Source: Tannockella kyphosi (GTDB lineage Bacteria > Bacillota_I > Bacilli_A > Erysipelotrichales > Coprobacillaceae). Taken from it: a stretch of 32,000 bases of DNA. Under the pieces are notes generated by a model. That model saw only the letters and a program-made list of their open reading frames with translations, made no database searches and had not been told where the DNA came from. Of the stretch, positions 1-32,000 are shown one piece after another (position 1 is the first letter of the stretch; the number at the start of each line of letters is the position of its first letter). The position numbers and the translations under genes are program-made. The stretch lies in contig NZ_CP088239.1 of NCBI RefSeq assembly GCF_021054785.1, positions 1,170,001-1,202,000 of the forward strand, written 5' to 3'.

Positions 1-183
1 TTCCCCTATATTTTGACAACCTTTTTTCATCAAGTACTGTCTGTTTTTTAGATGAAAGCGGATACCCAATTCAATAGCATAAAAAGAACATATTTTAAAA
101 CAAATCAATTTTTCAACATTCAAAAAGAAAAGATTAGCCTTTCCTAATTAGCTATGTTATTATTTAAAAACGGAGGAATAACT

Positions 184-732
184 ATGAAAAAAACAATCGT
201 TATTTATCAATCAAAATATGGTTATACAAAAAAATATGCTTATATGTTAGGCGAACTACTAGACTGTCCTGTATATAACCGAAAAAGAATTCAAAGTGAT
301 GAATTATTAGAATATGATTGTATCATTTATGGTGGTCCTATTTATGTAGGTGGTGTTAGTGGAATTGATGTCATTGATCGATACCCTGATATTTTCAAAA
401 AGAAACAAACCATTGTTTTTACTTGTGGACTTACAGACCCTAGCTTACCCGAAACAGTTGCCCATCGCAACGATCACATGAAACAACAGTTAACTAAAGA
501 ATCTTATCAAGCTATTAAAATATTTCATCTTCATGGCGGTATTAACCACAAAAAATTACCATTAGCACATCGTCTCGTATTATTATTAATTCATCATTTA
601 CACATTAAAGATGATATTTCATCTTTAGATATTGGTGAAAAAGAAATTATGAACGCTTATGGTAAAATAGTTGATTTTACATCCAAAGAAGCATTATATC
701 CAATTGTAGAGTATATAAAAAAGGACGTTTAA
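184..732 (+). CDS. Flavodoxin-domain protein (short-chain flavodoxin-like fold)
   Basis: The N-terminus MKKTIVIYQSKYGYTKKYA is typical of flavodoxin-like proteins. GGAGG at 172-176 lies 7 nt before the ATG at 184, so I prefer 184 over the ORF-track ATG at 154. Confidence 0.65.
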   Translation: MKKTIVIYQSKYGYTKKYAYMLGELLDCPVYNRKRIQSDELLEYDCIIYGGPIYVGGVSGIDVIDRYPDIFKKKQTIVFTCGLTDPSLPETVAHRNDHMKQQLTKESYQAIKIFHLHGGINHKKLPLAHRLVLLLIHHLHIKDDISSLDIGEKEIMNAYGKIVDFTSKEALYPIVEYIKKDV

Positions 733-742
733 ACGTCCTTTT
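717..742. terminator. Bidirectional intrinsic terminator formed by a perfect 20-bp palindrome (721-740) flanked by an A-run and a T-run
   Basis: aaggacgttt|aaacgtcctt is self-complementary. An A6 run precedes it and TTTT follows. It spans the stop codons of both convergent genes. Confidence 0.5.
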
Positions 743-1103
743 GCATTGCTTTTAAAAACTCTTTAATACCCATTAATGTTTCATCACTAACAATATGTTC
801 CATCTTACAAGCATCTTCTTCAGCAATCTCAGCTGTTACTTTCGCTGTAGCAATCAAGAACTGAGTTAATATATAATGCTTTTCCAAAATATTATTAGCC
901 TTATTATAACCTTTTTCACTTAGTGAAATATGACCACTTTCATCTATTAAAATATATCCTTCTTTTTTTAAAATACCTACTCCACGACTTACACTTGGTT
1001 TACTGAATTCTAAATGACGTGCTATATCAATAGAGCGAACATATTCGTTCTTTTTTTGCAATAATAATATTGTTTCTAAATACATTTCCCCTGATTCGTA
1101 CAT
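729..1103 (-). CDS. DtxR/MntR-family metal-dependent transcriptional repressor
   Basis: The N-terminal wHTH pattern EMYLETILLL...VRSIDIARHLEFSKPSVSRGVGILKKEGYI is followed by a dimerisation helix region. GGAGGTGG lies 6 nt upstream of the ATG at 1103. Confidence 0.8.
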   Translation of the reverse strand: MYESGEMYLETILLLQKKNEYVRSIDIARHLEFSKPSVSRGVGILKKEGYILIDESGHISLSEKGYNKANNILEKHYILTQFLIATAKVTAEIAEEDACKMEHIVSDETLMGIKEFLKAMQKDV

Positions 1104-1171
1104 AAGCCACCTCCACTTCTTATATAATAACTTATTTTTTTATTTTTTTCCATGAATATGATGAAAATAAA

Positions 1172-1195
1172 TAAAAAAAAGATAGCAAGCTATCC
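1172..1195 (-). terminator. Rho-independent terminator downstream of eno
   Basis: Minus-strand hairpin gatagc/gctatc (1181-1194) followed by a run of 8 U (plus-strand A-run 1173-1180). Confidence 0.5.
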
Positions 1196-1205
1196 TTTTT
1201 AAAAA

Positions 1206-2543
<1,338 letters not shown>

Positions 2544-2618
2544 TTAACATCTTTTATTACAAAAACCATGATATCATATAGGAATAATATGTACAAGCGA
2601 TTTTATATTATTTCGCAA

Positions 2619-2632
2619 TGAAAACGTTATCA
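2619..2632. promoter_or_regulatory. Candidate CcpA catabolite-responsive element (cre)
   Basis: TGAAAACGTTATCA matches the cre consensus TGWAANCGNTNWCA at all defined positions. It lies in the eno / NifU-like divergent intergenic region. Confidence 0.4.
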
Positions 2633-2659
2633 TCTTTCGACAAACTAACCTATATTTCA

Positions 2660-2688
2660 TTGACTTTAAGCGACCTTTATTCTATACT
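2660..2688 (+). promoter_or_regulatory. Sigma-A type promoter for the NifU-like/GGGtGRT operon
   Basis: TTGACT (2660-2665), exactly 17 nt of spacer, then TATACT (2683-2688), about 65 nt upstream of the ATG at 2755. Confidence 0.55.
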
Positions 2689-2754
2689 TTACTCGAGTGG
2701 TTTAGGGCCACTTCAAATTTAAATTAAGGAAAAAGAGAAGGGAGTTTAAAAGAC

Positions 2755-3447
2755 ATGATTTATTCACACGAAGTAGAACAAATGTGTAGCGTTAAAGTTG
2801 GTGCTTCACATGGTTGTGCTCCAATTCCTCAAGAAGGAAATTGGGTACATTCTAAAGAAATCAAAGATATTTCTGGTTTAACACATGGTATTGGTTGGTG
2901 TGCTCCTCAACAAGGTGCTTGTAAATTAACATTAAATGTTAAAGAAGGTATTGTTGAAGAAGCATTGATTGAAACAATTGGTTGTTCAGGTATGACTCAC
3001 TCTGCAGCTATGGCTTCAGAAGCATTAGTAGGAAAAACTATATTAGAAGGGTTAAATACTGACTTAGTATGTGACGCTATCAATACAGCAATGAGAGAAC
3101 TGTTCTTGCAAATAGTTTATGGTCGTTCTCAATCAGCATTCTCTGAAGGTGGTTTACCTATCGGGGCTGGATTAGAAGACTTAGGTAAAGGTTTAAGAAG
3201 TATGACTGGTACTGCTTATTCAACAAAAGCAAAAGGACCTCGTTATTTAGAATTAACAGAAGGTTATATTAATAGAATCGCTTTAGATAAAAATGATGAA
3301 ATCATTGGATATGAGTTTATTAACTTAGGTAGAATGATGGATATGGTTAAAGCTGGAAAAGATGCTGTTACAGCAATGAGTGAAGCTACTGGAACTTATG
3401 GTAGATTTACTGAAGCTGTGAAATACATCGATCCAAGAAAAGAATAA
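2755..3447 (+). CDS. Divergent NifU-N/IscU-like Fe-S scaffold-like protein (partner of the GGGtGRT protein)
   Basis: It starts with the MIYSHEV motif seen in IscU/SufU-like proteins. Conserved Cys residues occur in GWCAPQQGAC and IGCSGMTHSAAMASEALVGKT (IscU-like GC...AS...GKT). Confidence 0.65.
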   Translation: MIYSHEVEQMCSVKVGASHGCAPIPQEGNWVHSKEIKDISGLTHGIGWCAPQQGACKLTLNVKEGIVEEALIETIGCSGMTHSAAMASEALVGKTILEGLNTDLVCDAINTAMRELFLQIVYGRSQSAFSEGGLPIGAGLEDLGKGLRSMTGTAYSTKAKGPRYLELTEGYINRIALDKNDEIIGYEFINLGRMMDMVKAGKDAVTAMSEATGTYGRFTEAVKYIDPRKE

Positions 3448-3464
3448 TTGGGAGGGATACGAAG

Positions 3465-4463
3465 ATGGCATTATTTGAAAGTTATGATAGAAGAATAAAC
3501 CAAATCAACGCAGTATTAGCTAGCTATGGTATTGGTTCAATCGAAGAAGCAAAAGAAATTTGTGATGCAAAAGGTATTGATGTTTACGAAATCGTAAAAT
3601 CAACACAACCTATTTGTTTTGAAAATGCATGTTGGGCTTACATTGTAGGTGCTGCTATTGCAATTAAAAAAGGTGATGTAAAAGCAGTTGATGCTGCTAA
3701 AACTTTAGGTGAAGGGCTTCAAGCATTCTGTATTGCAGGATCTGTTGCAGATGATCGTAAAGTAGGTATTGGACATGGTAATTTAGGTTCTATGTTATTA
3801 AATGAAGAAACTGCATGTTTTGCTTTCTTAGCAGGACATGAATCTTTCGCTGCTGCTGAAGGTGCAATTAAAATTGCTGAAAAAGCAAACAAAGTTAGAA
3901 ACACTGATTTACGTGTTATCTTAAATGGTTTAGGAAAAGATGCAGCTAAAATTATTTCAAGAATTAACGGATTCACTTATGTAGAAACTCAATTTGATTA
4001 TTATACAGGTGAAGTAAAAGTATTATCAACTACTGCTTATTCAGATGGTCCAAGAGCAAAAGTTAACTGCTATGGTGCTGATGATGTAAGAGAAGGTGTT
4101 GCAATCATGCACAAAGAAGGTGTAGACGTATCAATTACTGGTAACTCTACTAACCCTACTCGTTTCCAACATCCAGTTGCTGGTACATACAAAAAAGAAT
4201 GTATTGAACAATCTAAAAAATATTTCTCAGTTGCTTCAGGTGGTGGTACTGGACGTACATTACACCCTGACAACATGGCTGCTGGTCCTGCTTCATATGG
4301 TATGACTGACACTATGGGACGTATGCATTCAGATGCTCAATTCGCTGGTTCTTCATCAGTTCCTGCTCACGTAGAAATGATGGGATTAATCGGTATGGGT
4401 AATAACCCAATGGTAGGTGCTACAGTTGCTGTTGCAGTTGCTATTGAAGAAGCTTTTAAATAA
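3465..4463 (+). CDS. GGGtGRT-family protein (uncharacterised conserved family)
   Basis: Contains the eponymous motif SGGGTGRTLHPDNMAAGPASYGMTDTMGRMHSD. GGGAGGG RBS upstream of the start. It begins 17 nt after the previous stop. Confidence 0.8.
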   Translation: MALFESYDRRINQINAVLASYGIGSIEEAKEICDAKGIDVYEIVKSTQPICFENACWAYIVGAAIAIKKGDVKAVDAAKTLGEGLQAFCIAGSVADDRKVGIGHGNLGSMLLNEETACFAFLAGHESFAAAEGAIKIAEKANKVRNTDLRVILNGLGKDAAKIISRINGFTYVETQFDYYTGEVKVLSTTAYSDGPRAKVNCYGADDVREGVAIMHKEGVDVSITGNSTNPTRFQHPVAGTYKKECIEQSKKYFSVASGGGTGRTLHPDNMAAGPASYGMTDTMGRMHSDAQFAGSSSVPAHVEMMGLIGMGNNPMVGATVAVAVAIEEAFK

Positions 4464-4467
4464 AAAA

Positions 4468-4497
4468 CGAAACCTTGATAACCTCAAGGTTTTTTTG
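4468..4497 (+). terminator. Rho-independent terminator of the NifU-like/GGGtGRT operon
   Basis: Stem aaccttga (4471-4478) pairs with tcaaggtt (4484-4491) around loop taacc, followed by TTTTT. Confidence 0.8.
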
Positions 4498-4556
4498 TTT
4501 CCAAAGTTTTTCATTTTATGATAAAATTGTAAAAGATTATTAGAAAAGAGATAAAT

Positions 4557-5615
4557 ATGGATAACGAACAAAAAACACACAAAAGAAGAGTACGTTATAA
4601 AGGTACTCACCCTACTAAGTTTCATGAAAAGTATAAAGAACACAACCCTGATAAATACAAAGATGATATAGAAAAAATAATAAAAAAAGGAAATACTCCT
4701 GCTGGTATGCATATTTCAATATGTGTTCAAGAAATTATTGATTTTTTAGAAATAAAACCTGGTCAAATAGGATTAGATGCTACTTTAGGTTATGGTGGTC
4801 ATACTTCTAAAATGTTAGAACAATTACAAGGAACTGGTCATGTTTATGGATTAGATATTGATCCTATTGAAATAGAAAAAACAAAAGCTAGATTATTAGA
4901 AAAAGGTTTTGATGAAACTATTTTTAGTGCTATTCATACTAATTTTAAAAATATAGATCATGTAGCTAGAGAATATGGACCTTTTGATTTTATTTTAGCA
5001 GACTTAGGTGTATCATCCATGCAAATAGATGACCCTAGTCGTGGTTTTTCTTTTAAAAGAGAAAGTCCGTTAGATTTGAGATTAAACCCTAATCAAGGTA
5101 TTCCTGCTAGTGAAAGATTAACTCAAATGACATATAATGAATTAAGAGATATTTTAGAATCTTATAGCGACGAGCCTTATGCTAGTCCTATTGCAAAAGC
5201 AATTATGAAAAATATAAATCAAGGTAATACGATAGATACTACTACTAAATTAAAAGTAATTATAGAAGAAATTATTGAAAATGATAAAGCTGTTCCCTTT
5301 AAACAAAGAGAAATCACAATTAAAAAAACATGTCAAAGAACTTTCCAAGCATTACGCATGGATGTAAATAATGAATATGATGTTTTATATGATTTCTTAG
5401 AAAAATTACCAGAAGCCCTAAAAAGCGGTGGTCGTGTAGCTATTTTAACATTTCATTCAGGAGAAGATCGTTTGGTCAAAAAAGCTTTTAAAGAATTAAA
5501 AAATCTAGGTATTTATAGCGATGTAACAAGAGATGTAATTCGCCCTTCTAAAGAAGAATGTTTCCAAAATCCTCGTGCTACTTCTACTAAAATGCGTTGG
5601 GCTATTAAAGCTTAA
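4557..5615 (+). CDS. RsmH/MraW-family SAM-dependent (N4-cytosine) methyltransferase paralog with a basic N-terminal extension
   Basis: Family motifs present: DATLGYGGHT, GLDIDP, ADLGVSSMQIDDPSRGFSF, PLDLRLNP, LTFHSGEDRLVKKAF. It is not in a dcw/mraZ context. Confidence 0.75.
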   Translation: MDNEQKTHKRRVRYKGTHPTKFHEKYKEHNPDKYKDDIEKIIKKGNTPAGMHISICVQEIIDFLEIKPGQIGLDATLGYGGHTSKMLEQLQGTGHVYGLDIDPIEIEKTKARLLEKGFDETIFSAIHTNFKNIDHVAREYGPFDFILADLGVSSMQIDDPSRGFSFKRESPLDLRLNPNQGIPASERLTQMTYNELRDILESYSDEPYASPIAKAIMKNINQGNTIDTTTKLKVIIEEIIENDKAVPFKQREITIKKTCQRTFQALRMDVNNEYDVLYDFLEKLPEALKSGGRVAILTFHSGEDRLVKKAFKELKNLGIYSDVTRDVIRPSKEECFQNPRATSTKMRWAIKA

Positions 5616-5666
5616 CGGATATAAAATAGTTTTGTAAGATTATTCATTGATCATCAACATATAATA

Positions 5667-5712
5667 AAAAACAGTTTCAATATTAGTATTCACTAATGTT
5701 AAAACTGTTTTT
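5667..5712. terminator. Bidirectional terminator between the convergent rsmH-like and GntR genes
   Basis: Outer 11-bp stem aaaaacagttt (5667-5677) pairs with aaactgttttt (5702-5712). Inner stem attagt/actaat. The A/T runs supply a U-tract in either direction. Confidence 0.6.
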
Positions 5713-6382
5713 AAGTACTTATTTCAATCACCTTTAATGTTGGGTTATAATAACTTTTTATAAAAATATGTGGTTCCCCATTTTGTTCATACAACAAATT
5801 ATCAATTCTAATAATAGGGGTACCTATTTTTAATTTTAACAAAGTTGCATACTGAGTAGGAACTAGTATTGGTACAAATATTTGTTTTGTACGTACTGTA
5901 GCAATAAGATGATCTAAATCAAGAAACTTAGATAATTGTCCTAGTTGTTCATCAGAAATATTTTTTCTAGGAACAAATATCTCTTCTACACAAATAGGTT
6001 TTCCTTGTGTTTTGACTAACCTTACTAAACGCAAGAAATATTCACTGTGTGTCATTTCTAGATTTTTTAAAACATCTTCTTCCCCATCTGATTTAATATC
6101 AAAATATAATATTTTAAATGTTGACTGATCACTAACATCATCTAAAATGATTGGTTTCGTGTTTTTATGCATTTTTTCATCTGCAACAAATGTACCTTTA
6201 TTACCATCTCGATACAAAACCCCATCTCCACATAACTCTTCAATAGCCTTGCGAACCGTCATGCGGCTCGCACCTAATAGAGAGGAAATCTCTCTTTCGC
6301 TAGCTATTGGTGTATTGGGCTCTTTATCAGCAATATCCTCTAGGATGCTTTGCTTAATTTGTAAATATTTTGGTCTATCCAT
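5711..6382 (-). CDS. GntR-family (HutC subfamily, UTRA effector domain) transcriptional regulator
   Basis: N-terminal PKYLQIKQSILEDI...SEREISSLLGASRMTVRKAIEELCGDGVLYRDGNKGTFVA is a GntR wHTH. The roughly 150 aa C-terminal region has UTRA-like length. Confidence 0.85.
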   Translation of the reverse strand: MDRPKYLQIKQSILEDIADKEPNTPIASEREISSLLGASRMTVRKAIEELCGDGVLYRDGNKGTFVADEKMHKNTKPIILDDVSDQSTFKILYFDIKSDGEEDVLKNLEMTHSEYFLRLVRLVKTQGKPICVEEIFVPRKNISDEQLGQLSKFLDLDHLIATVRTKQIFVPILVPTQYATLLKLKIGTPIIRIDNLLYEQNGEPHIFIKSYYNPTLKVIEIST

Positions 6383-6392
6383 AAACTATATT

Positions 6393-7484
6393 CTATAGTT
6401 TATTCATGAAAGCAAATGGACGCCATGGTTCAATATAATCCAATAACATGATTTCATGTTCTGGAACTCGTCCAATTACATTCTTTTTCCCATCATTTGG
6501 CATATCTTTTAAAATGATATGTAACTCCCCTTTGTAACGAGCATACTCATTATTTACAATAACAATATCTCCTCGTTTTAACTCTCTCGTATTTTCAGGT
6601 TTTACATCTTCATTAGCATATGTCACACGAGGGAATGTACTTCTTGCCATATATTCACTCATATCACCACGTACATAATGTGCATGTTCAAAAATAATTT
6701 TTCTTTCTGATTCTTGTAATTCTTTTTCATAAGCAATATCAAATGTTAAAACACCTGGTGTAATTTGAGCAATAGATTTCAACTCTTCTTCACTAGGATA
6801 GCAATTTGCAATAATAACATCATCAATCATACGAGTTGCAAACAAATGACGAACTTGTACATCCATTGGTAAATTACGATGTTCTTCTAATGTACATAAT
6901 CCTTCATTCACTGGCCAAGGACCATAAGAACCTTCTACTTGAGAAGATACAAACGCAGCTATTTTTAAATTATAGCTTTTAATTTCTTCATTACATTTAT
7001 TAAAATGTTTTAAGCTAAGTCCTGTATATCTTTGTGGATAGAAATTATGACAAGTAATAATAGCATCTGGATTTGGATAATGAGAAACAATATTTGCAAT
7101 ATACTTATTTCCAAAACTTGCATTAATCTCAATTTTAAATCCTTCTTTATTACAACTCATCAATGATTCTTTTAATCCATCAAATCCTTCATCCAAACGA
7201 ATTCCATCAACACCGATTTCTGTAAAGAATGAAAGGTTTGTATAAGTGATGCCTAATTTTTCAAATACAAATGGCGCAACATCTAAAATAACTTCCATCC
7301 CATTAGCATGAGCATGAGCTACTAGTTGTTTATATTGTGCTTGTATTTCTTCTTTTGATTGTTCAGCACTTAATAAACAACCAAAAATTCTTTTTACACC
7401 ATACTTTGCAGCAAGTGTAATATAATCTAAATCTTTTTGTAATGAACTGTGTTCTGGATAAATAGAAATCCCTAATCTTGCCAT
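6393..7484 (-). CDS. DUF871/MupG-family TIM-barrel protein (6-phospho-N-acetylmuramidase-like 6-phospho-glycosidase)
   Basis: Starts MARLGISIYPEHSS, has a length of about 360 aa and sits in a PTS context, all characteristic of the DUF871/MupG family. GGAG RBS before the ATG at 7484. Confidence 0.75.
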   Translation of the reverse strand: MARLGISIYPEHSSLQKDLDYITLAAKYGVKRIFGCLLSAEQSKEEIQAQYKQLVAHAHANGMEVILDVAPFVFEKLGITYTNLSFFTEIGVDGIRLDEGFDGLKESLMSCNKEGFKIEINASFGNKYIANIVSHYPNPDAIITCHNFYPQRYTGLSLKHFNKCNEEIKSYNLKIAAFVSSQVEGSYGPWPVNEGLCTLEEHRNLPMDVQVRHLFATRMIDDVIIANCYPSEEELKSIAQITPGVLTFDIAYEKELQESERKIIFEHAHYVRGDMSEYMARSTFPRVTYANEDVKPENTRELKRGDIVIVNNEYARYKGELHIILKDMPNDGKKNVIGRVPEHEIMLLDYIEPWRPFAFMNKL

Positions 7485-7493
7485 TGTTTTCTC

Positions 7494-7946
7494 CTATTCT
7501 TCTTCCGTTTTTCTTTTTTCAATTATATGATTTTCAATATTAATTAATACTTGATTAATTCTTCTCTTTGTCTTACGAGAAAAAGCAAAAGACATTAATT
7601 TAAAATTTAACATTGTAAACTTCGATTTTGTTTGAAAATCTTCTGCATACGTTAAATCAATTTGGCATTCTCCTGATTGTTCATAAATATATGATAAATA
7701 GTTTATCCCAGAACCTCCTGTAAAAGAAGCTCGATAACTACCTGAAACAACTTCTAAAAGCTCCGTAGTTACACCTAGTGGTTTCCCCATCTTATTAGGT
7801 ATTGATTTACGATATTGATAACCATTCACTATTTCTTGTGTTGTTGGTTCTTTTTCAGTACAATTGAGAACATCTGTTTTGATCATTTCAATTATGAAAT
7901 CATCAAACTCACTGACGCTAACTGCTAAAGTACGTTTTATTTCCAT
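7494..7946 (-). CDS. DUF3284-like protein (frequent partner of DUF871 in PTS operons)
   Basis: From the internal ATG at 7946 it reads MEIKRTLAVSVSEFDDFIIEMI, typical of DUF3284. An AAGGA RBS is present. The upstream small ORF stops 1 nt before this ATG. Confidence 0.55.
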   Translation of the reverse strand: MEIKRTLAVSVSEFDDFIIEMIKTDVLNCTEKEPTTQEIVNGYQYRKSIPNKMGKPLGVTTELLEVVSGSYRASFTGGSGINYLSYIYEQSGECQIDLTYAEDFQTKSKFTMLNFKLMSFAFSRKTKRRINQVLINIENHIIEKRKTEEE

Positions 7947-7947
7947 A

Positions 7948-8097
7948 TTATTTTCCTTTGCCTCTCCACAATTTGTAAGCTCCAAACCCTGCTACAACAC
8001 AACCACTGATAACAACTAAAATAGGACTTGTTGCTTGATAACTTAGTACAATTAATACACATCCAAAACTAATTAAAAACAAATACCACTGACTCAT
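7948..8097 (-). CDS. Small (49 aa) two-helix membrane protein
   Basis: MSQWYLFLISFGCVLIVLSYQATSPILVVISGCVVAGFGAYKLWRGKGK has two hydrophobic segments and a basic tail. AGGTGA RBS before the ATG at 8097. The ORF-track start at 8133 is a TTG with no RBS. Confidence 0.4.
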   Translation of the reverse strand: MSQWYLFLISFGCVLIVLSYQATSPILVVISGCVVAGFGAYKLWRGKGK

Positions 8098-8224
8098 AAT
8101 ATCACCTATACACTTTCCCTGTAGTATAAACAAAAACTAATTCTATTTATACTGCATATATCATTATTTTATCCTATTTTATGTTTAATAGCTACCACAT
8201 AATTTAACTTAATTCAAAATATAA

Positions 8225-8253
8225 ATAGGAAGAACATCATATGTTCTTCCTAT
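8225..8253 (-). terminator. Strong intra-operon hairpin between EIIC and the downstream genes (partial terminator or mRNA stabiliser)
   Basis: 13-bp perfect inverted repeat ataggaagaacat / atgttcttcctat around cat. Only a weak U-rich tract follows it on the minus strand. Confidence 0.4.
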
Positions 8254-8284
8254 TAATGTTCTATAGTAAATCTATCGATTTTGA

Positions 8285-9562
8285 CTATTCGTTATCCATT
8301 TTGTTAGCTACTAATACAAATGCTCCCCAGATTACTACAGCGATAACTAAGTTAACTGCTGCAAGTAAAGCTGCTGCAAATGAACCACCAGTTGCTAAGA
8401 ATGCATATAATACTGGAGGAATAACCCAAGGTACTACTACATGTACGAAAGGAACTAATCCTGCTGCAGTTGCTGCATAAGCGATGATTGTTAATACGAT
8501 TGGTACTAACATCCAAGGAATGAAGTAGATTGGGTTAAGCACGATTGGCATACCGAATACTACTGGTTCATTGATGTTGAATACACCCATTGGTGCTGAC
8601 ATAGTAGCTACTGCTCTAGAATCTGCACGTTTTGAGAAAATGAAGATTGCGATGATTAAAGCGATTGTACATCCAGCTCCACCCATCCATACATAAGCAT
8701 CGAAACTACCACGAACCCATACATATTGCATAACTTCTCCAGCTGAAGCAGCTGCTTCATTTGCTAATGTAGCTGATAAGTAAGTACCATCTAATAATGC
8801 TCCTAATACGTTAGTTCCGTGAATTCCGAAGAACCAGAATAATTGTACTGCGATTACTACGATTAATACTGCACCAATTCCTTGAGAAAGATTTAAGAAA
8901 GGTGTTTGAATATATGTTGCAACTAAATCACCGATAGCTTGACCACCCATGAAAGTAGATACTAAGTAACCAGCTAAACCAGCTACATAAATAGCGATTG
9001 TTCCAGGAATGATTGAAGCAAATGCGTTAGAAACTGCAGGTGGTACTGAATCCGGCATTTTAATAGTAACGTTTGCGATCATTAATTTTGCATAAATGAT
9101 TGAAGTAACTAAACCTACGATTAATGCAGTGAATAAACCATTTGCATTTAAGTAAGCCCAGCTTAATCCACCCCAAGTTTCACCTACGACTTGAGGAGTA
9201 ATAGTAATGAATGCTGAAGTAGCAATTAAACCACCAGCTAATTCATTTACACCATAAACTTTAGATACTTGATATCCTAAAGCAAAGATAAATACAAGTG
9301 AGATTACTGCTAAAGTTCCCCACCATACTAAACCATTAATTCCGATTAGCCATGCAAACATCTCTGCAATACCAGCATCAGGAATATAAGTAGTTGGTAA
9401 ATCTCTAACAAATACGTTTAATAATGTTGCAATAGCACCTGCCATAGTAACAGGCATGATAGCGATGAATGCATCACGAACTGCAACTAAATGTTTTTGA
9501 GAACTTATCTTCGTAGCTAATGGTACGAAATGTTCTTCCATAAAGTTTGAAAATTTTTCCAT
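8285..9562 (-). CDS. PTS transporter subunit EIIC, lactose/cellobiose (Lac) family
   Basis: N-terminus MEKFSNFMEEHFVPLATKISSQKHLVAVRDAFIAIMPVTMAGAIATLLN and about 10 hydrophobic segments. AAGGAGG RBS. Confidence 0.9.
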   Translation of the reverse strand: MEKFSNFMEEHFVPLATKISSQKHLVAVRDAFIAIMPVTMAGAIATLLNVFVRDLPTTYIPDAGIAEMFAWLIGINGLVWWGTLAVISLVFIFALGYQVSKVYGVNELAGGLIATSAFITITPQVVGETWGGLSWAYLNANGLFTALIVGLVTSIIYAKLMIANVTIKMPDSVPPAVSNAFASIIPGTIAIYVAGLAGYLVSTFMGGQAIGDLVATYIQTPFLNLSQGIGAVLIVVIAVQLFWFFGIHGTNVLGALLDGTYLSATLANEAAASAGEVMQYVWVRGSFDAYVWMGGAGCTIALIIAIFIFSKRADSRAVATMSAPMGVFNINEPVVFGMPIVLNPIYFIPWMLVPIVLTIIAYAATAAGLVPFVHVVVPWVIPPVLYAFLATGGSFAAALLAAVNLVIAVVIWGAFVLVANKMDNE

Positions 9563-9656
9563 GTTATCCTCCTTTTAGATTATCGAAAGATACTAACTTA
9601 CTGTCTGTTTGTTTTCCCGCTTTTTCCTTTTCATTTATCTCGCAATTCTCTTTGCT

Positions 9657-9713
9657 AAATAAAAAGTAGACAGTTACAACACTTTTACTGTTCCCTTATC
9701 GTGTTATAACAGT
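9657..9713 (-). other. Terminator-like hairpin inside the roughly 190-nt 5' leader of the PTS operon
   Basis: The minus-strand arms ACUGUUAUAACAC and GUGUUGUAACUGU form 13 pairs, with one mismatch and one G-U pair. The loop is 18 nt. CUAC then UUUUUAUUU follow. Confidence 0.3.
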
Positions 9714-9732
9714 TTAGTTGTTTCGATTATCC

Positions 9733-9748
9733 GGTGGTATATACCACC
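9733..9748. promoter_or_regulatory. Perfect 16-bp palindrome, dre-like operator candidate for the HutC/GntR regulator
   Basis: GGTGGTATATACCACC is self-complementary. Its core TGGTATATACCA fits the HutC-family GT-N-TA-N-AC pattern. It lies about 10-25 nt downstream of the predicted -10. Confidence 0.55.
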
Positions 9749-9757
9749 TATGACTAA

Positions 9758-9786
9758 AATATACCACCCTTTGCATCAAAATACAA
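9758..9786 (-). promoter_or_regulatory. Sigma-A promoter of the PTS-MupG-GntR operon
   Basis: On the minus strand: TTGTAT (9786-9781), 17 nt of spacer, TATATT (9763-9758) preceded by TGg (extended -10). The -10 overlaps an operator half-site GGTGGTATAT. Confidence 0.5.
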
Positions 9787-9795
9787 GCGTTTTCA
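9782..9795. promoter_or_regulatory. Imperfect cre-like element overlapping the -35
   Basis: Minus strand TGAAAACGCTTGTA matches 12 of 14 defined cre positions. Confidence 0.3.
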
Positions 9796-9903
9796 TAAAA
9801 AAAAAACAACTTTTTAATAAAAAGTATGGTATTTTTAGACAAAAAGGGTGTATTTCAATATCATTGTCCATTTTTATCCCATAATTTCAAACCTTTTATA
9901 TAA

Positions 9904-9919
9904 CGTGGTATAAACCACG
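9904..9919. promoter_or_regulatory. Second dre-like inverted repeat (distal operator candidate)
   Basis: In CGTGGTATAAACCACG the arms CGTGGT and ACCACG are perfectly complementary. Its centre lies about 171 bp from the centre of the 9733-9748 palindrome. Confidence 0.35.
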
Positions 9920-9920
9920 A

Positions 9921-9943
9921 TAAAAAAAGAGCCTTTTGGCTCT
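9921..9943 (-). terminator. Rho-independent terminator of the rlmI-like gene
   Basis: Minus-strand stem agagcc/ggctct (9928-9943) with loop aaaa, followed by 7 U. The stem overlaps the TAG stop at 9942-9944. Confidence 0.75.
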
Positions 9944-11144
9944 ATATGATTTGGAATATGTAAAACTTTAAATAAGATGTTTCTTCCATTGTCCATAAAA
10001 TAGGATGATCGTGATTTTGTTGTGTAACAGATACTTGTTTTAAAGTAACTTGACATTCTTTAGCCGCTTCTCGTAACATTTTTTCAAAATTATCCGTTTC
10101 CATAAAACGAGAACAACTACACGTAATTAAATAACCACCCCTACCTAACAACTTCATTGCTTGCATATTAATACGTTTATAACCATTATATGCATTCATA
10201 ACAGTAGATCTAGATTTAGTAAAAGCAGGAGGATCTAAAACAATAATGTCATATTTTCCAACTGGACATTCATCTAAATATTTAAAGACATCCGCTTTTG
10301 TAAATTTGATTTTCTTTTCTAAATTATTTAATACCGCATTTTGATATCCTTGGTTTAATGCAGTTTGTGAAACATCTACAGATTCAACATAACTAGCTTG
10401 TCCATAAGCTGCATTTAATGCAAATCCACCGGTATGACTAAAACAATCTAATACACGTTTCCCTTTTGACATTTTACGTAATAAAACACGATTTTCTTTT
10501 TGATCTAAGAAATATCCTGTTTTCTGTCCATTTTCAACATCTACATGTAATTGAATACCATTTTCATTAATAATAGTAGTTGTTGGCATAGTTACATTGT
10601 TCCAATAACCTTTTTCTAAAGCAAGTCCTTCTTTTGCACGTACTTTAATATCGTTTCTTTCATAGATACCATCAATTTCTTGACCATCTTCTCTTAAAAC
10701 CTCAAGTAAGGCGTTATAGATCATTTCTTTTCTAATATCAAGCCCATAGGAACTTATTTGTGCTACTAGTATATTATTATATCGATCCACTACTAAGCCA
10801 GGTAAATCATCTGCTTCACCAAAGATAATACGACAATTCGTAATATTTTCTCCTTCTAGTGTTTTTCTAAAATTATATGCAAACTGAATTCTTTCTTTAA
10901 AGAATGTTTCATCAAAAGTATCCAACTTATTTTTAGATAAGATACGTACCGTAATATGACTATCCAAAGAAACATATCCTGTACCCATATAACTTCCTTG
11001 TTTAGTTTCAATATCTACTAATGCCCCATTTTCTAATGTATCATCCATTGATTCAGCATTATTTCGATACATCCACATTTGTCCATTCTCTAACCATTTA
11101 ATACCTTCATCACTAATTATTACTTTTGGAATATTTCTTTTCAT
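9942..11144 (-). CDS. Class I SAM-dependent 23S rRNA m5C methyltransferase, RlmI-like (PUA + methyltransferase domains)
   Basis: About 400 aa. The N-terminal PUA-like region is followed by RVLDCFSHTGGFALNAA and IIVLDPPAFTKS motifs. Confidence 0.8.
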   Translation of the reverse strand: MKRNIPKVIISDEGIKWLENGQMWMYRNNAESMDDTLENGALVDIETKQGSYMGTGYVSLDSHITVRILSKNKLDTFDETFFKERIQFAYNFRKTLEGENITNCRIIFGEADDLPGLVVDRYNNILVAQISSYGLDIRKEMIYNALLEVLREDGQEIDGIYERNDIKVRAKEGLALEKGYWNNVTMPTTTIINENGIQLHVDVENGQKTGYFLDQKENRVLLRKMSKGKRVLDCFSHTGGFALNAAYGQASYVESVDVSQTALNQGYQNAVLNNLEKKIKFTKADVFKYLDECPVGKYDIIVLDPPAFTKSRSTVMNAYNGYKRINMQAMKLLGRGGYLITCSCSRFMETDNFEKMLREAAKECQVTLKQVSVTQQNHDHPILWTMEETSYLKFYIFQII

Positions 11145-11208
11145 TTTCTACCTCACTATGTTTTATTTACCACTTATACTACCTTAATTTAAAAGACATA
11201 TCAATTAT

Positions 11209-12246
11209 TTAATCTTTAAGAAGCATGATATTTGATTTTGCAACCGCTATAACGCCTTGACTTTCTTTTATTTGTGCAAATTTATCTTTTGATACTTCCA
11301 TTACAAAAGATAATTCTCCACCTCTAGGAACAATCGTTAAAAGGTAACTAAACAATCTTTCCGTAACATCTTGAATATGAAAATGAAAAGTAACAATCGA
11401 ATCATCTTCTATATCACTAGCATCGATATAATAGAAGTCATTTGCACGAATCCCCACATAACGAAACAATCGTGAAGTAGGATAATGGAATCGAAGATTT
11501 AATTGTTCTATTACGATAAATTCCCCATCTAATCTAGCAGGATATAGATTTTGACATCCTGTTAGTATCGCACTATCATAGGTTTGTGGATTTAAAAACA
11601 ATTCATGTTTTTCTTTCATAGCAAGATTTGATCCATTTGTAATAACAGAAACCTTATGACTAAGTCGATATACTTCATCTCGATTATGAGAAACAAATAG
11701 AACAGTCTTTCCATATTCTTCTAATGTTTGGAATAGCTCTTTTTCTAACTTATATTTTAAGAAACTATCTAATGCTGAAAATGGTTCATCTAACAAGATA
11801 ATAGTAGGACATGTAACAATCATACGAGCAAGTGCACAACGTTGTTTCTGTCCACCAGACAATTGATCAGGATATTGATGTTGTTGGCGTGTAAGTTGAT
11901 AATCTTCTAATACTTGGTCTAGTGTTTTGTGACAAGTTGGTTGATAAGCAATTGCTATATTTTGACGAACCGTCATATTAGGAAATAATGCATAGTCTTG
12001 AAACAACAAACCCACGTGACGTTCTTGTGGTGATAAATCGATTTTTTTCTCACTATCAAAGTATATACAATCATCTACCACAATAGTCCCAGAATCAGGC
12101 TTTTCAACACCTGCAATGCAACGTAGAATCAGGCTCTTTCCAGAACCAGAAGCTCCTAGAAGTGATAAAATCTCATTTTCACCAAAAAATTCAATATCCA
12201 ATTTAAAATTATCAAACTCTTTTTTTATCTTACAATAAATAGACAT
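11209..12246 (-). CDS. modC: Molybdate ABC transporter ATP-binding protein
   Basis: Walker A GASGSGKS, signature LSGGQKQRCALAR, Walker B ILLDEPFSALD and a C-terminal regulatory-type extension. The ATG at 12246 has AGGAGG 7 nt upstream, whereas the ORF-track start at 12252 is a GTG. Confidence 0.85.
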   Translation of the reverse strand: MSIYCKIKKEFDNFKLDIEFFGENEILSLLGASGSGKSLILRCIAGVEKPDSGTIVVDDCIYFDSEKKIDLSPQERHVGLLFQDYALFPNMTVRQNIAIAYQPTCHKTLDQVLEDYQLTRQQHQYPDQLSGGQKQRCALARMIVTCPTIILLDEPFSALDSFLKYKLEKELFQTLEEYGKTVLFVSHNRDEVYRLSHKVSVITNGSNLAMKEKHELFLNPQTYDSAILTGCQNLYPARLDGEFIVIEQLNLRFHYPTSRLFRYVGIRANDFYYIDASDIEDDSIVTFHFHIQDVTERLFSYLLTIVPRGGELSFVMEVSKDKFAQIKESQGVIAVAKSNIMLLKD

Positions 12247-12269
12247 AATCACTCCTCCTCCCTATTCTT

Positions 12270-12923
12270 TTACTTATCTTTTTCTAACATATTCACTGTT
12301 AACATAACAGCAAATGAAATAACTAAGTTAATCATTACCCAAAACATTGCCTGTGAGTCTTGCCCAGTCTGCCAATAGTAAGCAACAGTTGTTGAAATAG
12401 TTGCGGTACTGTTTTGAATAAAACCTGAAACCATCGATGTTGCACCATATTCACCAAGCCCTCGTGCAAAAGATAGAACAAAACCAGCAACAATTCCTGT
12501 CCGACAATTTGGTAGGATTATTTTACGGAAAATAACAGAGTTCTTTAGCCCCAATGTCTTTCCTGCATAGATCAGATTCTTATCCAGTTGCTCAAAAGAT
12601 CCTCTTGCTGTCCGATACATAATCGGAAATGTGATAATAATAACTGCAAAAATGGACGAATACCAAGTCATTGTTAATGTAATACCAAAATATTCATTAA
12701 TAATCGAACCTAAAAGACCATTAGGAGCAATAAACATAAGTAATATAAATCCAACTACAGTTGGTGGAAGTACCATTGGAATCGTTAATAGTGCATCTAA
12801 AACACCTTTGTATCCTCTTGGTAACTTAGTAATATAAAACGCAAACAAAACACCTAATATCAAAGTGAAAACACTTGATATTAGAGATATTCTTATTGAA
12901 TTATAAAGAGGAAATAAATCCAT
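12270..12923 (-). CDS. modB: Molybdate ABC transporter permease
   Basis: 217 aa with 5-6 TM segments and an EAA-like loop (YAGKTLGLKNSVIFRKIILP). It sits between modA and modC. Confidence 0.88.
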   Translation of the reverse strand: MDLFPLYNSIRISLISSVFTLILGVLFAFYITKLPRGYKGVLDALLTIPMVLPPTVVGFILLMFIAPNGLLGSIINEYFGITLTMTWYSSIFAVIIITFPIMYRTARGSFEQLDKNLIYAGKTLGLKNSVIFRKIILPNCRTGIVAGFVLSFARGLGEYGATSMVSGFIQNSTATISTTVAYYWQTGQDSQAMFWVMINLVISFAVMLTVNMLEKDK

Positions 12924-12947
12924 ATGTACACCACCCTTTCTATTTGG

Positions 12948-13760
12948 TTACTTTGCAGTAATTAATACTAATTCATTTGATAACAATTCATAGACATTAT
13001 CCTCATCAATATAACCTAACTCCTCTAGTGTCTCTACTTCACTAGTTGATGCTGATATAAAAATATCCGTTATAGCACCATATTGAATCTGTGATGATAA
13101 TGTCCCACTTGAATCAAAACTTGCTATAATCTCTACTCCTTCATGTTCTTCCATAAACATGTTCGAAATCTCACTAATCGACTCCATTAAACTAGCAGCA
13201 GCAAAAATAGTAATAGTACAAGCTTCTAACTCTACTTCTTGTTCTATTGATTCTTCTGGCAAATAGGTAAATCCATTTTCTTCAAAAATAGCTATTGCAG
13301 TTGCTGTTGTTAAATAGTCCATAAAACATTGAACTGCTTCTTGATTCATTGAATCATTCATAATAGCAGCTGGATAAATAACAGGACTCTCTAATAAAGA
13401 ACTATCGATTGTTTCAACTACATAAACACCATCACTTGTAATAGCATCCGTTGCATATACAATACCACAACTAACAGACCCTAGTTCTACTTGAGATAGC
13501 ACTTCTTTTACACTACTGGCATAAGAAATTTTACTTTCAATTTCATCCCATATACCATAATTTACTAAAGCTTCTTTGGCATAACGGCCAACTGGTACAT
13601 CATCATTACCAAGAGCGATAAGGGATACACTATCTGTTGTTAAATCTAAAAGAGATGTAAGAGTAGTTTCTTGATTACTTGTATTTGCACTACATCCATT
13701 CAGTAGTATCATTGTAGCTATTAAGAAAGTTACTGTTATATTTTTTATGTTTACTTTCAT
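12948..13760 (-). CDS. modA: Molybdate-binding lipoprotein ModA, circularly permuted
   Basis: Lipobox LLNGC. All ModA motifs are present but in swapped order (see finding). The ATG at 13760 is preceded by GAGGAGGGG, whereas the ORF-track start at 13781 is a TTG. Confidence 0.85.
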   Translation of the reverse strand: MKVNIKNITVTFLIATMILLNGCSANTSNQETTLTSLLDLTTDSVSLIALGNDDVPVGRYAKEALVNYGIWDEIESKISYASSVKEVLSQVELGSVSCGIVYATDAITSDGVYVVETIDSSLLESPVIYPAAIMNDSMNQEAVQCFMDYLTTATAIAIFEENGFTYLPEESIEQEVELEACTITIFAAASLMESISEISNMFMEEHEGVEIIASFDSSGTLSSQIQYGAITDIFISASTSEVETLEELGYIDEDNVYELLSNELVLITAK

Positions 13761-13789
13761 TATCTTCCCCTCCTCATTCAATTATCTTT

Positions 13790-14782
13790 CTAACCACCTA
13801 TTTGTGACATTGATTTTTGTTCACTACTTTCAATACCTTTTTCTAAAAAACCATGTGCTTTGGGTTTTCTTTGAATCGTTTTTATAATAGCATCTTCGAT
13901 TTCTTGATTAGAAGAACCATTTCTTAATAAAGATAATAAATCACTTCCAATATCATATTGTAAACATGTTTTTAAGTATCCTTTTGAACTTAGTCTAACA
14001 CGATTACAAGAATCACAGAACTTATGGCTAATAGCACTAATAAAACCAACTTTACCCATAAACCCTTCTACTTCAAAATAACGACTAGGACCATGACCTA
14101 ATTTTCCTTCGTATTCCTTTATTTTACCAAAGTTAGCAGTTAATAAATCTTTAATTCTTTGTTCTTGATCAATATATTGTTTATCATCATCGATCATTTC
14201 TTTTCCCATACCAATTGGCATTAATTCAATAAAACGAACATGTATATTTTTATTTTTTGCAAGCAATACAATGTCCATAATTTCTTGATCACTAATATTA
14301 TTAGAAACACAATTTGTCTTTAAATTAATATTTGGATACGCTAATACTTTATCCATGGATGATAACACATCTTCTATTTTACCACCTCTAGTAAGTAATG
14401 AAAAATGAGTAGCATCTAATGTATCCAAACTAACATTAATAGCATCTAAGCCAGCTTTACTTAACTTATCAATATTATCTTCTAATAATATTCCATTAGT
14501 AGTAATTGAAACAGATTCAATACCTTCTATTCCTTTTATCTCTTTAATTAATTGATCAATTCCTTTACGAACCAAAGGTTCTCCACCTGTGAGTTTGATT
14601 TTTTTTACGCCAAGCTTTGCAAAAATAGAACATAGTTTGATTATTTCATCATAACGAATAATTTCATCATGTGATATTTGTTCTATTCCTTTTTCCGGCA
14701 TACAATAGACACATCTTAAATTACATCGTTCCGTCACAGAAATACGAACATAATCAATATTTCTTCCATAATTATCTATCAT
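13790..14782 (-). CDS. moaA: GTP 3',8-cyclase (radical SAM, Moco biosynthesis step 1)
   Basis: YVRISVTERCNLRCVYCMP radical-SAM motif, C-terminal FCDSCNRVRLSSKGYLKTCL cluster motif and a GG tail. Confidence 0.95.
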   Translation of the reverse strand: MIDNYGRNIDYVRISVTERCNLRCVYCMPEKGIEQISHDEIIRYDEIIKLCSIFAKLGVKKIKLTGGEPLVRKGIDQLIKEIKGIEGIESVSITTNGILLEDNIDKLSKAGLDAINVSLDTLDATHFSLLTRGGKIEDVLSSMDKVLAYPNINLKTNCVSNNISDQEIMDIVLLAKNKNIHVRFIELMPIGMGKEMIDDDKQYIDQEQRIKDLLTANFGKIKEYEGKLGHGPSRYFEVEGFMGKVGFISAISHKFCDSCNRVRLSSKGYLKTCLQYDIGSDLLSLLRNGSSNQEIEDAIIKTIQRKPKAHGFLEKGIESSEQKSMSQIGG

Positions 14783-14809
14783 TCTTCTCTCCCTCTATTT
14801 CTTCATTTA

Positions 14810-15241
14810 CTATTCAAGAATTTTTAAAATATCCCCTTCTTTAATAGAACCACCTTCTAATACAATCGCAAAGACACCTTCTCTAGGCATAATGCAATCA
14901 CCCATTTTTTTAAAGATTTCACATCCATGATGACATTGTTTTCCTATTTGTGTTAATTCTAATAATACATCATTGCAAGCAAATTTTGTACCTATTGGTA
15001 ATGTTTTAAAATCAATTCCTTCTACTAAAAGATTTTCTCCAAAAGAACCATCTACAATAGGTGCTCCTAAATTACGAAACTCCTCTACTTTATCAAAACT
15101 TAATAAACTTACTTGACGATGCCAATTACCAGCATGAGCATCATTTTCAATACCAAAATTAACAATAAAATTTGCTTGATGAATATTTTGTTTTTGAACT
15201 CCTTTTTTTTCACTAATACATACTGCTTTTACCATTCCCAT
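14810..15241 (-). CDS. Stand-alone MOSC-domain protein
   Basis: 143 aa. MVKAVCISEKKG...HRQVSLLS...GENLLVEG...IGKQCH is typical of short MOSC proteins found in moa operons. Confidence 0.75.
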   Translation of the reverse strand: MGMVKAVCISEKKGVQKQNIHQANFIVNFGIENDAHAGNWHRQVSLLSFDKVEEFRNLGAPIVDGSFGENLLVEGIDFKTLPIGTKFACNDVLLELTQIGKQCHHGCEIFKKMGDCIMPREGVFAIVLEGGSIKEGDILKILE

Positions 15242-15259
15242 AATCTTTCTTCCCTTCTC

Positions 15260-16252
15260 TTATTTTAAGTTTGCTCTTACTAGAATTAATTGAGCTGCAA
15301 TACTAATTGCTATTTCAGCTGGTGTTTCACTTTTAATAGAAATACCTATTGGTGTTGTAATACGACTTATATCTTCTTCATTAAATCCTTTTTCCATTAA
15401 CTTTGCTTGTACTGTTTTAATTTTACTACGACTTCCAACCACTCCGATATAACAAGCAGGTGTTTTTAAAGCAAACTCTTGGACGTATTGATCTCCTAAG
15501 TGACCTCTAGTTACAGCGATAATATAATCATGGTTAGTGACTTGATAATATGCTTGATATTCCATCAATTGTTCATAATGACAAACATTCGTATCAATTG
15601 CATCTGGAAACAACTCTTTTTTACTAAAGTCTTCGCGATCATCACTAACAATACAACGAAATCCTAAATGTGATAAAACTGGTACTAACTCTTGAGCTAA
15701 ATGTCCTCCACCAAAAATAAAGACACGACTTTTGTTTTCAATCTTGTGGACATAATAGCAATCTTGTCCTACTTTCATTAGACCTGCTTGTAAGTTATTA
15801 CAATCAATTCCTGTTATCCCTATTATTTCATCTTCATAGCAGTATCCCACTTGCATACCATCCATCGATAAAACAAGCCAACCTAATTGATTAGAGACCA
15901 TATGATTTGTTAATGTTTCAATCAAAGAAGCATCTTTTTGATAAGAAATGTAACTGAATAATACATCTACATCTCCTCCACATACCATACCTAAATTTGC
16001 TGATTCCTCAATTCGTAAACGATACTGTTTTAACTCCCCTGTTTTGTTTTGTAAATGTATTTTGGCTAATTCAATTGATTGAAATTCCAACATCCCACCA
16101 CCAATAGTACCACTCATTAACCCATCTTTATCCACTACCATAAATGCTCCCGTAGTTCTAGGTGCACTACCAACATTATCAACAATTGTTACTAACATAC
16201 AATCTTCACTAACATCTAATTTTTTAGTTAACGATCTTATTATTTCTTTCAT
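15260..16252 (-). CDS. XdhC/CoxI-family molybdenum cofactor insertion/maturation chaperone
   Basis: XdhC_CoxI N-domain (VGSAPRTTGAFMVVDKDGLMSGTIGGG) plus a Rossmann-like C-domain (VFIFGGGHLAQELV). The ATG at 16252 follows the upstream stop and a GGGGAAAAAG RBS. Confidence 0.85.
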   Translation of the reverse strand: MKEIIRSLTKKLDVSEDCMLVTIVDNVGSAPRTTGAFMVVDKDGLMSGTIGGGMLEFQSIELAKIHLQNKTGELKQYRLRIEESANLGMVCGGDVDVLFSYISYQKDASLIETLTNHMVSNQLGWLVLSMDGMQVGYCYEDEIIGITGIDCNNLQAGLMKVGQDCYYVHKIENKSRVFIFGGGHLAQELVPVLSHLGFRCIVSDDREDFSKKELFPDAIDTNVCHYEQLMEYQAYYQVTNHDYIIAVTRGHLGDQYVQEFALKTPACYIGVVGSRSKIKTVQAKLMEKGFNEEDISRITTPIGISIKSETPAEIAISIAAQLILVRANLK

Positions 16253-16262
16253 ACTTTTTCCC

Positions 16263-17294
16263 CTATTTCCCGAATCCACAATTCGGGAAAGTACAAATAT
16301 CACAACCTAAACAAAGTCCACCTTCACCTAGTCTATCTATCATTTCTCTATTTATTGGCACATCTGCCATTACTTTTGGTAAAACAAGATCAAAAATAGT
16401 TCGTTTTGCATACATTACACATCCAGGTAACCCCATTATTGGTTTATTATCTTTTGAATATGCCATCAAGAACATTGCTCCTGGTAATACTGGTGCCCCA
16501 TAAGTAATAATAGTAGCTCCACTATTTTTAATAGATAATGGTGTTTTATCATCTGGATCCACACTCATCCCACCAGTACAAATAATCATATCAACACCTT
16601 TATCTAACATATCTTGAATAATAAGGGTTATTTTTTCAAAATCATCATCTACTATTTCATGAAGTACCATTTCTCCACCAAACTCTGCTAGTTTATCTTG
16701 AATAACTGGAGTAAAGGTATCTTGAATACGTTTATGATAAATTTCATTACCTGTTGTGATAACACCATATTTCTTCGTTTGAAAAGGAATCACATTTAGT
16801 AATGGTTCTCCATTAGAAACCTTTACTACTGTTTCTTTTGCCTTTTCCATCTTTTCTTTTTCTATTACCAAAGGAATAATACGAGTTCCTGCAAGTTTGT
16901 CTCCCTTTTTAACAGCAAAACCACCATGTCTAGATGCAATCATCATTTGTCCAAAAGAATTAATAGCGTTTATCCCTTCTTTATGAACACATAACAAACC
17001 ATCACAATTTGCAATCAATTCTATTTTTCCTTCTTTTACTTTTCCAGCAACAATATTACTACCCATTGCTAGTTCCTTAAGAATCTCTGCTGCATCATTT
17101 TCATGTAACATCGTTTCATCATTTTCACAAATATAAATATGATCTTTTCCAACAGACAATAAAACAGGAATATCCTCTTCTTTTATTAGATGCCCTTTTG
17201 AAAAAACAACATCTTTTGTAACCCCTCTTATAATTTGAGTAATATCGTGATATAACACTTGTCCTACTGCATCCACCGTTTTGATACTTTTCAT
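16263..17294 (-). CDS. Molybdopterin-binding (MoCF_BD/MoaB-MogA-like domain) protein with a C-terminal Cys cluster
   Basis: VITTGNEIY...MIICTGGMSVDPDDKTP is a MoCF-binding domain signature. The C-terminus is CLGCDICTFPNC. GGGAGG lies 7 nt before the ATG at 17294. The ATG at 17300 overlaps the upstream TGA and is also possible. Confidence 0.7.
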   Translation of the reverse strand: MKSIKTVDAVGQVLYHDITQIIRGVTKDVVFSKGHLIKEEDIPVLLSVGKDHIYICENDETMLHENDAAEILKELAMGSNIVAGKVKEGKIELIANCDGLLCVHKEGINAINSFGQMMIASRHGGFAVKKGDKLAGTRIIPLVIEKEKMEKAKETVVKVSNGEPLLNVIPFQTKKYGVITTGNEIYHKRIQDTFTPVIQDKLAEFGGEMVLHEIVDDDFEKITLIIQDMLDKGVDMIICTGGMSVDPDDKTPLSIKNSGATIITYGAPVLPGAMFLMAYSKDNKPIMGLPGCVMYAKRTIFDLVLPKVMADVPINREMIDRLGEGGLCLGCDICTFPNCGFGK

Positions 17295-17296
17295 TT

Positions 17297-18376
17297 TCAT
17301 TCCTCCCTAATAAAAGCATTCCTTATTTTTTCTTCTACCTTTAATGCTTGTAAATATCGTTCTTGATGTTTTTCAATTGCTTCTTGCGTGCAACATTTAC
17401 GAAGACTTGCTTCAAATCTTTGTTGTAAGGATACCCTTAATGTTCCTTGTACTAATTTATCTGCATAATACAAAATCATTGCCTCATCTAATAATGCATC
17501 ACCTTTGATATCATGATGAAGTTGGATAATAGACCCTAATTGAATATATCCTAAATGATATAATTGTTCCTTTGCTAGTAATGGATGATCTTTGCCATGA
17601 TGACGCATCATATCATGTAACAAAGCACTAGTTAGAAGCAATTCTTTATCCAATGAACATTGATCTTTTAATAATTCATATAATTCAAGGCAAACACGTT
17701 GTACCTCATAGCTATGTTCTATGACTACTTGTGGTGTTTTACATTGAAAGAATATTTGTTCTATTTCTTGATGACTAGGGATTGAATCCCTTTTTTTATT
17801 TATTGCAACAAAGTTCCACTTCTTTTCCTCTATTTCCACTACACTAAGAGTTCCATAATCAACACGTGGCATTCCATCTTTACAAGGATCTAAATTTTCT
17901 AATTTATGTACTAACGCTCGTATTAATCCATCATGAATAACAAGCACTAAGTCACTAGATTTATTTAAAAGTAAGAACTGTATTGTTTTGATAAGGCGGT
18001 TTACACCATCTTCTAATGTCTCCCCATTACTAGGGACTATCGACCAATCTTTTCCTCTTTGTTGATAAAGAGTTGGATATAGTTCTTGAATTTGTTGGAA
18101 TGTCTTTCCTTCAAAATCTCCCATATCTAATTCTTGCAAAGAAACAATTGGTTGATATTTTTGTTGAACAGAAACCATTTCTAAAGCACTTTGATAACTC
18201 CTTGCTAGATTACTACAATAAATAGTGTCGATGTTTGAAAAACAATCTTTCCATACTCTTACTTGTTCTTTCCCTTCTTTTGATAAAAACAAGTCTGTTT
18301 GACTACCTATACAGATTTTCTTTCCCTCTTTAAATAGTGGTTTTCCATGACGAATTAAATAAACATATCTTTTCAT
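17297..18376 (-). CDS. Fusion protein: histidine-phosphatase (PGM/CobC-like) N-domain + HD-domain phosphohydrolase C-domain
   Basis: N-domain: YLIRHGKP (RHG motif), SNLARSYQSA, VIHDGLIRAL. C-domain: ALLHDMMRHHGKDH...QLHHD...YYADKL, the HD metal-binding pattern resembling YqeK-type HD hydrolases. Confidence 0.7.
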   Translation of the reverse strand: MKRYVYLIRHGKPLFKEGKKICIGSQTDLFLSKEGKEQVRVWKDCFSNIDTIYCSNLARSYQSALEMVSVQQKYQPIVSLQELDMGDFEGKTFQQIQELYPTLYQQRGKDWSIVPSNGETLEDGVNRLIKTIQFLLLNKSSDLVLVIHDGLIRALVHKLENLDPCKDGMPRVDYGTLSVVEIEEKKWNFVAINKKRDSIPSHQEIEQIFFQCKTPQVVIEHSYEVQRVCLELYELLKDQCSLDKELLLTSALLHDMMRHHGKDHPLLAKEQLYHLGYIQLGSIIQLHHDIKGDALLDEAMILYYADKLVQGTLRVSLQQRFEASLRKCCTQEAIEKHQERYLQALKVEEKIRNAFIREE

Positions 18377-18389
18377 TTTTCATCCCTCA

Positions 18390-19232
18390 CTACTGCTTTA
18401 TAATAATTGCAGTTCCATGCAAATCACAAAGTTCTACTAATACCAATGATCCATATTCTTTTTCATAATCCTCAACTGCTTTTTTAACTCCTTGAAATCT
18501 TTGATTCCCATAATCATGTAATAAAATAATAGCTCCTTTATTCATTCTTTTAATAAACCACTTTAATCCTTCATAAGTAGGTGTATAAAGATCTACATCA
18601 ATACTAACTAAAGCAAAGGTTTCTTCTATCCCGATTGTTGTATCTGGAAAATAACCTTCTTTTATAATTACCTGACTAGGATTCGATAATTTTTCTAAAA
18701 CCATTTGAATACTAGTATTTTGAAATTCTTCTTTATATGCTTTTGATAATCCTGTTTCATTTTCCATTTGAATATCTCGTTCATCAAAACCATTAAATGT
18801 ATCAAATAAATATAATTTTCTTCTAGGAAAAACTGCATTTAATACTTTAGAGAATTCTCCTTGAAAAACTCCTAATTCCGCTACTGCTCCTTCGATATCT
18901 TTTAATCTATCTTTTAATTTGATAGTAAAAGCACTACGAATATCAATTGCTTCTATTAATTTGGTTATTTCAATAATTTCTTTATTATAACCATTATGAT
19001 GTAATTGTTTGATTATTTCAGTTTGACGTTCTATTCCTGTAACAGCCACTAAAATAACATCAATAGGCAATAATAATGCTTCTTCCATTGTATAAAGAGG
19101 AATATTTTTAATCATTGTTTGTTCTTTCTTTGCATTATCACCAAAACCTATTAAATGATAATGTTTTTGATTGATGAGAGGTAATACTGCTTGACCCATC
19201 TGTCCTGCTCCAAAAATTAATAAATTTTTCAT
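18390..19232 (-). CDS. TylF/MycF-family class I SAM-dependent O-methyltransferase with an N-terminal Rossmann-like extension
   Basis: ELGVFQGEFS...LYLFDTFNGF...SIDVDLYTPTYEGL...ILLHDY matches the macrocin-O-methyltransferase family pattern. The N-terminus is LLIFGAGQMGQAV. The ATG at 19232 follows AGGGGGA and the upstream TAA. Confidence 0.65.
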   Translation of the reverse strand: MKNLLIFGAGQMGQAVLPLINQKHYHLIGFGDNAKKEQTMIKNIPLYTMEEALLLPIDVILVAVTGIERQTEIIKQLHHNGYNKEIIEITKLIEAIDIRSAFTIKLKDRLKDIEGAVAELGVFQGEFSKVLNAVFPRRKLYLFDTFNGFDERDIQMENETGLSKAYKEEFQNTSIQMVLEKLSNPSQVIIKEGYFPDTTIGIEETFALVSIDVDLYTPTYEGLKWFIKRMNKGAIILLHDYGNQRFQGVKKAVEDYEKEYGSLVLVELCDLHGTAIIIKQ

Positions 19233-19233
19233 T

Positions 19234-20160
19234 TTATTCCCCCTTACCAAAATGCTTTGTGAATGATTGTTCACTAAAAGCAGTAACTTCTTCTATATAC
19301 ATTTCATATTTATTTAATAATTCTTTTCCTTCTTTAGTAAGACTACTTGTACCTCCATATTCTCCTCCTTGCCTTCTTTCCAACAAAGAAAAACCAAAAG
19401 CCTGTTCCATTTCTTTAATCATTATCCAAGCTTTACTATAAGAAATACCAATTTTATCACATGCATCTTTTACTGTTCCTGTATATTCAATAGCTTGTAA
19501 TAAAACAGTAGAGGTTTTATCTAATATCTTTTTTTCTCTAATAATAGAAATATCAATAATTGGTCTTAATAACTGTTCACTATGCATTTTTACTAAACGT
19601 TCATAATCACCCATCGTATCAGCATCTCTTAAAACACCTTCATCATCTACTTGTAAAATATCAATTTTAGGACAACATTCATAAATCATTGCTTTTAAAC
19701 CATCATTTCTTTTACAAGCGATTATTTTTGGTAATATTTTATTAGAAAATAGGATTGGATGACCATCTTCATTATCACAAACAGGTTTAATAAAATCGAC
19801 ATTCGTTTGCATCAATCTACGTACTGTACCTACCGTAAACAAAGGAACATCTACTGGTGTAAAGAAAACTCGATCACATTTATCTAATAGAAATGAAAAT
19901 CCCATTTTTGCTGAATCAGACATTTGTGTTGTTTCATAGGAATCATTACGAATATAAATAACACCTTGTTTTGCAATATGTTTTTCTAATTCTGCTGCCC
20001 GATATCCTGTTACTACCACAATTGGTGATACTCCCGCTTGTTGAAAGTTTGCAATAATTCTTTTTACAATCGTAATAGAACCCATTTTCATCATTGGTTT
20101 AAATTCACCCATTCTACTAGACATCCCAGCTGCTACAATCACAGCTCCTGTTCTTTGCAT
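19234..20160 (-). CDS. Fusion: MocA/MobA-like molybdenum cofactor nucleotidyl(cytidylyl)transferase + ModE-N-type winged-helix DNA-binding domain
   Basis: The N-terminus AVIVAAGMSSRMGEFKPMMKMG is the MobA-like NTP-transferase P-loop. C-terminal residues about 200-290 read GTVKDACDKIGISYSKAWIMIKEMEQAFGFSLLERRQGGEYGGTSSLTKEGKELL. These align with E. coli ModE ISQGAKDAGISYKSAWDAINEMNQ...VERATGGKGGGGAVLT. No Mop/TOBE domain is present. Confidence 0.8.
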   Translation of the reverse strand: MQRTGAVIVAAGMSSRMGEFKPMMKMGSITIVKRIIANFQQAGVSPIVVVTGYRAAELEKHIAKQGVIYIRNDSYETTQMSDSAKMGFSFLLDKCDRVFFTPVDVPLFTVGTVRRLMQTNVDFIKPVCDNEDGHPILFSNKILPKIIACKRNDGLKAMIYECCPKIDILQVDDEGVLRDADTMGDYERLVKMHSEQLLRPIIDISIIREKKILDKTSTVLLQAIEYTGTVKDACDKIGISYSKAWIMIKEMEQAFGFSLLERRQGGEYGGTSSLTKEGKELLNKYEMYIEEVTAFSEQSFTKHFGKGE

Positions 20161-20184
20161 TTAGACCCCTCCTAATCTTTTTTT

Positions 20185-20208
20185 CGAATTATATTTTTTT
20201 ACAATTCG
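20185..20208. promoter_or_regulatory. 9-N6-9 inverted repeat, candidate operator for the ModE-type domain
   Basis: CGAATTATA-tttttt-TACAATTCG, with half-sites identical at 8 of 9 positions. It occupies the spacer and -10 of the operon promoter. Confidence 0.4.
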
Positions 20209-20216
20209 CTTATCAA
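20188..20216 (-). promoter_or_regulatory. Sigma-A promoter of the Moco maturation / molybdate uptake operon
   Basis: On the minus strand: TTGATA (20216-20211), 17 nt of spacer, TATAAT (20193-20188), about 28 nt upstream of the ATG at 20160, which has an AGGAGGGG RBS. Confidence 0.6.
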
Positions 20217-20219
20217 AGC

Positions 20220-20251
20220 ATAGCATCATAATATTTCTATTATGATGCTAT
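20220..20251 (-). terminator. Hairpin downstream of hydroxylase module 1 (terminator or processing site)
   Basis: 13-bp perfect inverted repeat atagcatcataat / attatgatgctat with a 6-nt loop. Only a short U-tract follows on the minus strand. Confidence 0.45.
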
Positions 20252-20264
20252 TATTTTTTATTCT

Positions 20265-22616
20265 TTAGATAAGTGTTTCCACAAAATCTCTTACCATTGT
20301 ACGTAAGGATTCTACTTTATAACCATTATCTCTCATTACCATGACATTTTCCACTGCCACTTCACTAGCTTTTAACGCTAATTCTTTGCTTGGAACTTGT
20401 CCTTTTAATACTTCTTCTACTGCACTTGCACGGAATGGAACTGGTGCAACTCCACCAAATACCAAACGAATATCTTCAATAGTTCCATCTACAACTTTAA
20501 TATCACTAGCAACTGCTACTAATGCAAAGTCAATTGCTTTACGTAAACGGAATTTAGCATAATCACTCTTCCATCCATCTCTTGAAGGAATATGAATTGC
20601 TTTTACTAATTCTCCTCTTTCAAGTTTATATTCTGGACGTAATTTATCGCTAAAGAATTCTACTCCAGATAATGTACGTACTGTTGTTTCTACAGTTACA
20701 TCTAAAGCTAATAACATATTGGCCATATCAGAAGCGTTCGAAGAATAACATCCACAGTTCATACAACGGCTTGCTTCTACTGCTGCTTCCATTTCTGTTA
20801 ATGAACTAGAATCTTCTACATCTAAACAACGTTTTTCTACTGGTGTATCCACTAATTGAGATGCTTTTACTAATTTTACTCCTTCAGGATCAAATGTTAA
20901 GAAAGCTTCTTTTTCAATTTCTAAAACCATTGGCATACCCATGTATTTTGTCATATTTCTAGCTGCATTTCCTCCAGCACGAACTGCTTGAATAGCTAAA
21001 GAAGGTCCTGTTGCAACATCACCACCAGCATAAACACCAGCATGACGTGTATCATTATGTTCTCCAACTTCAATTAATCCTCTTACTGATTGAATTTCAT
21101 CTTTAAAATGATCTCCTAAGAAATCCAAATCAACTCTTTGACCTGTTGCTAGGATAATACTTGGTGTTTCAATAAATGAAACATCTGCTTCATCATATAC
21201 AGGACTAAAACGTCCTTTTTCATCAAATACATGAAGACATTTTTTAGTTTCTAATCCTAATACTTTATCACCTTCATAACGAACTTTGTTTAATCCAAGT
21301 CCATTTAAGATAATAACACCTTCTTCTAATGCACGATCTACTTCTTCTTTTGATGCTGGCATTTGTTCTCTTTGTTCTAGACAAACTAAAGTAACTTTCT
21401 TAGCTCCCAAACGTTTTGCTGTTAATGCTACGTCCATCGCAACATTCCCACCACCACATACTAATACTTCTTCGTCAATTTTACTTGTCATCCATTGTTT
21501 TACTTCAACTAAGAAATTTAAACCAAATTGAGTTAAATTTTCACCATCAATTCCTAAAATAGGTTGTTTCCATGCTCCTGTATCGATGAACACTGTATCA
21601 AAAGTTTCTTCTACTTCTTCAAAAGAAATATCTTCTCCTACTGTTGTATTAAATTTAAATACAACTCCCATACCTTCAATAGCACTATTATATTCACGCA
21701 TTAATGCTTTTGGTAAACGATATTCTGGTATACCGTACATTAATACCCCACCAGCTTCTGGCATTTTTTCAAAAATTGTTACTGCATGTCCCATTTTTCT
21801 TAAATAGAATGCGGCTGCTAATCCTGCTGGACCACTACCTACAATCCCAACTGATTTTCCTGATTCACTACTTGGTGCAGGGAAATAAGTTGATTTATTT
21901 TTCAAGATATAATCACCTAATGTACGTTCAACTGCATGAATATTAACAGAATCACCATGGTTACTTTGATTACATTTTGTTTGACAAGTATGAGGACAAA
22001 CTCTACTTGTTAACATTGGCATTGGGTTTGCACGTAATATTATTTTGGCAGCTCCATCCCAATCACCTTGTCTAATTTTTTCCATATATCCAGAGATATC
22101 AGTTCCAGCTGGACATTCATTACTACATTTTGTACGAGCTGTTTTCATACCTCCAAAAATACTATGATAACGATTATCTCCTAATACTGCATAGCATAAA
22201 TCCCCATCTTTACGTGCACAATCAAGGCGGCCACCTTGGTTATGCGGATAACGATAATACCAACAACGTACATCTTGGCAAATATTACCACCAATAGTCG
22301 CTGCATTACGGATAATAGGTGTTGCAACGCTGTTAGCAGCTTTGCGTAAACCTGTTGGAACAGATTCATCATCAGATATTTCTGACAATGTATTCATTGC
22401 ACCTAGTACGATAGAACCATCTTCATTAACTGTAGTTTCTTTAGCACCTATTGTTTTAAGATCAACTACAACATCAGGAGTTTTTTCTAATATGGCTGAT
22501 TTCATCAAGCCAACAAGATCCGTACCTCCAGCAATGGAAGTCCCACTTTTTGACACTTTGATAAGTTCTGAGGCTTCTTCAAATGTCTTTGCTTCTTTAT
22601 GTTCAAACTTTCTCAT
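20265..22616 (-). CDS. Module 1 flavoprotein: CoxM/XdhB-type FAD-binding subunit with an inserted four-Cys loop and GltD-like NAD(P)H:FAD/Fe-S oxidoreductase module
   Basis: N-terminal part: FAD_binding_5-like (SIAGGTDL, ATIGGN). Central part: GltD-like CSNECPAGTDI...NPMPMLTSRVCPHTCQTKC, GIVGSGPAGLAAAFYL, VCGGGNVAMDVA, YAGGDV. C-terminal part: ASDMANMLLALD plus a CO_deh_flav_C-like tail (VFGGVAPVPFRA). Confidence 0.85.
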   Translation of the reverse strand: MRKFEHKEAKTFEEASELIKVSKSGTSIAGGTDLVGLMKSAILEKTPDVVVDLKTIGAKETTVNEDGSIVLGAMNTLSEISDDESVPTGLRKAANSVATPIIRNAATIGGNICQDVRCWYYRYPHNQGGRLDCARKDGDLCYAVLGDNRYHSIFGGMKTARTKCSNECPAGTDISGYMEKIRQGDWDGAAKIILRANPMPMLTSRVCPHTCQTKCNQSNHGDSVNIHAVERTLGDYILKNKSTYFPAPSSESGKSVGIVGSGPAGLAAAFYLRKMGHAVTIFEKMPEAGGVLMYGIPEYRLPKALMREYNSAIEGMGVVFKFNTTVGEDISFEEVEETFDTVFIDTGAWKQPILGIDGENLTQFGLNFLVEVKQWMTSKIDEEVLVCGGGNVAMDVALTAKRLGAKKVTLVCLEQREQMPASKEEVDRALEEGVIILNGLGLNKVRYEGDKVLGLETKKCLHVFDEKGRFSPVYDEADVSFIETPSIILATGQRVDLDFLGDHFKDEIQSVRGLIEVGEHNDTRHAGVYAGGDVATGPSLAIQAVRAGGNAARNMTKYMGMPMVLEIEKEAFLTFDPEGVKLVKASQLVDTPVEKRCLDVEDSSSLTEMEAAVEASRCMNCGCYSSNASDMANMLLALDVTVETTVRTLSGVEFFSDKLRPEYKLERGELVKAIHIPSRDGWKSDYAKFRLRKAIDFALVAVASDIKVVDGTIEDIRLVFGGVAPVPFRASAVEEVLKGQVPSKELALKASEVAVENVMVMRDNGYKVESLRTMVRDFVETLI

Positions 22617-22632
22617 ATAAGACTCCTTCTCT

Positions 22633-24954
22633 CTAGATTTTTCCTAATGCTTTTAAAATAACTTGAGGTGTTGCTGGATACTCACGCACTTTTACACCGA
22701 TAGCGTTTGATATCGCCATTAGTACAGCTCCTGGAGCTGCTGCTCCTGTGATTTCTCCTACACCTAATGCTTTAATTGGACTAACATTGAATTGTGATTC
22801 TAACATTGTTTCAGGTCCAAACTCTGGGAATTGATTAAATGGTCTCATTTTATAATCAATTGTATTCGCAGTAAGAACTCTTCCTGTATAAGGATCTAAT
22901 ACATGCCCTTCAAATAAAGCAGTATCTAATCCTGCTGAACCAATACCACCTTGGTATTGTAATTTTAATTGTACTGGGTCAATAACTTGTCCAACATCTG
23001 ATCCACCACCACATTTAGTAACTTCTACATATCCTGTATCTAAATCTACTTCTACTTCTACAAAGTTAATAAAGAAGTTTGGTGTAGTGAAGTCTTCACG
23101 ATATTCACCAAATCCAGTAATAGTAGAGAATACATCTGGTAATGCAGCAATAATAGGGATTGGATCCATTTTTTCACCTTTAATCGTGATGAAACCATCT
23201 CTAAATTGTAATGCTTGAGGTGGTACTTGGTTGTGGAATATCTTTTCACTTGCATTTATTAAGATGTTATTGTAACAATCTTTTGCAGCATTCCATATTG
23301 CAGATTCTGTACATTTTGTACCTCTGGCACCTTCTAATCCGAAGTCACCTGGTGTCGTCATTGTATCTGCTGGTGTTACAGTTACTTTATCAAAACTTGA
23401 ATAAAGTGCTTCAGCTGCAACTTTTGCCATCGCATTTCTTTGACCTTGACCAAATTCAGAAGCTCCATTATGAACAAAGATATAACCTAATTGGTCAATA
23501 CGTACATAAGCAGTTGAGTTATCTTCACCAGCATCGGCATTAAGATGTAATGAAGTACCTACACCTGTTACTTTGTTTCCTTCTACTTTTGTTGGTTTTA
23601 ACCAACCTTTCCATAAATCATCCCATCCAAATTCATCCGCAATTTTACGAATTGCAGGTGGATAATTTACTTCACGACAAATATAATCATGTCCATCTCT
23701 CCAAGTATATAAATCTCCTGGAGTTACAACATTTTTCATAAATCCTTCAATTGGATCCATATCAATAGCCATCATTGCATCTTGGAATAAAGGCATGATT
23801 GCACATTTCATTTCTTGCCCACCAAATCCACGTACAGCACTTGAATAAGTTCTGTTTGTAGCAATAATGTGAGAATGAACATTCCAGTTTTTACATTTAT
23901 TCATAACTAATTGAACTTCACCTAACCCTACTGAACCAATACCTTGAGTAAGGTCACTATGGAAACCAGTATCAATAACGATATCTGCATCTACTAAATT
24001 AATAATACCTTCTTTTGTAATACCAACACGTCCTTTTACAATAGTACCAAGTCTTTGGTCATAATTGATTAAATGGTCTTGTTTAGTAAGTTCCCATTTT
24101 ATTGGGGCATTGTTACATGCACGAGAACATGCAGCAGTAAAGAAAATTTGTTCTACTAATGTTACTTTATGACCAAAACTTCCACCTACATTAAATGCTT
24201 TGGCATTAATTAAGATTCCGTTCATGTTCATAGAAGCACATGTTCTAAGTAAATGAGGCGATTGGCTTGTTGCCCAAACAGATAAGGAACCATCATCTTC
24301 CCAACGAGAAGTCATGGAAGGATTTTCAATTGGTAATGGTGTTGGGAACTTATCATATTTTACTTCTCCCTCTACAATTACTTCACTACTTTCTTCTCCT
24401 TCTTTTACATCTCCACGAACTATTTTATAAAATGGATCTCCCCCATGGTCGAAAATAAAGCATCCTGGTGGGAACTTATTACCTGGGAATGTGAAATCAT
24501 CATCCTCATCATATAATTGTACTGCATCTGGTTTCATCGCTTCTAAAGGATCAAAAACAGCTGGTAATACATCATATTCTACTTTAATTAATTCTAATGC
24601 TTCTTCAGCAATTTCTACTGTTTCTGCTGCACATAATGCAACAGCATCACCGACATAACGAAGATGCTTATCAAGGACATATTTTTGGTGTGGTAATCCA
24701 GTACACCATGATTTATCAATATCTTTGTATGTCAATACACAACGTACCCCAGGGTATGCTCTAGCAGCTTCTACATCAATGCTTTTAATACGAGCATGAG
24801 GATGTGGTGATTTTAAAGCACGAAGATATAATAAGCCAGGTAATGTTTCATTGTAATCATCTACATAAATTGTACTACCAGTTACGATCCCTTTACCATC
24901 TTTACGATATGTTGGTTTACCGAGATATCTGTATTCTTCTTTTACTTCTTCCAT
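22633..24954 (-). CDS. Module 1 molybdopterin-binding large subunit (xanthine dehydrogenase/aldehyde oxidase/CoxL family)
   Basis: a/b-hammerhead N-terminus (GKPTYRKDGKGIVTGSTIYVDD, LKSPHPHARI). Motifs GGSFGHK, VRGFGGQE and C-terminal GVGEITGAAAP. The ATG at 24954 lies 8 nt after GGAGG. The ORF-track start at 24957 is a GTG. Confidence 0.9.
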   Translation of the reverse strand: MEEVKEEYRYLGKPTYRKDGKGIVTGSTIYVDDYNETLPGLLYLRALKSPHPHARIKSIDVEAARAYPGVRCVLTYKDIDKSWCTGLPHQKYVLDKHLRYVGDAVALCAAETVEIAEEALELIKVEYDVLPAVFDPLEAMKPDAVQLYDEDDDFTFPGNKFPPGCFIFDHGGDPFYKIVRGDVKEGEESSEVIVEGEVKYDKFPTPLPIENPSMTSRWEDDGSLSVWATSQSPHLLRTCASMNMNGILINAKAFNVGGSFGHKVTLVEQIFFTAACSRACNNAPIKWELTKQDHLINYDQRLGTIVKGRVGITKEGIINLVDADIVIDTGFHSDLTQGIGSVGLGEVQLVMNKCKNWNVHSHIIATNRTYSSAVRGFGGQEMKCAIMPLFQDAMMAIDMDPIEGFMKNVVTPGDLYTWRDGHDYICREVNYPPAIRKIADEFGWDDLWKGWLKPTKVEGNKVTGVGTSLHLNADAGEDNSTAYVRIDQLGYIFVHNGASEFGQGQRNAMAKVAAEALYSSFDKVTVTPADTMTTPGDFGLEGARGTKCTESAIWNAAKDCYNNILINASEKIFHNQVPPQALQFRDGFITIKGEKMDPIPIIAALPDVFSTITGFGEYREDFTTPNFFINFVEVEVDLDTGYVEVTKCGGGSDVGQVIDPVQLKLQYQGGIGSAGLDTALFEGHVLDPYTGRVLTANTIDYKMRPFNQFPEFGPETMLESQFNVSPIKALGVGEITGAAAPGAVLMAISNAIGVKVREYPATPQVILKALGKI

Positions 24955-24957
24955 CAC

Positions 24958-25452
24958 TTATTCCTCCTTTCCATTAATTGAGCTAATTGCTTCTAAAACA
25001 CGATATTGACTAATACATCTGCATAAATTTCCTGATAATGCTTCAGAAATATCTTCTTCTGTAGGGTTTGGATTACGGATAAATAAAGCTCTAGCCGCAA
25101 TTACAATACCTGGTGTACAGAATCCACATTGGAATGCAGAATAATCAAAAATAGCTTGTTGAATAGGGTCTAATTTCCCAGTTACTGGATCAGCAAGACC
25201 TTCAATTGTAACGATCTTCTTCCCTTCACATTCCACTGTTAAAGTGACACATGAAGCTTCTGCTTTATCGTCAATAAGCACTGCACAAGCACCACAGCAC
25301 CCTTCACCGCAACTTAATTTTGTACCTGTTAATCCAAGACGTTCACGAATTGTATTTACCAATAATTCATTGGTAGGAATTTGCCCCATCTTGTCGCCAA
25401 TCATAAATTCATAGTCTTTACCATTGACATTTAGTGTTACAGTATCTCTCAT
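24958..25452 (-). CDS. Module 1 [2Fe-2S]x2 small subunit
   Basis: Contains CGEGCCGAC...C and FQCGFCTPG...CRC motifs. AAGGAGG RBS. Confidence 0.93.
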   Translation of the reverse strand: MRDTVTLNVNGKDYEFMIGDKMGQIPTNELLVNTIRERLGLTGTKLSCGEGCCGACAVLIDDKAEASCVTLTVECEGKKIVTIEGLADPVTGKLDPIQQAIFDYSAFQCGFCTPGIVIAARALFIRNPNPTEEDISEALSGNLCRCISQYRVLEAISSINGKEE

Positions 25453-25534
25453 AATTTCCTCCTTAATTATTTATTTTTGATATCATACTTTTTCTTTATT
25501 TAAAACATTCCATCTTGTTTTATTATTTAATTGC

Positions 25535-25578
25535 TTGATAACATTATTTTTTAGTGCTATCATTAGTCACAAGACTAA
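25535..25578 (+). promoter_or_regulatory. TetR gene promoter with an overlapping inverted repeat (candidate TetR operator)
   Basis: TTGATA (25535-25540), 17 nt of spacer, TATCAT (25558-25563). The inverted repeat TTAGTC-acaa-GACTAA (25563-25578) sits at the predicted transcription start. Confidence 0.45.
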
Positions 25579-25590
25579 GAGGGCAAAATA

Positions 25591-26244
25591 ATGACACAAC
25601 CAACTAAAAAACAAATAACACATGAAAAGATACTAACAAGTGCCATCTACTTATTTTCAATTTATGGTTACGAAGGCACTACCACTCGTATGCTTTCAAA
25701 AGAATCTGGATATAATATTTCAACTATTTTCCATCATTTTGAAAACAAAGAAGGTTTATATATTGCCGCCATGAATCATATGGCCCAAGAAATGAATAGC
25801 CATTTACTCCCAACAACGATCAAAGTAAATAAACGACTTGAAGAAGAGTGTTCTATTGAAGAAGCATGGGAATTAATTGAAGAATTCATTACACTTCTTG
25901 TTATGACATTATCTAGTCCTACTCAAAAGAATACATTCTTTCTACTAATCAGAGAACAAACTAGTCCTCCAAAAGGAGACTTCCCACTCTCTCGAGTAAT
26001 CTATGACAATGTAGAACATCCAATTAAAAACTTACTTCAAAGAATATACCCAGATATAACTCATACTACCCTTGCTTTGCATGCTAGAATGATTACTGGT
26101 GGAATCATTTCCCAAGTAGAACACCCAGTGTTTTTACGCTGGATGTTAGGTCTACCAGACGACGCTGATATAAAACCTCGTGTTTGGGAAAAAGTAAAAG
26201 ATTTATGTATGATATATATAAATACCGATTTAAATAACGATTAA
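25591..26244 (+). CDS. TetR/AcrR-family transcriptional regulator
   Basis: The N-terminal HTH region ILTSAIYLFSIYGYEGTTTRMLSKESGYNISTIFHHFENKEGLY is classic TetR_N. Confidence 0.9.
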   Translation: MTQPTKKQITHEKILTSAIYLFSIYGYEGTTTRMLSKESGYNISTIFHHFENKEGLYIAAMNHMAQEMNSHLLPTTIKVNKRLEEECSIEEAWELIEEFITLLVMTLSSPTQKNTFFLLIREQTSPPKGDFPLSRVIYDNVEHPIKNLLQRIYPDITHTTLALHARMITGGIISQVEHPVFLRWMLGLPDDADIKPRVWEKVKDLCMIYINTDLNND

Positions 26245-26705
26245 GCGTGTGGTGGAATACCAAGCGCTTTTTTTACTAATGGAATACCTGTACATAATCC
26301 AATATTTTGTGATAACCAAGTTAAGAATAATGATAATGGATAAGATGCTACTACTGATGCTACATAGAAATCTTGGTAACCAGGAACATCTTTCATTCCC
26401 CACCAAGTCATGAATGAACTCATAATAGTAGCCATAATTAATGCCACTAATACAGTAGATACTAATTGATGTTTAATATCTCTTCTGTCTAATTTAAATA
26501 AATCACCAAACTTATTCCCTAAAGGAGCAATTGGTAAGAATGTCATTAAAATAAACCCTATAATAACACCTAATACATAACTACTTGCAAAACTAGATAA
26601 TGTTAAACCTGTTCCATTTGCAATAGGTACAATTGTATTTAAGAAAATATTTAAAATCAACGATACCCACGCATTTAATAATACATCAAACTTTGTTATT
26701 TTCAT
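26241..26705 (-). CDS. Small integral membrane protein (about 4 TM, two-repeat appearance; possibly DUF2798-like)
   Basis: 154 aa with four hydrophobic segments. GGGAGG lies 7 nt before the ATG at 26705. Its stop overlaps the TetR stop. Confidence 0.55.
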   Translation of the reverse strand: MKITKFDVLLNAWVSLILNIFLNTIVPIANGTGLTLSSFASSYVLGVIIGFILMTFLPIAPLGNKFGDLFKLDRRDIKHQLVSTVLVALIMATIMSSFMTWWGMKDVPGYQDFYVASVVASYPLSLFLTWLSQNIGLCTGIPLVKKALGIPPHA

Positions 26706-26722
26706 TTGTCTGCCTCCCATGA

Positions 26723-26764
26723 CAAAAAGCCCAGAATACTCTCTATTATTTAGTTTTCTAGGCT
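26723..26764 (-). terminator. Terminator downstream of hydroxylase module 2
   Basis: Minus-strand stem AGCCUAGAA / UUCUGGGCU (one G-U pair) with a 19-nt loop, followed by UUUUUGU. Confidence 0.45.
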
Positions 26765-26777
26765 TTTAACGAATTTA

Positions 26778-29144
26778 TTATTTTACTGCTAAAATATTAC
26801 GAATTACTAAAGCTTTGATTTCAGTAATTTTATAATTATTATGTTCCATTGCAATTGCATCTTTAATAGCAAGAGCTCCAGCACTTTCAGCTACTTCTTC
26901 ACTAATCGCTTTACCTTTTAAGAAAGCTTCTACTTCATCTAATTTATATGGTACTGGTGCAACTCCACCTAATACTAATTTAGCATCTTCAATAACTCCA
27001 TCTACTACTTTGAAAGCAGAAGATAAACTTACGATTGCAAAATCCATCCCATCACGGACACGGAATTTATCATAACTAGAAGTATATCCTTCTAATACTG
27101 GTACTTGAATTTCAGTTACTAATTCACCATGTTCTAACATATCTTTTGTTTTTAGTTTTGTAGTAAAGAAGTCAACAGCTTTGATTTCTTTTTTAGTAGT
27201 AACAATTGTTCCATCTAACATCACTAATACTGGTGAAATATCAGAAGCATTTACTGAGTAACATCCACAATTCATACAACGTTTTGCTTCTTTTGAAGCT
27301 AATTCAAGAGATAATGATTTTTCATCTTCATCCACTAATGTACGACTAGCTACAGGAAGTTCTTCTAACTTACAAGATTCTTCTACTTTTACACCTTCTA
27401 CATCAAAAGTCTTATAACCTTTTTCAGATGCTTCACGTTTGATTGGATATCCCATTTTTGCACTCATAGAATGAGCTGCTAAGTTACCTGCATGAATTGC
27501 ACGAATTGCAATATTAGGTCCTGTAACAACATCCCCACCTGCAAAGAATTTTTCATTTTTAGTTTGATAAGTTTCTTCATCTACTTCTAATAAACCACGT
27601 TCTGATTTAATTTGAGAAGCGAACTCATCACCTAAGAAGTCTACGTCTACACGTTGACCTGTTGCTAAGATAATACTATCTGATGTAAATACAGTAGTTT
27701 CATCATGATCATATACTGGTGCAAAACGATTTTTTTCATCAAAAACACTTACGCATTTCATTGATTCTAAACCACTTACTTTTCCATCGGCATCTTTGAT
27801 AACACCTTTTAGACCCCAACCATTTTCAATTTCAATACCTTCTTCTAAAGCTCTTGCAATTTCTTCTTTTGTTGCAGGCATTGCTTCTCTTGATTCAAGA
27901 CATACTAATTTAACACTCTTAGCTCCTAAACGTCTTGCTGTTAATGCTACGTCCATCGCAACATTACCACCACCACAAACTAATACGTTTTCACCAGTAG
28001 CTTTTTGTAAGAATGTATTTACATCTTGTAAGAAGTCTAAACCAAATTGAGTTAATTCTTCTCCTGTAATACCTAATACTGGTTGTTTCCAAGCACCTGT
28101 ACCAAAGAATACAGTATCAAAACGCCCTTCCACTTCTTCCATTGATATTTCTTTACCAACAGTAGTATTCATTTCAAAAGTAACTCCCATACCTTCCAAA
28201 GCACTTGCATATCCTTCTACAATATCCTTAGGTAAACGATAATGAGGAATACCATACATTAATACCCCACCAGCTTTTTCATGAGAATCAATCACAGTAA
28301 CACTATGTCCTTGACTTCTTAAATAATAAGCAGCAGTTAAACCACCAGGACCAGCTCCAATAATACCAACAGATTTACCTGTTTCAGCTTTTGGTGCTAC
28401 ATAGAATTTTTCTTTATTTTCTAAAATATAATCTCCTAATGTACGTTCCACACAGTGAATAGCTACGCTATCACCATTTTTATCATGGTTACATCTGTCT
28501 TCACAAGGATGTGGACAAATTCTTGAAGTACACATTGGCATTGGGTTTACACGCATAATTATTTTTGCAGCTTCATCCCAGTTCCCTTTTCTAATTTCAC
28601 CCATATAAGAGGAAACATCAGTTCCAGCAGGACAACCTTTTGTACAAGCACTAGTTACAATTTTCATACCACCAAATACAGAATGATAACGATTTTCTCC
28701 TAATACTGCAAAACATTCTTCTCCACCTTTTTGTTGACATACCATTTTCCCACCAACATCTTCAGGATAACGATAATACCAACAACGAACATCTTGACAA
28801 ACATTCCCACCAATAGTTGCAGAATTACGAACTAATGGAGTTGCTACCGATTTTGCAGCTTGGCTTAACGCTGGTGCCCCAGCTAATAATTCTTCTGATT
28901 TTTCTAAGCAACCTAACTTTGTGATAGCACCAATTTTAATAGTCCCATCTTGTGCAGTTACATAAGATCCACCATCTACTTTTCTTAAACTTACTAATTC
29001 TTCTGGATATTTTGTTAAAATATCACTTTTTAATTCAAAAATTAAATCTGTACCACCAGAAACTGGTACACTATTTTCATTTGCTTTTATTATTTCTGCA
29101 GCTTCATCAAATGATTTTGCAGATTTGTATCCAAATTTTTTCAT
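26778..29144 (-). CDS. Module 2 flavoprotein: same CoxM-FAD / four-Cys loop / GltD-like mosaic as module 1
   Basis: Collinear with 20265-22616: VSGGTDL, ATIGGNVCQDVRCWYYRYP, CTKGCPAGTDV, IIGAGPGGLTAAYYL, VCGGGNVAMDVA, FAGGDV, CMNCGCYS, ASDISPVLVMLD, LGGVAPVPYK. Confidence 0.85.
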   Translation of the reverse strand: MKKFGYKSAKSFDEAAEIIKANENSVPVSGGTDLIFELKSDILTKYPEELVSLRKVDGGSYVTAQDGTIKIGAITKLGCLEKSEELLAGAPALSQAAKSVATPLVRNSATIGGNVCQDVRCWYYRYPEDVGGKMVCQQKGGEECFAVLGENRYHSVFGGMKIVTSACTKGCPAGTDVSSYMGEIRKGNWDEAAKIIMRVNPMPMCTSRICPHPCEDRCNHDKNGDSVAIHCVERTLGDYILENKEKFYVAPKAETGKSVGIIGAGPGGLTAAYYLRSQGHSVTVIDSHEKAGGVLMYGIPHYRLPKDIVEGYASALEGMGVTFEMNTTVGKEISMEEVEGRFDTVFFGTGAWKQPVLGITGEELTQFGLDFLQDVNTFLQKATGENVLVCGGGNVAMDVALTARRLGAKSVKLVCLESREAMPATKEEIARALEEGIEIENGWGLKGVIKDADGKVSGLESMKCVSVFDEKNRFAPVYDHDETTVFTSDSIILATGQRVDVDFLGDEFASQIKSERGLLEVDEETYQTKNEKFFAGGDVVTGPNIAIRAIHAGNLAAHSMSAKMGYPIKREASEKGYKTFDVEGVKVEESCKLEELPVASRTLVDEDEKSLSLELASKEAKRCMNCGCYSVNASDISPVLVMLDGTIVTTKKEIKAVDFFTTKLKTKDMLEHGELVTEIQVPVLEGYTSSYDKFRVRDGMDFAIVSLSSAFKVVDGVIEDAKLVLGGVAPVPYKLDEVEAFLKGKAISEEVAESAGALAIKDAIAMEHNNYKITEIKALVIRNILAVK

Positions 29145-29158
29145 TTTCGTCTCCCCCC

Positions 29159-31450
29159 TTACGCTTTACCTAAAGCTTTTAAAATTGCTGCAGGTGTTGC
29201 AGGATATTCAATAAAGTCTTTTCCAATTGCGTTAGAAATAGCCATTGAAACTGCTGAAGGACCAGGAGCACCTGAGATTTCTCCAAATCCAATTGCTTTG
29301 AATGGAGATATATCATATTGTGATTCTAAGATTACGGAATTGAATTCAGGGAATTCATTAAATAATCTCCACTTGTAATCAATCATATTAGCAGTCATTA
29401 AACGACCTTGTGTTGTATCTAAGACATGTCCATCAATTAAACCTGTGTCTAATGCTGCAGAACCAATACATCCTTGGAATTGTAATTCTAATGTTGCTGG
29501 ATCTAACATTTGACCTACATCAGTACCACCAGTTACATTAATTAATGTAGTTTCTCCAGTATCAGTATCTACTTCTACTTCTACAAATAACATACAGAAG
29601 TTAGGAATAGCAAATTGTTCTTCATATTTACCAACTCCAGTCATTGTATGACCAAATCCAATGATTGGCATCCAAGGAACACGTACTTCTGGTTTATCTT
29701 TTAAATAAATAAATCCATCTTCCGTATCTACTGCTTCTACTGGGCAGTGTAAGAATGCTGCACCTTTTTCTAATAATTCTTGTTTTACTTTTTTAGCAGC
29801 TTCCCCAACTGCAGTACTTACAACGATAGTCCCTCTTGATCCTACTAATCCAAATTCATGAGGATTTACTAAGTTATCTGCATCTGTAATTCTTACTTTT
29901 TCAAAAGGCATATTTAAGATTTCTGCTGCTGCTTTAATAGCTTGGTTTCTTTGCCCTTGTCCTGCTTCTGCTACTGTACAATGTACAACTGCATACCCAT
30001 AAGGTTCCAAACGAACATATGCTTCTGAACAGTCTTCACCAACATCACAGTTACCATGTAAACCGACACCAACACCACGTACTTTTGAACCATTTACAGA
30101 AGTTGGTTTATACCATCCTTTGAATTTGTCAGCCCACTCAAATTTTTGTGCTGCTTGAGTCATAGCTGGACGATAGTCTGCATATTTACATACCCAGTTA
30201 GTACCATCTCTCCAAGTATATGGATCTCCTTCTTTTACAAAGTTGTTTTTATAAAATTCTACAGGATCTAAATCAAGTTTGGCTGCACATTGTGAAATAA
30301 TAGGCATTAACGCTGATTTTAATTCTTGTCCACCAAATCCACGAACTACCCCTGCAGGTTCTTTGTTTGTATAATAAATATCTGCTTTAAAGTCCCAGTT
30401 TTTACACTTAGCACATACTAATTGCATTTCTCCTAGACCTACACCCATTTGTGCTTGTCCAATATCATTACAACTTCCTGTGTCAATCATCCAGTTCCCT
30501 TGCATTGCATGAACTAAACCATCTTTAATACCAACCTTCAAAGTCATATGAGAACCTAAACGAGTTTCATAAGCTAATAATTGTTCTGATTTCGTATAAA
30601 TGAATTTTACAGGTCTATTTGTTACTAACGCTAATGCGGATGCATGCATACACATACAAGTAATGTGATTTTTATTACCATAAGAACCACCTACGTTGAA
30701 ACTTTCAGAACGTACAATAACATCTGGCATTTTTGTTGATAATTGAATTCTAAGTAAGTTTGGACTTTGACTAGAAGCTCTAATATATAAGTTTCCTGGT
30801 TCTGTCCATTGTGCTAATACTGCAGGTGTTTCCGGAGCTAATGGTGCATGAGATGCACTATATGATGCAGTTCCTTCTACAACAGCGTCACATTCTTCAA
30901 ACGCTGATTCTACATCACCTTTATCAATATGTTTAAACTCTACCCCATGTTCTCCTAATGGAAACCCTGGTAATCCAATCCCATAAGGAACTTTGTTTCC
31001 AGGAATATGATCATAAAATTGAATTGCATCTGGTTGTGATGATTCCATCGGTGTATAATATGGTTTTAATATTTCATATTCTACCTTAATTAATTTTAAT
31101 GCTTCTTCCGCAATTTCAGGAGTTTCCGCAGCAACGGTTGCAACTGGATCCCCTACATAACGAAGTCTACGATCAAAAATTGGTTTATGATATGGAAATC
31201 CTAAAGACCATTCTTTACATTCTTCTGGTAAGTTTTCCAAACATAAAACAGCTTTAACCCCATCCACTTTTTGTGCTTCACTAATATCAATACTTACGAT
31301 ATTTGCATGAGGATGTGGACTTTTTAACATTTTTGTATATAACTGACGAGGTAAGTTATAGTCATCTAGAAAAGTTGCTCTACCTGTTACGATATCTCTT
31401 GCTTCTCTTCTTGGTGTGTTCTTACCGACATAACGATAATCTGGTTTCAT
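29159..31450 (-). CDS. Module 2 molybdopterin-binding large subunit (XDH/CoxL family)
   Basis: Motifs GKNTPRREARDIVTGRATFLDD, LKSPHPHANI, GGSYGNK, VRGFGGQE and GFGEISGAPGP. The start ATG shares one nucleotide with the stop of the small subunit (TAATG). Confidence 0.9.
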   Translation of the reverse strand: MKPDYRYVGKNTPRREARDIVTGRATFLDDYNLPRQLYTKMLKSPHPHANIVSIDISEAQKVDGVKAVLCLENLPEECKEWSLGFPYHKPIFDRRLRYVGDPVATVAAETPEIAEEALKLIKVEYEILKPYYTPMESSQPDAIQFYDHIPGNKVPYGIGLPGFPLGEHGVEFKHIDKGDVESAFEECDAVVEGTASYSASHAPLAPETPAVLAQWTEPGNLYIRASSQSPNLLRIQLSTKMPDVIVRSESFNVGGSYGNKNHITCMCMHASALALVTNRPVKFIYTKSEQLLAYETRLGSHMTLKVGIKDGLVHAMQGNWMIDTGSCNDIGQAQMGVGLGEMQLVCAKCKNWDFKADIYYTNKEPAGVVRGFGGQELKSALMPIISQCAAKLDLDPVEFYKNNFVKEGDPYTWRDGTNWVCKYADYRPAMTQAAQKFEWADKFKGWYKPTSVNGSKVRGVGVGLHGNCDVGEDCSEAYVRLEPYGYAVVHCTVAEAGQGQRNQAIKAAAEILNMPFEKVRITDADNLVNPHEFGLVGSRGTIVVSTAVGEAAKKVKQELLEKGAAFLHCPVEAVDTEDGFIYLKDKPEVRVPWMPIIGFGHTMTGVGKYEEQFAIPNFCMLFVEVEVDTDTGETTLINVTGGTDVGQMLDPATLELQFQGCIGSAALDTGLIDGHVLDTTQGRLMTANMIDYKWRLFNEFPEFNSVILESQYDISPFKAIGFGEISGAPGPSAVSMAISNAIGKDFIEYPATPAAILKALGKA

Positions 31451-31956
31451 TATTCTTCGCCTCCTGAATTTTCAGCTACATATTTTACTGCATCAATAAC
31501 ATGATATTGGCTAATACAACGACAATAATTTCCTGATAAGCCTTCTTTGATTTCATCATCATTTGGATGTGGATTTTTATTTAATAACGCTTTTGCTGCC
31601 ATGATAATACCTGGTGTACAAAAACCACATTGAAATGCATAATAATCAATAAATGCTTGTTGTAAAGGATCTAGTTCACCAGTTACTGGATCTTCTAATC
31701 CTTCAATTGTAACGATAGAACTTCCATCACAATCTAAAGTAAGTGTGTTACAAGAAGTAATTGCATCACCATCCATAATAACAGTACAGCAACCACATGC
31801 TCCTTCCCCACAAGACTCTTTTGAGCCAGTTAATCCGATTCGTTCACGTAATGTAAACGATAATGTTTCAGAACATGCCACTTGGCCGTGTCCATCTCCT
31901 ACTGAGAAAGCATATTCTTTTCCATTAACAATAATACTAATCATACTTGCTTCCAT
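31450..31956 (-). CDS. Module 2 [2Fe-2S]x2 small subunit
   Basis: Motifs CGEGACGCC...C and FQCGFCTPG...CRC. AGGAGG RBS upstream of the ATG at 31956. Confidence 0.92.
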   Translation of the reverse strand: MEASMISIIVNGKEYAFSVGDGHGQVACSETLSFTLRERIGLTGSKESCGEGACGCCTVIMDGDAITSCNTLTLDCDGSSIVTIEGLEDPVTGELDPLQQAFIDYYAFQCGFCTPGIIMAAKALLNKNPHPNDDEIKEGLSGNYCRCISQYHVIDAVKYVAENSGGEE

Positions 31957-32000
31957 TTTTCCTCCTATCCTTTTGGTTATACCAAAACTGAAACCCCTTT

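Follow-up and report, generated by a model that had tools for sequence, protein, structure and literature searches.

Two diverged Uxd-type molybdenum enzyme modules, probably reductive dehydroxylases, beside a general cofactor-maturation and molybdate-uptake cassette in Tannockella kyphosi

Gene content of the two enzyme modules

Tannockella kyphosi is a fermentative gut anaerobe, an Erysipelotrichia isolate whose host is a herbivorous marine fish. We analyzed a 32,000-nucleotide stretch of its genome (the window), in which a molybdenum island occupies positions 11209 to 31956. Genes, order, strands, domains, and promoter were as described in an initial annotation of this DNA (18 of 18 open reading frames [ORFs] located; Pfam and NCBIfam searches in agreement); features lie on the minus strand unless stated otherwise. 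Two intergenic gaps within the island exceed 100 nt, and the promoter of the accessory operon sits in one of them. A related species (L022) retains the island at 81% nucleotide identity, and a metagenome contig (L024) is 99.8% identical to the window; gene calls on the latter suggest shorter products for TylF (280 aa), XdhC (330 aa), MoCF (343 aa), and ModA (270 aa). The window also contains a flavodoxin gene (positions 154 to 732), 10 kb away amid unrelated genes.

Both enzyme modules have the gene order F-O-C, and all of their domains were confirmed (Pfam and NCBIfam). The F subunits are 2×[2Fe-2S] proteins of 168 aa in module 2 (31450 to 31956; Fer2_2, E = 2.6e-28; exact match to T. kyphosi WP_249028533) and 164 aa in module 1 (24958 to 25452; Fer2_2, E = 1e-25; exact match to WP_249028528). 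The O genes encode MCD/Mo substrate-binding subunits of 763 aa (module 2; 29159 to 31450) and 774 aa (module 1; 22633 to 24957), each composed of Ald_Xan_dh_C, MoCoBD_1, and MoCoBD_2. The two Mo subunits share 46% identity. The earlier view of the XDH-family modules held: there are two, they have diverged, and their flavoprotein is of the NAD(P)H type. The top non-self homologues of the module 2 Mo subunit were 90% and 63% identical.

The C subunits are long flavoproteins with the domains FAD_binding_5, Fer4_20, Pyr_redox_2, and CO_deh_flav_C. That of module 2 has 788 aa (26778 to 29144; the four domains at residues 3 to 117, 165 to 243, 258 to 553, and 691 to 763, respectively), that of module 1 has 783 aa (20265 to 22616; 100% identity to a T. 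kyphosi "FAD-dependent oxidoreductase"), and the two are 55% identical. In this architecture (∼785 aa), an XDH FAD subunit is split by an NfnB/GltD-like NAD(P)H-FAD-2×[4Fe-4S] insertion. Residues 24 to 156 of the module 1 protein align with the 4-HBCR beta subunit (HcrB), including its [4Fe-4S] loop, with a Tyr at the equivalent of HcrB Cys155; residues 160 to 625 match NfnB, GltD, and similar proteins. Because 12 cysteines (Cys113/118/133/141, Cys164/168/207/211/215, and Cys618/621/623 in module 1) are invariant in 117 to 119 of 119 full-length homologues, we predict three [4Fe-4S] clusters in the C subunit.

Control elements and the accessory operon

Downstream of the module 2 flavoprotein gene lie a terminator-like hairpin (26725 to 26767; 16-nt arms, 88% complementary) and a gene for a small integral membrane protein (26241 to 26720; 159 aa, ∼4 hydrophobic segments) that had no Pfam or NCBIfam match. 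This protein is found at the same position in L022, where the gene call of 156 aa suggests a slightly shorter product, and no homologue was present among L001 to L021; a role in substrate uptake or export is possible. Next to it, on the plus strand and divergent from module 1, is a TetR-family regulator gene (25591 to 26244; TetR_N, E = 7e-12), which is also present in L022. Of 20 related module loci, 8 (L001, L009 to L011, L014, L015, L017, and L020) have a TetR gene beside F, and the regulator probably makes expression substrate inducible. The 138-nt divergent control region (25453 to 25590) has promoter-like sites on the plus strand (25535 to 25563) and the minus strand (25572 to 25543); no strong palindrome was found in it.

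At the junction of module 1 and the accessory operon is a 14-bp perfect hairpin (20220 to 20251; minimum free energy, −22 kcal/mol; z = −6.3), unique within the window, which is terminator-like on the plus strand and has a weak U-tract on the minus strand. It is likely a terminator or 3′ stabilizer, or an operator. The consensus promoter reported ahead of ten tightly packed genes was recovered as a sigma-70-type match (20188 to 20216; TTGATA-17-TATAAT, 11/12), followed by a ribosome-binding site (AGGAGG) and ATG. It was the best match in the 20 kb scanned, where promoter-like sites overall occurred at chance level (99 found versus 95 expected). Since the hairpin and this 11/12 promoter separate module 1 from the operon, the latter appears to be transcribed separately.

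The first gene of the operon encodes a 308-aa fusion of a MocA-type cytidylyltransferase with a ModE-type HTH (19234 to 20160; NTP_transf_3 at residues 6 to 160, HTH_1 at 220 to 278). The proposed MocA-ModE fusion thus held for both of these parts, but the "ModE" part is the HTH only and lacks the molybdate-binding Mop domain. The protein matches the N-terminal half of NF045665 (DVU_1551 NTP transferase family; 183 bits) and scores below the cutoff of the MocA model TIGR03310 (117 versus 186 bits); the same fusion occurs in L002, L005 to L008, L012, L026, and L028. It is followed by a TylF-like SAM methyltransferase (18390 to 19274; TylF, E = 4e-15; PglD_N, E = 2e-5) with an N-terminal PglD_N/C2185-like Rossmann domain and sugar or macrolide O-methyltransferases as its best PDB matches; its translation probably starts at 19232, for a product of 280 aa. 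Five of 20 module loci have a TylF gene within or close to them; one 39%-identical homologue has CMP-sugar cytidylyltransferase neighbors and no Mo genes nearby.

The third product (17297 to 18376; 359 aa) fuses a CobC-like His-phosphatase (His_Phos_1, E = 3e-32) to an HD phosphohydrolase (HD, E = 4e-8) whose sequence matches the C-terminal half of NF045665. Its gene follows MocA, directly or across TylF, in all module loci having MocA (8/8) and stands beside MocA or XdhC in 4/4 further contexts. Some genomes join the protein to MocA (five His_Phos+MocA+HD triple-fusion homologues), and this suggests an undescribed step in MCD maturation. Next come a MoeA-related molybdopterin-binding protein (16263 to 17300; 345 aa; MoCF_biosynth at 179 to 309; Cys-rich C terminus), of which residues 130 to 310 align with Pyrococcus horikoshii MoeA (E = 3e-8) and the N-terminal 175 aa had no match, and an XdhC-family cofactor insertion/sulfuration chaperone (15260 to 16303; XdhC_C, XdhC_CoxI) that scores below the cutoffs of NF045664 XdhC_rel_AOR (283 versus 350 bits) and TIGR02964 (160.7 versus 161.6). 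The MoeA-related protein is the most conserved accessory protein (62 to 68% identity across families).

The remaining genes encode a stand-alone MOSC-domain protein (14810 to 15241; 143 aa; E = 4e-11), the GTP 3′,8-cyclase MoaA (13790 to 14782; TIGR02666, 348 bits, cutoff 284), and a molybdate transporter. ModA (12948 to 13781; TIGR01256, 148 bits, cutoff 62.5) carries the lipobox LLNGC and is circularly permuted: residues 36 to 172 match ModA positions 124 to 254 and residues 188 to 275 match positions 6 to 90, the reverse of the segment order in ModA of L001, L005, L006, L008, and L012. Of the three transporter names given initially, that of ModA was secured by its score, whereas the ModB permease (12270 to 12923; TIGR02141, 181 bits, cutoff 182.6) and the ModC-like ABC ATPase (11209 to 12252; ABC_tran; TIGR02142, 170 bits, cutoff 285) are named from context because they fall below equivalog cutoffs.

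"Self-contained," as the island had been called, does not describe it. MoaC and a MogA domain, present in relatives' cassettes, are absent from the window; the MOSC orthologue in L005 and L012 is a MOSC+MogA fusion of ∼310 aa whose MogA half is missing in T. kyphosi. Every ORF of at least 80 aa in the island has an assignment, and none remains that could encode MoaD/E or MoeB. The genes for the steps of MoaC, MoaD/E, MoeB, and MogA must lie in other parts of the genome.

Modules and cassette in other genomes

The initial annotation held that its claim would fail if the accessory genes were not found alongside such modules elsewhere; they do accompany them in other genomes, so the claim is not refuted on this point. 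Within the clade nearest to module 1, MocA and then the His-phosphatase/HD gene follow the module in 8/8 informative loci (Lachnospiraceae, Oscillospiraceae [Gemmiger], Selenomonadales-type, and other metagenome-assembled genomes), with the cassette directly 3′ of the C gene and further cofactor genes (MoCF, XdhC, MoaA, MOSC, and ModABC) continuing to the end of each contig. That modules and operon are chance neighbors, the operon supplying whole-cell Moco without any special link, is very improbable in view of this synteny. The operon's own promoter would fit such a reading, as would 10 related module loci (a clade of 48 to 51% identity) without the cassette within 10 kb and the cassette's other companions, AOR-type enzymes (L026 and L027) and a nicotinate-dehydrogenase (Ndh)-like enzyme (L029). 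However, MocA and XdhC specifically serve enzymes of the MCD type (XDH family), and Enterocloster co-induces such genes with a dehydroxylase. Because other XDH-family enzymes are also accompanied by it, the cassette is widely shared and general, and the earlier description of it as dedicated was too strong.

Reaction direction and electron path

The initial annotation recognized no characterized pathway, a statement now out of date. In gene order and domain architecture, including the long C subunit, both T. kyphosi modules correspond to uxdFOC, which was described in 2025 as a 10-hydroxy-urolithin dehydroxylase of Enterocloster and whose expression in C. sporogenes leads to 10-OH urolithin dehydroxylation (PMC12658268). 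A published RefSeq BLAST found non-Enterocloster proteins <50% (UxdO) and <57% (UxdC) identical to characterized Uxd (PMC12658268). The E. citroniae module compared here (L004) is 58% identical to the T. kyphosi modules in C, 66 to 67% in F, and 45 to 46% in O (46% for module 2 and 45% for module 1); no ucd lies within 7 kb upstream of it, so that this module is probably not uxd but a paralogue. XDH-family dehydroxylases of Enterocloster, described in 2025, are co-induced with a molybdate/MCD gene cluster (PMC11760930, PMC12771579), in parallel to the T. kyphosi cassette, and TylF genes flanking ucd are induced by urolithin C (PMC11760930).

On the strength of the shared uxdFOC order and architecture, the modules are best read as probable reductive dehydroxylases, in line with the earlier suggestion of urolithin-type substrates; "hydroxylase," the term first applied, names the less likely direction. 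The fermentative, anaerobic life of T. kyphosi in the gut speaks for this reading, and DOPDH offers a precedent for anaerobic XDH-family enzymes working in reverse. Oxidative hydroxylases or dehydrogenases of N-heterocycles, purines, aldehydes, or similar compounds, passing electrons from Mo along the same chain to NAD(P)+, are possible but doubtful. Most characterized family members are oxidative; XdhA_XDHase tops the NCBIfam list for both Mo subunits; and the catalytic Glu is conserved (G-V-G-E-I in module 1, aligned with G-L-G-E-I in Kdh and S-E in 4-HBCR). The HcrB-type [4Fe-4S] loop also occurs in oxidative PaoB and an aldehyde oxidase, and the Tyr in place of HcrB Cys155 counts against the reductive reading. 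Yet the Mo subunits reach no NCBIfam equivalog cutoff and fall far short of each (XdhA, 298 versus 780), and the window lacks downstream catabolic genes, whether for purines, nicotinate, or other compounds (Pfam/NCBIfam and gene survey), and any other substrate-pathway pointer. Known clostridial hydroxylases, moreover, use NAD(P) or ferredoxin without an NfnB-like insertion, and the sole characterized enzyme that shares both the long C subunit and precisely this gene order acts as a dehydroxylase. Similarity to solved structures does not settle the direction: in the PDB, the Mo subunit of module 2 best matches the reductive 4-HBCR alpha subunit (1rm6_A; E = 2e-53), whereas that of module 1 best matches the oxidative 6-hydroxypseudooxynicotine dehydrogenase Kdh (149 bits), close to 4-HBCR (144 bits) and to CODH and Qor (∼140 bits).

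The insertion raises a further alternative, a flavin-based bifurcating or confurcating complex in which NAD(P)H and ferredoxin or flavodoxin yield low-potential electrons for Birch-like aryl dehydroxylation. Its best solved relatives include NfnB, the bifurcating subunit of Nfn (4ylf_B and 5jca_L), an entry named NfnA (9n5u_A), and bifurcating formate dehydrogenase subunits; 4-HBCR requires low-potential ferredoxin; and the window does encode a flavodoxin. We consider this improbable, however, as the same module serves as a simple linear wire in GltD and dihydropyrimidine dehydrogenase, the modules encode no second acceptor or donor subunit, and the flavodoxin gene is 10 kb distant with unrelated neighbors. 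For purified Ucdh, NADH alone suffices for dehydroxylation (PMC12771579). Ucdh works without the long insertion, which is therefore not required for dehydroxylation as such.

For a reductive dehydroxylase, the path that we infer would begin with reduction of the insertion's FAD by NAD(P)H. Electrons would then pass through the insertion's two [4Fe-4S] clusters and the third, HcrB/PaoB-type [4Fe-4S] cluster to the XDH-type FAD, and on through the two [2Fe-2S] clusters of F to the Mo-MCD center of O, where a hydroxyl would be removed from an aromatic or heteroaromatic substrate. In support, ModABC would import molybdate, MoaA would start pterin synthesis, the MoeA-like protein would handle Mo-MPT, and MocA would add CMP, with the His-phosphatase/HD protein acting at or beside this step; MOSC and XdhC would serve in cofactor sulfuration and insertion. 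T. kyphosi thus probably possesses two diverged, Uxd-type, three-subunit MCD reductive dehydroxylases together with a separately transcribed, general MCD-maturation and molybdate-uptake cassette. The two modules would be anciently diverged paralogues, and as their O subunits are 46% identical, they should take different substrates or ring positions.

Gene organization and boundaries of the molybdenum island

Open reading frame mapping of the island (11209-31956, mostly on the minus strand) recovered every gene of the initial annotation with identical coordinates and strands, and searches against Pfam and NCBIfam upheld its domain calls. Each of the two modules, of which module 2 is transcribed first, consists of three genes encoding a 2x[2Fe-2S] subunit (F; 168 and 164 aa), a molybdopterin-binding large subunit (O; 763 and 774 aa), and a flavoprotein of ~785 aa (C). 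Between the modules lies a gene for a 159-aa hydrophobic protein with ~4 hydrophobic segments, which had no family match even in a relaxed Pfam search, and beside it a divergent TetR gene. The accessory operon 3' of module 1 is close-packed and encodes, in order, MocA fused to a ModE-type HTH domain, a TylF-like methyltransferase, a His_Phos_1 domain fused to an HD domain (His-phosphatase/HD), a MoCF_biosynth protein, XdhC, a MOSC protein, MoaA, ModA, ModB, and a ModC-like ATPase. The organism, Tannockella kyphosi, is a cultured member of the Erysipelotrichia from the marine fish gut, with a genome of 2.26 Mb. Of ten window proteins compared by exact sequence, eight were identical to RefSeq proteins of this species; the module 1 Mo subunit had no exact counterpart, probably owing to a different start-codon call. 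The entire accessory operon was present on a metagenome contig of the same species (99.8% nucleotide identity), and the arrangement of module 2, small membrane protein, TetR, and module 1 was kept on a contig from a related species (81% identity). The GC shift of the island is slight, and neither an Rfam family (Moco riboswitch included) nor a tRNA or integrase-type island boundary was found in the window; we saw no evidence that the island is mobile.

The promoter proposed in the initial annotation (TTGATA-17-TATAAT, 20216-20188) scored 11 of 12 and was the top site of the 20 kb scanned, within which promoter-like sites as a class were no commoner than in shuffled sequence. A 14-bp perfect hairpin (z = -6.3) lies ahead of it, and AGGAGG and an ATG come after it. 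Because these elements separate them, module 1 and the accessory genes are probably distinct transcription units. A 14- to 19-bp near-perfect palindrome at 20215-20256, ATAGCATCATAAT-N6-ATTATGATGCTAT, abuts the -35 box of this promoter. Its RNA form is predicted to fold strongly (z = -6.3), but the U-tract on the coding strand is poor. It could serve as a terminator or 3' stabilizer for module 1, or as an operator used by the MocA-HTH protein; the idea of a repeated operator was set aside, because the window contains no second copy, and the sole relative spanning the palindrome belongs to the same species. A terminator-like hairpin was also observed at 26725-26767, directly 3' of the module 2 flavoprotein gene. 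It reaches the start annotated for the 159-aa membrane-protein ORF, so that this start is provisional, as is the position of the gene's promoter. Outside the island, a 230-aa protein whose sole match was a weak NifU_N-like one, followed by a GGGtGRT-family protein (PF14057, E = 1.6e-194) is encoded at 2755-4463 on the plus strand, between the enolase and rsmH genes.

Architecture and family membership of the two modules

Both O subunits scored above the gathering thresholds of PF01315, PF02738, and PF20256, the a/b-hammerhead and two Moco-binding domains of the XDH family. Both F subunits matched Fer2_2 plus Fer2 and Fer2_3, and both C subunits matched PF00941 and PF03450. The active-site glutamate of the family is kept near the C terminus of the Mo subunit: in alignments, G-V-G-E-I of module 1 falls opposite G-L-G-E-I of Kdh and the Glu of 4-hydroxybenzoyl-CoA reductase (4-HBCR), and its module 2 counterpart is G-F-G-E-I. 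No module subunit approached an NCBIfam equivalog cutoff, whether for 4-HBCR (TIGR03194, TIGR03195, and TIGR03193; alpha 282 and 241 against 995, beta 137 and 135 against 405, gamma 144 and 156 against 258), for xanthine dehydrogenase XdhABC/PucCDE (XdhA_XDHase 298 and 277 against 780; pucD 232 and 216 against 784), or for Se_dep_XDH (173 and 139 against 830). The solved structure nearest to the module 2 Mo subunit was that of 4-HBCR (PDB 1RM6, E = 2e-53), and the module 1 Mo subunit was about equally near to Kdh, 4-HBCR, CODH, and Qor, with Kdh ahead by a hair. This similarity was rejected as a means of deciding the direction of the reaction, since it is split between 4-HBCR for module 2 and, narrowly, Kdh for module 1; the direction is not fixed by sequence alone.

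The C subunit is the informative component of these modules. It is an XDH-type FAD subunit (FAD_binding_5 at the N terminus, CO_deh_flav_C at the C terminus) interrupted by ~465 residues, in which Pfam placed Fer4_20 and Pyr_redox_2 domains in both modules and whose nearest solved relatives are the NAD(P)H-FAD-2x[4Fe-4S] modules of the NfnB, GltD, and dihydropyrimidine dehydrogenase type. A stretch just ahead of it (residues 113-141) can be aligned with the loop that binds [4Fe-4S] in the 4-HBCR beta subunit, and likewise with PaoB. In an alignment of 119 full-length homologues (52 to 100% identical), 12 cysteines were invariant or nearly so (Cys113, 118, 133, and 141; Cys164, 168, 207, 211, and 215; Cys618, 621, and 623), a number that would fit three [4Fe-4S] clusters. 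Electrons would then pass from NAD(P)H to FAD, 2x[4Fe-4S], [4Fe-4S], FAD, 2x[2Fe-2S], and finally Mo-MCD. HcrABC, the 4-HBCR of Thauera aromatica, likewise has an FAD subunit with an inserted Cys loop for a [4Fe-4S] cluster and catalyzes reductive aryl dehydroxylation, but it uses ferredoxin and is without the NfnB/GltD-like insertion; moreover, the equivalent of HcrB Cys155 is a Tyr in the C subunit, where the upstream Cys113 is invariant instead. In Enterocloster citroniae (L004, 12436-14127) and Gemmiger (L005, 12498-14054), a second, shorter flavoprotein-like gene (518 to 563 aa) lies 3' of the long C gene; its product has Fer4_20 and CO_deh_flav_C domains without Pyr_redox_2, and it has no counterpart in the window.

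The closest described system is uxdFOC, published in November 2025 as the 10-hydroxy-urolithin dehydroxylase of Enterocloster, whose activity was established by expression in Clostridium sporogenes (PMC12658268). Both T. kyphosi modules share its gene order of F (2Fe-2S), O (Mo/MCD), and C (FAD), and in Uxd, too, the C subunit owes its length to an added 4Fe-4S domain and a second FAD/NAD(P) domain (PMC12658268). Further likenesses are a cytoplasmic location, an anaerobic Bacillota host, and co-expressed MCD accessory proteins (XdhC and a MOSC protein). By architecture, the locus belongs with the Uxd-type branch of XDH-family reductive dehydroxylases, and it would work like them. In contrast, the substrate-binding subunits are less than 50% identical (a bound taken from the published non-Enterocloster RefSeq matches [PMC12658268]), so the urolithin specificity cannot be transferred to the modules, and at this Mo-subunit identity a shared substrate appears unlikely. 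The systems also differ in that T. kyphosi, an Erysipelotrichia member of the marine fish gut, has two tandem modules rather than one uxd beside a ucd, and a TetR rather than a Crp/Fnr regulator. The E. citroniae module among our loci (L004) was 58% identical in the C subunit, 66 to 67% in F, and 45 to 46% in O. With no ucd operon found in the 7 kb upstream or the 11 kb downstream, this module is taken as a probable paralogue rather than uxd itself.

The 9-hydroxy-urolithin (urolithin C) dehydroxylase of Enterocloster bolteae, Ucd (Ucdh), has been shown in vitro to dehydroxylate urolithin C at the expense of NADH (PMC12771579). It too belongs to the reductive dehydroxylases of the XDH family and draws on NAD(P)H, with TylF methyltransferases and a small membrane protein adjacent, but its FAD subunit is short and ordinary, its gene order is C-F-O, and a His-phosphatase/HD gene is mentioned in neither PMC11760930 nor PMC12771579. 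Nine MCD and molybdate genes of Enterocloster (moaAC, mogA, moeA, modABCE, mocA, and xdhC; "cluster II") are co-induced (PMC11760930, PMC12771579); this cluster includes moaC and mogA, whereas the T. kyphosi cassette is without both. Enterocloster is the precedent for such a locus as a whole, in which a dehydroxylase is accompanied by TylF genes, a small membrane protein, and a co-regulated cluster for molybdate and MCD. DOPDH of the 2,8-dioxopurine pathway offers a second precedent, for reverse operation, in that this XDH-family enzyme of gut anaerobes works reductively and removes the 6-hydroxyl of urate (bioRxiv 10.1101/2025.04.24.650524). However, the Se-dependent molybdenum hydroxylases, DOPDH included, have an XdhAC architecture, do not use NAD(P)H, require SelD and YqeB/YqeC, and sit with ssnA, ygeW/X/Y, hyuA, and ygfK, and none of these proteins was found among those of the window.

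The Mo subunits of modules 1 and 2 are 46% identical and the flavoproteins 55%, and each module is nearer to modules of other organisms (63 to 77% identity) than to its partner, which suggests that the two are old paralogues. Searches with the Mo subunit scored >2,300 significant homologues, and the full fusion was present in all 120 flavoprotein matches listed. Sources included Syntrophales, Smithella, Desulfobacteraceae, Dehalococcoidia, Acetobacterium, Oscillospiraceae, Lachnospiraceae, and Mogibacterium, among others. One contig (L023, ENA ERZ21862645, 1-17715) carries a 62%-identical orthologue of module 2 in an apparently Gram-negative genome, where the flanking genes encode TetR/CecR, an RND efflux pump and outer-membrane factor, a PAS histidine kinase, and a sigma-54 activator. 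This context suggests that the module has spread horizontally and is linked to the handling of xenobiotics or aromatics.

Conservation and content of the accessory cassette

Synteny was assessed by tblastn with the window proteins against the 21 loci retrieved by the module 1 flavoprotein, 20 of which had a full-length homologue. In the clade 57 to 60% identical to this flavoprotein, MocA(-HTH) and then His-phosphatase/HD lay 3' of the C gene in all eight loci that extended far enough, from Roseburia, Gemmiger, Enterocloster, and metagenome-assembled genomes labelled Selenomonadales, Oscillospiraceae, and Bacteroides. Further cofactor genes (MoCF, XdhC, MoaA, MOSC, and ModABC) followed to the end of each contig, from two genes in E. 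citroniae to the full set in Gemmiger, and one locus (L001) had the order MocA, TylF, His-phosphatase/HD, MoCF identical to that of the window. The initial annotation had raised the possibility that modules and accessory genes were juxtaposed by chance; recurrence of the cassette beside modules across genomes argues against this. In the 48 to 51% clade (10 loci), no cassette was found within 10 kb, and a TetR gene lay beside the module in 7 loci.

The operon had also been called dedicated and the island self-contained, and neither description held. Related cassettes adjoin AOR-type fused Fer2-Mo enzymes (L026 and L027) and a split nicotinate-dehydrogenase-like enzyme (L029), and a fourth (L028) has no visible client. 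Use beside other clients agrees with two uncharacterized NCBIfam models, the DVU_1551 family NTP transferase (NF045665) and the XdhC family aldehyde oxidoreductase maturation factor (NF045664), which represent the accessory set of Desulfovibrio-type aldehyde oxidoreductases. The N-terminal half of NF045665 matches the island MocA domain, and NF045664 is the model nearest to the island XdhC, but all island scores against these models fell below the equivalog cutoffs, and NF045665 joins MocA and HD in one gene, whereas the island has MocA+HTH and His_Phos+HD in two. The MocA domain itself matched NTP_transf_3 (E = 3e-28; motif VAAGMSSRMG) and scored 117 against the cutoff of 186 for TIGR03310 (MocA). 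The cassettes by the AOR-type enzymes (L026, 6611-17680; L027, 1-8019) share a recurring gene set, namely a ~750- to 790-aa Fer4_20/NAD-binding/CCG dicluster oxidoreductase, DUF7479, a radical-SAM protein with Zn_ribbon_HMPTM, a class I methyltransferase, an AMP-binding enzyme, and a C_GCAxxG_C_C protein, which looks like an uncharacterized maturation or partner system.

With regard to completeness, MoaA, a MoeA-like protein, MocA, and XdhC are present in the island, but MoaC and the MogA domain were absent by tblastn with the Gemmiger orthologues. Cassettes of the relatives carry MoaC and a MOSC+MogA fusion, of which the island encodes only the 143-aa MOSC portion, and it contains no unassigned ORF of at least 80 aa that might encode MoaD/E or MoeB. 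The MoeA-related member is the 345-aa MoCF protein, the most conserved of the accessory proteins (62 to 68% identity). Its residues 130-310 align with MoeA of P. horikoshii, it ends in a Cys-rich tail, and no MoeA C-domain was detectable; its N-terminal 176 aa had no match in a relaxed Pfam search, and a single-sequence AlphaFold model (pLDDT 31) was unusable. ModA (12948-13781, minus strand) is a natural circular permutant in which the lipoprotein signal LLNGC comes first, residues ~36-172 match the C-terminal half of canonical ModA, and residues ~188-275 match its N-terminal half. By sequence it is a member of TIGR01256 (148 against a cutoff of 62.5), with a non-canonical topology. The order was canonical in five loci of other organisms (L001, L005, L006, L008, and L012), and the permuted gene was found again on the same-species contig.

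Linkage of the His-phosphatase/HD protein to MocA

In all eight module loci having MocA, His-phosphatase/HD lay 3' of it, either directly or with TylF between. Homologues are few (60 matches) and occur with MocA, XdhC, or both in the four other contexts (L026 to L029). Five are His_Phos+MocA+HD triple fusions, a domain order seen in L026. The HD half also matches the C-terminal half of the MocA-HD fusion family NF045665, and the catalytic motifs RHG and HD are present. A literature search found nothing on the DVU_1551 family or on a link between HD and MocA. Taken together, synteny and fusion provide strong genomic evidence that His-phosphatase/HD would act at the cytidylylation step, where its chemistry might be hydrolysis of PPi or nucleotides, editing, or dephosphorylation.

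The TylF-like methyltransferase has a PglD_N/C2185-like N-terminal domain. Its gene was in or near 5 of 20 module loci, and the TylF genes flanking ucd are inducible by urolithin C (PMC11760930). A metagenome scan with TylF returned two loci, and because neither was linked to Mo genes, the association with Mo enzymes is recurrent but not universal. In a CMP-sugar/glycan cluster without Mo genes, a homologue of 39% identity adjoins cytidylyltransferases. The substrates of the TylF-like enzyme may be phenolics, which it would O-methylate, or a molecule linked to a cytidine nucleotide. At L028 (9043-9759), a class I methyltransferase of a non-TylF family lies between His-phosphatase/HD and XdhC, indicating that methyltransferases of different families recur in MCD cassettes.

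It is conceivable, though in our judgment quite improbable, that MocA, the TylF-like protein, and His-phosphatase/HD together build or edit a chemically modified cytidine-dinucleotide Mo cofactor for anaerobic XDH-family enzymes, for example by O-methylation of the nucleotide or by trimming or proofreading through phosphohydrolysis. This proposal draws on the ties of His-phosphatase/HD to MocA by synteny in each context surveyed and by triple fusion, on the fusion of HD to MocA in the DVU_1551 family, and on the nucleotide-sugar-type N-terminal domain of the TylF-like protein, whose 39% homologue adjoins CTP-dependent cytidylyltransferases in an unrelated locus.

The strict linkage and the fusion of His-phosphatase/HD with MocA point to an undescribed component of MCD cofactor maturation, one that could account for the frequent failure of heterologous expression of these enzymes. 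XDH-family phenol dehydroxylases were recognized only in 2025, from a few Enterocloster species of the human gut, and the Uxd-type architecture constitutes a large, almost entirely uncharacterized family with thousands of 48- to 65%-identical homologues in anaerobes of guts, sludge, and sediments. T. kyphosi, which is cultured and carries two modules, could provide a tractable system for finding new substrates, and the phenolics of the brown- and red-algal diet of its host are our own guess at candidates.

Follow-up and report, generated by a model that had tools for sequence, protein, structure and literature searches.

Hinge bending is the textbook property of substrate-binding proteins, which also supply most scaffolds for genetically encoded sensors; canonical ModA, the molybdate-binding member, belongs to cluster D of the type II substrate-binding proteins. 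The 32,000-nucleotide stretch of DNA analysed here (the window) encodes a protein that the initial annotation had read as a ModA with its two halves in swapped order. This raises the questions of whether the protein is a genuine circular permutation, what the new chain order does to the lobes and hinges of the fold, and whether the product still works as a molybdate receptor. Comparison with known ModA structures confirms that the window protein is a genuinely permuted ModA. We consider it, with a probability of about 0.85, to be a functional, naturally permuted and lipid-anchored ModA that serves the ModBC importer encoded next door.

Results

The modA gene and its product

The features of the locus are collected in Table 1. 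It is the minus strand that carries the gene, a point that the initial annotation did not give. As read from the sequence, modA starts with the ATG at 13760-13758; the TTG at 13781, listed as the start of the open reading frame, was rejected since it falls within the ribosome-binding region. The stop codon of moaA precedes the modA ATG by 29 nt, and modA is separated from modB by 24 nt. The earlier description of an intact gene with a strong ribosome-binding site, standing in the order modA-modB-modC, agrees with the open reading frame, the AGGAGG element and the Pfam matches.

Table 1. Features of the permuted modA gene and of its downstream neighbours, with positions in the window.
Feature	Position	Strand	Remarks
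modA CDS, circularly permuted	12948..13760	minus	270 aa + stop, ATG start; ORF and sequence
Shine-Dalgarno AGGAGG	13769..13774	minus	8 nt 5' of modA ATG; read from sequence
Lipoprotein signal peptide, aa 1-23, lipobox LLNG-C23	13692..13760	minus	Sequence
Tether, aa 24-33, SANTSNQETT, lipidated Cys to fold	13662..13691	minus	
Segment A, aa 29-165	13266..13676	minus	Canonical ModA ~94-230; sequence matches, model
Linker, old C-terminus to old N-terminus, aa 165-180, TYLPEESIEQEVELEA	13221..13268	minus	C181 next
Segment B, aa 181-269	12954..13220	minus	Canonical ModA ~6-94; sequence matches, model
Hinge 1, aa 261-263, S-N-E	12972..12980	minus	Between β4 (251-261) and C-terminal β5 (264-269)
Hinge 2 region, ~aa 118-127	13380..13409	minus	Between β9 (112-117) and β10 (128-134); mapping inferred
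modB permease, 217 aa	12270..12923	minus	Pfam BPD_transp_1; 24 nt downstream of modA
modC ATPase, 347 aa	11209..12252	minus	Pfam ABC_tran

The product begins with MKVNIKNITVTFLIATMILLNG-C23, a lipoprotein signal recognised by its sequence and by its conservation: the Cys of the LLNGC motif, pointed out in the initial annotation, occupies a column that is kept in 84 of 87 relatives. The signal peptide has low pLDDT in the AlphaFold2 model, as expected for signal peptides. Across the permuted clade the tether that connects the fold to its lipidated Cys spans 7-57 residues (median 33), and the window protein, with 10 residues, is close to the minimum; so short a tether could constrain docking. 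Segment A contains lobe B from α4 to β9, hinge 2, and β10, α9 and α10 of lobe A, with the ligand residues V57, V84 and Y102, while segment B contains lobe A from β1 to β4, hinge 1 and the lobe B strand β5, with the ligand residues S190 and S217/S218. The linker joining them had been put at about nt 13221-13265, in agreement with residues 165-180.

Two halves of ModA in swapped order

A search of the PDB chains with phmmer matched the window protein to C. difficile ModA (4kd5) in two stretches, residues 6-94 of 4kd5 aligning with query residues 181-269 (i-E 3.9e-10) and residues 94-230 with query residues 29-165 (i-E 3.1e-24). The same swapped order was found for E. coli ModA 1amf, in which residues 4-90 correspond to query 182-269 and residues 114-231 to query 47-165, and the two-stretch pattern appeared again in ten more ModA structures. 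These are the two off-diagonal segments in swapped order that the initial annotation had predicted for an alignment to ModA, and all the motifs that it quoted were found in the window protein. Summed over the two stretches, the Pfam family SBP_bac_11 scored 144.6 bits against a cutoff of 25 and TIGR01256 (modA) reached 148.2 bits, its cutoff being 62.5; the score for the stricter model NF007958 was 154, below its cutoff of 253. There is no dedicated family model for permuted ModA in NCBIfam or Pfam.

In a reciprocal test, the window protein was re-ordered as residues 181-270 followed by residues 29-168 and matched to 4kd5 again. The re-ordered sequence aligned in a single collinear stretch (3-227 to 8-230), with a junction gap of 2 residues, and the score rose from 132 to 144 bits; essentially no residues were lost or gained at the cut site. 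The elements of the window protein thus run α4…α10, linker, β1…β5, and not β1…α10 with the two ends of the chain in lobe A. The protein is a bona fide ModA in its profile score, its ligand residues, its fold and its operon, but it lacks the collinearity that the family implies.

Predicted position of the cut, one strand past the first crossover

In the ModA of A. baumannii, lobe A is formed by β1α1β2α2β3α3β4 together with β10α9α10, and lobe B by β5α4β6α5α6β7α7β8α8β9 (PMC11734730). The hinges are located at the β4/β5 and β9/β10 junctions, at Gly104-Thr105 and His209-Ile212 in the P. aeruginosa protein (PMC9171197). Hinges 1 and 2 of the window protein were mapped from PaModA via the offsets of the ligand residues and from the secondary structure of the model. 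The AlphaFold2 model of the window protein (pLDDT 90, pTM 0.79) has the order α4 β6 α5 α6 β7 α7 β8 α8 β9 / β10 α9 α10 – linker – β1 α1 β2 α2 β3 α3 β4 / β5, and these 20 elements are an exact cyclic rotation both of the modelled nearest canonical relative (P0086) and of the published AbModA scheme. Hinge 1 appears in the model as a strand break at 262-263, followed by residues 264-269, which are predicted as a strand with pLDDT of about 96.

The model thus places the cut in the lobe B surface loop that links β5 to α4, one strand past crossover 1, and with the cut in this loop both hinge crossovers would remain covalently intact. The initial annotation had located the new termini at the first inter-domain crossover and had reasoned that the hinge topology must differ from that of standard ModA. 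Neither statement is supported: β5 is assigned to lobe B, so that the cut comes one strand later, and an exact cyclic rotation keeps both crossovers. The predicted structure is bilobal and of type II, and the order of its elements points to two crossovers between the lobes; the fold and the binding site are predicted to be as in normal ModA. According to the model, the rotation shifts the two chain ends, and with them the lipid tether, from lobe A onto lobe B, and leaves β5 as a free strand at the C-terminus. That β5 sits in the sheet of lobe B and that the new termini lie close together would follow from the element order and from homology. In the type II fold β5 is presumably the internal 'βn' strand, in which case it should be held from both sides.

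Structural comparison with canonical proteins

The effect of the permutation is also seen in structure searches with Foldseek, which depends on sequence order. The permuted model was aligned to 4kd5 over one half only (about 130 columns, RMSD 1.4-1.7 Å) and to other ModAs over 67-74 columns (RMSD 0.5-1.2 Å), while its full-length alignments, to 4h1x and OpuAC, were poor (RMSD about 6 Å). The control model of the canonical P0086 was aligned to 4kd5 over about 230 columns, with TM 0.93-0.96 and RMSD 1.3-1.8 Å, so the half-only matches can be ascribed to the permutation and not to a poor model. The OpuAC structures 2b4m, 2b4l and 3chg were matched by the permuted model over the full length, with TM 0.50-0.55 and 9-13% identity, and OpuAC was absent among the 50 matches listed for the canonical control. 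This suggests that the chain order of the modelled permuted ModA resembles that of OpuAC. At 9-13% identity the likeness is one of fold only and does not make the window protein a member of the OpuAC/ProX group.

Conservation of ligands, hinge and linker

The oxyanion ligands of ModA are S12, S39, A125-NH, V152-NH and Y170 in E. coli, and S39, S66, V150, V177 and Y195 in AbModA (PMC11734730). Their equivalents in the window protein, all found by alignment, are S190, S218 (and S217), V57, V84 and Y102. Conservation was measured over 87 permuted sequences sharing the cut of the window protein (type 1), down to about 41% identity. Residues S190, S217/S218, V84 and Y102 are invariant (87/87) and V57 is found in 86 of the 87, in line with the earlier remark that the oxyanion-ligating positions are retained. 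The hinge residue N262 is likewise conserved in all 87 sequences.

The linker behaves in a different way from the core. Its length is well kept, at 16 residues in 67 and 17 residues in 15 of the 87 relatives; its sequence is poorly conserved, with a majority fraction of 0.37 versus 0.74 for the core, and 22% of its residues are acidic. In the model it has no regular secondary structure (pLDDT 83-90). Such a conservation profile is what a functional protein joined by a passive linker would show. One further position stands out: C181, the Cys at the boundary of the linker and β1, is present in 57-61 of the 87 permuted sequences and in 0 of about 67 scorable canonical relatives.

Permuted relatives and their spread

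The same protein, flanked by the same genes, was recovered from three sequencing runs that had been assembled separately (SRR26879382, SRR26879383 and SRR27046595). A homolog search over 5.8 billion proteins was carried out, and the best 120 clusters were analysed: 88 were permuted and 32 had the canonical order. At least 87 clusters share the type-1 cut, having diverged to about 41% identity. Their open reading frames are intact and carry signal peptides, and some lie on chromosome-scale contigs of 2.6-3.3 Mb. Permuted members include Anaerocolumna xylanovorans (Lachnospiraceae) and metagenome-assembled genomes of Lachnospiraceae, Eubacteriales, Anaerotignaceae and Clostridia, and a genome scan located one on a Coprobacillaceae chromosome (Erysipelotrichia). 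The search for further permuted ModA proteins and their taxonomic spread, proposed in the initial annotation, thus gave at least 87 clusters, with members in gut and anaerobe Clostridia and in Coprobacillaceae; permuted ModA is a form that recurs across many such Clostridia.

Within the ModA family at large the permuted form is rare, since it accounts for 5 of the top 150 among about 13,000 clusters of ModA-like representatives at 50% identity. The survey of reference genomes, a sample and not a census, covered the best 80 of at least 600 stretches and contained 6 permuted loci.

Genomic context and proposed function

The permuted modA is the last-but-two gene of a long same-strand molybdenum island. 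The island opens with two xanthine-dehydrogenase-family sets, each made up of 2Fe-2S, Moco-binding and FAD subunits, continues with a MobA-like/HTH protein, a TylF-like methyltransferase and a His-phosphatase/HD protein, and ends with a MoeA-like protein, XdhC, MOSC and MoaA, followed by modA(perm)BC. In all six permuted loci of the reference genomes (L004-L009), modA is followed immediately by modB and modC, and a search of ±4 kb around each locus revealed no second modA. The permuted modA is thus apparently the only binding protein gene of its operon. Across the whole window, no Moco riboswitch or other Rfam RNA exceeded its gathering score. A plasmid origin of the locus was considered and rejected, as a megablast of positions 11000-15000 against PLSDB gave no match. 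The GC content stays even, at about 32%.

The most likely function, judging from these genes, is ordinary high-affinity capture of molybdate or tungstate for ModBC. The lipid-anchored ModA would catch molybdate, and probably tungstate too, between its lobes and pass it to ModB2C2. Its chain would lead from the lipobox to α4, through lobe B and hinge 2 to β10, α9 and α10 of lobe A, and then by the acidic linker of ~16 residues to β1, through lobe A and hinge 1, and return with β5 to the sheet of lobe B. Because the ModB homodimer offers equivalent docking surfaces to the pseudo-symmetric lobes, a shift of the tether from one lobe to the other is plausibly near-neutral and probably tolerated at little functional cost.

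Discussion

The swapped order might be thought to result from an error of assembly or annotation, or to belong to a pseudogene that is decaying after a rearrangement, and the closest relatives of the window protein, among the matches listed, do come solely from metagenome or Logan assemblies. However, the exact protein with the same flanks is present in three independent assemblies, and at least 87 clusters have the same cut and intact open reading frames, some of them on contigs of 2.6-3.3 Mb. The invariant ligand residues, the tight ribosome-binding site and operon spacing, and the confident AlphaFold model argue against both artefact and decay, and we regard this explanation as having a negligible chance of being correct. 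The view in the initial annotation that the gene is not a rearrangement scar is upheld by the three assemblies and by the diversity of the permuted clade. Another possibility is that a cut at the first crossover has left a single-stranded hinge with a different mechanism of opening and closing. The new C-terminus is indeed only ~7 residues past hinge 1, and β5 would be held in lobe B by the hydrogen bonds of its sheet alone, which could make hinge 1 mechanically weaker than its canonical counterpart. Yet the published lobe assignments put β5 in lobe B, beyond the crossover; the C-terminal residues 264-269 are modelled as a confident strand; and all 87 relatives have a full-length β5, with a C-terminal tail of just 1-6 residues beyond this last strand, as well as the invariant Asn262. 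A hinge of this kind therefore seems to us very improbable.

The permuted protein might also have acquired a new function, binding another oxyanion, binding with altered affinity or kinetics, or acting as a sensor in place of a plain transport receptor. The unexplained role of C181, common in the permuted sequences and absent from the scorable canonical ones, and the position of the tether on the other lobe would fit such a change. On the other hand, the five ligand positions are conserved in 86-87 of the 87 sequences, modBC follows directly in the examined loci with no second modA within ±4 kb, and genes for Moco biosynthesis and molybdoenzymes are nearby, all of which makes neofunctionalisation hard to credit. 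A bolder proposal is that the permutation is not neutral, that by freeing the hinge-1 strand β5 at the C-terminus and shifting the lipid tether to lobe B it alters the dynamics of opening and closing, the affinity or the geometry of ModB2 docking and has for this reason been retained and spread in anaerobic Clostridia, with ModA permuted at least twice and intermediates still surviving. We consider this combined proposal unlikely; if true, it would provide a natural stepwise series for testing both the duplication/deletion model and the mechanics of the hinge. The preferred reading remains that of an ordinary molybdate receptor, permuted in chain order, working for its own ModBC importer.

Natural circular permutation is commonly explained by the duplication/deletion model, and DNA methyltransferases, saposins/swaposins and lectins are its classical cases. 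For permuted ModA this is the most likely route of origin, by inference from the relatives. It would have started with a tandem modA-modA duplication and an in-frame fusion, after which the N-terminal part of the first copy would have been lost, with its signal peptide kept, together with the C-terminal part of the second copy. A related ModA subfamily from other metagenomes contains tandem fusions as well as finished permutants. The finished permutants (type 2: P0139, P0236, L008 and L009) are cut about 20 residues later than type 1, after helix α4, and have C-termini of the form …VVLxVPxxNPxKIxSFxDLxxxLK. Fused or partly trimmed loci in the same subfamily are L084, L085, P0093 and P0087. In L084 and L085, each known from a single scaffold (assemblies ERZ1048564 and ERZ1024293), two copies of modA are fused head to tail and in frame and are partly eroded, with apparent frameshifts; P0093, also from a single scaffold, is in effect a type-2 permutant with a residual N-terminal half-copy. 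Judged by their sequences, these fused modA-modA loci look like intermediates of duplication and deletion. No such intermediate was found in the type-1 lineage of the window, and no remnant of modA DNA lies beside the window gene, whose flanking spacers measure 29 nt and 24 nt.

Trees were built by distance/NJ on the re-ordered sequences. Types 1 and 2 were grouped together in 0 of 100 bootstraps, and because of this and of their different cuts they are to be seen as independent events. Type 1 is monophyletic in the full NJ tree, with weak bootstrap values of 18/100 and 19/60 (18-32%). The subclade of the window protein, with 11 clusters, is robust (59/60). What suggests a single origin of type 1 is less this tree than the features that its members have in common, namely the position of the cut, the length of the linker and the Cys at its boundary with β1. 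As a speculation, C181 might be a relic of the lipobox of the second copy.

Compared with canonical ModA (4kd5, 1amf/1wod), the window protein has 37-40% identity in each half, the same set of 10 β-strands and 10 α-helices, the same five ligand positions, the dual-hinge bilobal architecture and the modABC operon. It differs in its rotated chain, which runs from α4 round to β5, in the linker of ~16 residues and in the anchor on lobe B. Permutation in the type II fold has been described at the level of the superfamily, for OpuAC versus ProX and versus ModA and CysB, at <24% identity (CPSARST, Lo & Lyu 2008, PMC2395249). Those relations, however, connect functionally different families and were found by structure only, whereas the window protein is permuted inside one orthologous family, with about 45-55% identity to its canonical relatives, a cut defined to the residue and candidate intermediates. 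Permuted binding proteins are also commonly engineered for use in biosensors, for example cpMBP (PMC6335823); they too show that the bilobal fold tolerates new termini and the joining of the old ones, but they are laboratory constructs, whereas the window ModA represents a natural and evolutionarily stable lineage in a transporter operon. No description of a permuted ModA was found in the literature, in which subscription journals were incompletely covered. It therefore appears that permutation was known at the superfamily level and from engineering, and that permutation inside the ModA family is new.

The permuted ModA proteins are a clean natural case of circular permutation, and their cellular role, the supply of Mo to a Moco/molybdoenzyme island, is ordinary. 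They make up a natural, diversified lineage under selection, with canonical relatives at about 50% identity and a second, independent cut, and so form a comparative system for studying the origin of such permutations and the influence that the location of termini and tether has on the dynamics of the hinge and on docking to the transporter. Annotation pipelines call permuted ModA ordinary, and order-dependent aligners and structure searches see half of it; such half-only matching can distort alignments, trees and domain-boundary calls in the ModA family. In the source annotation, the named permuted members are always plain 'molybdate ABC transporter substrate-binding protein'.

A second permuted ModA and candidate intermediates

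Circular permutation of ModA has arisen in a second, independent type, represented by the homologues P0139 and P0236 and by the genes at two loci outside the window, L008 and L009. These type-2 proteins are cut after helix α4, about 20 residues later than type 1 (the permuted ModA of the window and the relatives sharing its cut), so that the chain begins at the xxMGNSDVPVGQY strand and ends in …VVLVVPDGNPGKINSFDDLAAALKK. They belong to a different ModA subfamily, and the two types were grouped together in 0 of 100 bootstraps. As in type 1, the permuted gene lies directly upstream of modB at both loci; modC is also present after modB in L008, while the contig of L009 ends inside modB.

Three further sequences look like duplication/deletion intermediates, though each is known from a single metagenome scaffold. 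In two of them (L084 and L085), two modA copies are joined in frame, tandem head-to-tail, with internal deletions near hinge 1 (the β4/β5 junction) and a frameshifted second copy. In L084, modB, modC and a TOBE gene come after the fused gene; in L085, the contig ends right after it. In the third, the homologue P0093, a signal peptide is followed by a residual N-terminal half-copy and then by a whole type-2 permuted unit.

The type-1 permuted proteins also carry a Cys residue at the exact boundary between the linker and β1 (C181 in the window), found in 57–61 of the 87 sequences compared, with Gly at this position in 16 others. None of the ~67 scorable canonical relatives has Cys there, the residue being mostly Val. 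No conserved partner Cys is evident. This Cys may be left over from the second copy's lipobox, or else be a structural or redox feature.

A separate homologue, P0088 (380 aa, outside the window), is a ModA in canonical order that contains an exact internal repeat of ~110 residues, with DTATRLDLLENRVTL…AGLTVV present twice; the repeat stems either from very recent duplication within the gene or from an artefact of assembly.

Features of the window and of other modA loci
Feature	Location	Strand	Source or remark
C181 codon	window 13218-13220		linker/β1 boundary of permuted ModA
His_Phos_1 + HD fusion protein	window 17297-18376	-	within Moco gene cluster
TylF-like (macrocin O-methyltransferase family) methyltransferase	window 18390-19274	-	PglD_N-like N-terminus
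MobA-like nucleotidyltransferase domain (residues 6-160) fused to C-terminal HTH_1 (220-278)	window 19234-20160	-	
Molybdoenzyme set, three genes	window 20265-25452	-	
FAD-binding subunit, xanthine-dehydrogenase-family	window 20265-22616	-	
TetR-family regulator	window 25591-26244	+	divergent, between the two sets
159-aa ORF	window 26241-26720	-	between the two sets
Molybdoenzyme set, three genes	window 26778-31956	-	
FAD-binding subunit, xanthine-dehydrogenase-family	window 26778-29144	-	
Fused modA-modA	L084 415-1826		ENA ERZ1048564 scaffold_1002
Fused modA-modA	L085 3658-4909		ERZ1024293 scaffold_7276
Type-2 permuted modA	L008 226-924		outside window
Type-2 permuted modA	L009 3883-4581		outside window

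The molybdenum island

The two molybdoenzyme sets are paralogous and in tandem, each encoding a 2Fe-2S subunit, a Moco-binding subunit and a fused FAD subunit. The split-domain architecture of the FAD subunits (both ~785 aa) is unusual: a GltD-like module (Fer4_20 and Pyr_redox_2, approximately residues 160–550) lies between FAD_binding_5 and CO_deh_flav_C, an insertion that suggests direct coupling to NAD(P)H. Pfam gave no match for the 159-aa ORF.

An Rfam scan of window positions 1–32000 returned no family at the gathering score, the Moco riboswitch included, despite the long array of Moco and mod genes. Regulation may instead be protein-based, via the TetR-family protein and the fusion of MobA-like and HTH_1 domains. 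The HTH_1 of the latter is of the type also found at the N-terminus of ModE, and the fusion may unite cofactor maturation and regulation in one protein.

The His_Phos_1 and HD architecture recurs at L084 (4918–5488), a locus unrelated to that of the window, where it adjoins xdhC; this recurrence hints at a conserved link with molybdenum cofactor metabolism. The TylF-like methyltransferase gene also sits inside the island.

Follow-up and report, generated by a model that had tools for sequence, protein, structure and literature searches.

In the canonical molybdopterin cytosine dinucleotide (MCD) pathway of E. coli, as it has been described, a MocA-type cytidylyltransferase and an XdhC (PaoD-type) chaperone serve enzymes of the xanthine dehydrogenase family, and neither a methyltransferase nor a phosphatase nor an HD hydrolase is needed. 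A fusion of a MocA-like with an HD domain, encoded in a Desulfovibrio aldehyde-oxidoreductase neighbourhood, has been catalogued as NF045665, the "DVU_1551 family NTP transferase"; no published function was found for it in papers dealing with DVU_1551 or with a MocA-HD pairing. In Enterocloster, genes of the TylF methyltransferase family adjoin the ucd (urolithin C dehydroxylase) operon and are induced by the substrate together with the enzyme (Pidgeon et al., 2025, PMC11760930). In that study, they are mentioned in passing, with no function assigned and no link to MocA, XdhC or a histidine phosphatase-HD fusion.

The window analyzed here, a stretch of 32,000 nt from Tannockella kyphosi (contig NZ_CP088239.1, positions 1,170,001 to 1,202,000), shares with the E. 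coli pathway the MocA-type cytidylyltransferase and the XdhC chaperone, both encoded in the same operon as Moco biosynthesis genes and likewise serving xanthine-dehydrogenase-family enzymes, but it adds a methyltransferase (MT) and a fusion of a histidine phosphatase with an HD hydrolase (HP-HD). The features of this operon are as follows.

20188..20216, minus strand, upstream of MocA: promoter-like site TTGATA-17-TATAAT (consensus scan, 11/12 matches; a pattern match only)
19234..20160, minus strand: MocA-like CTP:molybdopterin cytidylyltransferase domain fused to a ModE/LysR-type HTH (Pfam NTP_transf_3, 3e-28; HTH_1; ModE repressor domain)
19232-18390, minus strand: MT, 280 aa, PglD_N-like Rossmann domain plus TylF-type O-methyltransferase domain (ORF and Pfam)
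18948..19232, minus strand: N-terminal Rossmann-like domain of MT, PglD_N / C2185-like_N type, about residues 1-95 (Pfam PglD_N, 1.7e-5)
18390..18947, minus strand: catalytic domain of MT, TylF/MycF/NovP-type metal-dependent, SAM-dependent O-methyltransferase (Pfam, Foldseek)
18376-17297, minus strand: HP-HD, 359 aa, branch-1 histidine phosphatase plus HD phosphohydrolase (ORF and Pfam)
17783..18376, minus strand: HP domain, about residues 1-198 (Pfam His_Phos_1, 3e-32)
17297..17782, minus strand: HD domain with a conserved C-terminal helical extension, about residues 199-359 (Pfam HD, 3.8e-8)
16263..17300, minus strand: MoCF_biosynth (molybdopterin-binding) protein, 345 aa (Pfam MoCF_biosynth, 2e-24)
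15260..16303, minus strand: XdhC-family Moco chaperone (Pfam XdhC_C, XdhC_CoxI; NF045664 XdhC_rel_AOR, 283 bits)

The sequence-only reading had placed the two genes between a MocA fusion and genes for a molybdopterin-binding protein, XdhC, MOSC and MoaA, and this layout was borne out: the MocA-HTH fusion is the first gene of the operon, and HP-HD is followed, in the direction of the operon, by the MoCF_biosynth protein, XdhC, MOSC, MoaA and ModABC. The TAA stop codon of MocA (19236-19234) is separated by 1 nt from the ATG of MT, upstream of which there is a GGGGG Shine-Dalgarno motif; 13 nt lie between the stop codon of MT and the ATG of HP-HD, which is preceded by GAGGGA; and the stop of HP-HD overlaps with the start of the MoCF_biosynth gene as ATGA (17300-17297). 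Therefore, the description of each gene as starting immediately after the preceding stop codon was essentially correct. In the span from MocA to MoaA no terminator-like site was found on the minus strand, and the promoter-like site upstream of MocA is probably the start of a MocA-MT-HPHD-...-MoaA transcript. No Rfam match to a Moco riboswitch was found within the window.

MT was correctly recognized as a TylF-type methyltransferase with an added N-terminal Rossmann-like domain. With the sugar O-methyltransferases TylF, MycF, NovP, SpnH and CalS11 it shares the Pfam family, the fold and the SAM motif, and its DxD...(D/H)D residues are a candidate metal/base motif. Its match to TylF (PF05711) spans residues 111-260 with 56.4 bits, compared to a cutoff of 23, which makes it a member of the family, and Methyltransf_24 is matched as well. 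A Foldseek search with the AF2 model of MT (pLDDT 92) retrieved class I SAM folds, the closest being SpnH (4ce0; E 5e-10, TM 0.54/0.70), followed by CalS11, a TDP-rhamnose 3'-O-methyltransferase, and by NovP and MycF. In alignments with SpnH and MycF, the MT motifs SIDVDLY and LLHDY fall on DGDLY/DGDSY and DDY, respectively. D212-x-D214 thus stands opposite the DGD of these two enzymes, whereas the DD pair of the TylF-type enzymes corresponds to H239-D240, with a His in place of the first Asp, and this HD pair is invariant among MT family homologues. By analogy with MycF and NovP, these would be the metal and base residues of MT.

MT further differs from the sugar methyltransferases in its context, which is Moco maturation rather than the tailoring of macrolide or aminocoumarin glycosides, and in the additional PglD_N-like Rossmann domain. 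The PglD_N match covers residues 3-69 (25.7 bits versus a cutoff of 23.4), and the domain also matches the N-terminal part of TIGR03570 NeuD/PglB/VioB (1.1e-7) and, by profile, VioB (7txp) and 3nkl. The motif LLIFGAGQMGQAV occupies residues 4-16, and the GxGxxG and GDN motifs are invariant in an alignment of 16 MT homologues. The domain is a candidate nucleotide-binding domain. The members of one small MT clade are encoded in nucleotide-sugar clusters, alongside genes for a UDP-GlcNAc 2-epimerase, a DegT aminotransferase and a PglD-like acetyltransferase, which suggests that MT descends from NDP-sugar methyltransferases.

The prediction that the second gene encodes a histidine phosphatase with RHG and HDG motifs, joined to an HD phosphohydrolase, also held: R9-H10-G11 and H148-D149-G150 are present, and the predicted structure has a pLDDT of 95. 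The HP domain belongs to branch 1 (PF00300), with a His_Phos_1 match over residues 5-194 (112 bits); across 29 sequences there is no variation at R9, H10, R59 and H148, and conservation of E82 reaches at least 90%. Its best sequence and fold matches, with shared catalytic residues, include CobC (alpha-ribazole phosphatase), RosC and HFP, that is, histidine phosphatases that take off a phosphate late in cofactor pathways; the VIA-align comparison of the fold retrieved these three as well as PhoE (Z 23.9). HP differs from CobC, RosC and HFP in its fusion to HD, in an invariant and family-specific Cys (C22) within a CIGxxD segment, and in the absence of cobalamin or flavin genes nearby. Its score against the CobC equivalog TIGR03162 is 92.6 bits, under the cutoff of 162.9, and by this measure HP resembles CobC but is not a member of the CobC equivalog.

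The HD domain belongs to the HD superfamily (PF01966; residues 218-308, 34.1 bits versus a cutoff of 22), and its metal-binding residues H221, H254-D255, H264, H287 and D306 are invariant in the 29 sequences; H288, R320-F321 and C328 are further conserved residues of this part. With YqeK, an HD-domain Ap4A hydrolase whose gene adjoins that of the nucleotidyltransferase NadD, it shares the HD fold, the full H-HD-H-H-D set and a nucleotidyltransferase gene as partner. However, the partner is MocA instead of NadD, and the sequence match to YqeK is not significant: no YqeK model was found among the NCBIfam matches of HP-HD, and a sequence comparison of the HD part with the PDB gave nothing below an E value of 0.02. 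The VIA-align matches to BH1327 (2o08, Z 12.0) and YqeK (8wmy, Z 10.8) were no better than that to the C-terminal domain of GppA, and such Z values are middling and common among helical domains. The Foldseek matches of the complete HP-HD model were dominated by the HP domain. Altogether, the catalytic residues are intact and are conserved over 29 HP-HD and 16 MT homologues. A complex prediction for HP-HD and MT yielded a median score of 0.14 versus a mark of 0.32, which gives no answer and counts neither way.

The two parts of NF045665 are covered in the window by MocA (model positions 2-196, 182.7 bits, E 1e-53) and by the HD half of HP-HD (model positions 164-357, 110.3 bits, E 1e-31), and the XdhC partner is of the same kind (NF045664); the score of MocA against TIGR03310 is 116.8 bits. 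However, the two halves reside on separate proteins, HP is attached to HD, and MT lies between MocA and HP-HD. Both scores are below the NF045665 cutoff of 315 bits, and neither protein is thus a member. As judged from these alignments, MocA and HD are homologous to the NF045665 domains, in a different architecture.

The distribution of HP-HD was analyzed in 80 loci, one per species, which were found using an alignment of an 11-sequence HP-HD subset. In 63 of the 80 loci the distance between HP-HD and MocA is at most 300 bp, and in 71 it is at most 2 kb; XdhC is found within 2 kb in 53, and a MoCF_biosynth homologue within 300 bp in 18. All three domains also occur in one polypeptide, in the order MocA-HP-HD or HP-MocA-HD. 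One locus has a split form, in which HP and HD are separate proteins, the former encoded after MT and the latter beside MocA. No cobalamin or NAD genes were found near HP-HD in the mapped loci.

MT is less constant. Of the 80 loci, 25 have an MT no more than 2 kb from HP-HD, and two thirds lack it, as do five whole genomes with HP-HD; thus, MT is not essential for MCD synthesis as such. When loci were collected starting from MT (dereplicated, at least 3 kb of flank on either side, n = 19), Mo genes adjoined MT in 14 clusters, including Klebsiella indica, in at least five gene arrangements, and were not adjacent in the remaining 5. Four MT homologues that were chosen only for long contigs, one of them from K. 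indica, all adjoin HP, HD, MocA or XdhC. The order MocA>MT>HPHD was observed in 11 clusters, an MT that heads an enzyme operon divergent from MocA in about 15, and the orders XdhC>MT, enzyme>MT and HPHD<MT> in 4, 5 and 3 clusters, respectively; the order in K. indica is hydroxylase-MocA-MT-HPHD-XdhC. The Mo-linked MTs are scattered across the entire MT tree, and the association of MocA, MT and HP-HD extends over Firmicutes groups (Clostridia-type, Erysipelotrichaceae), Klebsiella, Sulfurospirillum and Desulfobacterium-type genomes. Acetobacterium wieringae DSM 1911 and Stecheria intestinalis are among the bearers of MT. In a sample of 399 Clostridia genomes the positives were too few to judge co-occurrence, with one full-length MT, which has an HD domain 2 kb upstream. 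Among longer proteins, a fusion with MT was found only in P0183, where a generic class I methyltransferase domain precedes MT. As a Rosetta-stone link this fusion was rejected, because the preceding domain shows no significant relationship to its class I counterpart in the DVU_155x cassette.

As in Enterocloster, these are cases of the MT family beside an MCD-dependent enzyme of the xanthine dehydrogenase family, and among our loci L124 and L132-L137 there are tandemly paired MT genes as well as a Crp gene next to a ucd-like operon. Expression of UcdCFO in E. coli gave no activity even when mocA and xdhC were supplied (PMC11760930), a failure for which many other causes are possible.

Taken together, the proposed co-occurrence of both genes with mocA, xdhC and the hydroxylases was confirmed, HP-HD being almost always next to MocA or fused with it, and MT recurring in several independent gene orders and in distant taxa. 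Because of this co-occurrence with MocA, XdhC and Mo-enzyme operons, both genes are part of MCD/Mo-hydroxylase biology and not passengers, and their link to MCD maturation is well supported. We estimate a probability of about 80% that the module of MocA, MT, HP, HD and XdhC belongs to the maturation or turnover of the MCD cofactor. That the five form a conserved accessory module, with both genes of the window intact and predicted to be co-transcribed, seems to us rather probable. The suggestion that the two genes had no known role has to be qualified, since the MocA-HD fusion had already been catalogued and TylF genes had been noted beside ucd (PMC11760930). The chemistries put forward in the sequence-only reading, namely proofreading, salvage or a methylated cofactor, are hypothetical.

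Within the module, MocA would join CMP to Mo-molybdopterin, and HD, as a metal-dependent phosphohydrolase with the full H-HD-H-H-D set, would be its hydrolytic partner, with a pyrophosphate-linked species as its target, either a side product or an incorrectly formed dinucleotide. HP, a phosphatase of the CobC/RosC/HFP kind, could take off a terminal phosphate from a cofactor intermediate. MT might read the CDP-linked cofactor like an NDP-sugar and methylate a hydroxyl, possibly one bared by HP, so that MT and HP would be an optional tailoring pair atop a MocA-HD core. This specific route is tentative, and we rate its chances at somewhat below even. MCD offers few free hydroxyls (ribose 2' and 3'), which counts against tailoring by MT. 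Solved structures of the Desulfovibrio aldehyde oxidoreductase MOP show ordinary MCD, and the MOP gene neighbourhood holds the MocA-HD form; thus, the HD step need not alter the cofactor.

Alternatively, the same enzymes may serve disposal or salvage. HD would split MCD, or a damaged or wrong dinucleotide, to CMP and molybdopterin phosphate, HP would dephosphorylate the latter, and MT would cap the reactive product with a methyl group, for quality control or recovery of Mo. The three formal steps that are required are indeed represented by pyrophosphatase-like, phosphomonoesterase and methyltransferase activities, and nucleotidyltransferases paired with HD domains that reverse or repair their product occur elsewhere, for example, in GlnD and RelA/SpoT. 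One may also speculate that the His at the second metal position (HDY instead of DDY) suits a softer metal and a thiol substrate, but only O-methylation is known for the TylF family. A comparable case is urothione, a product of human Moco catabolism, which is dephosphorylated and S-methylated and the synthesis of which needs thiopurine methyltransferase (PMC9607355). However, the genes reside in biosynthetic and enzyme operons, and fusions with MocA in several domain orders are more typical of consecutive than of opposing steps. In addition, induction of TylF together with the enzyme fits production and not disposal (PMC11760930). We therefore regard disposal as unlikely.

Still less probable is an action of MT on organic substrates or products of the hydroxylases, for example, O-methylation of phenols or catechols, with HP-HD as a YqeK-like or CobC-like enzyme of nucleotide housekeeping and both merely co-regulated with the Mo enzymes. 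Catechol O-methyltransferases also resemble the MT fold in the Foldseek search, at a lower rank, the Enterocloster TylF genes flank a catechol-acting enzyme and are induced by its substrate, and in about 20 clusters MT begins or ends the enzyme operon and not the cofactor operon. However, MT is equally often found within the MocA/HP-HD/XdhC operon, and its partner enzymes are very different, that is, MOP-type aldehyde oxidoreductases, three-subunit hydroxylases and an FAD-GltD fusion type. Housekeeping by HP-HD is at odds with its fusion to MocA, its mapped neighbourhoods, its score below the CobC equivalog cutoff and the absence of a YqeK model among its NCBIfam matches. Chance hitch-hiking, with both genes recombined into the operon and no functional tie, would suit an accessory island (in the two congeneric genomes, neither XdhC nor HP-HD was found), but it is contradicted by the comparative data, in which the association is seen again in over 60 species-level loci, in many gene orders, in distant taxa and in gene fusions, and is exceedingly improbable.

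Returning to a role in MCD maturation, the widespread occurrence of the module beside the MCD-making enzyme, or fused to it, indicates that maturation in these anaerobic bacteria probably has additional steps. A further-reaching and doubtful possibility is that many xanthine-dehydrogenase-family enzymes of gut and sediment anaerobes use a tailored, e.g., methylated, cofactor instead of plain MCD, which would be made by MocA, MT, HP and HD and delivered by the cognate XdhC. If true, this would account for the fact that these enzymes spread together with a MocA-MT-HPHD-XdhC set of their own, as far as Klebsiella, and it could account for the failure in E. coli when no more than mocA and xdhC was co-expressed. 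The natural enterobacterial copy of the module in K. indica should be genetically tractable. The MCD-dependent hydroxylases of gut anaerobes, which convert purines, urolithins, nicotinate and aldehydes, are of growing interest and are hard to express in other hosts. On a conservative reading, what the data delineate is still a module of five parts that can be tested. Should MT and HP-HD be required for maturation, their co-expression could make these hydroxylases accessible, and if they make a modified cofactor, it would be a new chemical variant in the molybdenum cofactor family.

The two genes singled out by the sequence-only reading (17297-19232), encoding a TylF-type methyltransferase (MT) and a histidine phosphatase (HP) fused to an HD phosphohydrolase (HP-HD), are present, intact and conserved. 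From 31956 to 11209, all genes are on the minus strand, apart from a divergent TetR gene. In transcription order, two paralogous three-gene molybdenum-hydroxylase modules, each consisting of a 2Fe-2S subunit, a MoCoBD subunit and a flavoprotein of ~785 aa with a GltD-like insert, are followed by a series headed by MocA (CTP:molybdopterin cytidylyltransferase), here fused to a ModE-like HTH (MocA-HTH). Both flavoproteins carry a GltD-like NAD(P)H/Fe-S module (Fer4_20 plus Pyr_redox_2) that separates the FAD_binding_5 half from the CO_deh_flav_C half; fusions of this type also occur beside the module in L123 (Klebsiella indica) as well as in the Lachnospiraceae loci L055-L057, L060 and L061.

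Features of the island
26778-29144, minus strand: first hydroxylase flavoprotein fusion
26241-26720, minus strand: 159-aa ORF between the hydroxylase modules, without Pfam or NCBIfam match
25591-26244, plus strand: TetR gene, near the 159-aa ORF
20265-22616, minus strand: second hydroxylase flavoprotein fusion
20220-20251: perfect palindrome, 14-bp stem (ATAGCATCATAATA...TATTATGATGCTAT)
20216-20188, minus strand: promoter-like site, near-consensus
20160-19234, minus strand: MocA-HTH
19232-18390, minus strand: MT
18376-17297, minus strand: HP-HD

The promoter-like site lies in a 104-nt gap that separates the hydroxylase modules from the MocA series. In this series, the genes for MocA-HTH, MT, HP-HD, a 345-aa MoCF_biosynth protein, XdhC, MOSC, MoaA and ModABC are tightly packed, and the spacings around MT and HP-HD are 1 nt, 13 nt and then a 4-nt overlap, essentially in accord with the earlier description of each gene as starting directly after the previous stop. 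No terminator-like site interrupts the series from MocA to MoaA on the minus strand, and no Rfam family, including the Moco riboswitch, had a match in the window. The palindrome sits past the end of the second hydroxylase module, ahead of the promoter-like site, and reaches into the MocA promoter region; it could terminate the upstream operon or serve the MocA-fused HTH as an operator.

The MT (P0001, 280 aa) consists of an N-terminal Rossmann-like domain and a catalytic domain (Pfam TylF, 56.4 bits), as its initial assignment to the macrocin-O-methyltransferase family with an extra N-terminal domain had held. The N-terminal domain matches Pfam PglD_N (E 1.7e-5) and the N-terminal part of TIGR03570 (NeuD/PglB/VioB; E 1.1e-7), with weak profile matches to VioB and a UDP-quinovosamine dehydrogenase domain. 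The structures closest to the AF2 model (pLDDT 92) are SpnH, CalS11 (TDP-rhamnose 3'-O-methyltransferase), NovP and MycF; the MT is a member of the sugar O-methyltransferase family with close relatives in NDP-sugar pathways. The motifs GxGxxG, GDN, AELG, LYLFDTF, S-(L/I)-D-x-D-L-Y, L-L-H-D-Y and D-L-H-G are invariant in 16 homologues. Aligned by profile to SpnH and MycF, the MT places its D-x-D stretch on their DGD and its H-D pair on their DD, which in MycF/NovP we take to be the metal ligands and the catalytic base. This correspondence suggests that the catalytic machinery is retained, with a family-wide Asp-to-His change.

In HP-HD (P0002, 359 aa; predicted model, pLDDT 95), a branch-1 histidine phosphatase is followed by an HD domain. 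Among 29 homologues, R9, H10, R59 and H148 of HP and H221, H254-D255, H264, H287 and D306 of HD are invariant, E82 of HP is nearly so, and C22, R320-F321 and C328 are family-specific invariant or near-invariant residues. The best fold match of the HP half is PhoE (Z 23.9), and CobC, RosC and HFP (a riboflavin-pathway phosphatase) are matched too; its score is under the cutoff of the CobC equivalog. For the HD half, the fold matches are middling (GppA C-terminal domain, Z 12.8; BH1327, Z 12.0; YqeK, Z 10.8), and no significant match to the PDB was found by sequence. The proposed fusion stands, with conserved residues in both domains; on these matches, "YqeK-like" is better read as a resemblance than as membership.

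The neighbourhoods of HP-HD were mapped by tblastn, with the window proteins and accessory proteins of other loci, at 80 loci from genomes of different species, mostly Oscillospiraceae, Lachnospiraceae and other Clostridia, and including Acetobacterium wieringae, Stecheria intestinalis, Clostridium magnum, Petroclostridium, Desulfotomaculum, Sulfurospirillum and Desulfobacterium. MocA lies within 300 bp of HP-HD at 63 of the 80 loci and within 2 kb at 71; XdhC is found within 2 kb at 53, a molybdenum enzyme within 10 kb at 51, and a TylF-type MT within 2 kb at 25. The suggested co-occurrence with mocA, xdhC and the hydroxylases is therefore observed. Five genomes carrying HP-HD without a local MT lack the MT altogether. 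Given these counts and the five MT-free genomes, HP-HD is almost always found with MocA, and the MT joins the two as an optional third member. The accessory DVU_155x/TrsS cassette of MOP-type aldehyde oxidoreductases was likewise seen at many of the mapped loci.

A methyltransferase of either type (TylF or class I) occurs within 10 kb at 36 of the 52 HP-HD loci with long flanks. Unrelated methyltransferases of class I (Methyltransf_25/23/11) recur in these clusters (L041 11043-11759, L039 5515-6246, L042 18882-19505), one of them between HP-HD and XdhC. In a MOP-type cluster that also has MocA, HP-HD, XdhC, MoCF and MoaA (L039 15053-18384 and L044), the genes right after MOSC are HypF-like and AIRS-domain (HypE/SelD-like), a possible hint of ligand (S, Se or CN) chemistry at the molybdenum site.

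Among ~460 other genomes sampled from the host's relatives and phylum, only 2 carry full-length HP-HD, in both cases adjoining MocA-HTH and without MT. The two genomes of the same genus (G001 and G002, with completeness of 98% and 94%) yielded neither XdhC nor HP-HD, and searches of 37 relatives, the T. kyphosi genome counted in, found XdhC in only 4. As the module is this rare in the host's order, the whole molybdenum island (11209-31956) appears to be accessory in this organism.

More than 1,100 MT homologues share the 280-aa architecture (43-53% identity), and all four that were picked only for the length of their contigs are embedded in the module. In Klebsiella indica (L123), the layout (Fer2, MoCoBD, FAD-GltD, MocA, MT, HP-HD, XdhC) is identical to that of the window. 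In one gut contig, a very common one, MocA, XdhC and HP-HD are divergent from the MT, followed by Crp and an operon resembling ucd, the urolithin C dehydroxylase operon of Enterocloster. In L125, the fusion is split: a stand-alone HD (163 aa, 1315-1806) lies beside MocA-HTH and XdhC, and a stand-alone HP (195 aa, 8866-9453) directly follows the MT at the end of a hydroxylase operon. In L126, the MT is divergent from HP(-HD), MocA and MoCF.

A metagenome scan yielded 79 further MT loci, which were dereplicated at 85% identity. Over all 63 clusters, the recurrent arrangements were MT first in the enzyme operon and divergent from MocA>HP-HD (~15), MocA>MT>HP-HD (11), enzyme>MT (5), XdhC>MT (4) and HP-HD<MT> (3). 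Where the flanks reach at least 3 kb on both sides, the MT adjoins MocA, HP-HD or XdhC in 12 of 19 clusters, other molybdenum genes in 2 and none in 5. Molybdenum-linked MTs occur in every major branch of a quick maximum-likelihood tree, on which the sole coherent non-molybdenum group is a small, well-supported clade in nucleotide-sugar clusters (UDP-GlcNAc 2-epimerase, PglD-like acetyltransferase, DegT aminotransferase, glycosyltransferases); three further unlinked loci consist of isolated genes, and their contexts are unrelated. Tandem pairs of TylF-type MT genes beside MocA/HP-HD and a hydroxylase operon were seen in the human-gut contigs L132, L134, L135 and L137, matching the "two macrocin-O-methyltransferases" described next to ucd in Enterocloster.

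The key link to MocA comes from fusions. In the 359-position NCBIfam model NF045665 ("DVU_1551 family NTP transferase"), a MocA-like domain is fused to HD; the model aligns at positions 2-196 with the window's MocA (E 1e-53) and at positions 164-357 with the HD half of P0002 (E 1e-31). Thus, the HD domain is part of MocA in other lineages, whereas in the window the two are on separate proteins. A search of 5.8 billion proteins recovered ~55 with both HP and HD, including five triple fusions in two domain orders, MocA-HP-HD (P0009, P0014) and HP-MocA-HD (P0037, P0047, P0055). These permuted fusions argue that all three domains act on the same molecule.

No published work was found on the function of the MocA-HD fusion, of HP-HD, or of a methyltransferase in Moco biology. 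The ucd enzyme, UcdCFO, was inactive in E. coli even with mocA and xdhC supplied, and TylF neighbours of the operon were mentioned, with no link to the cofactor drawn by the authors (PMC11760930). With the MocA-HD fusion in the NCBIfam catalogue and TylF neighbours mentioned in one paper, the module is not wholly unprecedented; as far as we found, there is no earlier description of the five-part module or of its distribution.

Taken together, MT and HP-HD are tied to MocA, XdhC and molybdenum-hydroxylase genes by many adjacency arrangements and by fusion, and these comparative data support the link to Moco biology at the centre of the sequence-only reading. We consider it probable (about 0.8) that the module serves the maturation or turnover of molybdopterin cytosine dinucleotide. 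In humans, the breakdown of Moco to urothione requires a methyltransferase (PMC9607355), a formal precedent for methylating a Moco-derived pterin. That the module is a disposal or salvage line is unlikely, and that the MT, which in some clusters sits within the enzyme operon, acts on the organic substrates of the enzymes is more doubtful still. Proofreading is a further candidate outcome. In maturation or turnover of the dinucleotide, HD would be the hydrolytic partner of MocA, and HP, like CobC, RosC and HFP in the pathways to which they belong, would strip a cofactor intermediate of its terminal phosphate. The MT may treat the CDP-linked pyranopterin as an NDP-sugar analogue and methylate it. 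Because of the split form in L125 and the absence of the MT where only MocA-HD or HP-HD occurs, MT and HP would constitute an optional tailoring pair, and a tailored cofactor is, tentatively, a possible outcome.

Follow-up and report, generated by a model that had tools for sequence, protein, structure and literature searches.

A MocA-like nucleotidyltransferase domain fused to a ModE-type winged helix: a candidate regulator of molybdenum-cofactor supply in Bacillota

The window, by which we mean the whole stretch of 32,000 nucleotides that was analysed, encodes a single polypeptide in which a cofactor-related enzyme domain is joined to a DNA-binding domain, and a conserved predicted operator lies over the promoter of the cofactor operon that begins with this gene. 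The fusion of the two domains, together with a palindrome that recurs upstream of related genes in many Bacillota, makes it very likely, as far as sequence can tell, that the protein is an uncharacterised regulator of molybdenum-cofactor supply. On balance, it appears probable that this regulator resembles BirA in design, being both a cytidylyltransferase and the autorepressor of a 10-gene operon for cofactor maturation, moaA and modABC. A bolder proposition, which we put forward tentatively and with some doubt, is that it could be the first protein sensor of molybdenum-cofactor rather than molybdate status, a BirA-like MCD synthase and repressor that replaces ModE and the Moco riboswitch in many Bacillota. 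The known control of molybdenum homeostasis consists of molybdate-sensing ModE and the Moco riboswitch, and, according to a 2024 review, metal sensing in the regulator family of ModE has so far been limited to molybdate, by ModE (PMC11672702). If the proposal is true, supply of and demand for the cofactor would be sensed at the level of a protein, in a widespread Bacillota family that would couple a DNA-binding domain of the ModE type with the enzyme for the final step of MCD synthesis. Literature searches found no publication on a fusion of the MocA-ModE type.

The first-pass annotation had read the gene as a MocA/MobA-like domain joined to a ModE winged helix-turn-helix (HTH) without the di-Mop/TOBE domains, and profile searches bear out each part of this reading. 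In Pfam, NTP_transf_3 is matched at aa 6-160 (E=3.1e-28) and HTH_1 (PF00126) at aa 220-278 (E=2e-7; 31.3 bits, above the gathering score of 26.6), with no match to a TOBE/Mop domain at E<=1; the protein stops 15 aa past the HTH domain. Among the NCBIfam profiles, that of MocA (TIGR03310) is covered from position 2 to 188 of 188 (1.1e-33; 116.8 bits, below the curated equivalog cut-off of 186.45), and that of ModE_repress (TIGR00637) over 80 of its 100 positions, at aa 214-293 (6.2e-19; 67.9 bits, below the cut-off of 98.5). The profile of the DVU_1551 NTP transferase family (NF045665) is matched at 1e-53 by the N-terminal half only, over positions 2-196 of 359 (182.7 bits, below the cut-off of 315), and its positions 164-357 match not the fusion gene but the neighbouring gene at 17297-18376, in which an HD half of the DVU_1551 type is fused to a histidine phosphatase. 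A phmmer search against the PDB places aa 207-289 on residues 14-96 of E. coli ModE (1b9m, E=9.5e-9; about 1e-8 for the ModE structures 1b9m/1o7l), pairing GISYSKAW with GISYKSAW, EM with EM, and ERRQGGEYGG..LT with ERATGGKGGG..LT, so that the ModE-like motifs named in the first-pass annotation (among them GISYSKAW, EM and LT) were all recovered. That annotation had staked its reading on a match of the C-terminal region to HTH models of ModE or LysR type, and the reading withstood this check.

GISYSKAW forms the recognition helix and RRQGGEYGGTSSLT the wing, after which the secondary structure of the AF2 model has a long C-terminal helix (aa 276-304). The model is confident (pLDDT 84, pTM 0.82), and its top Foldseek matches by E-value are MobA/MocA-related Rv0371c structures (2wee, TM 0.84, and 2we9, 0.82, on the target), with chains of 3d5n reaching TM 0.85 and MobA 1e5k also matched. 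ModE is absent among the top 50 matches of the whole model, where the nucleotidyltransferase domain dominates; the ModE homology of the HTH is, therefore, based on sequence. The fusion protein and E. coli ModE have homologous winged HTHs with a SY(K/S)(S/K)AW recognition helix and a GG..GG..LT wing in common, whereas the HTH is N-terminal and accompanied by di-Mop/TOBE in ModE and C-terminal without TOBE in the fusion protein, the presumed signal of which is not molybdate. LysR-type regulators share HTH_1 but neither their N-terminal placement of the HTH nor their substrate-binding domain, to which Pfam found no match in the fusion protein. With MocA (E. coli YgfJ) and DVU_1551, the protein shares the NTP_transf_3 fold and the vicinity of XdhC and enzymes of the xanthine dehydrogenase (XDH) family, and with MocA, a loop of the AAGxSxRMG..K type and a conserved Asp; unlike them, it scores below both equivalog cut-offs and carries a DNA-binding domain, and the HD half of DVU_1551 proteins is encoded in the separate gene mentioned above.

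Table 1. Features of the fusion gene, its upstream region and its operon (positions in the window)
Feature	Position	Strand	Basis
Nine genes behind the fusion gene, in one operon	11209..19232	-	gaps <=27 nt; NCBIfam, Pfam
Fusion gene, 308 aa, ATG start	19234..20160	-	ORF; Pfam and NCBIfam domains
C-terminal ModE-type winged helix, aa 207-293	19282..19542	-	TIGR00637, 1b9m alignment
N-terminal NTP_transf_3 domain, aa 1-196, motif AAGMSSRMGEFKP and Asp104	19573..20160	-	Pfam, NCBIfam, Foldseek
Ribosome-binding site AGGAGGGG, 5 nt before ATG	20166..20173	-	read from sequence
Predicted operator, 9-N6-9 inverted repeat, CGAATTGTA-AAAAAA-TATAATTCG on the - strand	20185..20208		exact match; conservation
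Sigma-70-type promoter TTGATA-17-TATAAT	20188..20216	-	11/12 consensus positions
14-bp hairpin between the upstream XDH-type operon and the promoter	20220..20251		kept in 75%-identical relative

The nine further genes of the operon encode a TylF-like methyltransferase, the histidine phosphatase-HD protein, a MoeA-like MoCF_biosynth protein, XdhC, a MOSC protein, MoaA, ModA, ModB and ModC, and their synteny is conserved across 80 related loci, which come from a metagenome search with an alignment (A1); a search of genome contigs with the single fusion protein as query gave one distant ModE-like match (L001). Rfam searches for the Moco riboswitch came up empty in the window and in 14 related loci that contain moaA or modABC, and riboswitch control of the operon was rejected. 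Homologues of the fusion protein number 1188 at E<=1e-10, and both Pfam domains are found in all but 3 of the best 120 homologue clusters listed; in total, full-length homologues with the two domains form more than 120 clusters. When the HTH is taken as the starting point, NTP_transf_3 accompanies it in 68 of the best 150 representatives at 50% identity, and TOBE in one. The fusion is widespread in Bacillota, including gut loci of the Oscillospiraceae type, and these counts mark it as a real family under selection.

Upstream of the gene, the claimed promoter, with a -35 TTGATA (20216-20211), a 17-nt spacer and a -10 TATAAT (20193-20188), held up, as did the 9-N6-9 repeat across the spacer and -10. 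On the + strand the repeat reads CGAATTATA-TTTTTT-TACAATTCG, its arms being complementary at 8 of 9 positions. Two nucleotides separate it from the -35, it extends 3 nt beyond the -10, and it occupies about -28 to -5 as counted from the predicted transcription start. The hairpin farther upstream looks like a terminator. Within the window, the degenerate pattern with 2 mismatches allowed has 3 matches against 1.7 expected, which is not significant; the significance of the repeat comes from its conservation across sequences. Under the weight matrix, the site scores 32.6 bits, and the runner-up position in the 32 kb, 15.7 bits, which leaves it the one strong site of the window. The candidate second site at 25346-25369, with 2 mismatches and 12.8 bits, lies within a coding region and was dismissed as a chance match.

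That the repeat should recur in related loci was a prediction of the first-pass annotation, and it does so in a fixed 9-N6-9 geometry. In a test that left out the window itself, 29 non-redundant sequences from upstream of related fusion genes included 12 that matched the seed at >=13/16 positions, whereas dinucleotide shuffles gave a mean of 0.03 matches and a maximum of 1 in 200 trials. A match of >=12/16 occurs in 46 of 75 upstream regions, compared with 3.9% of pieces taken at random from these loci. With a weight matrix derived from the very regions that it scored, 24 of 37 clusters (80% identity) have an upstream site of >=14 bits, against 5 in 204,819 positions of the downstream control; the other 13 clusters have no strong upstream site, and in several of these the upstream sequence is incomplete. 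The consensus, CGAnTTGTA-N6-TACAAnTCG, is built on 31 distinct sites, and a 75%-identical relative keeps the operator while the flanks diverge. Two simpler searches were less telling: exact palindromic 5-mers, enumerated in the upstream regions, gave no clear signal, being too strict for imperfect sites, and hexamer enrichment recovered the half-site words TTGTAA and GAGTTG, which we do not count as evidence because the result is confounded by the AT-rich composition of promoters.

The first-pass annotation is right that proteobacterial ModE operators are AT-rich inverted repeats bracketed by CG, the E. coli ModE box being atCGnTATATA-N6-TATATAnCGat (PMC545781). The repeat of the fusion gene has in common with it the 9-N6-9 spacing, the outer CG and, by sequence comparison, 5 of 9 half-site positions, and differs in the inner half-site, which is TTGTA instead of TATATA. 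ModE-like proteins without a Mop domain are also on record: the single-domain ModE of Desulfovibrio is a winged HTH without an attached molybdate sensor and a predicted regulator of the molybdate transporter (PMC545781), and a ModE-like protein of C. jejuni, again a winged HTH without Mop, is reported for the molybdate transporter, to go by a title cited in PMC7759655. Unlike the fusion protein, these are stand-alone HTHs without an enzyme domain, and their operators differ, for example, CGGTCACG-N14-CGTGACCG. Three stand-alone relatives of the winged HTH (P0130, P0155 and P0145) lie on contigs no longer than about 1.3 kb, within which no operator was found.

Could the inverted repeat belong to some other regulator, or be a mere feature of the promoter or of a hairpin? 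We consider this very improbable. The half-sites do resemble -10 (TACAAT) and -35 (TTTACA) hexamers, so that part of the signal could be promoter conservation; the pattern, as noted, does not stand out in the window by itself; and in some loci one half-site doubles as the 3' arm of a terminator hairpin. However, promoter conservation fits poorly with the conserved outer CG and with a class of sites at the +14 register, which covers +2..+25, a stretch free of promoter hexamers. An RNA hairpin or terminator was likewise rejected: the arms are AT-rich, and it is the sequence, not the pairing, that is kept, with position 4/21 varying without compensation. The site and the fusion gene co-occur in diverse loci without any other regulator gene in common, the geometry is that of a ModE box, and variants of the recognition helix track variants of the operator.

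As for the enzyme-like domain, it might serve purely as a sensor, binding Mo-MPT, MCD or CTP in place of the Mop domains of ModE, while MCD synthesis is left to a MocA encoded at another place in the genome. The score below the MocA equivalog cut-off would fit such a role, as would the transfer of the HD domain, the DVU_1551-type partner, to another gene; moreover, in about 9 of 120 homologues the nucleotide-binding loop is degenerate and SSRMG is missing while the rest of the protein is kept, and catalysis is, therefore, not universally required. We nevertheless regard a mere sensor as unlikely. The motif AAGxSSRMGxFKP is intact in 111 of the best 120 homologues listed, which favours a bifunctional enzyme and repressor over mere sensor replacement; in the same 120, Lys21 is kept in 118, and Asn72, Asp104 and His134 are invariant among many residues of active-site type. 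The fusion gene is also the sole MocA-like gene in a cluster with an MCD-specific maturation set, XdhC and XDH-family enzymes: the window holds no second NTP_transf_3/MocA-like gene, and only one of the 80 related loci has one within its flanks. On both counts, enzyme activity is probably retained. A bifunctional protein might still bind DNA regardless of any ligand, as a simple negative autoregulator of operon dosage, with molybdenum or cofactor status sensed elsewhere or not at all. The overlap of the predicted operator with the protein's own promoter is compatible with this, and the Mop-less proteins of Desulfovibrio and C. jejuni, the latter again by title, are precedents without a metal-binding domain. 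However, that the two domains stay fused in at least 68 clusters at 50% identity points to allosteric coupling, and the further predicted operators before molybdenum-enzyme genes and modA point to a regulon that responds to status, so that we rate ligand-independent binding as a shade less plausible still than the pure sensor.

Other fusions of an enzyme with a repressor are BirA, NadR, PutA and archaeal RbkR. In the BirA type, an enzyme that handles a cofactor carries an HTH and represses the genes by which this cofactor is made or imported, the corepressor being the intermediate or product bound to the enzyme. The logic proposed here for the bifunctional cytidylyltransferase and repressor is the same, with MCD or Mo-MPT as the hypothesised corepressor, whereas neither domain is homologous and the domain order is different. 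The N-terminal domain would act as a MocA-type Mo-molybdopterin cytidylyltransferase, supplying MCD as cofactor to the enzymes of the xanthine dehydrogenase family encoded nearby, and the C-terminal winged helix, as a dimer, would bind the consensus operator over its own promoter. We infer that it is the fusion protein itself that binds there and that binding represses the operon: occupancy of the operator would block RNA polymerase and silence the 10 genes, namely, the fusion gene, the cofactor-maturation genes, moaA and modABC. The affinity for DNA would be set by occupancy of the enzyme domain, the effector presumably being Mo-MPT, CTP or undelivered MCD, so that transport and synthesis would shut down when the supply of cofactor exceeds demand. 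The role would equal that of molybdate-ModE and the Moco riboswitch elsewhere. The targets of ModE likewise include modABC and moaA; the riboswitch (Rfam Moco_RNA_motif), which responds to the cofactor rather than to molybdate, controls the same kinds of genes, moaA and modABC among them, but is RNA-based (PMC11672702). If the protein is indeed a sensor of the cofactor, Mo-MPT or undelivered MCD would be the ligand that sets DNA affinity, its own operon would be repressed, and cofactor demand would be coupled to molybdate uptake, to cofactor synthesis and perhaps also to how strongly the apo-enzymes are expressed.

The placement of the sites agrees with repression. Every operator upstream of a fusion gene overlaps either the transcription start or elements of the core promoter; centred at -16, +14, -27 or -37 with respect to strong predicted promoters, the sites have a placement of the repressor type. 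In related loci, sites also precede genes of the aldehyde-oxidoreductase type and modA, and all 32 additional sites fall outside the mapped homologues of window genes; since the same operator stands before molybdenum-enzyme genes and modA, the regulon would be wider than autoregulation. At the aldehyde-oxidoreductase promoters the site, at about -56 to -33, is just upstream of the -35, so that activation is possible there. The defined operator consensus and the predicted regulon could aid the reading of how xanthine-dehydrogenase and aldehyde-oxidoreductase-type enzymes are regulated in anaerobes. The proteins of the family are at present named 'NTP transferase domain-containing protein', 'MocA' or 'ModE-like', and the analysis would improve their annotation.

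The fusion protein consists of an N-terminal NTP_transf_3 domain (aa 6-160, Pfam, 3.1e-28) and a C-terminal HTH_1 domain (aa 220-278, 2e-7, above threshold); the Pfam search detected no TOBE/Mop domain in it. In NCBIfam, the N-terminal half is nearest to the NTP transferases of the DVU_1551 family (1e-53, profile positions 2-196 of 359) and also matches MocA (1.1e-33), the match to MobA being far weaker (about 1e-4 to 1e-5), whereas aa 214-293 represent the ModE repressor domain TIGR00637 (6.2e-19). A search of PDB sequences aligns aa 207-289 with residues 14-96 of E. coli ModE (E about 1e-8), such that the recognition helix GISYSKAW is matched to GISYKSAW of ModE and the glycine-rich wings coincide as well. 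The AlphaFold2 model, built from 25 homologues, is confident (pLDDT 84, pTM 0.82); its N-terminal domain superposes with the MobA/MocA-related Rv0371c structures, and a 29-residue helix lies at its end. The first-pass annotation is thus borne out in its description of the domains, in the motifs it lists and in the missing Mop domains. Among the possible assignments of the protein, ModE is ruled out by the missing Mop domains and the reversed domain order, and a curated MocA or DVU_1551 equivalog by scores below the cut-offs and a different architecture; LTTR was rejected.

Homologues of the fusion protein number 1188 at E<=1e-10 in a search of 5.8 billion proteins. The best 120 clusters come from Bacillota (Negativicutes, Eubacteriales, Faecousia); their proteins are full-length, at about 305-320 aa, and show 47-99% identity. 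Both Pfam domains are present in all but three, each domain has numerous invariant residues, and the database names do not go beyond 'NTP transferase domain-containing protein', 'MocA' or 'ModE-like'. When the C-terminal 113 aa were searched alone against 1.84 billion representatives, 68 of the best 150 matches contained NTP_transf_3 and only one contained TOBE, which indicates that this wHTH subfamily mainly pairs with the MocA-like domain, not with Mop domains. The remainder of the 150 are mostly short proteins (roughly 90-240 aa) without a second Pfam domain, a few having other domains. Our literature searches found no publications on a MocA-like/ModE-type fusion; a 2024 review, in the part available, presents ModE as the only metallosensor of its family and, for molybdenum, mentions ModE and the Moco riboswitch alone (PMC11672702). 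A Moco riboswitch was detected neither in the window nor in any of 14 loci with moaA or modABC.

Features of the fusion-gene locus and its surroundings in the window
Feature	Position	Strand	Remarks
Fusion gene	19234-20160	-	operon gene 1; ORF, 308 aa, strong RBS
Promoter TTGATA-17-TATAAT	20216-20188	-	promoter scan, 11/12 matches
Repeat CGAATTGTA-AAAAAA-TATAATTCG	20208-20185	-	arms complementary at 8/9 positions
14-bp hairpin	20220-20251		between fusion-gene promoter and upstream XDH-type operon
TylF-like methyltransferase	18390-19274	-	listed GTG start overlaps fusion gene by 41 nt
His-phosphatase (His_Phos_1)+HD protein	17297-18376	-	next in operon
MoeA-like MoCF_biosynth protein	16263-17300	-	next in operon
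XdhC	15260-16303	-	listed GTG start, 41-nt overlap with MoeA-like gene
MOSC protein, MoaA			next in operon
ModA, ModB, ModC			last in operon
FAD subunits, tandem XDH-family operons	20265-22616, 26778-29144	-	783 and 788 aa
TetR-family regulator	25591-26244	+	divergent from second XDH-type operon
159-aa ORF	26241-26720	-	no family match; adjoins TetR gene, between two XDH operons
GGGtGRT-family protein	2755-4463	+	PF14057, E=1.6e-194; coordinates given for it together with the preceding 230-aa protein

Judged within the window alone, the repeat over the promoter of the fusion gene is not statistically remarkable. The same element is visible by eye upstream in related loci, 80 of which, encoding relatives 43-60% identical, were obtained by a metagenome scan with the family alignment; 31 distinct sites yield the consensus CGAnTTGTA-N6(A/T-rich)-TACAAnTCG. 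Of 75 upstream regions, 46 agree with a 16-position seed at 12 or more positions, a level reached by 3.9% of 200-nt fragments drawn at random from these loci; agreement at 13 or more is seen in 12 of 29 regions (clusters at 80% identity, window excluded), compared with an average of 0.03 and a maximum of 1 in 200 dinucleotide-preserving shuffles, so that the conservation upstream of related fusions that the first-pass annotation had proposed as a check does hold. With the weight matrix, a site scoring 14 bits or higher turns up in the 1.2 kb upstream in 24 of 37 clusters (in several of the rest, the upstream sequence is truncated), the control being 5 sites in 204,819 downstream positions. Since the matrix was derived from the same regions it scored, the seed and shuffle tests provide cleaner evidence. 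The closest relative, at 75% protein identity, preserves the site as CGAGTTGTAAAAAAAAATAATTCG amid diverged flanks; it is the only strong one in that locus, just as a weight-matrix scan of the window recovers solely the autoregulatory site.

Could such conservation reflect an RNA hairpin, or simply the promoter? Position 4/21 is free to vary without compensation, that is, the sequence is conserved rather than the base-pairing, as expected for a site recognised by a protein, not for an RNA hairpin. The half-sites do resemble the -35 and -10 hexamers, and in the window the repeat starts 2 nt past the -35 and covers the -10. Where a strong promoter could be predicted, however, the site falls into a small set of fixed registers: centred at -16 over the spacer and -10 (window), at +14 over the start site (about 12 loci), at -27 over the -35 and spacer (5 loci) or at -37 (3 loci). 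The existence of the +14 class makes clear that the signal is not merely that of conserved hexamers. Every register overlaps the polymerase footprint, an arrangement classical for repressors.

The statement in the first-pass annotation that proteobacterial ModE operators are AT-rich inverted repeats bracketed by CG agrees with the E. coli-type consensus atCGnTATATA-N6-TATATAnCGat (PMC545781). The new motif is identical to it in layout (9-N6-9) and outer CG, with a different core; archaeal ModE binds a related palindrome, RTTATGT-N8-RCATAAY, as shown by EMSA (PMC12327845). Within the fusion family, the SYSKAW recognition helix goes with CGAGTTGTA...TCG sites, and sites with CAA...TTG as outer bases accompany LSYSSCW and HISYSTSW proteins, a covariation that, confounded as it is by phylogeny, is suggestive of direct readout.

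Is the MocA-like domain an enzyme or a sensor? Of 120 homologues, 111 have an intact N-terminal AAGxSSRMGxFKP loop and 118 retain Lys21; Asn72, Asp104, His134 and Asp173 are invariant. Lys21 and Asp104 presumably correspond to essential residues of MobA. No second NTP_transf_3 gene is present in the window, a further copy occurs in the flanks of just 1 of 80 loci, and the rest of the cluster is an MCD-specific maturation set, all of which favours a retained cytidylyltransferase. The loop is degenerate in about 9 of 120 homologues, so that in some lineages a binding or regulatory role alone may remain. The most likely mode of action is that of the known class of enzyme/repressor fusions: a dimer would bind the palindrome via the ModE-type wHTH and occlude the promoter, repressing the cofactor-maturation, moaA and modABC operon, and DNA affinity would be tuned by what the MocA-like domain has bound (Mo-MPT, CTP or undelivered MCD), analogously to the biotinyl-AMP-dependent repression by BirA. 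We strongly expect binding to the window operator; autorepression is probable, catalytic activity only slightly less so, and the chances that the effector is cofactor-related seem about even. The hypothesis is now concrete and open to direct test.

The ten genes from the fusion gene through modC are so tightly packed (gaps <=27 nt) that the promoter before the fusion gene most likely drives them all. Synteny is strongly conserved across related loci: 3' of the fusion gene come His-phosphatase/HD, then MoeA-like or XdhC, in some loci MoaA-MOSC, and then ModABC, the cluster often being divergent from a methyltransferase gene and an aldehyde-oxidoreductase (AOR)-type Mo enzyme. A further 32 sites scoring 14 bits or more in these loci all lie outside mapped homologues of the window's genes. 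One is upstream of modA (related locus L008); a recurrent one, located some 85 nt in front of a short conserved ORF that itself precedes a 925-aa AOR-type gene, spans about -56 to -33, its last TTG being the start of the -35, a position compatible with repression and ModE-like activation alike. This ORF (about 88 aa, MNEELFEI...) and the operator before it are found at L011 3417-3800 and at equivalent positions in L010-L020, L026, L034, L045, L052 and L081, and the left half-site of the operator is shared with the 3' arm of the terminator hairpin of the methyltransferase gene (AAAAAGCAATTCGCAG...CTGCGAATTGCTTTTT). The TetR protein is likely a substrate-specific regulator of the structural genes; the weight-matrix scan found no fusion-protein operator around its gene (25591-26720).

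Several neighbouring genes present features of their own. In both FAD subunits, FAD_binding_5 (aa 3-114) and CO_deh_flav_C (aa 692-780) are separated by an inserted GltD-like module (Fer4_20 + Pyr_redox_2, NAD(P)H-binding; about 470 aa), which is unusual in an XdhB-type subunit. Of the DVU_1551 family, the C half is matched by the His-phosphatase+HD protein and the N half by the fusion gene's enzyme domain; domains have therefore been reshuffled between neighbours, and in L083 (3000-4898) a single 632-aa protein combines TylF-like methyltransferase, His-phosphatase and HD domains. In the MoeA-like protein, the only domain is a C-terminal MoCF_biosynth, accompanied by a Cys-rich tail (GGLCLGCDICTFPNCGFGK); no other protein of the cluster is as conserved, its identity across loci being 58-70% compared with 44-57% for the fusion protein. 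The methyltransferase, with a PglD_N-like N terminus before the TylF-type domain, more likely starts at the ATG at 19232 (280 aa), one base past the fusion gene's stop and behind AAGGGGG; its L082 counterpart has 275 aa. The NCBIfam match of XdhC begins at aa 21, and its true start is therefore probably further downstream. Before the GGGtGRT-family protein comes one of 230 aa that weakly resembles NifU_N, the pair being unrelated to the fusion gene.

Follow-up and report, generated by a model that had tools for sequence, protein, structure and literature searches.

Two predicted UxdFOC-type molybdenum enzymes of Tannockella kyphosi with a GltD/NfnB-like cassette nested in the FAD subunit

Introduction

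The nearest characterized relative of the enzymes considered here is UxdFOC, the 10-hydroxy-urolithin dehydroxylase of Enterocloster asparagiformis, expression of which in C. sporogenes led to 10-dehydroxylation of urolithins in whole-cell data (Pidgeon et al., NPJ Biofilms Microbiomes 2025, PMC12658268). Its UxdC subunit was described as having "additional length," two FADs, placed by AF3 at opposite ends of the protein, and a likely 4Fe-4S relay; insertion topology, ligand assignments and the electron donor of UxdC are absent from that description (PMC12658268). Active species share more than 93% UxdO identity, whereas the homologue in E. bolteae (<44%), a species that lacks 10-dehydroxylation, does not act on urolithins (PMC12658268).

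Parts of the same architecture occur in other described systems. 4-Hydroxybenzoyl-CoA reductase (hereafter 4-HBCR; HcrCAB) of Thauera aromatica (1RM6) is an MCD enzyme that performs reductive dehydroxylation with inverted electron flow, and in its HcrB subunit the GGN motif is followed by an additional [4Fe-4S] loop. A GltD-like cassette is absent from HcrB, which draws its electrons from free ferredoxin; this must be of low potential according to the "inverted electron flow" paper. PaoB, the FAD subunit of E. coli PaoABC (5G5G), has a four-Cys [4Fe-4S] motif, and the same four-Cys loop is present in the medium subunit of the Methylobacillus aldehyde oxidase (5Y6Q); both enzymes are oxidative. 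In StnC and NfnA of Bfu-type NfnABC (8OH5, 9BOV), an NfnL-like middle domain passes electrons of NADPH via FAD and two [4Fe-4S] clusters to the next cluster (PMC10482914, PMC11829005). There the cassette also occupies the middle of the chain, flanked by an N-terminal domain on one side and a NuoG/Fdh-like domain on the other. NfnB/NfnL of NfnAB(SL) and GltD share the fold and the FAD and NAD(P)H motifs but are free-standing, with RCxxC at the N-terminus and NfnA or GltB as partner.

Results and Discussion

Two S-L-F modules in T. kyphosi

The 32,000-nucleotide stretch of T. kyphosi DNA that was analyzed (NZ_CP088239.1:1170001-1202000; here called the window) contains two modules encoded on the minus strand. 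Module 1 comprises S1 (24958..25452), a 2x[2Fe-2S] subunit with Fer2 and Fer2_2 domains; L1 (22633..24957), a 774-aa molybdopterin (MCD-type) catalytic subunit with Ald_Xan_dh_C, MoCoBD_1 and MoCoBD_2 domains; and F1 (20265..22616, stop codon included), an extended FAD subunit of 783 aa that matches, with 100% identity, the T. kyphosi protein listed at NCBI as "FAD-dependent oxidoreductase." Module 2 consists of an S subunit recognized by domain and NCBIfam profiles (31450..31956), the 763-aa catalytic subunit L2 (29159..31450; Pfam) and the 788-aa extended FAD subunit F2 (26778..29144; Pfam), with S and L directly upstream of F in both modules. This S-L-F gene order was retained in 68 of 73 related loci.

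The best PDB relatives of L1 are 7dqx_A and 1rm6_A, and that of L2 is the alpha subunit of 4-HBCR, HcrA (1rm6_A, E = 2e-53); the L subunit keeps the catalytic Glu found near its C-terminus. S1 best matches the 4-HBCR gamma subunit among NCBIfam models, below its cut-off. Against the equivalog models for 4-HBCR (TIGR03193, TIGR03194 and TIGR03195), the two modules scored 240.9 and 281.6 bits for alpha (cut-off, 994.55), 155.5 and 144.4 bits for gamma (cut-off, 257.8), and 134.8 (F1) and 136.6 bits for beta (TIGR03195; cut-off, 404.55), and no NCBIfam equivalog cut-off was reached by the subunits of either module.

The FAD_binding_5 domain of F1 is interrupted

Using Pfam, FAD_binding_5 was found in F1 in two stretches, the first covering residues 3 to 114 (profile positions 2 to 113), while the C-terminal piece alone matched profile positions 114 to 169; the insert interrupts the domain between positions 113 and 114. 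Residues 1 to 111 (22284..22616, minus strand) form the N-terminal half of a CoxM-type FAD_binding_5 domain, with AGGTD at 29 to 33 and TIGGN at 107 to 111, and residues 624 to 783 (20268..20747, minus strand) its C-terminal part followed by CO_deh_flav_C (692 to 780; 54.6 bits against a cut-off of 25.5). Between the halves lie Fer4_20 (161 to 240) and Pyr_redox_2 (255 to 548), the order that the earlier note had expected of an HMM scan. When residues 1 to 111 were joined in silico to residues 626 to 783, a single FAD_binding_5 match over profile positions 2 to 169 of 170 was obtained (E = 4.5e-25), and a splice that retained the Cys loop aligned end to end with HcrB, 5y6q_B and PaoB. The flanks are thus halves of one FAD_binding_5 domain, and the arrangement is a domain insertion rather than an end-to-end fusion, as had been proposed.

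Re-mapping placed the insert, residues 112 to 628, at 20733 to 22283, exactly where the earlier note had put it, and every motif quoted there was present at its given place in the 783-aa translation: GGN (109 to 111), GSGPAG (260 to 265), GGGN (388 to 391), GGDV (531 to 534), CMNCGC (618 to 623) and SD (629 to 630), together with cysteines 113, 118, 133 and 141 of the loop and C164, C168, C207, C211 and C215 beyond it. Module 2 has the identical layout by Pfam and motifs, with the F2 insert at 27246 to 28802, comprising the loop (28665 to 28802), the cassette (27264 to 28664) and the codon of C628 (within 27261 to 27263). The AF2 model of F1 has a pLDDT of 83 and a pTM of 0.81, with only the cluster loop (118 to 138) and residues 350 to 366 of low confidence.

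A [4Fe-4S] loop of the PaoB/HcrB type

Residues 112 to 157 (22146..22283, minus strand), with C113, C118, C133 and C141, line up with the Cys loops in 1rm6_B, 5y6q_B and 5g5g_B. The HcrB model TIGR03195 covers F1 residues 4 to 156 (profile positions 5 to 159), and within the CQDxRC...C...C pattern of HcrB, C118, C133 and C141 correspond to HcrB C122, C138 and C146 and to cysteines of PaoB and 5y6q. As the fourth Cys of HcrB (Cys155) is replaced in F1 by Tyr150, assignment of the loop cluster rests on the PaoB pattern. In PaoB and 5Y6Q the fourth Cys stands six residues before SD(M/L)A, with no cassette between it and the third; in F1, C623 (codon at 20748..20750, minus strand) lies six residues before S629-D630 and is invariant in 189/189 sequences. 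Judged by this spacing and invariance, the predicted ligands of the loop cluster are C118, C133, C141 and C623. C113, at a position where PaoB and 5Y6Q have no Cys, falls outside the assigned clusters and is a further invariant candidate ligand. The loop cysteines are invariant in 184 to 186 of 189 relatives, the remainder being gaps.

The earlier note had located the insert in a surface loop of the FAD subunit. Insertion in a loop stands; the alignment identifies that loop, however, as an existing [4Fe-4S] loop of the PaoB/HcrB type. Because the cassette falls between the third Cys of the loop (C141) and the fourth (C623), the nesting appears from sequence to be double, a GltD-like cassette within the [4Fe-4S] loop and the loop within the CoxM-type domain. 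Since the loop cluster is also present in the oxidative PaoABC, the loop by itself does not set which way electrons run.

A permuted GltD/NfnB-like cassette

The cassette, residues 158 to 622 (20751..22145, minus strand), is delimited by Pfam, PDB sequence matches, Foldseek and a permutation test, and consists of Fer4_20 (161 to 240; 70.6 bits), an FAD fold (GSGPAG, 260 to 265), an NAD(P)H fold (GGGNVAMD, 388 to 395), a linker and RCMNCG (617 to 622), with Pyr_redox_2 scoring 108 bits. Its FAD and NAD(P)H motifs are invariant in 189 relatives. Residues 160 to 625 matched chain residues 100 to 569 of 9bov_A and 8oh5_C (E = 1e-77 to 1e-87), including the terminal RCxECGC of StnC/NfnA; a further PDB sequence match was 4ylf_B. 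Foldseek aligned F1 with NfnL/NfnB (5jca_L and 4ylf_B) at a TMt of 0.75 to 0.77 and an rmsd of 3.2 A. The cassette is also found in multidomain proteins with nitroreductase, FAD_binding_2 or TPP-enzyme domains, with similar match boundaries.

The native Fer4_20 match begins at profile position 29 (29 to 111, 70.6 bits), and on this ground the N-terminal RCxxC was counted as missing. When the RCxxCG segment was moved ahead of Fer4_20, the match rose to 94.6 bits over positions 9 to 111 (control, 68.8 bits); the segment restores positions 9 to 28 and adds 24 bits over the native order. CMNCGC, previously viewed as part of a linker, is therefore to be read otherwise, RCxxCG as the relocated N-terminal portion of Fer4_20 and the final Cys as the match of the fourth PaoB loop ligand. 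With the segment so placed, all eight cluster-ligand positions would be filled in F1, but from a permuted order.

In NfnA the ligands of cluster A7 are Cys108, Cys147, Cys151 and Lys170, which map at an alignment offset of 60 to C168, C207, C211 and E230 of F1; NfnB has Glu at the position equivalent to Lys170. These four residues are the predicted ligands of a proximal cluster, and C164, C215, C618 and C621 those of a distal cluster. The two ends of the cassette would then meet at its own distal cluster, which would make the insertion feasible, and C621-G-C623, whose cysteines are two residues apart, would act as a stitch between the distal cluster of the cassette and the loop cluster of the host. 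Together with the loop cluster, this gives a predicted three [4Fe-4S] clusters per F subunit linking the distal FAD to the CoxM-type FAD.

After the second Rossmann strand F1 reads C412-L413-E414, with L413 and E414 invariant in 189/189, and the NADPH-type YRR motif is absent there. Because CLE stands where NADPH-using relatives carry YRR(T/S) (YRR in NfnB, StnC and both NfnA proteins), NADH is the donor predicted to be favored over NADPH by subunits of this type. StnC/NfnA differ from F1 in host domain, in this motif (YRR versus CLE) and in the cluster ligand (Lys170 versus Glu230).

Relationship to UxdFOC and distribution

The earlier note knew of no characterized enzyme with the nested arrangement. 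UxdFOC is one: its UxdC (locus L068, 8001 to 10433), pinned by its distance from UcdO with all seven published site residues, has FAD_binding_5 split by Pfam at the same profile positions, 113/114, with Fer4_20, Pyr_redox_2 and CO_deh_flav_C following, and the architecture is therefore not new. Like F1 and F2, UxdC is a coenzyme-binding subunit of about 790 to 810 aa encoded in S-L-F order, and TylF-like methyltransferase and MCD-cofactor genes neighbor both uxd and the Tannockella modules. Full-length identity to UxdC is 51% for F1 and 55% for F2; the UxdC linker differs in having an extra Cys-rich stretch. The two modules thus appear, from sequence comparison, to be two new members of the UxdFOC-type enzymes. 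L1 and L2 are only 43% and 45% identical to UxdO, below the level of the active species (>93%), so their substrates probably differ from those of Uxd. Candidates set aside were UcdCFO/Ucdh (urolithin 9-dehydroxylase), with an ordinary short FAD subunit that lacks the 4Fe-4S loop, and the 4-HBCR PcmRST of Geobacter, considered as a possible carrier of the insertion and dropped when nothing of the kind was found in the Geobacter genome papers. A literature search for a fused HcrB/GltD protein returned nothing relevant.

A search of 185,579 species genomes gave 537 genomic matches, of which 80 loci were kept; all 80 align over nearly the whole 783 aa of F1. The best-scoring 120 protein clusters are almost all 781 to 792 aa (one is a 708-aa fragment), and among clusters at 50% identity about 30 full-length representatives have the nested layout. 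The survey for nested proteins of about 780 aa that the earlier note had suggested therefore shows the layout to be widespread in gut bacteria. As that note had supposed, the layout predates the duplication, F1 and F2 (54% identical) being as distant from each other as either is from Enterocloster UxdC (51 to 55%), and it is under selection: in an alignment of 189 distinct relatives, the mean top-residue frequency is 0.75 to 0.86 in the insert versus 0.57 to 0.60 in the host domain. In the same alignment, the Glu ligand and the twelve Cys assigned to clusters show complete or almost complete invariance, and host residues G30, G31, D33, T107, G109, G110 and N111 are invariant. S-L-F enzymes of this type are encoded by hundreds of gut and anaerobe species, frequently in multiple copies, and Uxd is the one member with a known substrate; the others are candidate agents of the reductive conversion of dietary polyphenols and other aromatics.

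Proposed electron path and competing explanations

Our preferred reading, to which we give a probability of roughly 0.6, is that F1 and F2 serve as extended, UxdC-type subunits for electron input in two heterotrimeric 4-HBCR-like molybdenum (MCD) enzymes. A CoxM/XdhB-type host would have had its PaoB-type [4Fe-4S] loop opened to admit a GltD/NfnB-like NAD(P)H:FAD:2x[4Fe-4S] cassette. Electrons would enter from NADH (predicted over NADPH) at the distal FAD and pass to the proximal cluster (C168, C207, C211 and E230), the distal cluster (C164, C215, C618 and C621), the loop cluster (C118, C133, C141 and C623) and the CoxM-type FAD, then through the two [2Fe-2S] clusters of the S subunit to the Mo-MCD of the L subunit and the substrate. 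With ligands named, the predicted complement per protomer is two FAD, three [4Fe-4S], two [2Fe-2S] and one Mo-MCD. By analogy with 4-HBCR, with its inverted electron flow, and with UxdFOC, both enzymes most likely run reductively, stripping a hydroxyl from substrates that are aromatic or of the polyphenol type; they are probably reductive dehydroxylases driven by NADH, and the substrates of the two modules probably differ from each other. In NfnB the Glu-ligated proximal cluster is of very low potential, which makes a plain NADH-driven chain energetically awkward.

The modules might instead encode oxidative Mo hydroxylases that oxidize a heteroaromatic or aldehyde and send electrons from Mo through the clusters and the distal FAD to NAD(P)+, the cassette standing in for an NAD+ site blocked by the [4Fe-4S] loop at the CoxM FAD. 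The loop cluster is shared by the aldehyde oxidoreductases PaoB and 5y6q_B, whose match to F1 is as good as that of HcrB, the best PDB match of L1 is the oxidative 6-hydroxypseudooxynicotine dehydrogenase, and the L subunit retains its catalytic Glu. We nevertheless regard oxidation as rather unlikely: Uxd, the sole enzyme with the nested subunit to have been characterized, dehydroxylates reductively, 4-HBCR subunits are among the best matches of S1, F1 and L2, a Glu-ligated, NfnB-like proximal cluster would impose a steep uphill step toward NAD+, and no purine, nicotinate or similar catabolic pathway genes were found in the window. The need of 4-HBCR for low-potential ferredoxin, set against the apparent use of NADH via an NfnB-like flavin here, raises the question of bifurcation. 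The F subunit would then be a flavin-based bifurcating or confurcating device whose distal FAD divides the electron pair of NADH, or combines NADH with reduced ferredoxin, delivering low-potential electrons to the Mo site or ferredoxin, with Birch-type aryl dehydroxylation fed directly from NADH or with ferredoxin co-reduced. Two flavins lie within one subunit, and both sequence features linked to bifurcation in NfnB, the proximal-cluster ligand E230 and, at the N5-contact position, R300 (equivalent to NfnB R201 and StnC R239), are present and invariant, while the non-bifurcating StnC and NfnA have Lys in place of Glu. The Arg is kept in non-bifurcating StnC too, however, where geometry and not presence decides, and a second branch is lacking: the only cluster chain from the distal FAD leads to the CoxM FAD, and neither an NfnA-like [2Fe-2S]/FAD partner, a GltB-type partner nor a ferredoxin gene was found among the annotated ORFs of the window. 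Bifurcation is accordingly given little weight.

A purine-catabolic role, as xanthine dehydrogenases that merge YgfM-like with YgfK-like functions, is highly improbable. F1 partially matches Se_ygfK, and the L subunits partially match the XdhA/PucD models, but every score is far under the equivalog cut-off; for Se_ygfK (TIGR03315) F1 and F2 reach 242.7 and 234.4 bits against 835.3, with only the GltD-like core aligned. The likeness to E. coli YgfM and YgfK drawn in the earlier note is weak. YgfK is moreover a separate, substrate-reducing enzyme, NADPH:2,8-dioxopurine oxidoreductase (DOPOR), and gut DOPDH lacks an FAD subunit and makes no use of NAD(P)H (bioRxiv 10.1101/2025.04.24.650524); DOPDH/XdhAC and YgfK were on these grounds rejected as examples of the same architecture. 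No ssnA, hyuA, ygeW, ygeX or ygeY-type genes were found in the window. It is scarcely credible that the long ORF arose through faulty assembly or annotation, a CoxM-like and a GltD-like gene having been joined through a missed stop or frameshift. The insert lies within the host domain, not at its end, and the domain continues in frame 517 residues later; the layout occurs twice in the window, in the 80 loci examined of 537 genomic matches and in about 30 cluster representatives, and the junction residues are invariant in the 189 relatives.

Neighboring genes and cofactor supply

Divergent from module 1 across a 138-bp gap is a gene for a TetR-family regulator (25591..26244, plus strand; TetR_N), and 19 of 80 related loci contain a homologue of it. 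Within this S1/TetR intergenic region of 138 bp, a search for a palindromic TetR operator revealed no inverted repeat. Downstream of module 1, cofactor-supply and accessory genes identified by Pfam occupy 11209..20160 (minus strand) and encode a MocA-like cytidylyltransferase fused to an HTH domain, a TylF-like methyltransferase, a His_Phos+HD protein, a MoCF_biosynth protein, XdhC, MOSC, MoaA and ModABC. Elsewhere, too, several of these lie beside S-L-F operons: of 80 loci, 33 have MocA-HTH, 26 the His_Phos+HD protein, 18 the TylF-like methyltransferase and 12 XdhC.

Nested architecture of the FAD subunits

The earlier note had read F1, the extended FAD subunit of module 1 (783 aa; window positions 20265 to 22616, reverse strand), as a CoxM/XdhB-type FAD domain interrupted by a GltD-like insert, and all of the features that it listed were found at the coordinates it gave, with F1 residues 112 to 628 corresponding to positions 20733 to 22283. 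A Pfam scan of F1 showed FAD_binding_5 to be split, with Fer4_20 (residues 161 to 240) and Pyr_redox_2 (residues 255 to 548) inside it and CO_deh_flav_C last. The isolated C-terminal fragment matched FAD_binding_5 profile positions 114 to 169, while F1 without residues 112 to 625 gave a single match across positions 2 to 169 of 170. The flanks are therefore two halves of one domain that rejoin once the insert is removed, so that the structural reading of a true domain insertion was correct. The domain order of F2 (788 aa; positions 26778 to 29144, reverse strand), the counterpart in module 2, is identical to that of F1, as had also been proposed. A frameshift or assembly artefact as the source of the long F1 open reading frame (ORF) was ruled out, because the layout occurs twice in the window and recurs in relatives, and the junction residues are invariant.

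The database survey for nested proteins of approximately 780 aa that had been suggested revealed near-constant length in the best-scoring protein clusters. The layout was present in approximately 30 full-length representatives of 50%-identity clusters, the most distant of them 35% identical to F1, as well as in 80 genomic loci retained from 537 matches across 185,579 species genomes. We consider the nested architecture of the F subunit essentially certain.

Two variants were identified among relatives. In Enterocloster citroniae (locus L009, positions 10436 to 12127), a 563-aa paralogue immediately follows the full-length F gene; it retains the Cys loop, Fer4_20, GxGxxG, RCLNCGC, the C-terminal part of FAD_binding_5, and CO_deh_flav_C but lacks the N-terminal FAD_binding_5 half and the NAD(P)H subdomain. 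A metagenomic cluster representative of 1730 aa (P0129) carries a molybdopterin L subunit (residues 28 to 744) and a nested F subunit (residues 906 to 1726) in one chain, with L and F of this type of enzyme thus fused.

Position of the cassette within a cluster loop

When residues 112 to 157 were retained, spliced F1 aligned end to end with HcrB of 4-HBCR (4-hydroxybenzoyl-CoA reductase; 1rm6_B), the medium subunit of the Methylobacillus aldehyde oxidase (5y6q_B), and Escherichia coli PaoB (5g5g_B), three solved FAD subunits that have an extra [4Fe-4S] loop at the insertion site. In the loop alignment, C122, C138, and C146 of HcrB correspond to C118, C133, and C141 of F1, whereas HcrB C155 is replaced by Tyr150. 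PaoB and 5y6q_B have exactly four loop Cys residues each, and a four-Cys [4Fe-4S] motif has been described in the PaoABC FAD subunit (preprint). An SD(M/L)A motif lies six residues after the fourth Cys in both proteins, the same spacing as is seen from C623 in F1 (C623-YSSNA-S629-D630). This shared spacing, together with the loop alignment, places the GltD/NfnB-like cassette (F1 residues 158 to 622) between the predicted third and fourth ligands of a PaoB-type cluster loop, a double nesting. C113 (codon at positions 22278 to 22280), a 13th conserved Cys outside the proposed cluster ligands, is invariant in the family and has an equivalent in F2; it corresponds to HcrB C117, whereas PaoB and 5y6q_B have no Cys there.

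The nearest solved sequence relatives of the cassette are the middle domains (chain residues 100 to 569) of StnC from Sporomusa ovata (8oh5_C) and NfnA from Caldicellulosiruptor (9bov_A), with E values of 1e-77 to 1e-87, followed by NfnB, NfnL, and GltD. Foldseek ranking of an AF2 model of F1 (pLDDT, 83; pTM, 0.81) agreed with the sequence ranking, giving TMt values of 0.75 to 0.77 and an rmsd of 3.2 Å against NfnL and NfnB; no PDB entry spanning the host domain and insert together was found by Foldseek (best TMq, 0.53).

In native order, the Fer4_20 match begins at profile position 29, and the customary N-terminal RCxxC is absent there. To examine whether RCMNCG at the cassette end supplies this missing N terminus, F1 residues 586 to 622 were placed before residues 161 to 250. 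The permuted construct matched profile positions 9 to 111 with 94.6 bits, compared with 70.6 bits (positions 29 to 111) in native order and 68.8 bits (positions 30 to 111) when another Cys-rich segment was placed in front as a control. This gain indicates that Fer4_20 is permuted, with both cassette ends predicted to build one Fe-S domain, which would explain why the cassette tolerates placement in a loop. StnC and NfnA share with F1 identical cassette boundaries, an RCxECGC ending, and the mid-chain position. Boundaries similar to those in F1 (approximately 160 to 625), including a terminal RCxxCGC, were also seen in P0170, P0207, and P0254, multidomain proteins that additionally contain nitroreductase, FAD_binding_2, or TPP-enzyme domains. 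Overall, this suggests that the cassette is a reusable plug-in electron-input module.

Proposed cluster ligands and electron donor

The ligands of the FAD-proximal cluster of NfnA are Cys108, Cys147, Cys151, and Lys170 (NfnA structure paper), and NfnB has a Glu at the position of the StnC Lys (StnC paper). With an alignment offset of 60, the NfnA ligand positions (cluster A7) map to C168, C207, C211, and E230 of F1, the proposed ligands of the cluster proximal to the distal FAD. The leftover Fer4_20 ligand positions and the permuted RCxxC would provide those of the distal cassette cluster (C164, C215, C618, and C621), and the PaoB/5y6q pattern points to C118, C133, C141, and C623 for the host loop cluster. 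As C621 and C623, only two residues apart, are assigned to separate clusters, the cassette exit cluster should lie beside the host loop cluster. Adjacent Cys residues in dicluster ferredoxins provide the pattern for this expectation. Across 189 distinct relatives, the proposed ligands, R300, GxGxxG, GGGN, and S629-D630 are invariant or nearly so, and conservation is higher in the insert than in the host domain. C412 and C460 in the Rossmann part are almost invariant, and C387 is kept in 175 of the 189 sequences.

Where the second Rossmann strand ends, all four NADPH-using relatives aligned carry YRR(T/S), whereas the F1 family has C412-L413-E414, with L413 and E414 invariant. Rossmann folds generally prefer NADH when the residue here is acidic and NADPH when arginines are present; F1-type subunits are thus predicted to favor NADH.

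Relationship to UxdFOC

The implied novelty of the nested architecture was not borne out, as a 2025 report on the uxdFOC operon of Enterocloster asparagiformis precedes it (PMC12658268). Clostridium sporogenes expressing uxdFOC gained the ability to 10-dehydroxylate urolithins, and in AlphaFold3 predictions two FADs sat at opposite ends of UxdC (PMC12658268). In E. asparagiformis, we found uxdFOC at locus L068, where it lies 2.5 kb downstream of a gene encoding a protein with all seven published UcdO site residues. UxdC has the same split FAD_binding_5, Fer4_20, Pyr_redox_2, and CO_deh_flav_C arrangement as F1 and shares 51% identity with F1 and 55% with F2; the S subunits are 52 to 61% identical to UxdF, and L1 and L2 are 43% and 45% identical to UxdO, respectively. 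An E. bolteae homologue with a substrate-binding subunit less than 44% identical to UxdO was inactive on urolithins (PMC12658268), and neither enzyme here should therefore be named a urolithin dehydroxylase. UxdC (L068, positions 8001 to 10433) differs from F1 and F2 in an extra Cys-rich stretch, GGCGECGCEKAGCEE, in the linker after the Rossmann folds, which might bind a further metal site.

Other candidates for the same architecture were rejected: UcdC is a plain short subunit, DOPDH lacks an FAD subunit, and YgfK is an enzyme in its own right. None of the NCBIfam equivalog cutoffs for 4-HBCR, XDH, YgfK, or GltD was reached. To the nested architecture known from the Uxd report, the present analysis adds two further S-L-F enzymes and, as predictions from sequence, the double-nested topology, the permuted Fer4_20, the C621-G-C623 intercluster junction, a full ligand set with its NfnB-like Glu, and the NADH preference.

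Proposed electron path

The best-supported reading is that the F subunit is the built-in NADH-oxidizing input module of an enzyme that reduces an aromatic substrate. NADH would be oxidized at the distal FAD, and its electrons would travel along three [4Fe-4S] clusters, reaching the CoxM FAD and then, via two [2Fe-2S] clusters, the Mo-MCD (the cytosine-dinucleotide cofactor form), where the aromatic substrate would be reduced, probably by dehydroxylation. We infer the reductive direction and the substrate class from Uxd and from the resemblance of all three subunits to 4-HBCR. A less likely reading is that the same wire runs oxidatively, toward NAD+, since oxidative enzymes also have PaoB-type loops and the best PDB match of L1 is an oxidative enzyme. 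Another, less likely still, is electron bifurcation or confurcation by the F subunit, at which its NfnB-like Glu and Arg hint, but a second electron branch is not visible.

Gene neighborhood

The window has a low G+C content (29 to 36%), and F1 is 100% identical to a protein recorded at NCBI for Tannockella kyphosi (Erysipelotrichales, Coprobacillaceae). Both tandem three-gene modules, S2-L2-F2 (positions 31956 to 26778) and S1-L1-F1 (positions 25452 to 20265), lie on the reverse strand, and the S-L-F order is maintained in 68 of 73 related loci. Between them are a TetR regulator gene, divergent from module 1, and, immediately after F2, a 159-aa hydrophobic ORF (positions 26241 to 26720, reverse strand). 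Neither Pfam nor NCBIfam matched this ORF, and the 80 related loci contained no homologue; it could encode a small membrane or transport protein peculiar to T. kyphosi.

Pfam matches 3' of module 1 identified genes for MCD cofactor synthesis and molybdate uptake, namely, a MocA-like transferase, XdhC, MOSC, MoaA, and ModABC. The MocA-like NTP_transf_3 domain is fused to a LysR-type HTH (positions 19234 to 20160, reverse strand), an arrangement recurring in 33 of 80 loci, and a His_Phos_1-HD fusion protein (positions 17297 to 18376, reverse strand) is encoded near S-L-F operons in 26 of 80; both may be specialized cofactor-maturation or regulatory partners. Of the 80 loci, 18 have beside their S-L-F operons a TylF-like methyltransferase gene (PglD_N and TylF; in the window at positions 18390 to 19274, reverse strand), and two TylF-like copies flank uxdFOC in E. 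asparagiformis (L068, positions 4053 to 4952 and 10502 to 11377). A methyltransferase is also among the Ucdh cluster genes (preprint). The remaining genes have unrelated housekeeping and sugar functions. At positions 2755 to 4463 (forward strand), a 230-aa NifU-like protein and, after it, a GGGtGRT protein (PF14057; E = 1.6e-194) are encoded, a conserved pair with no relation to F1 or F2.
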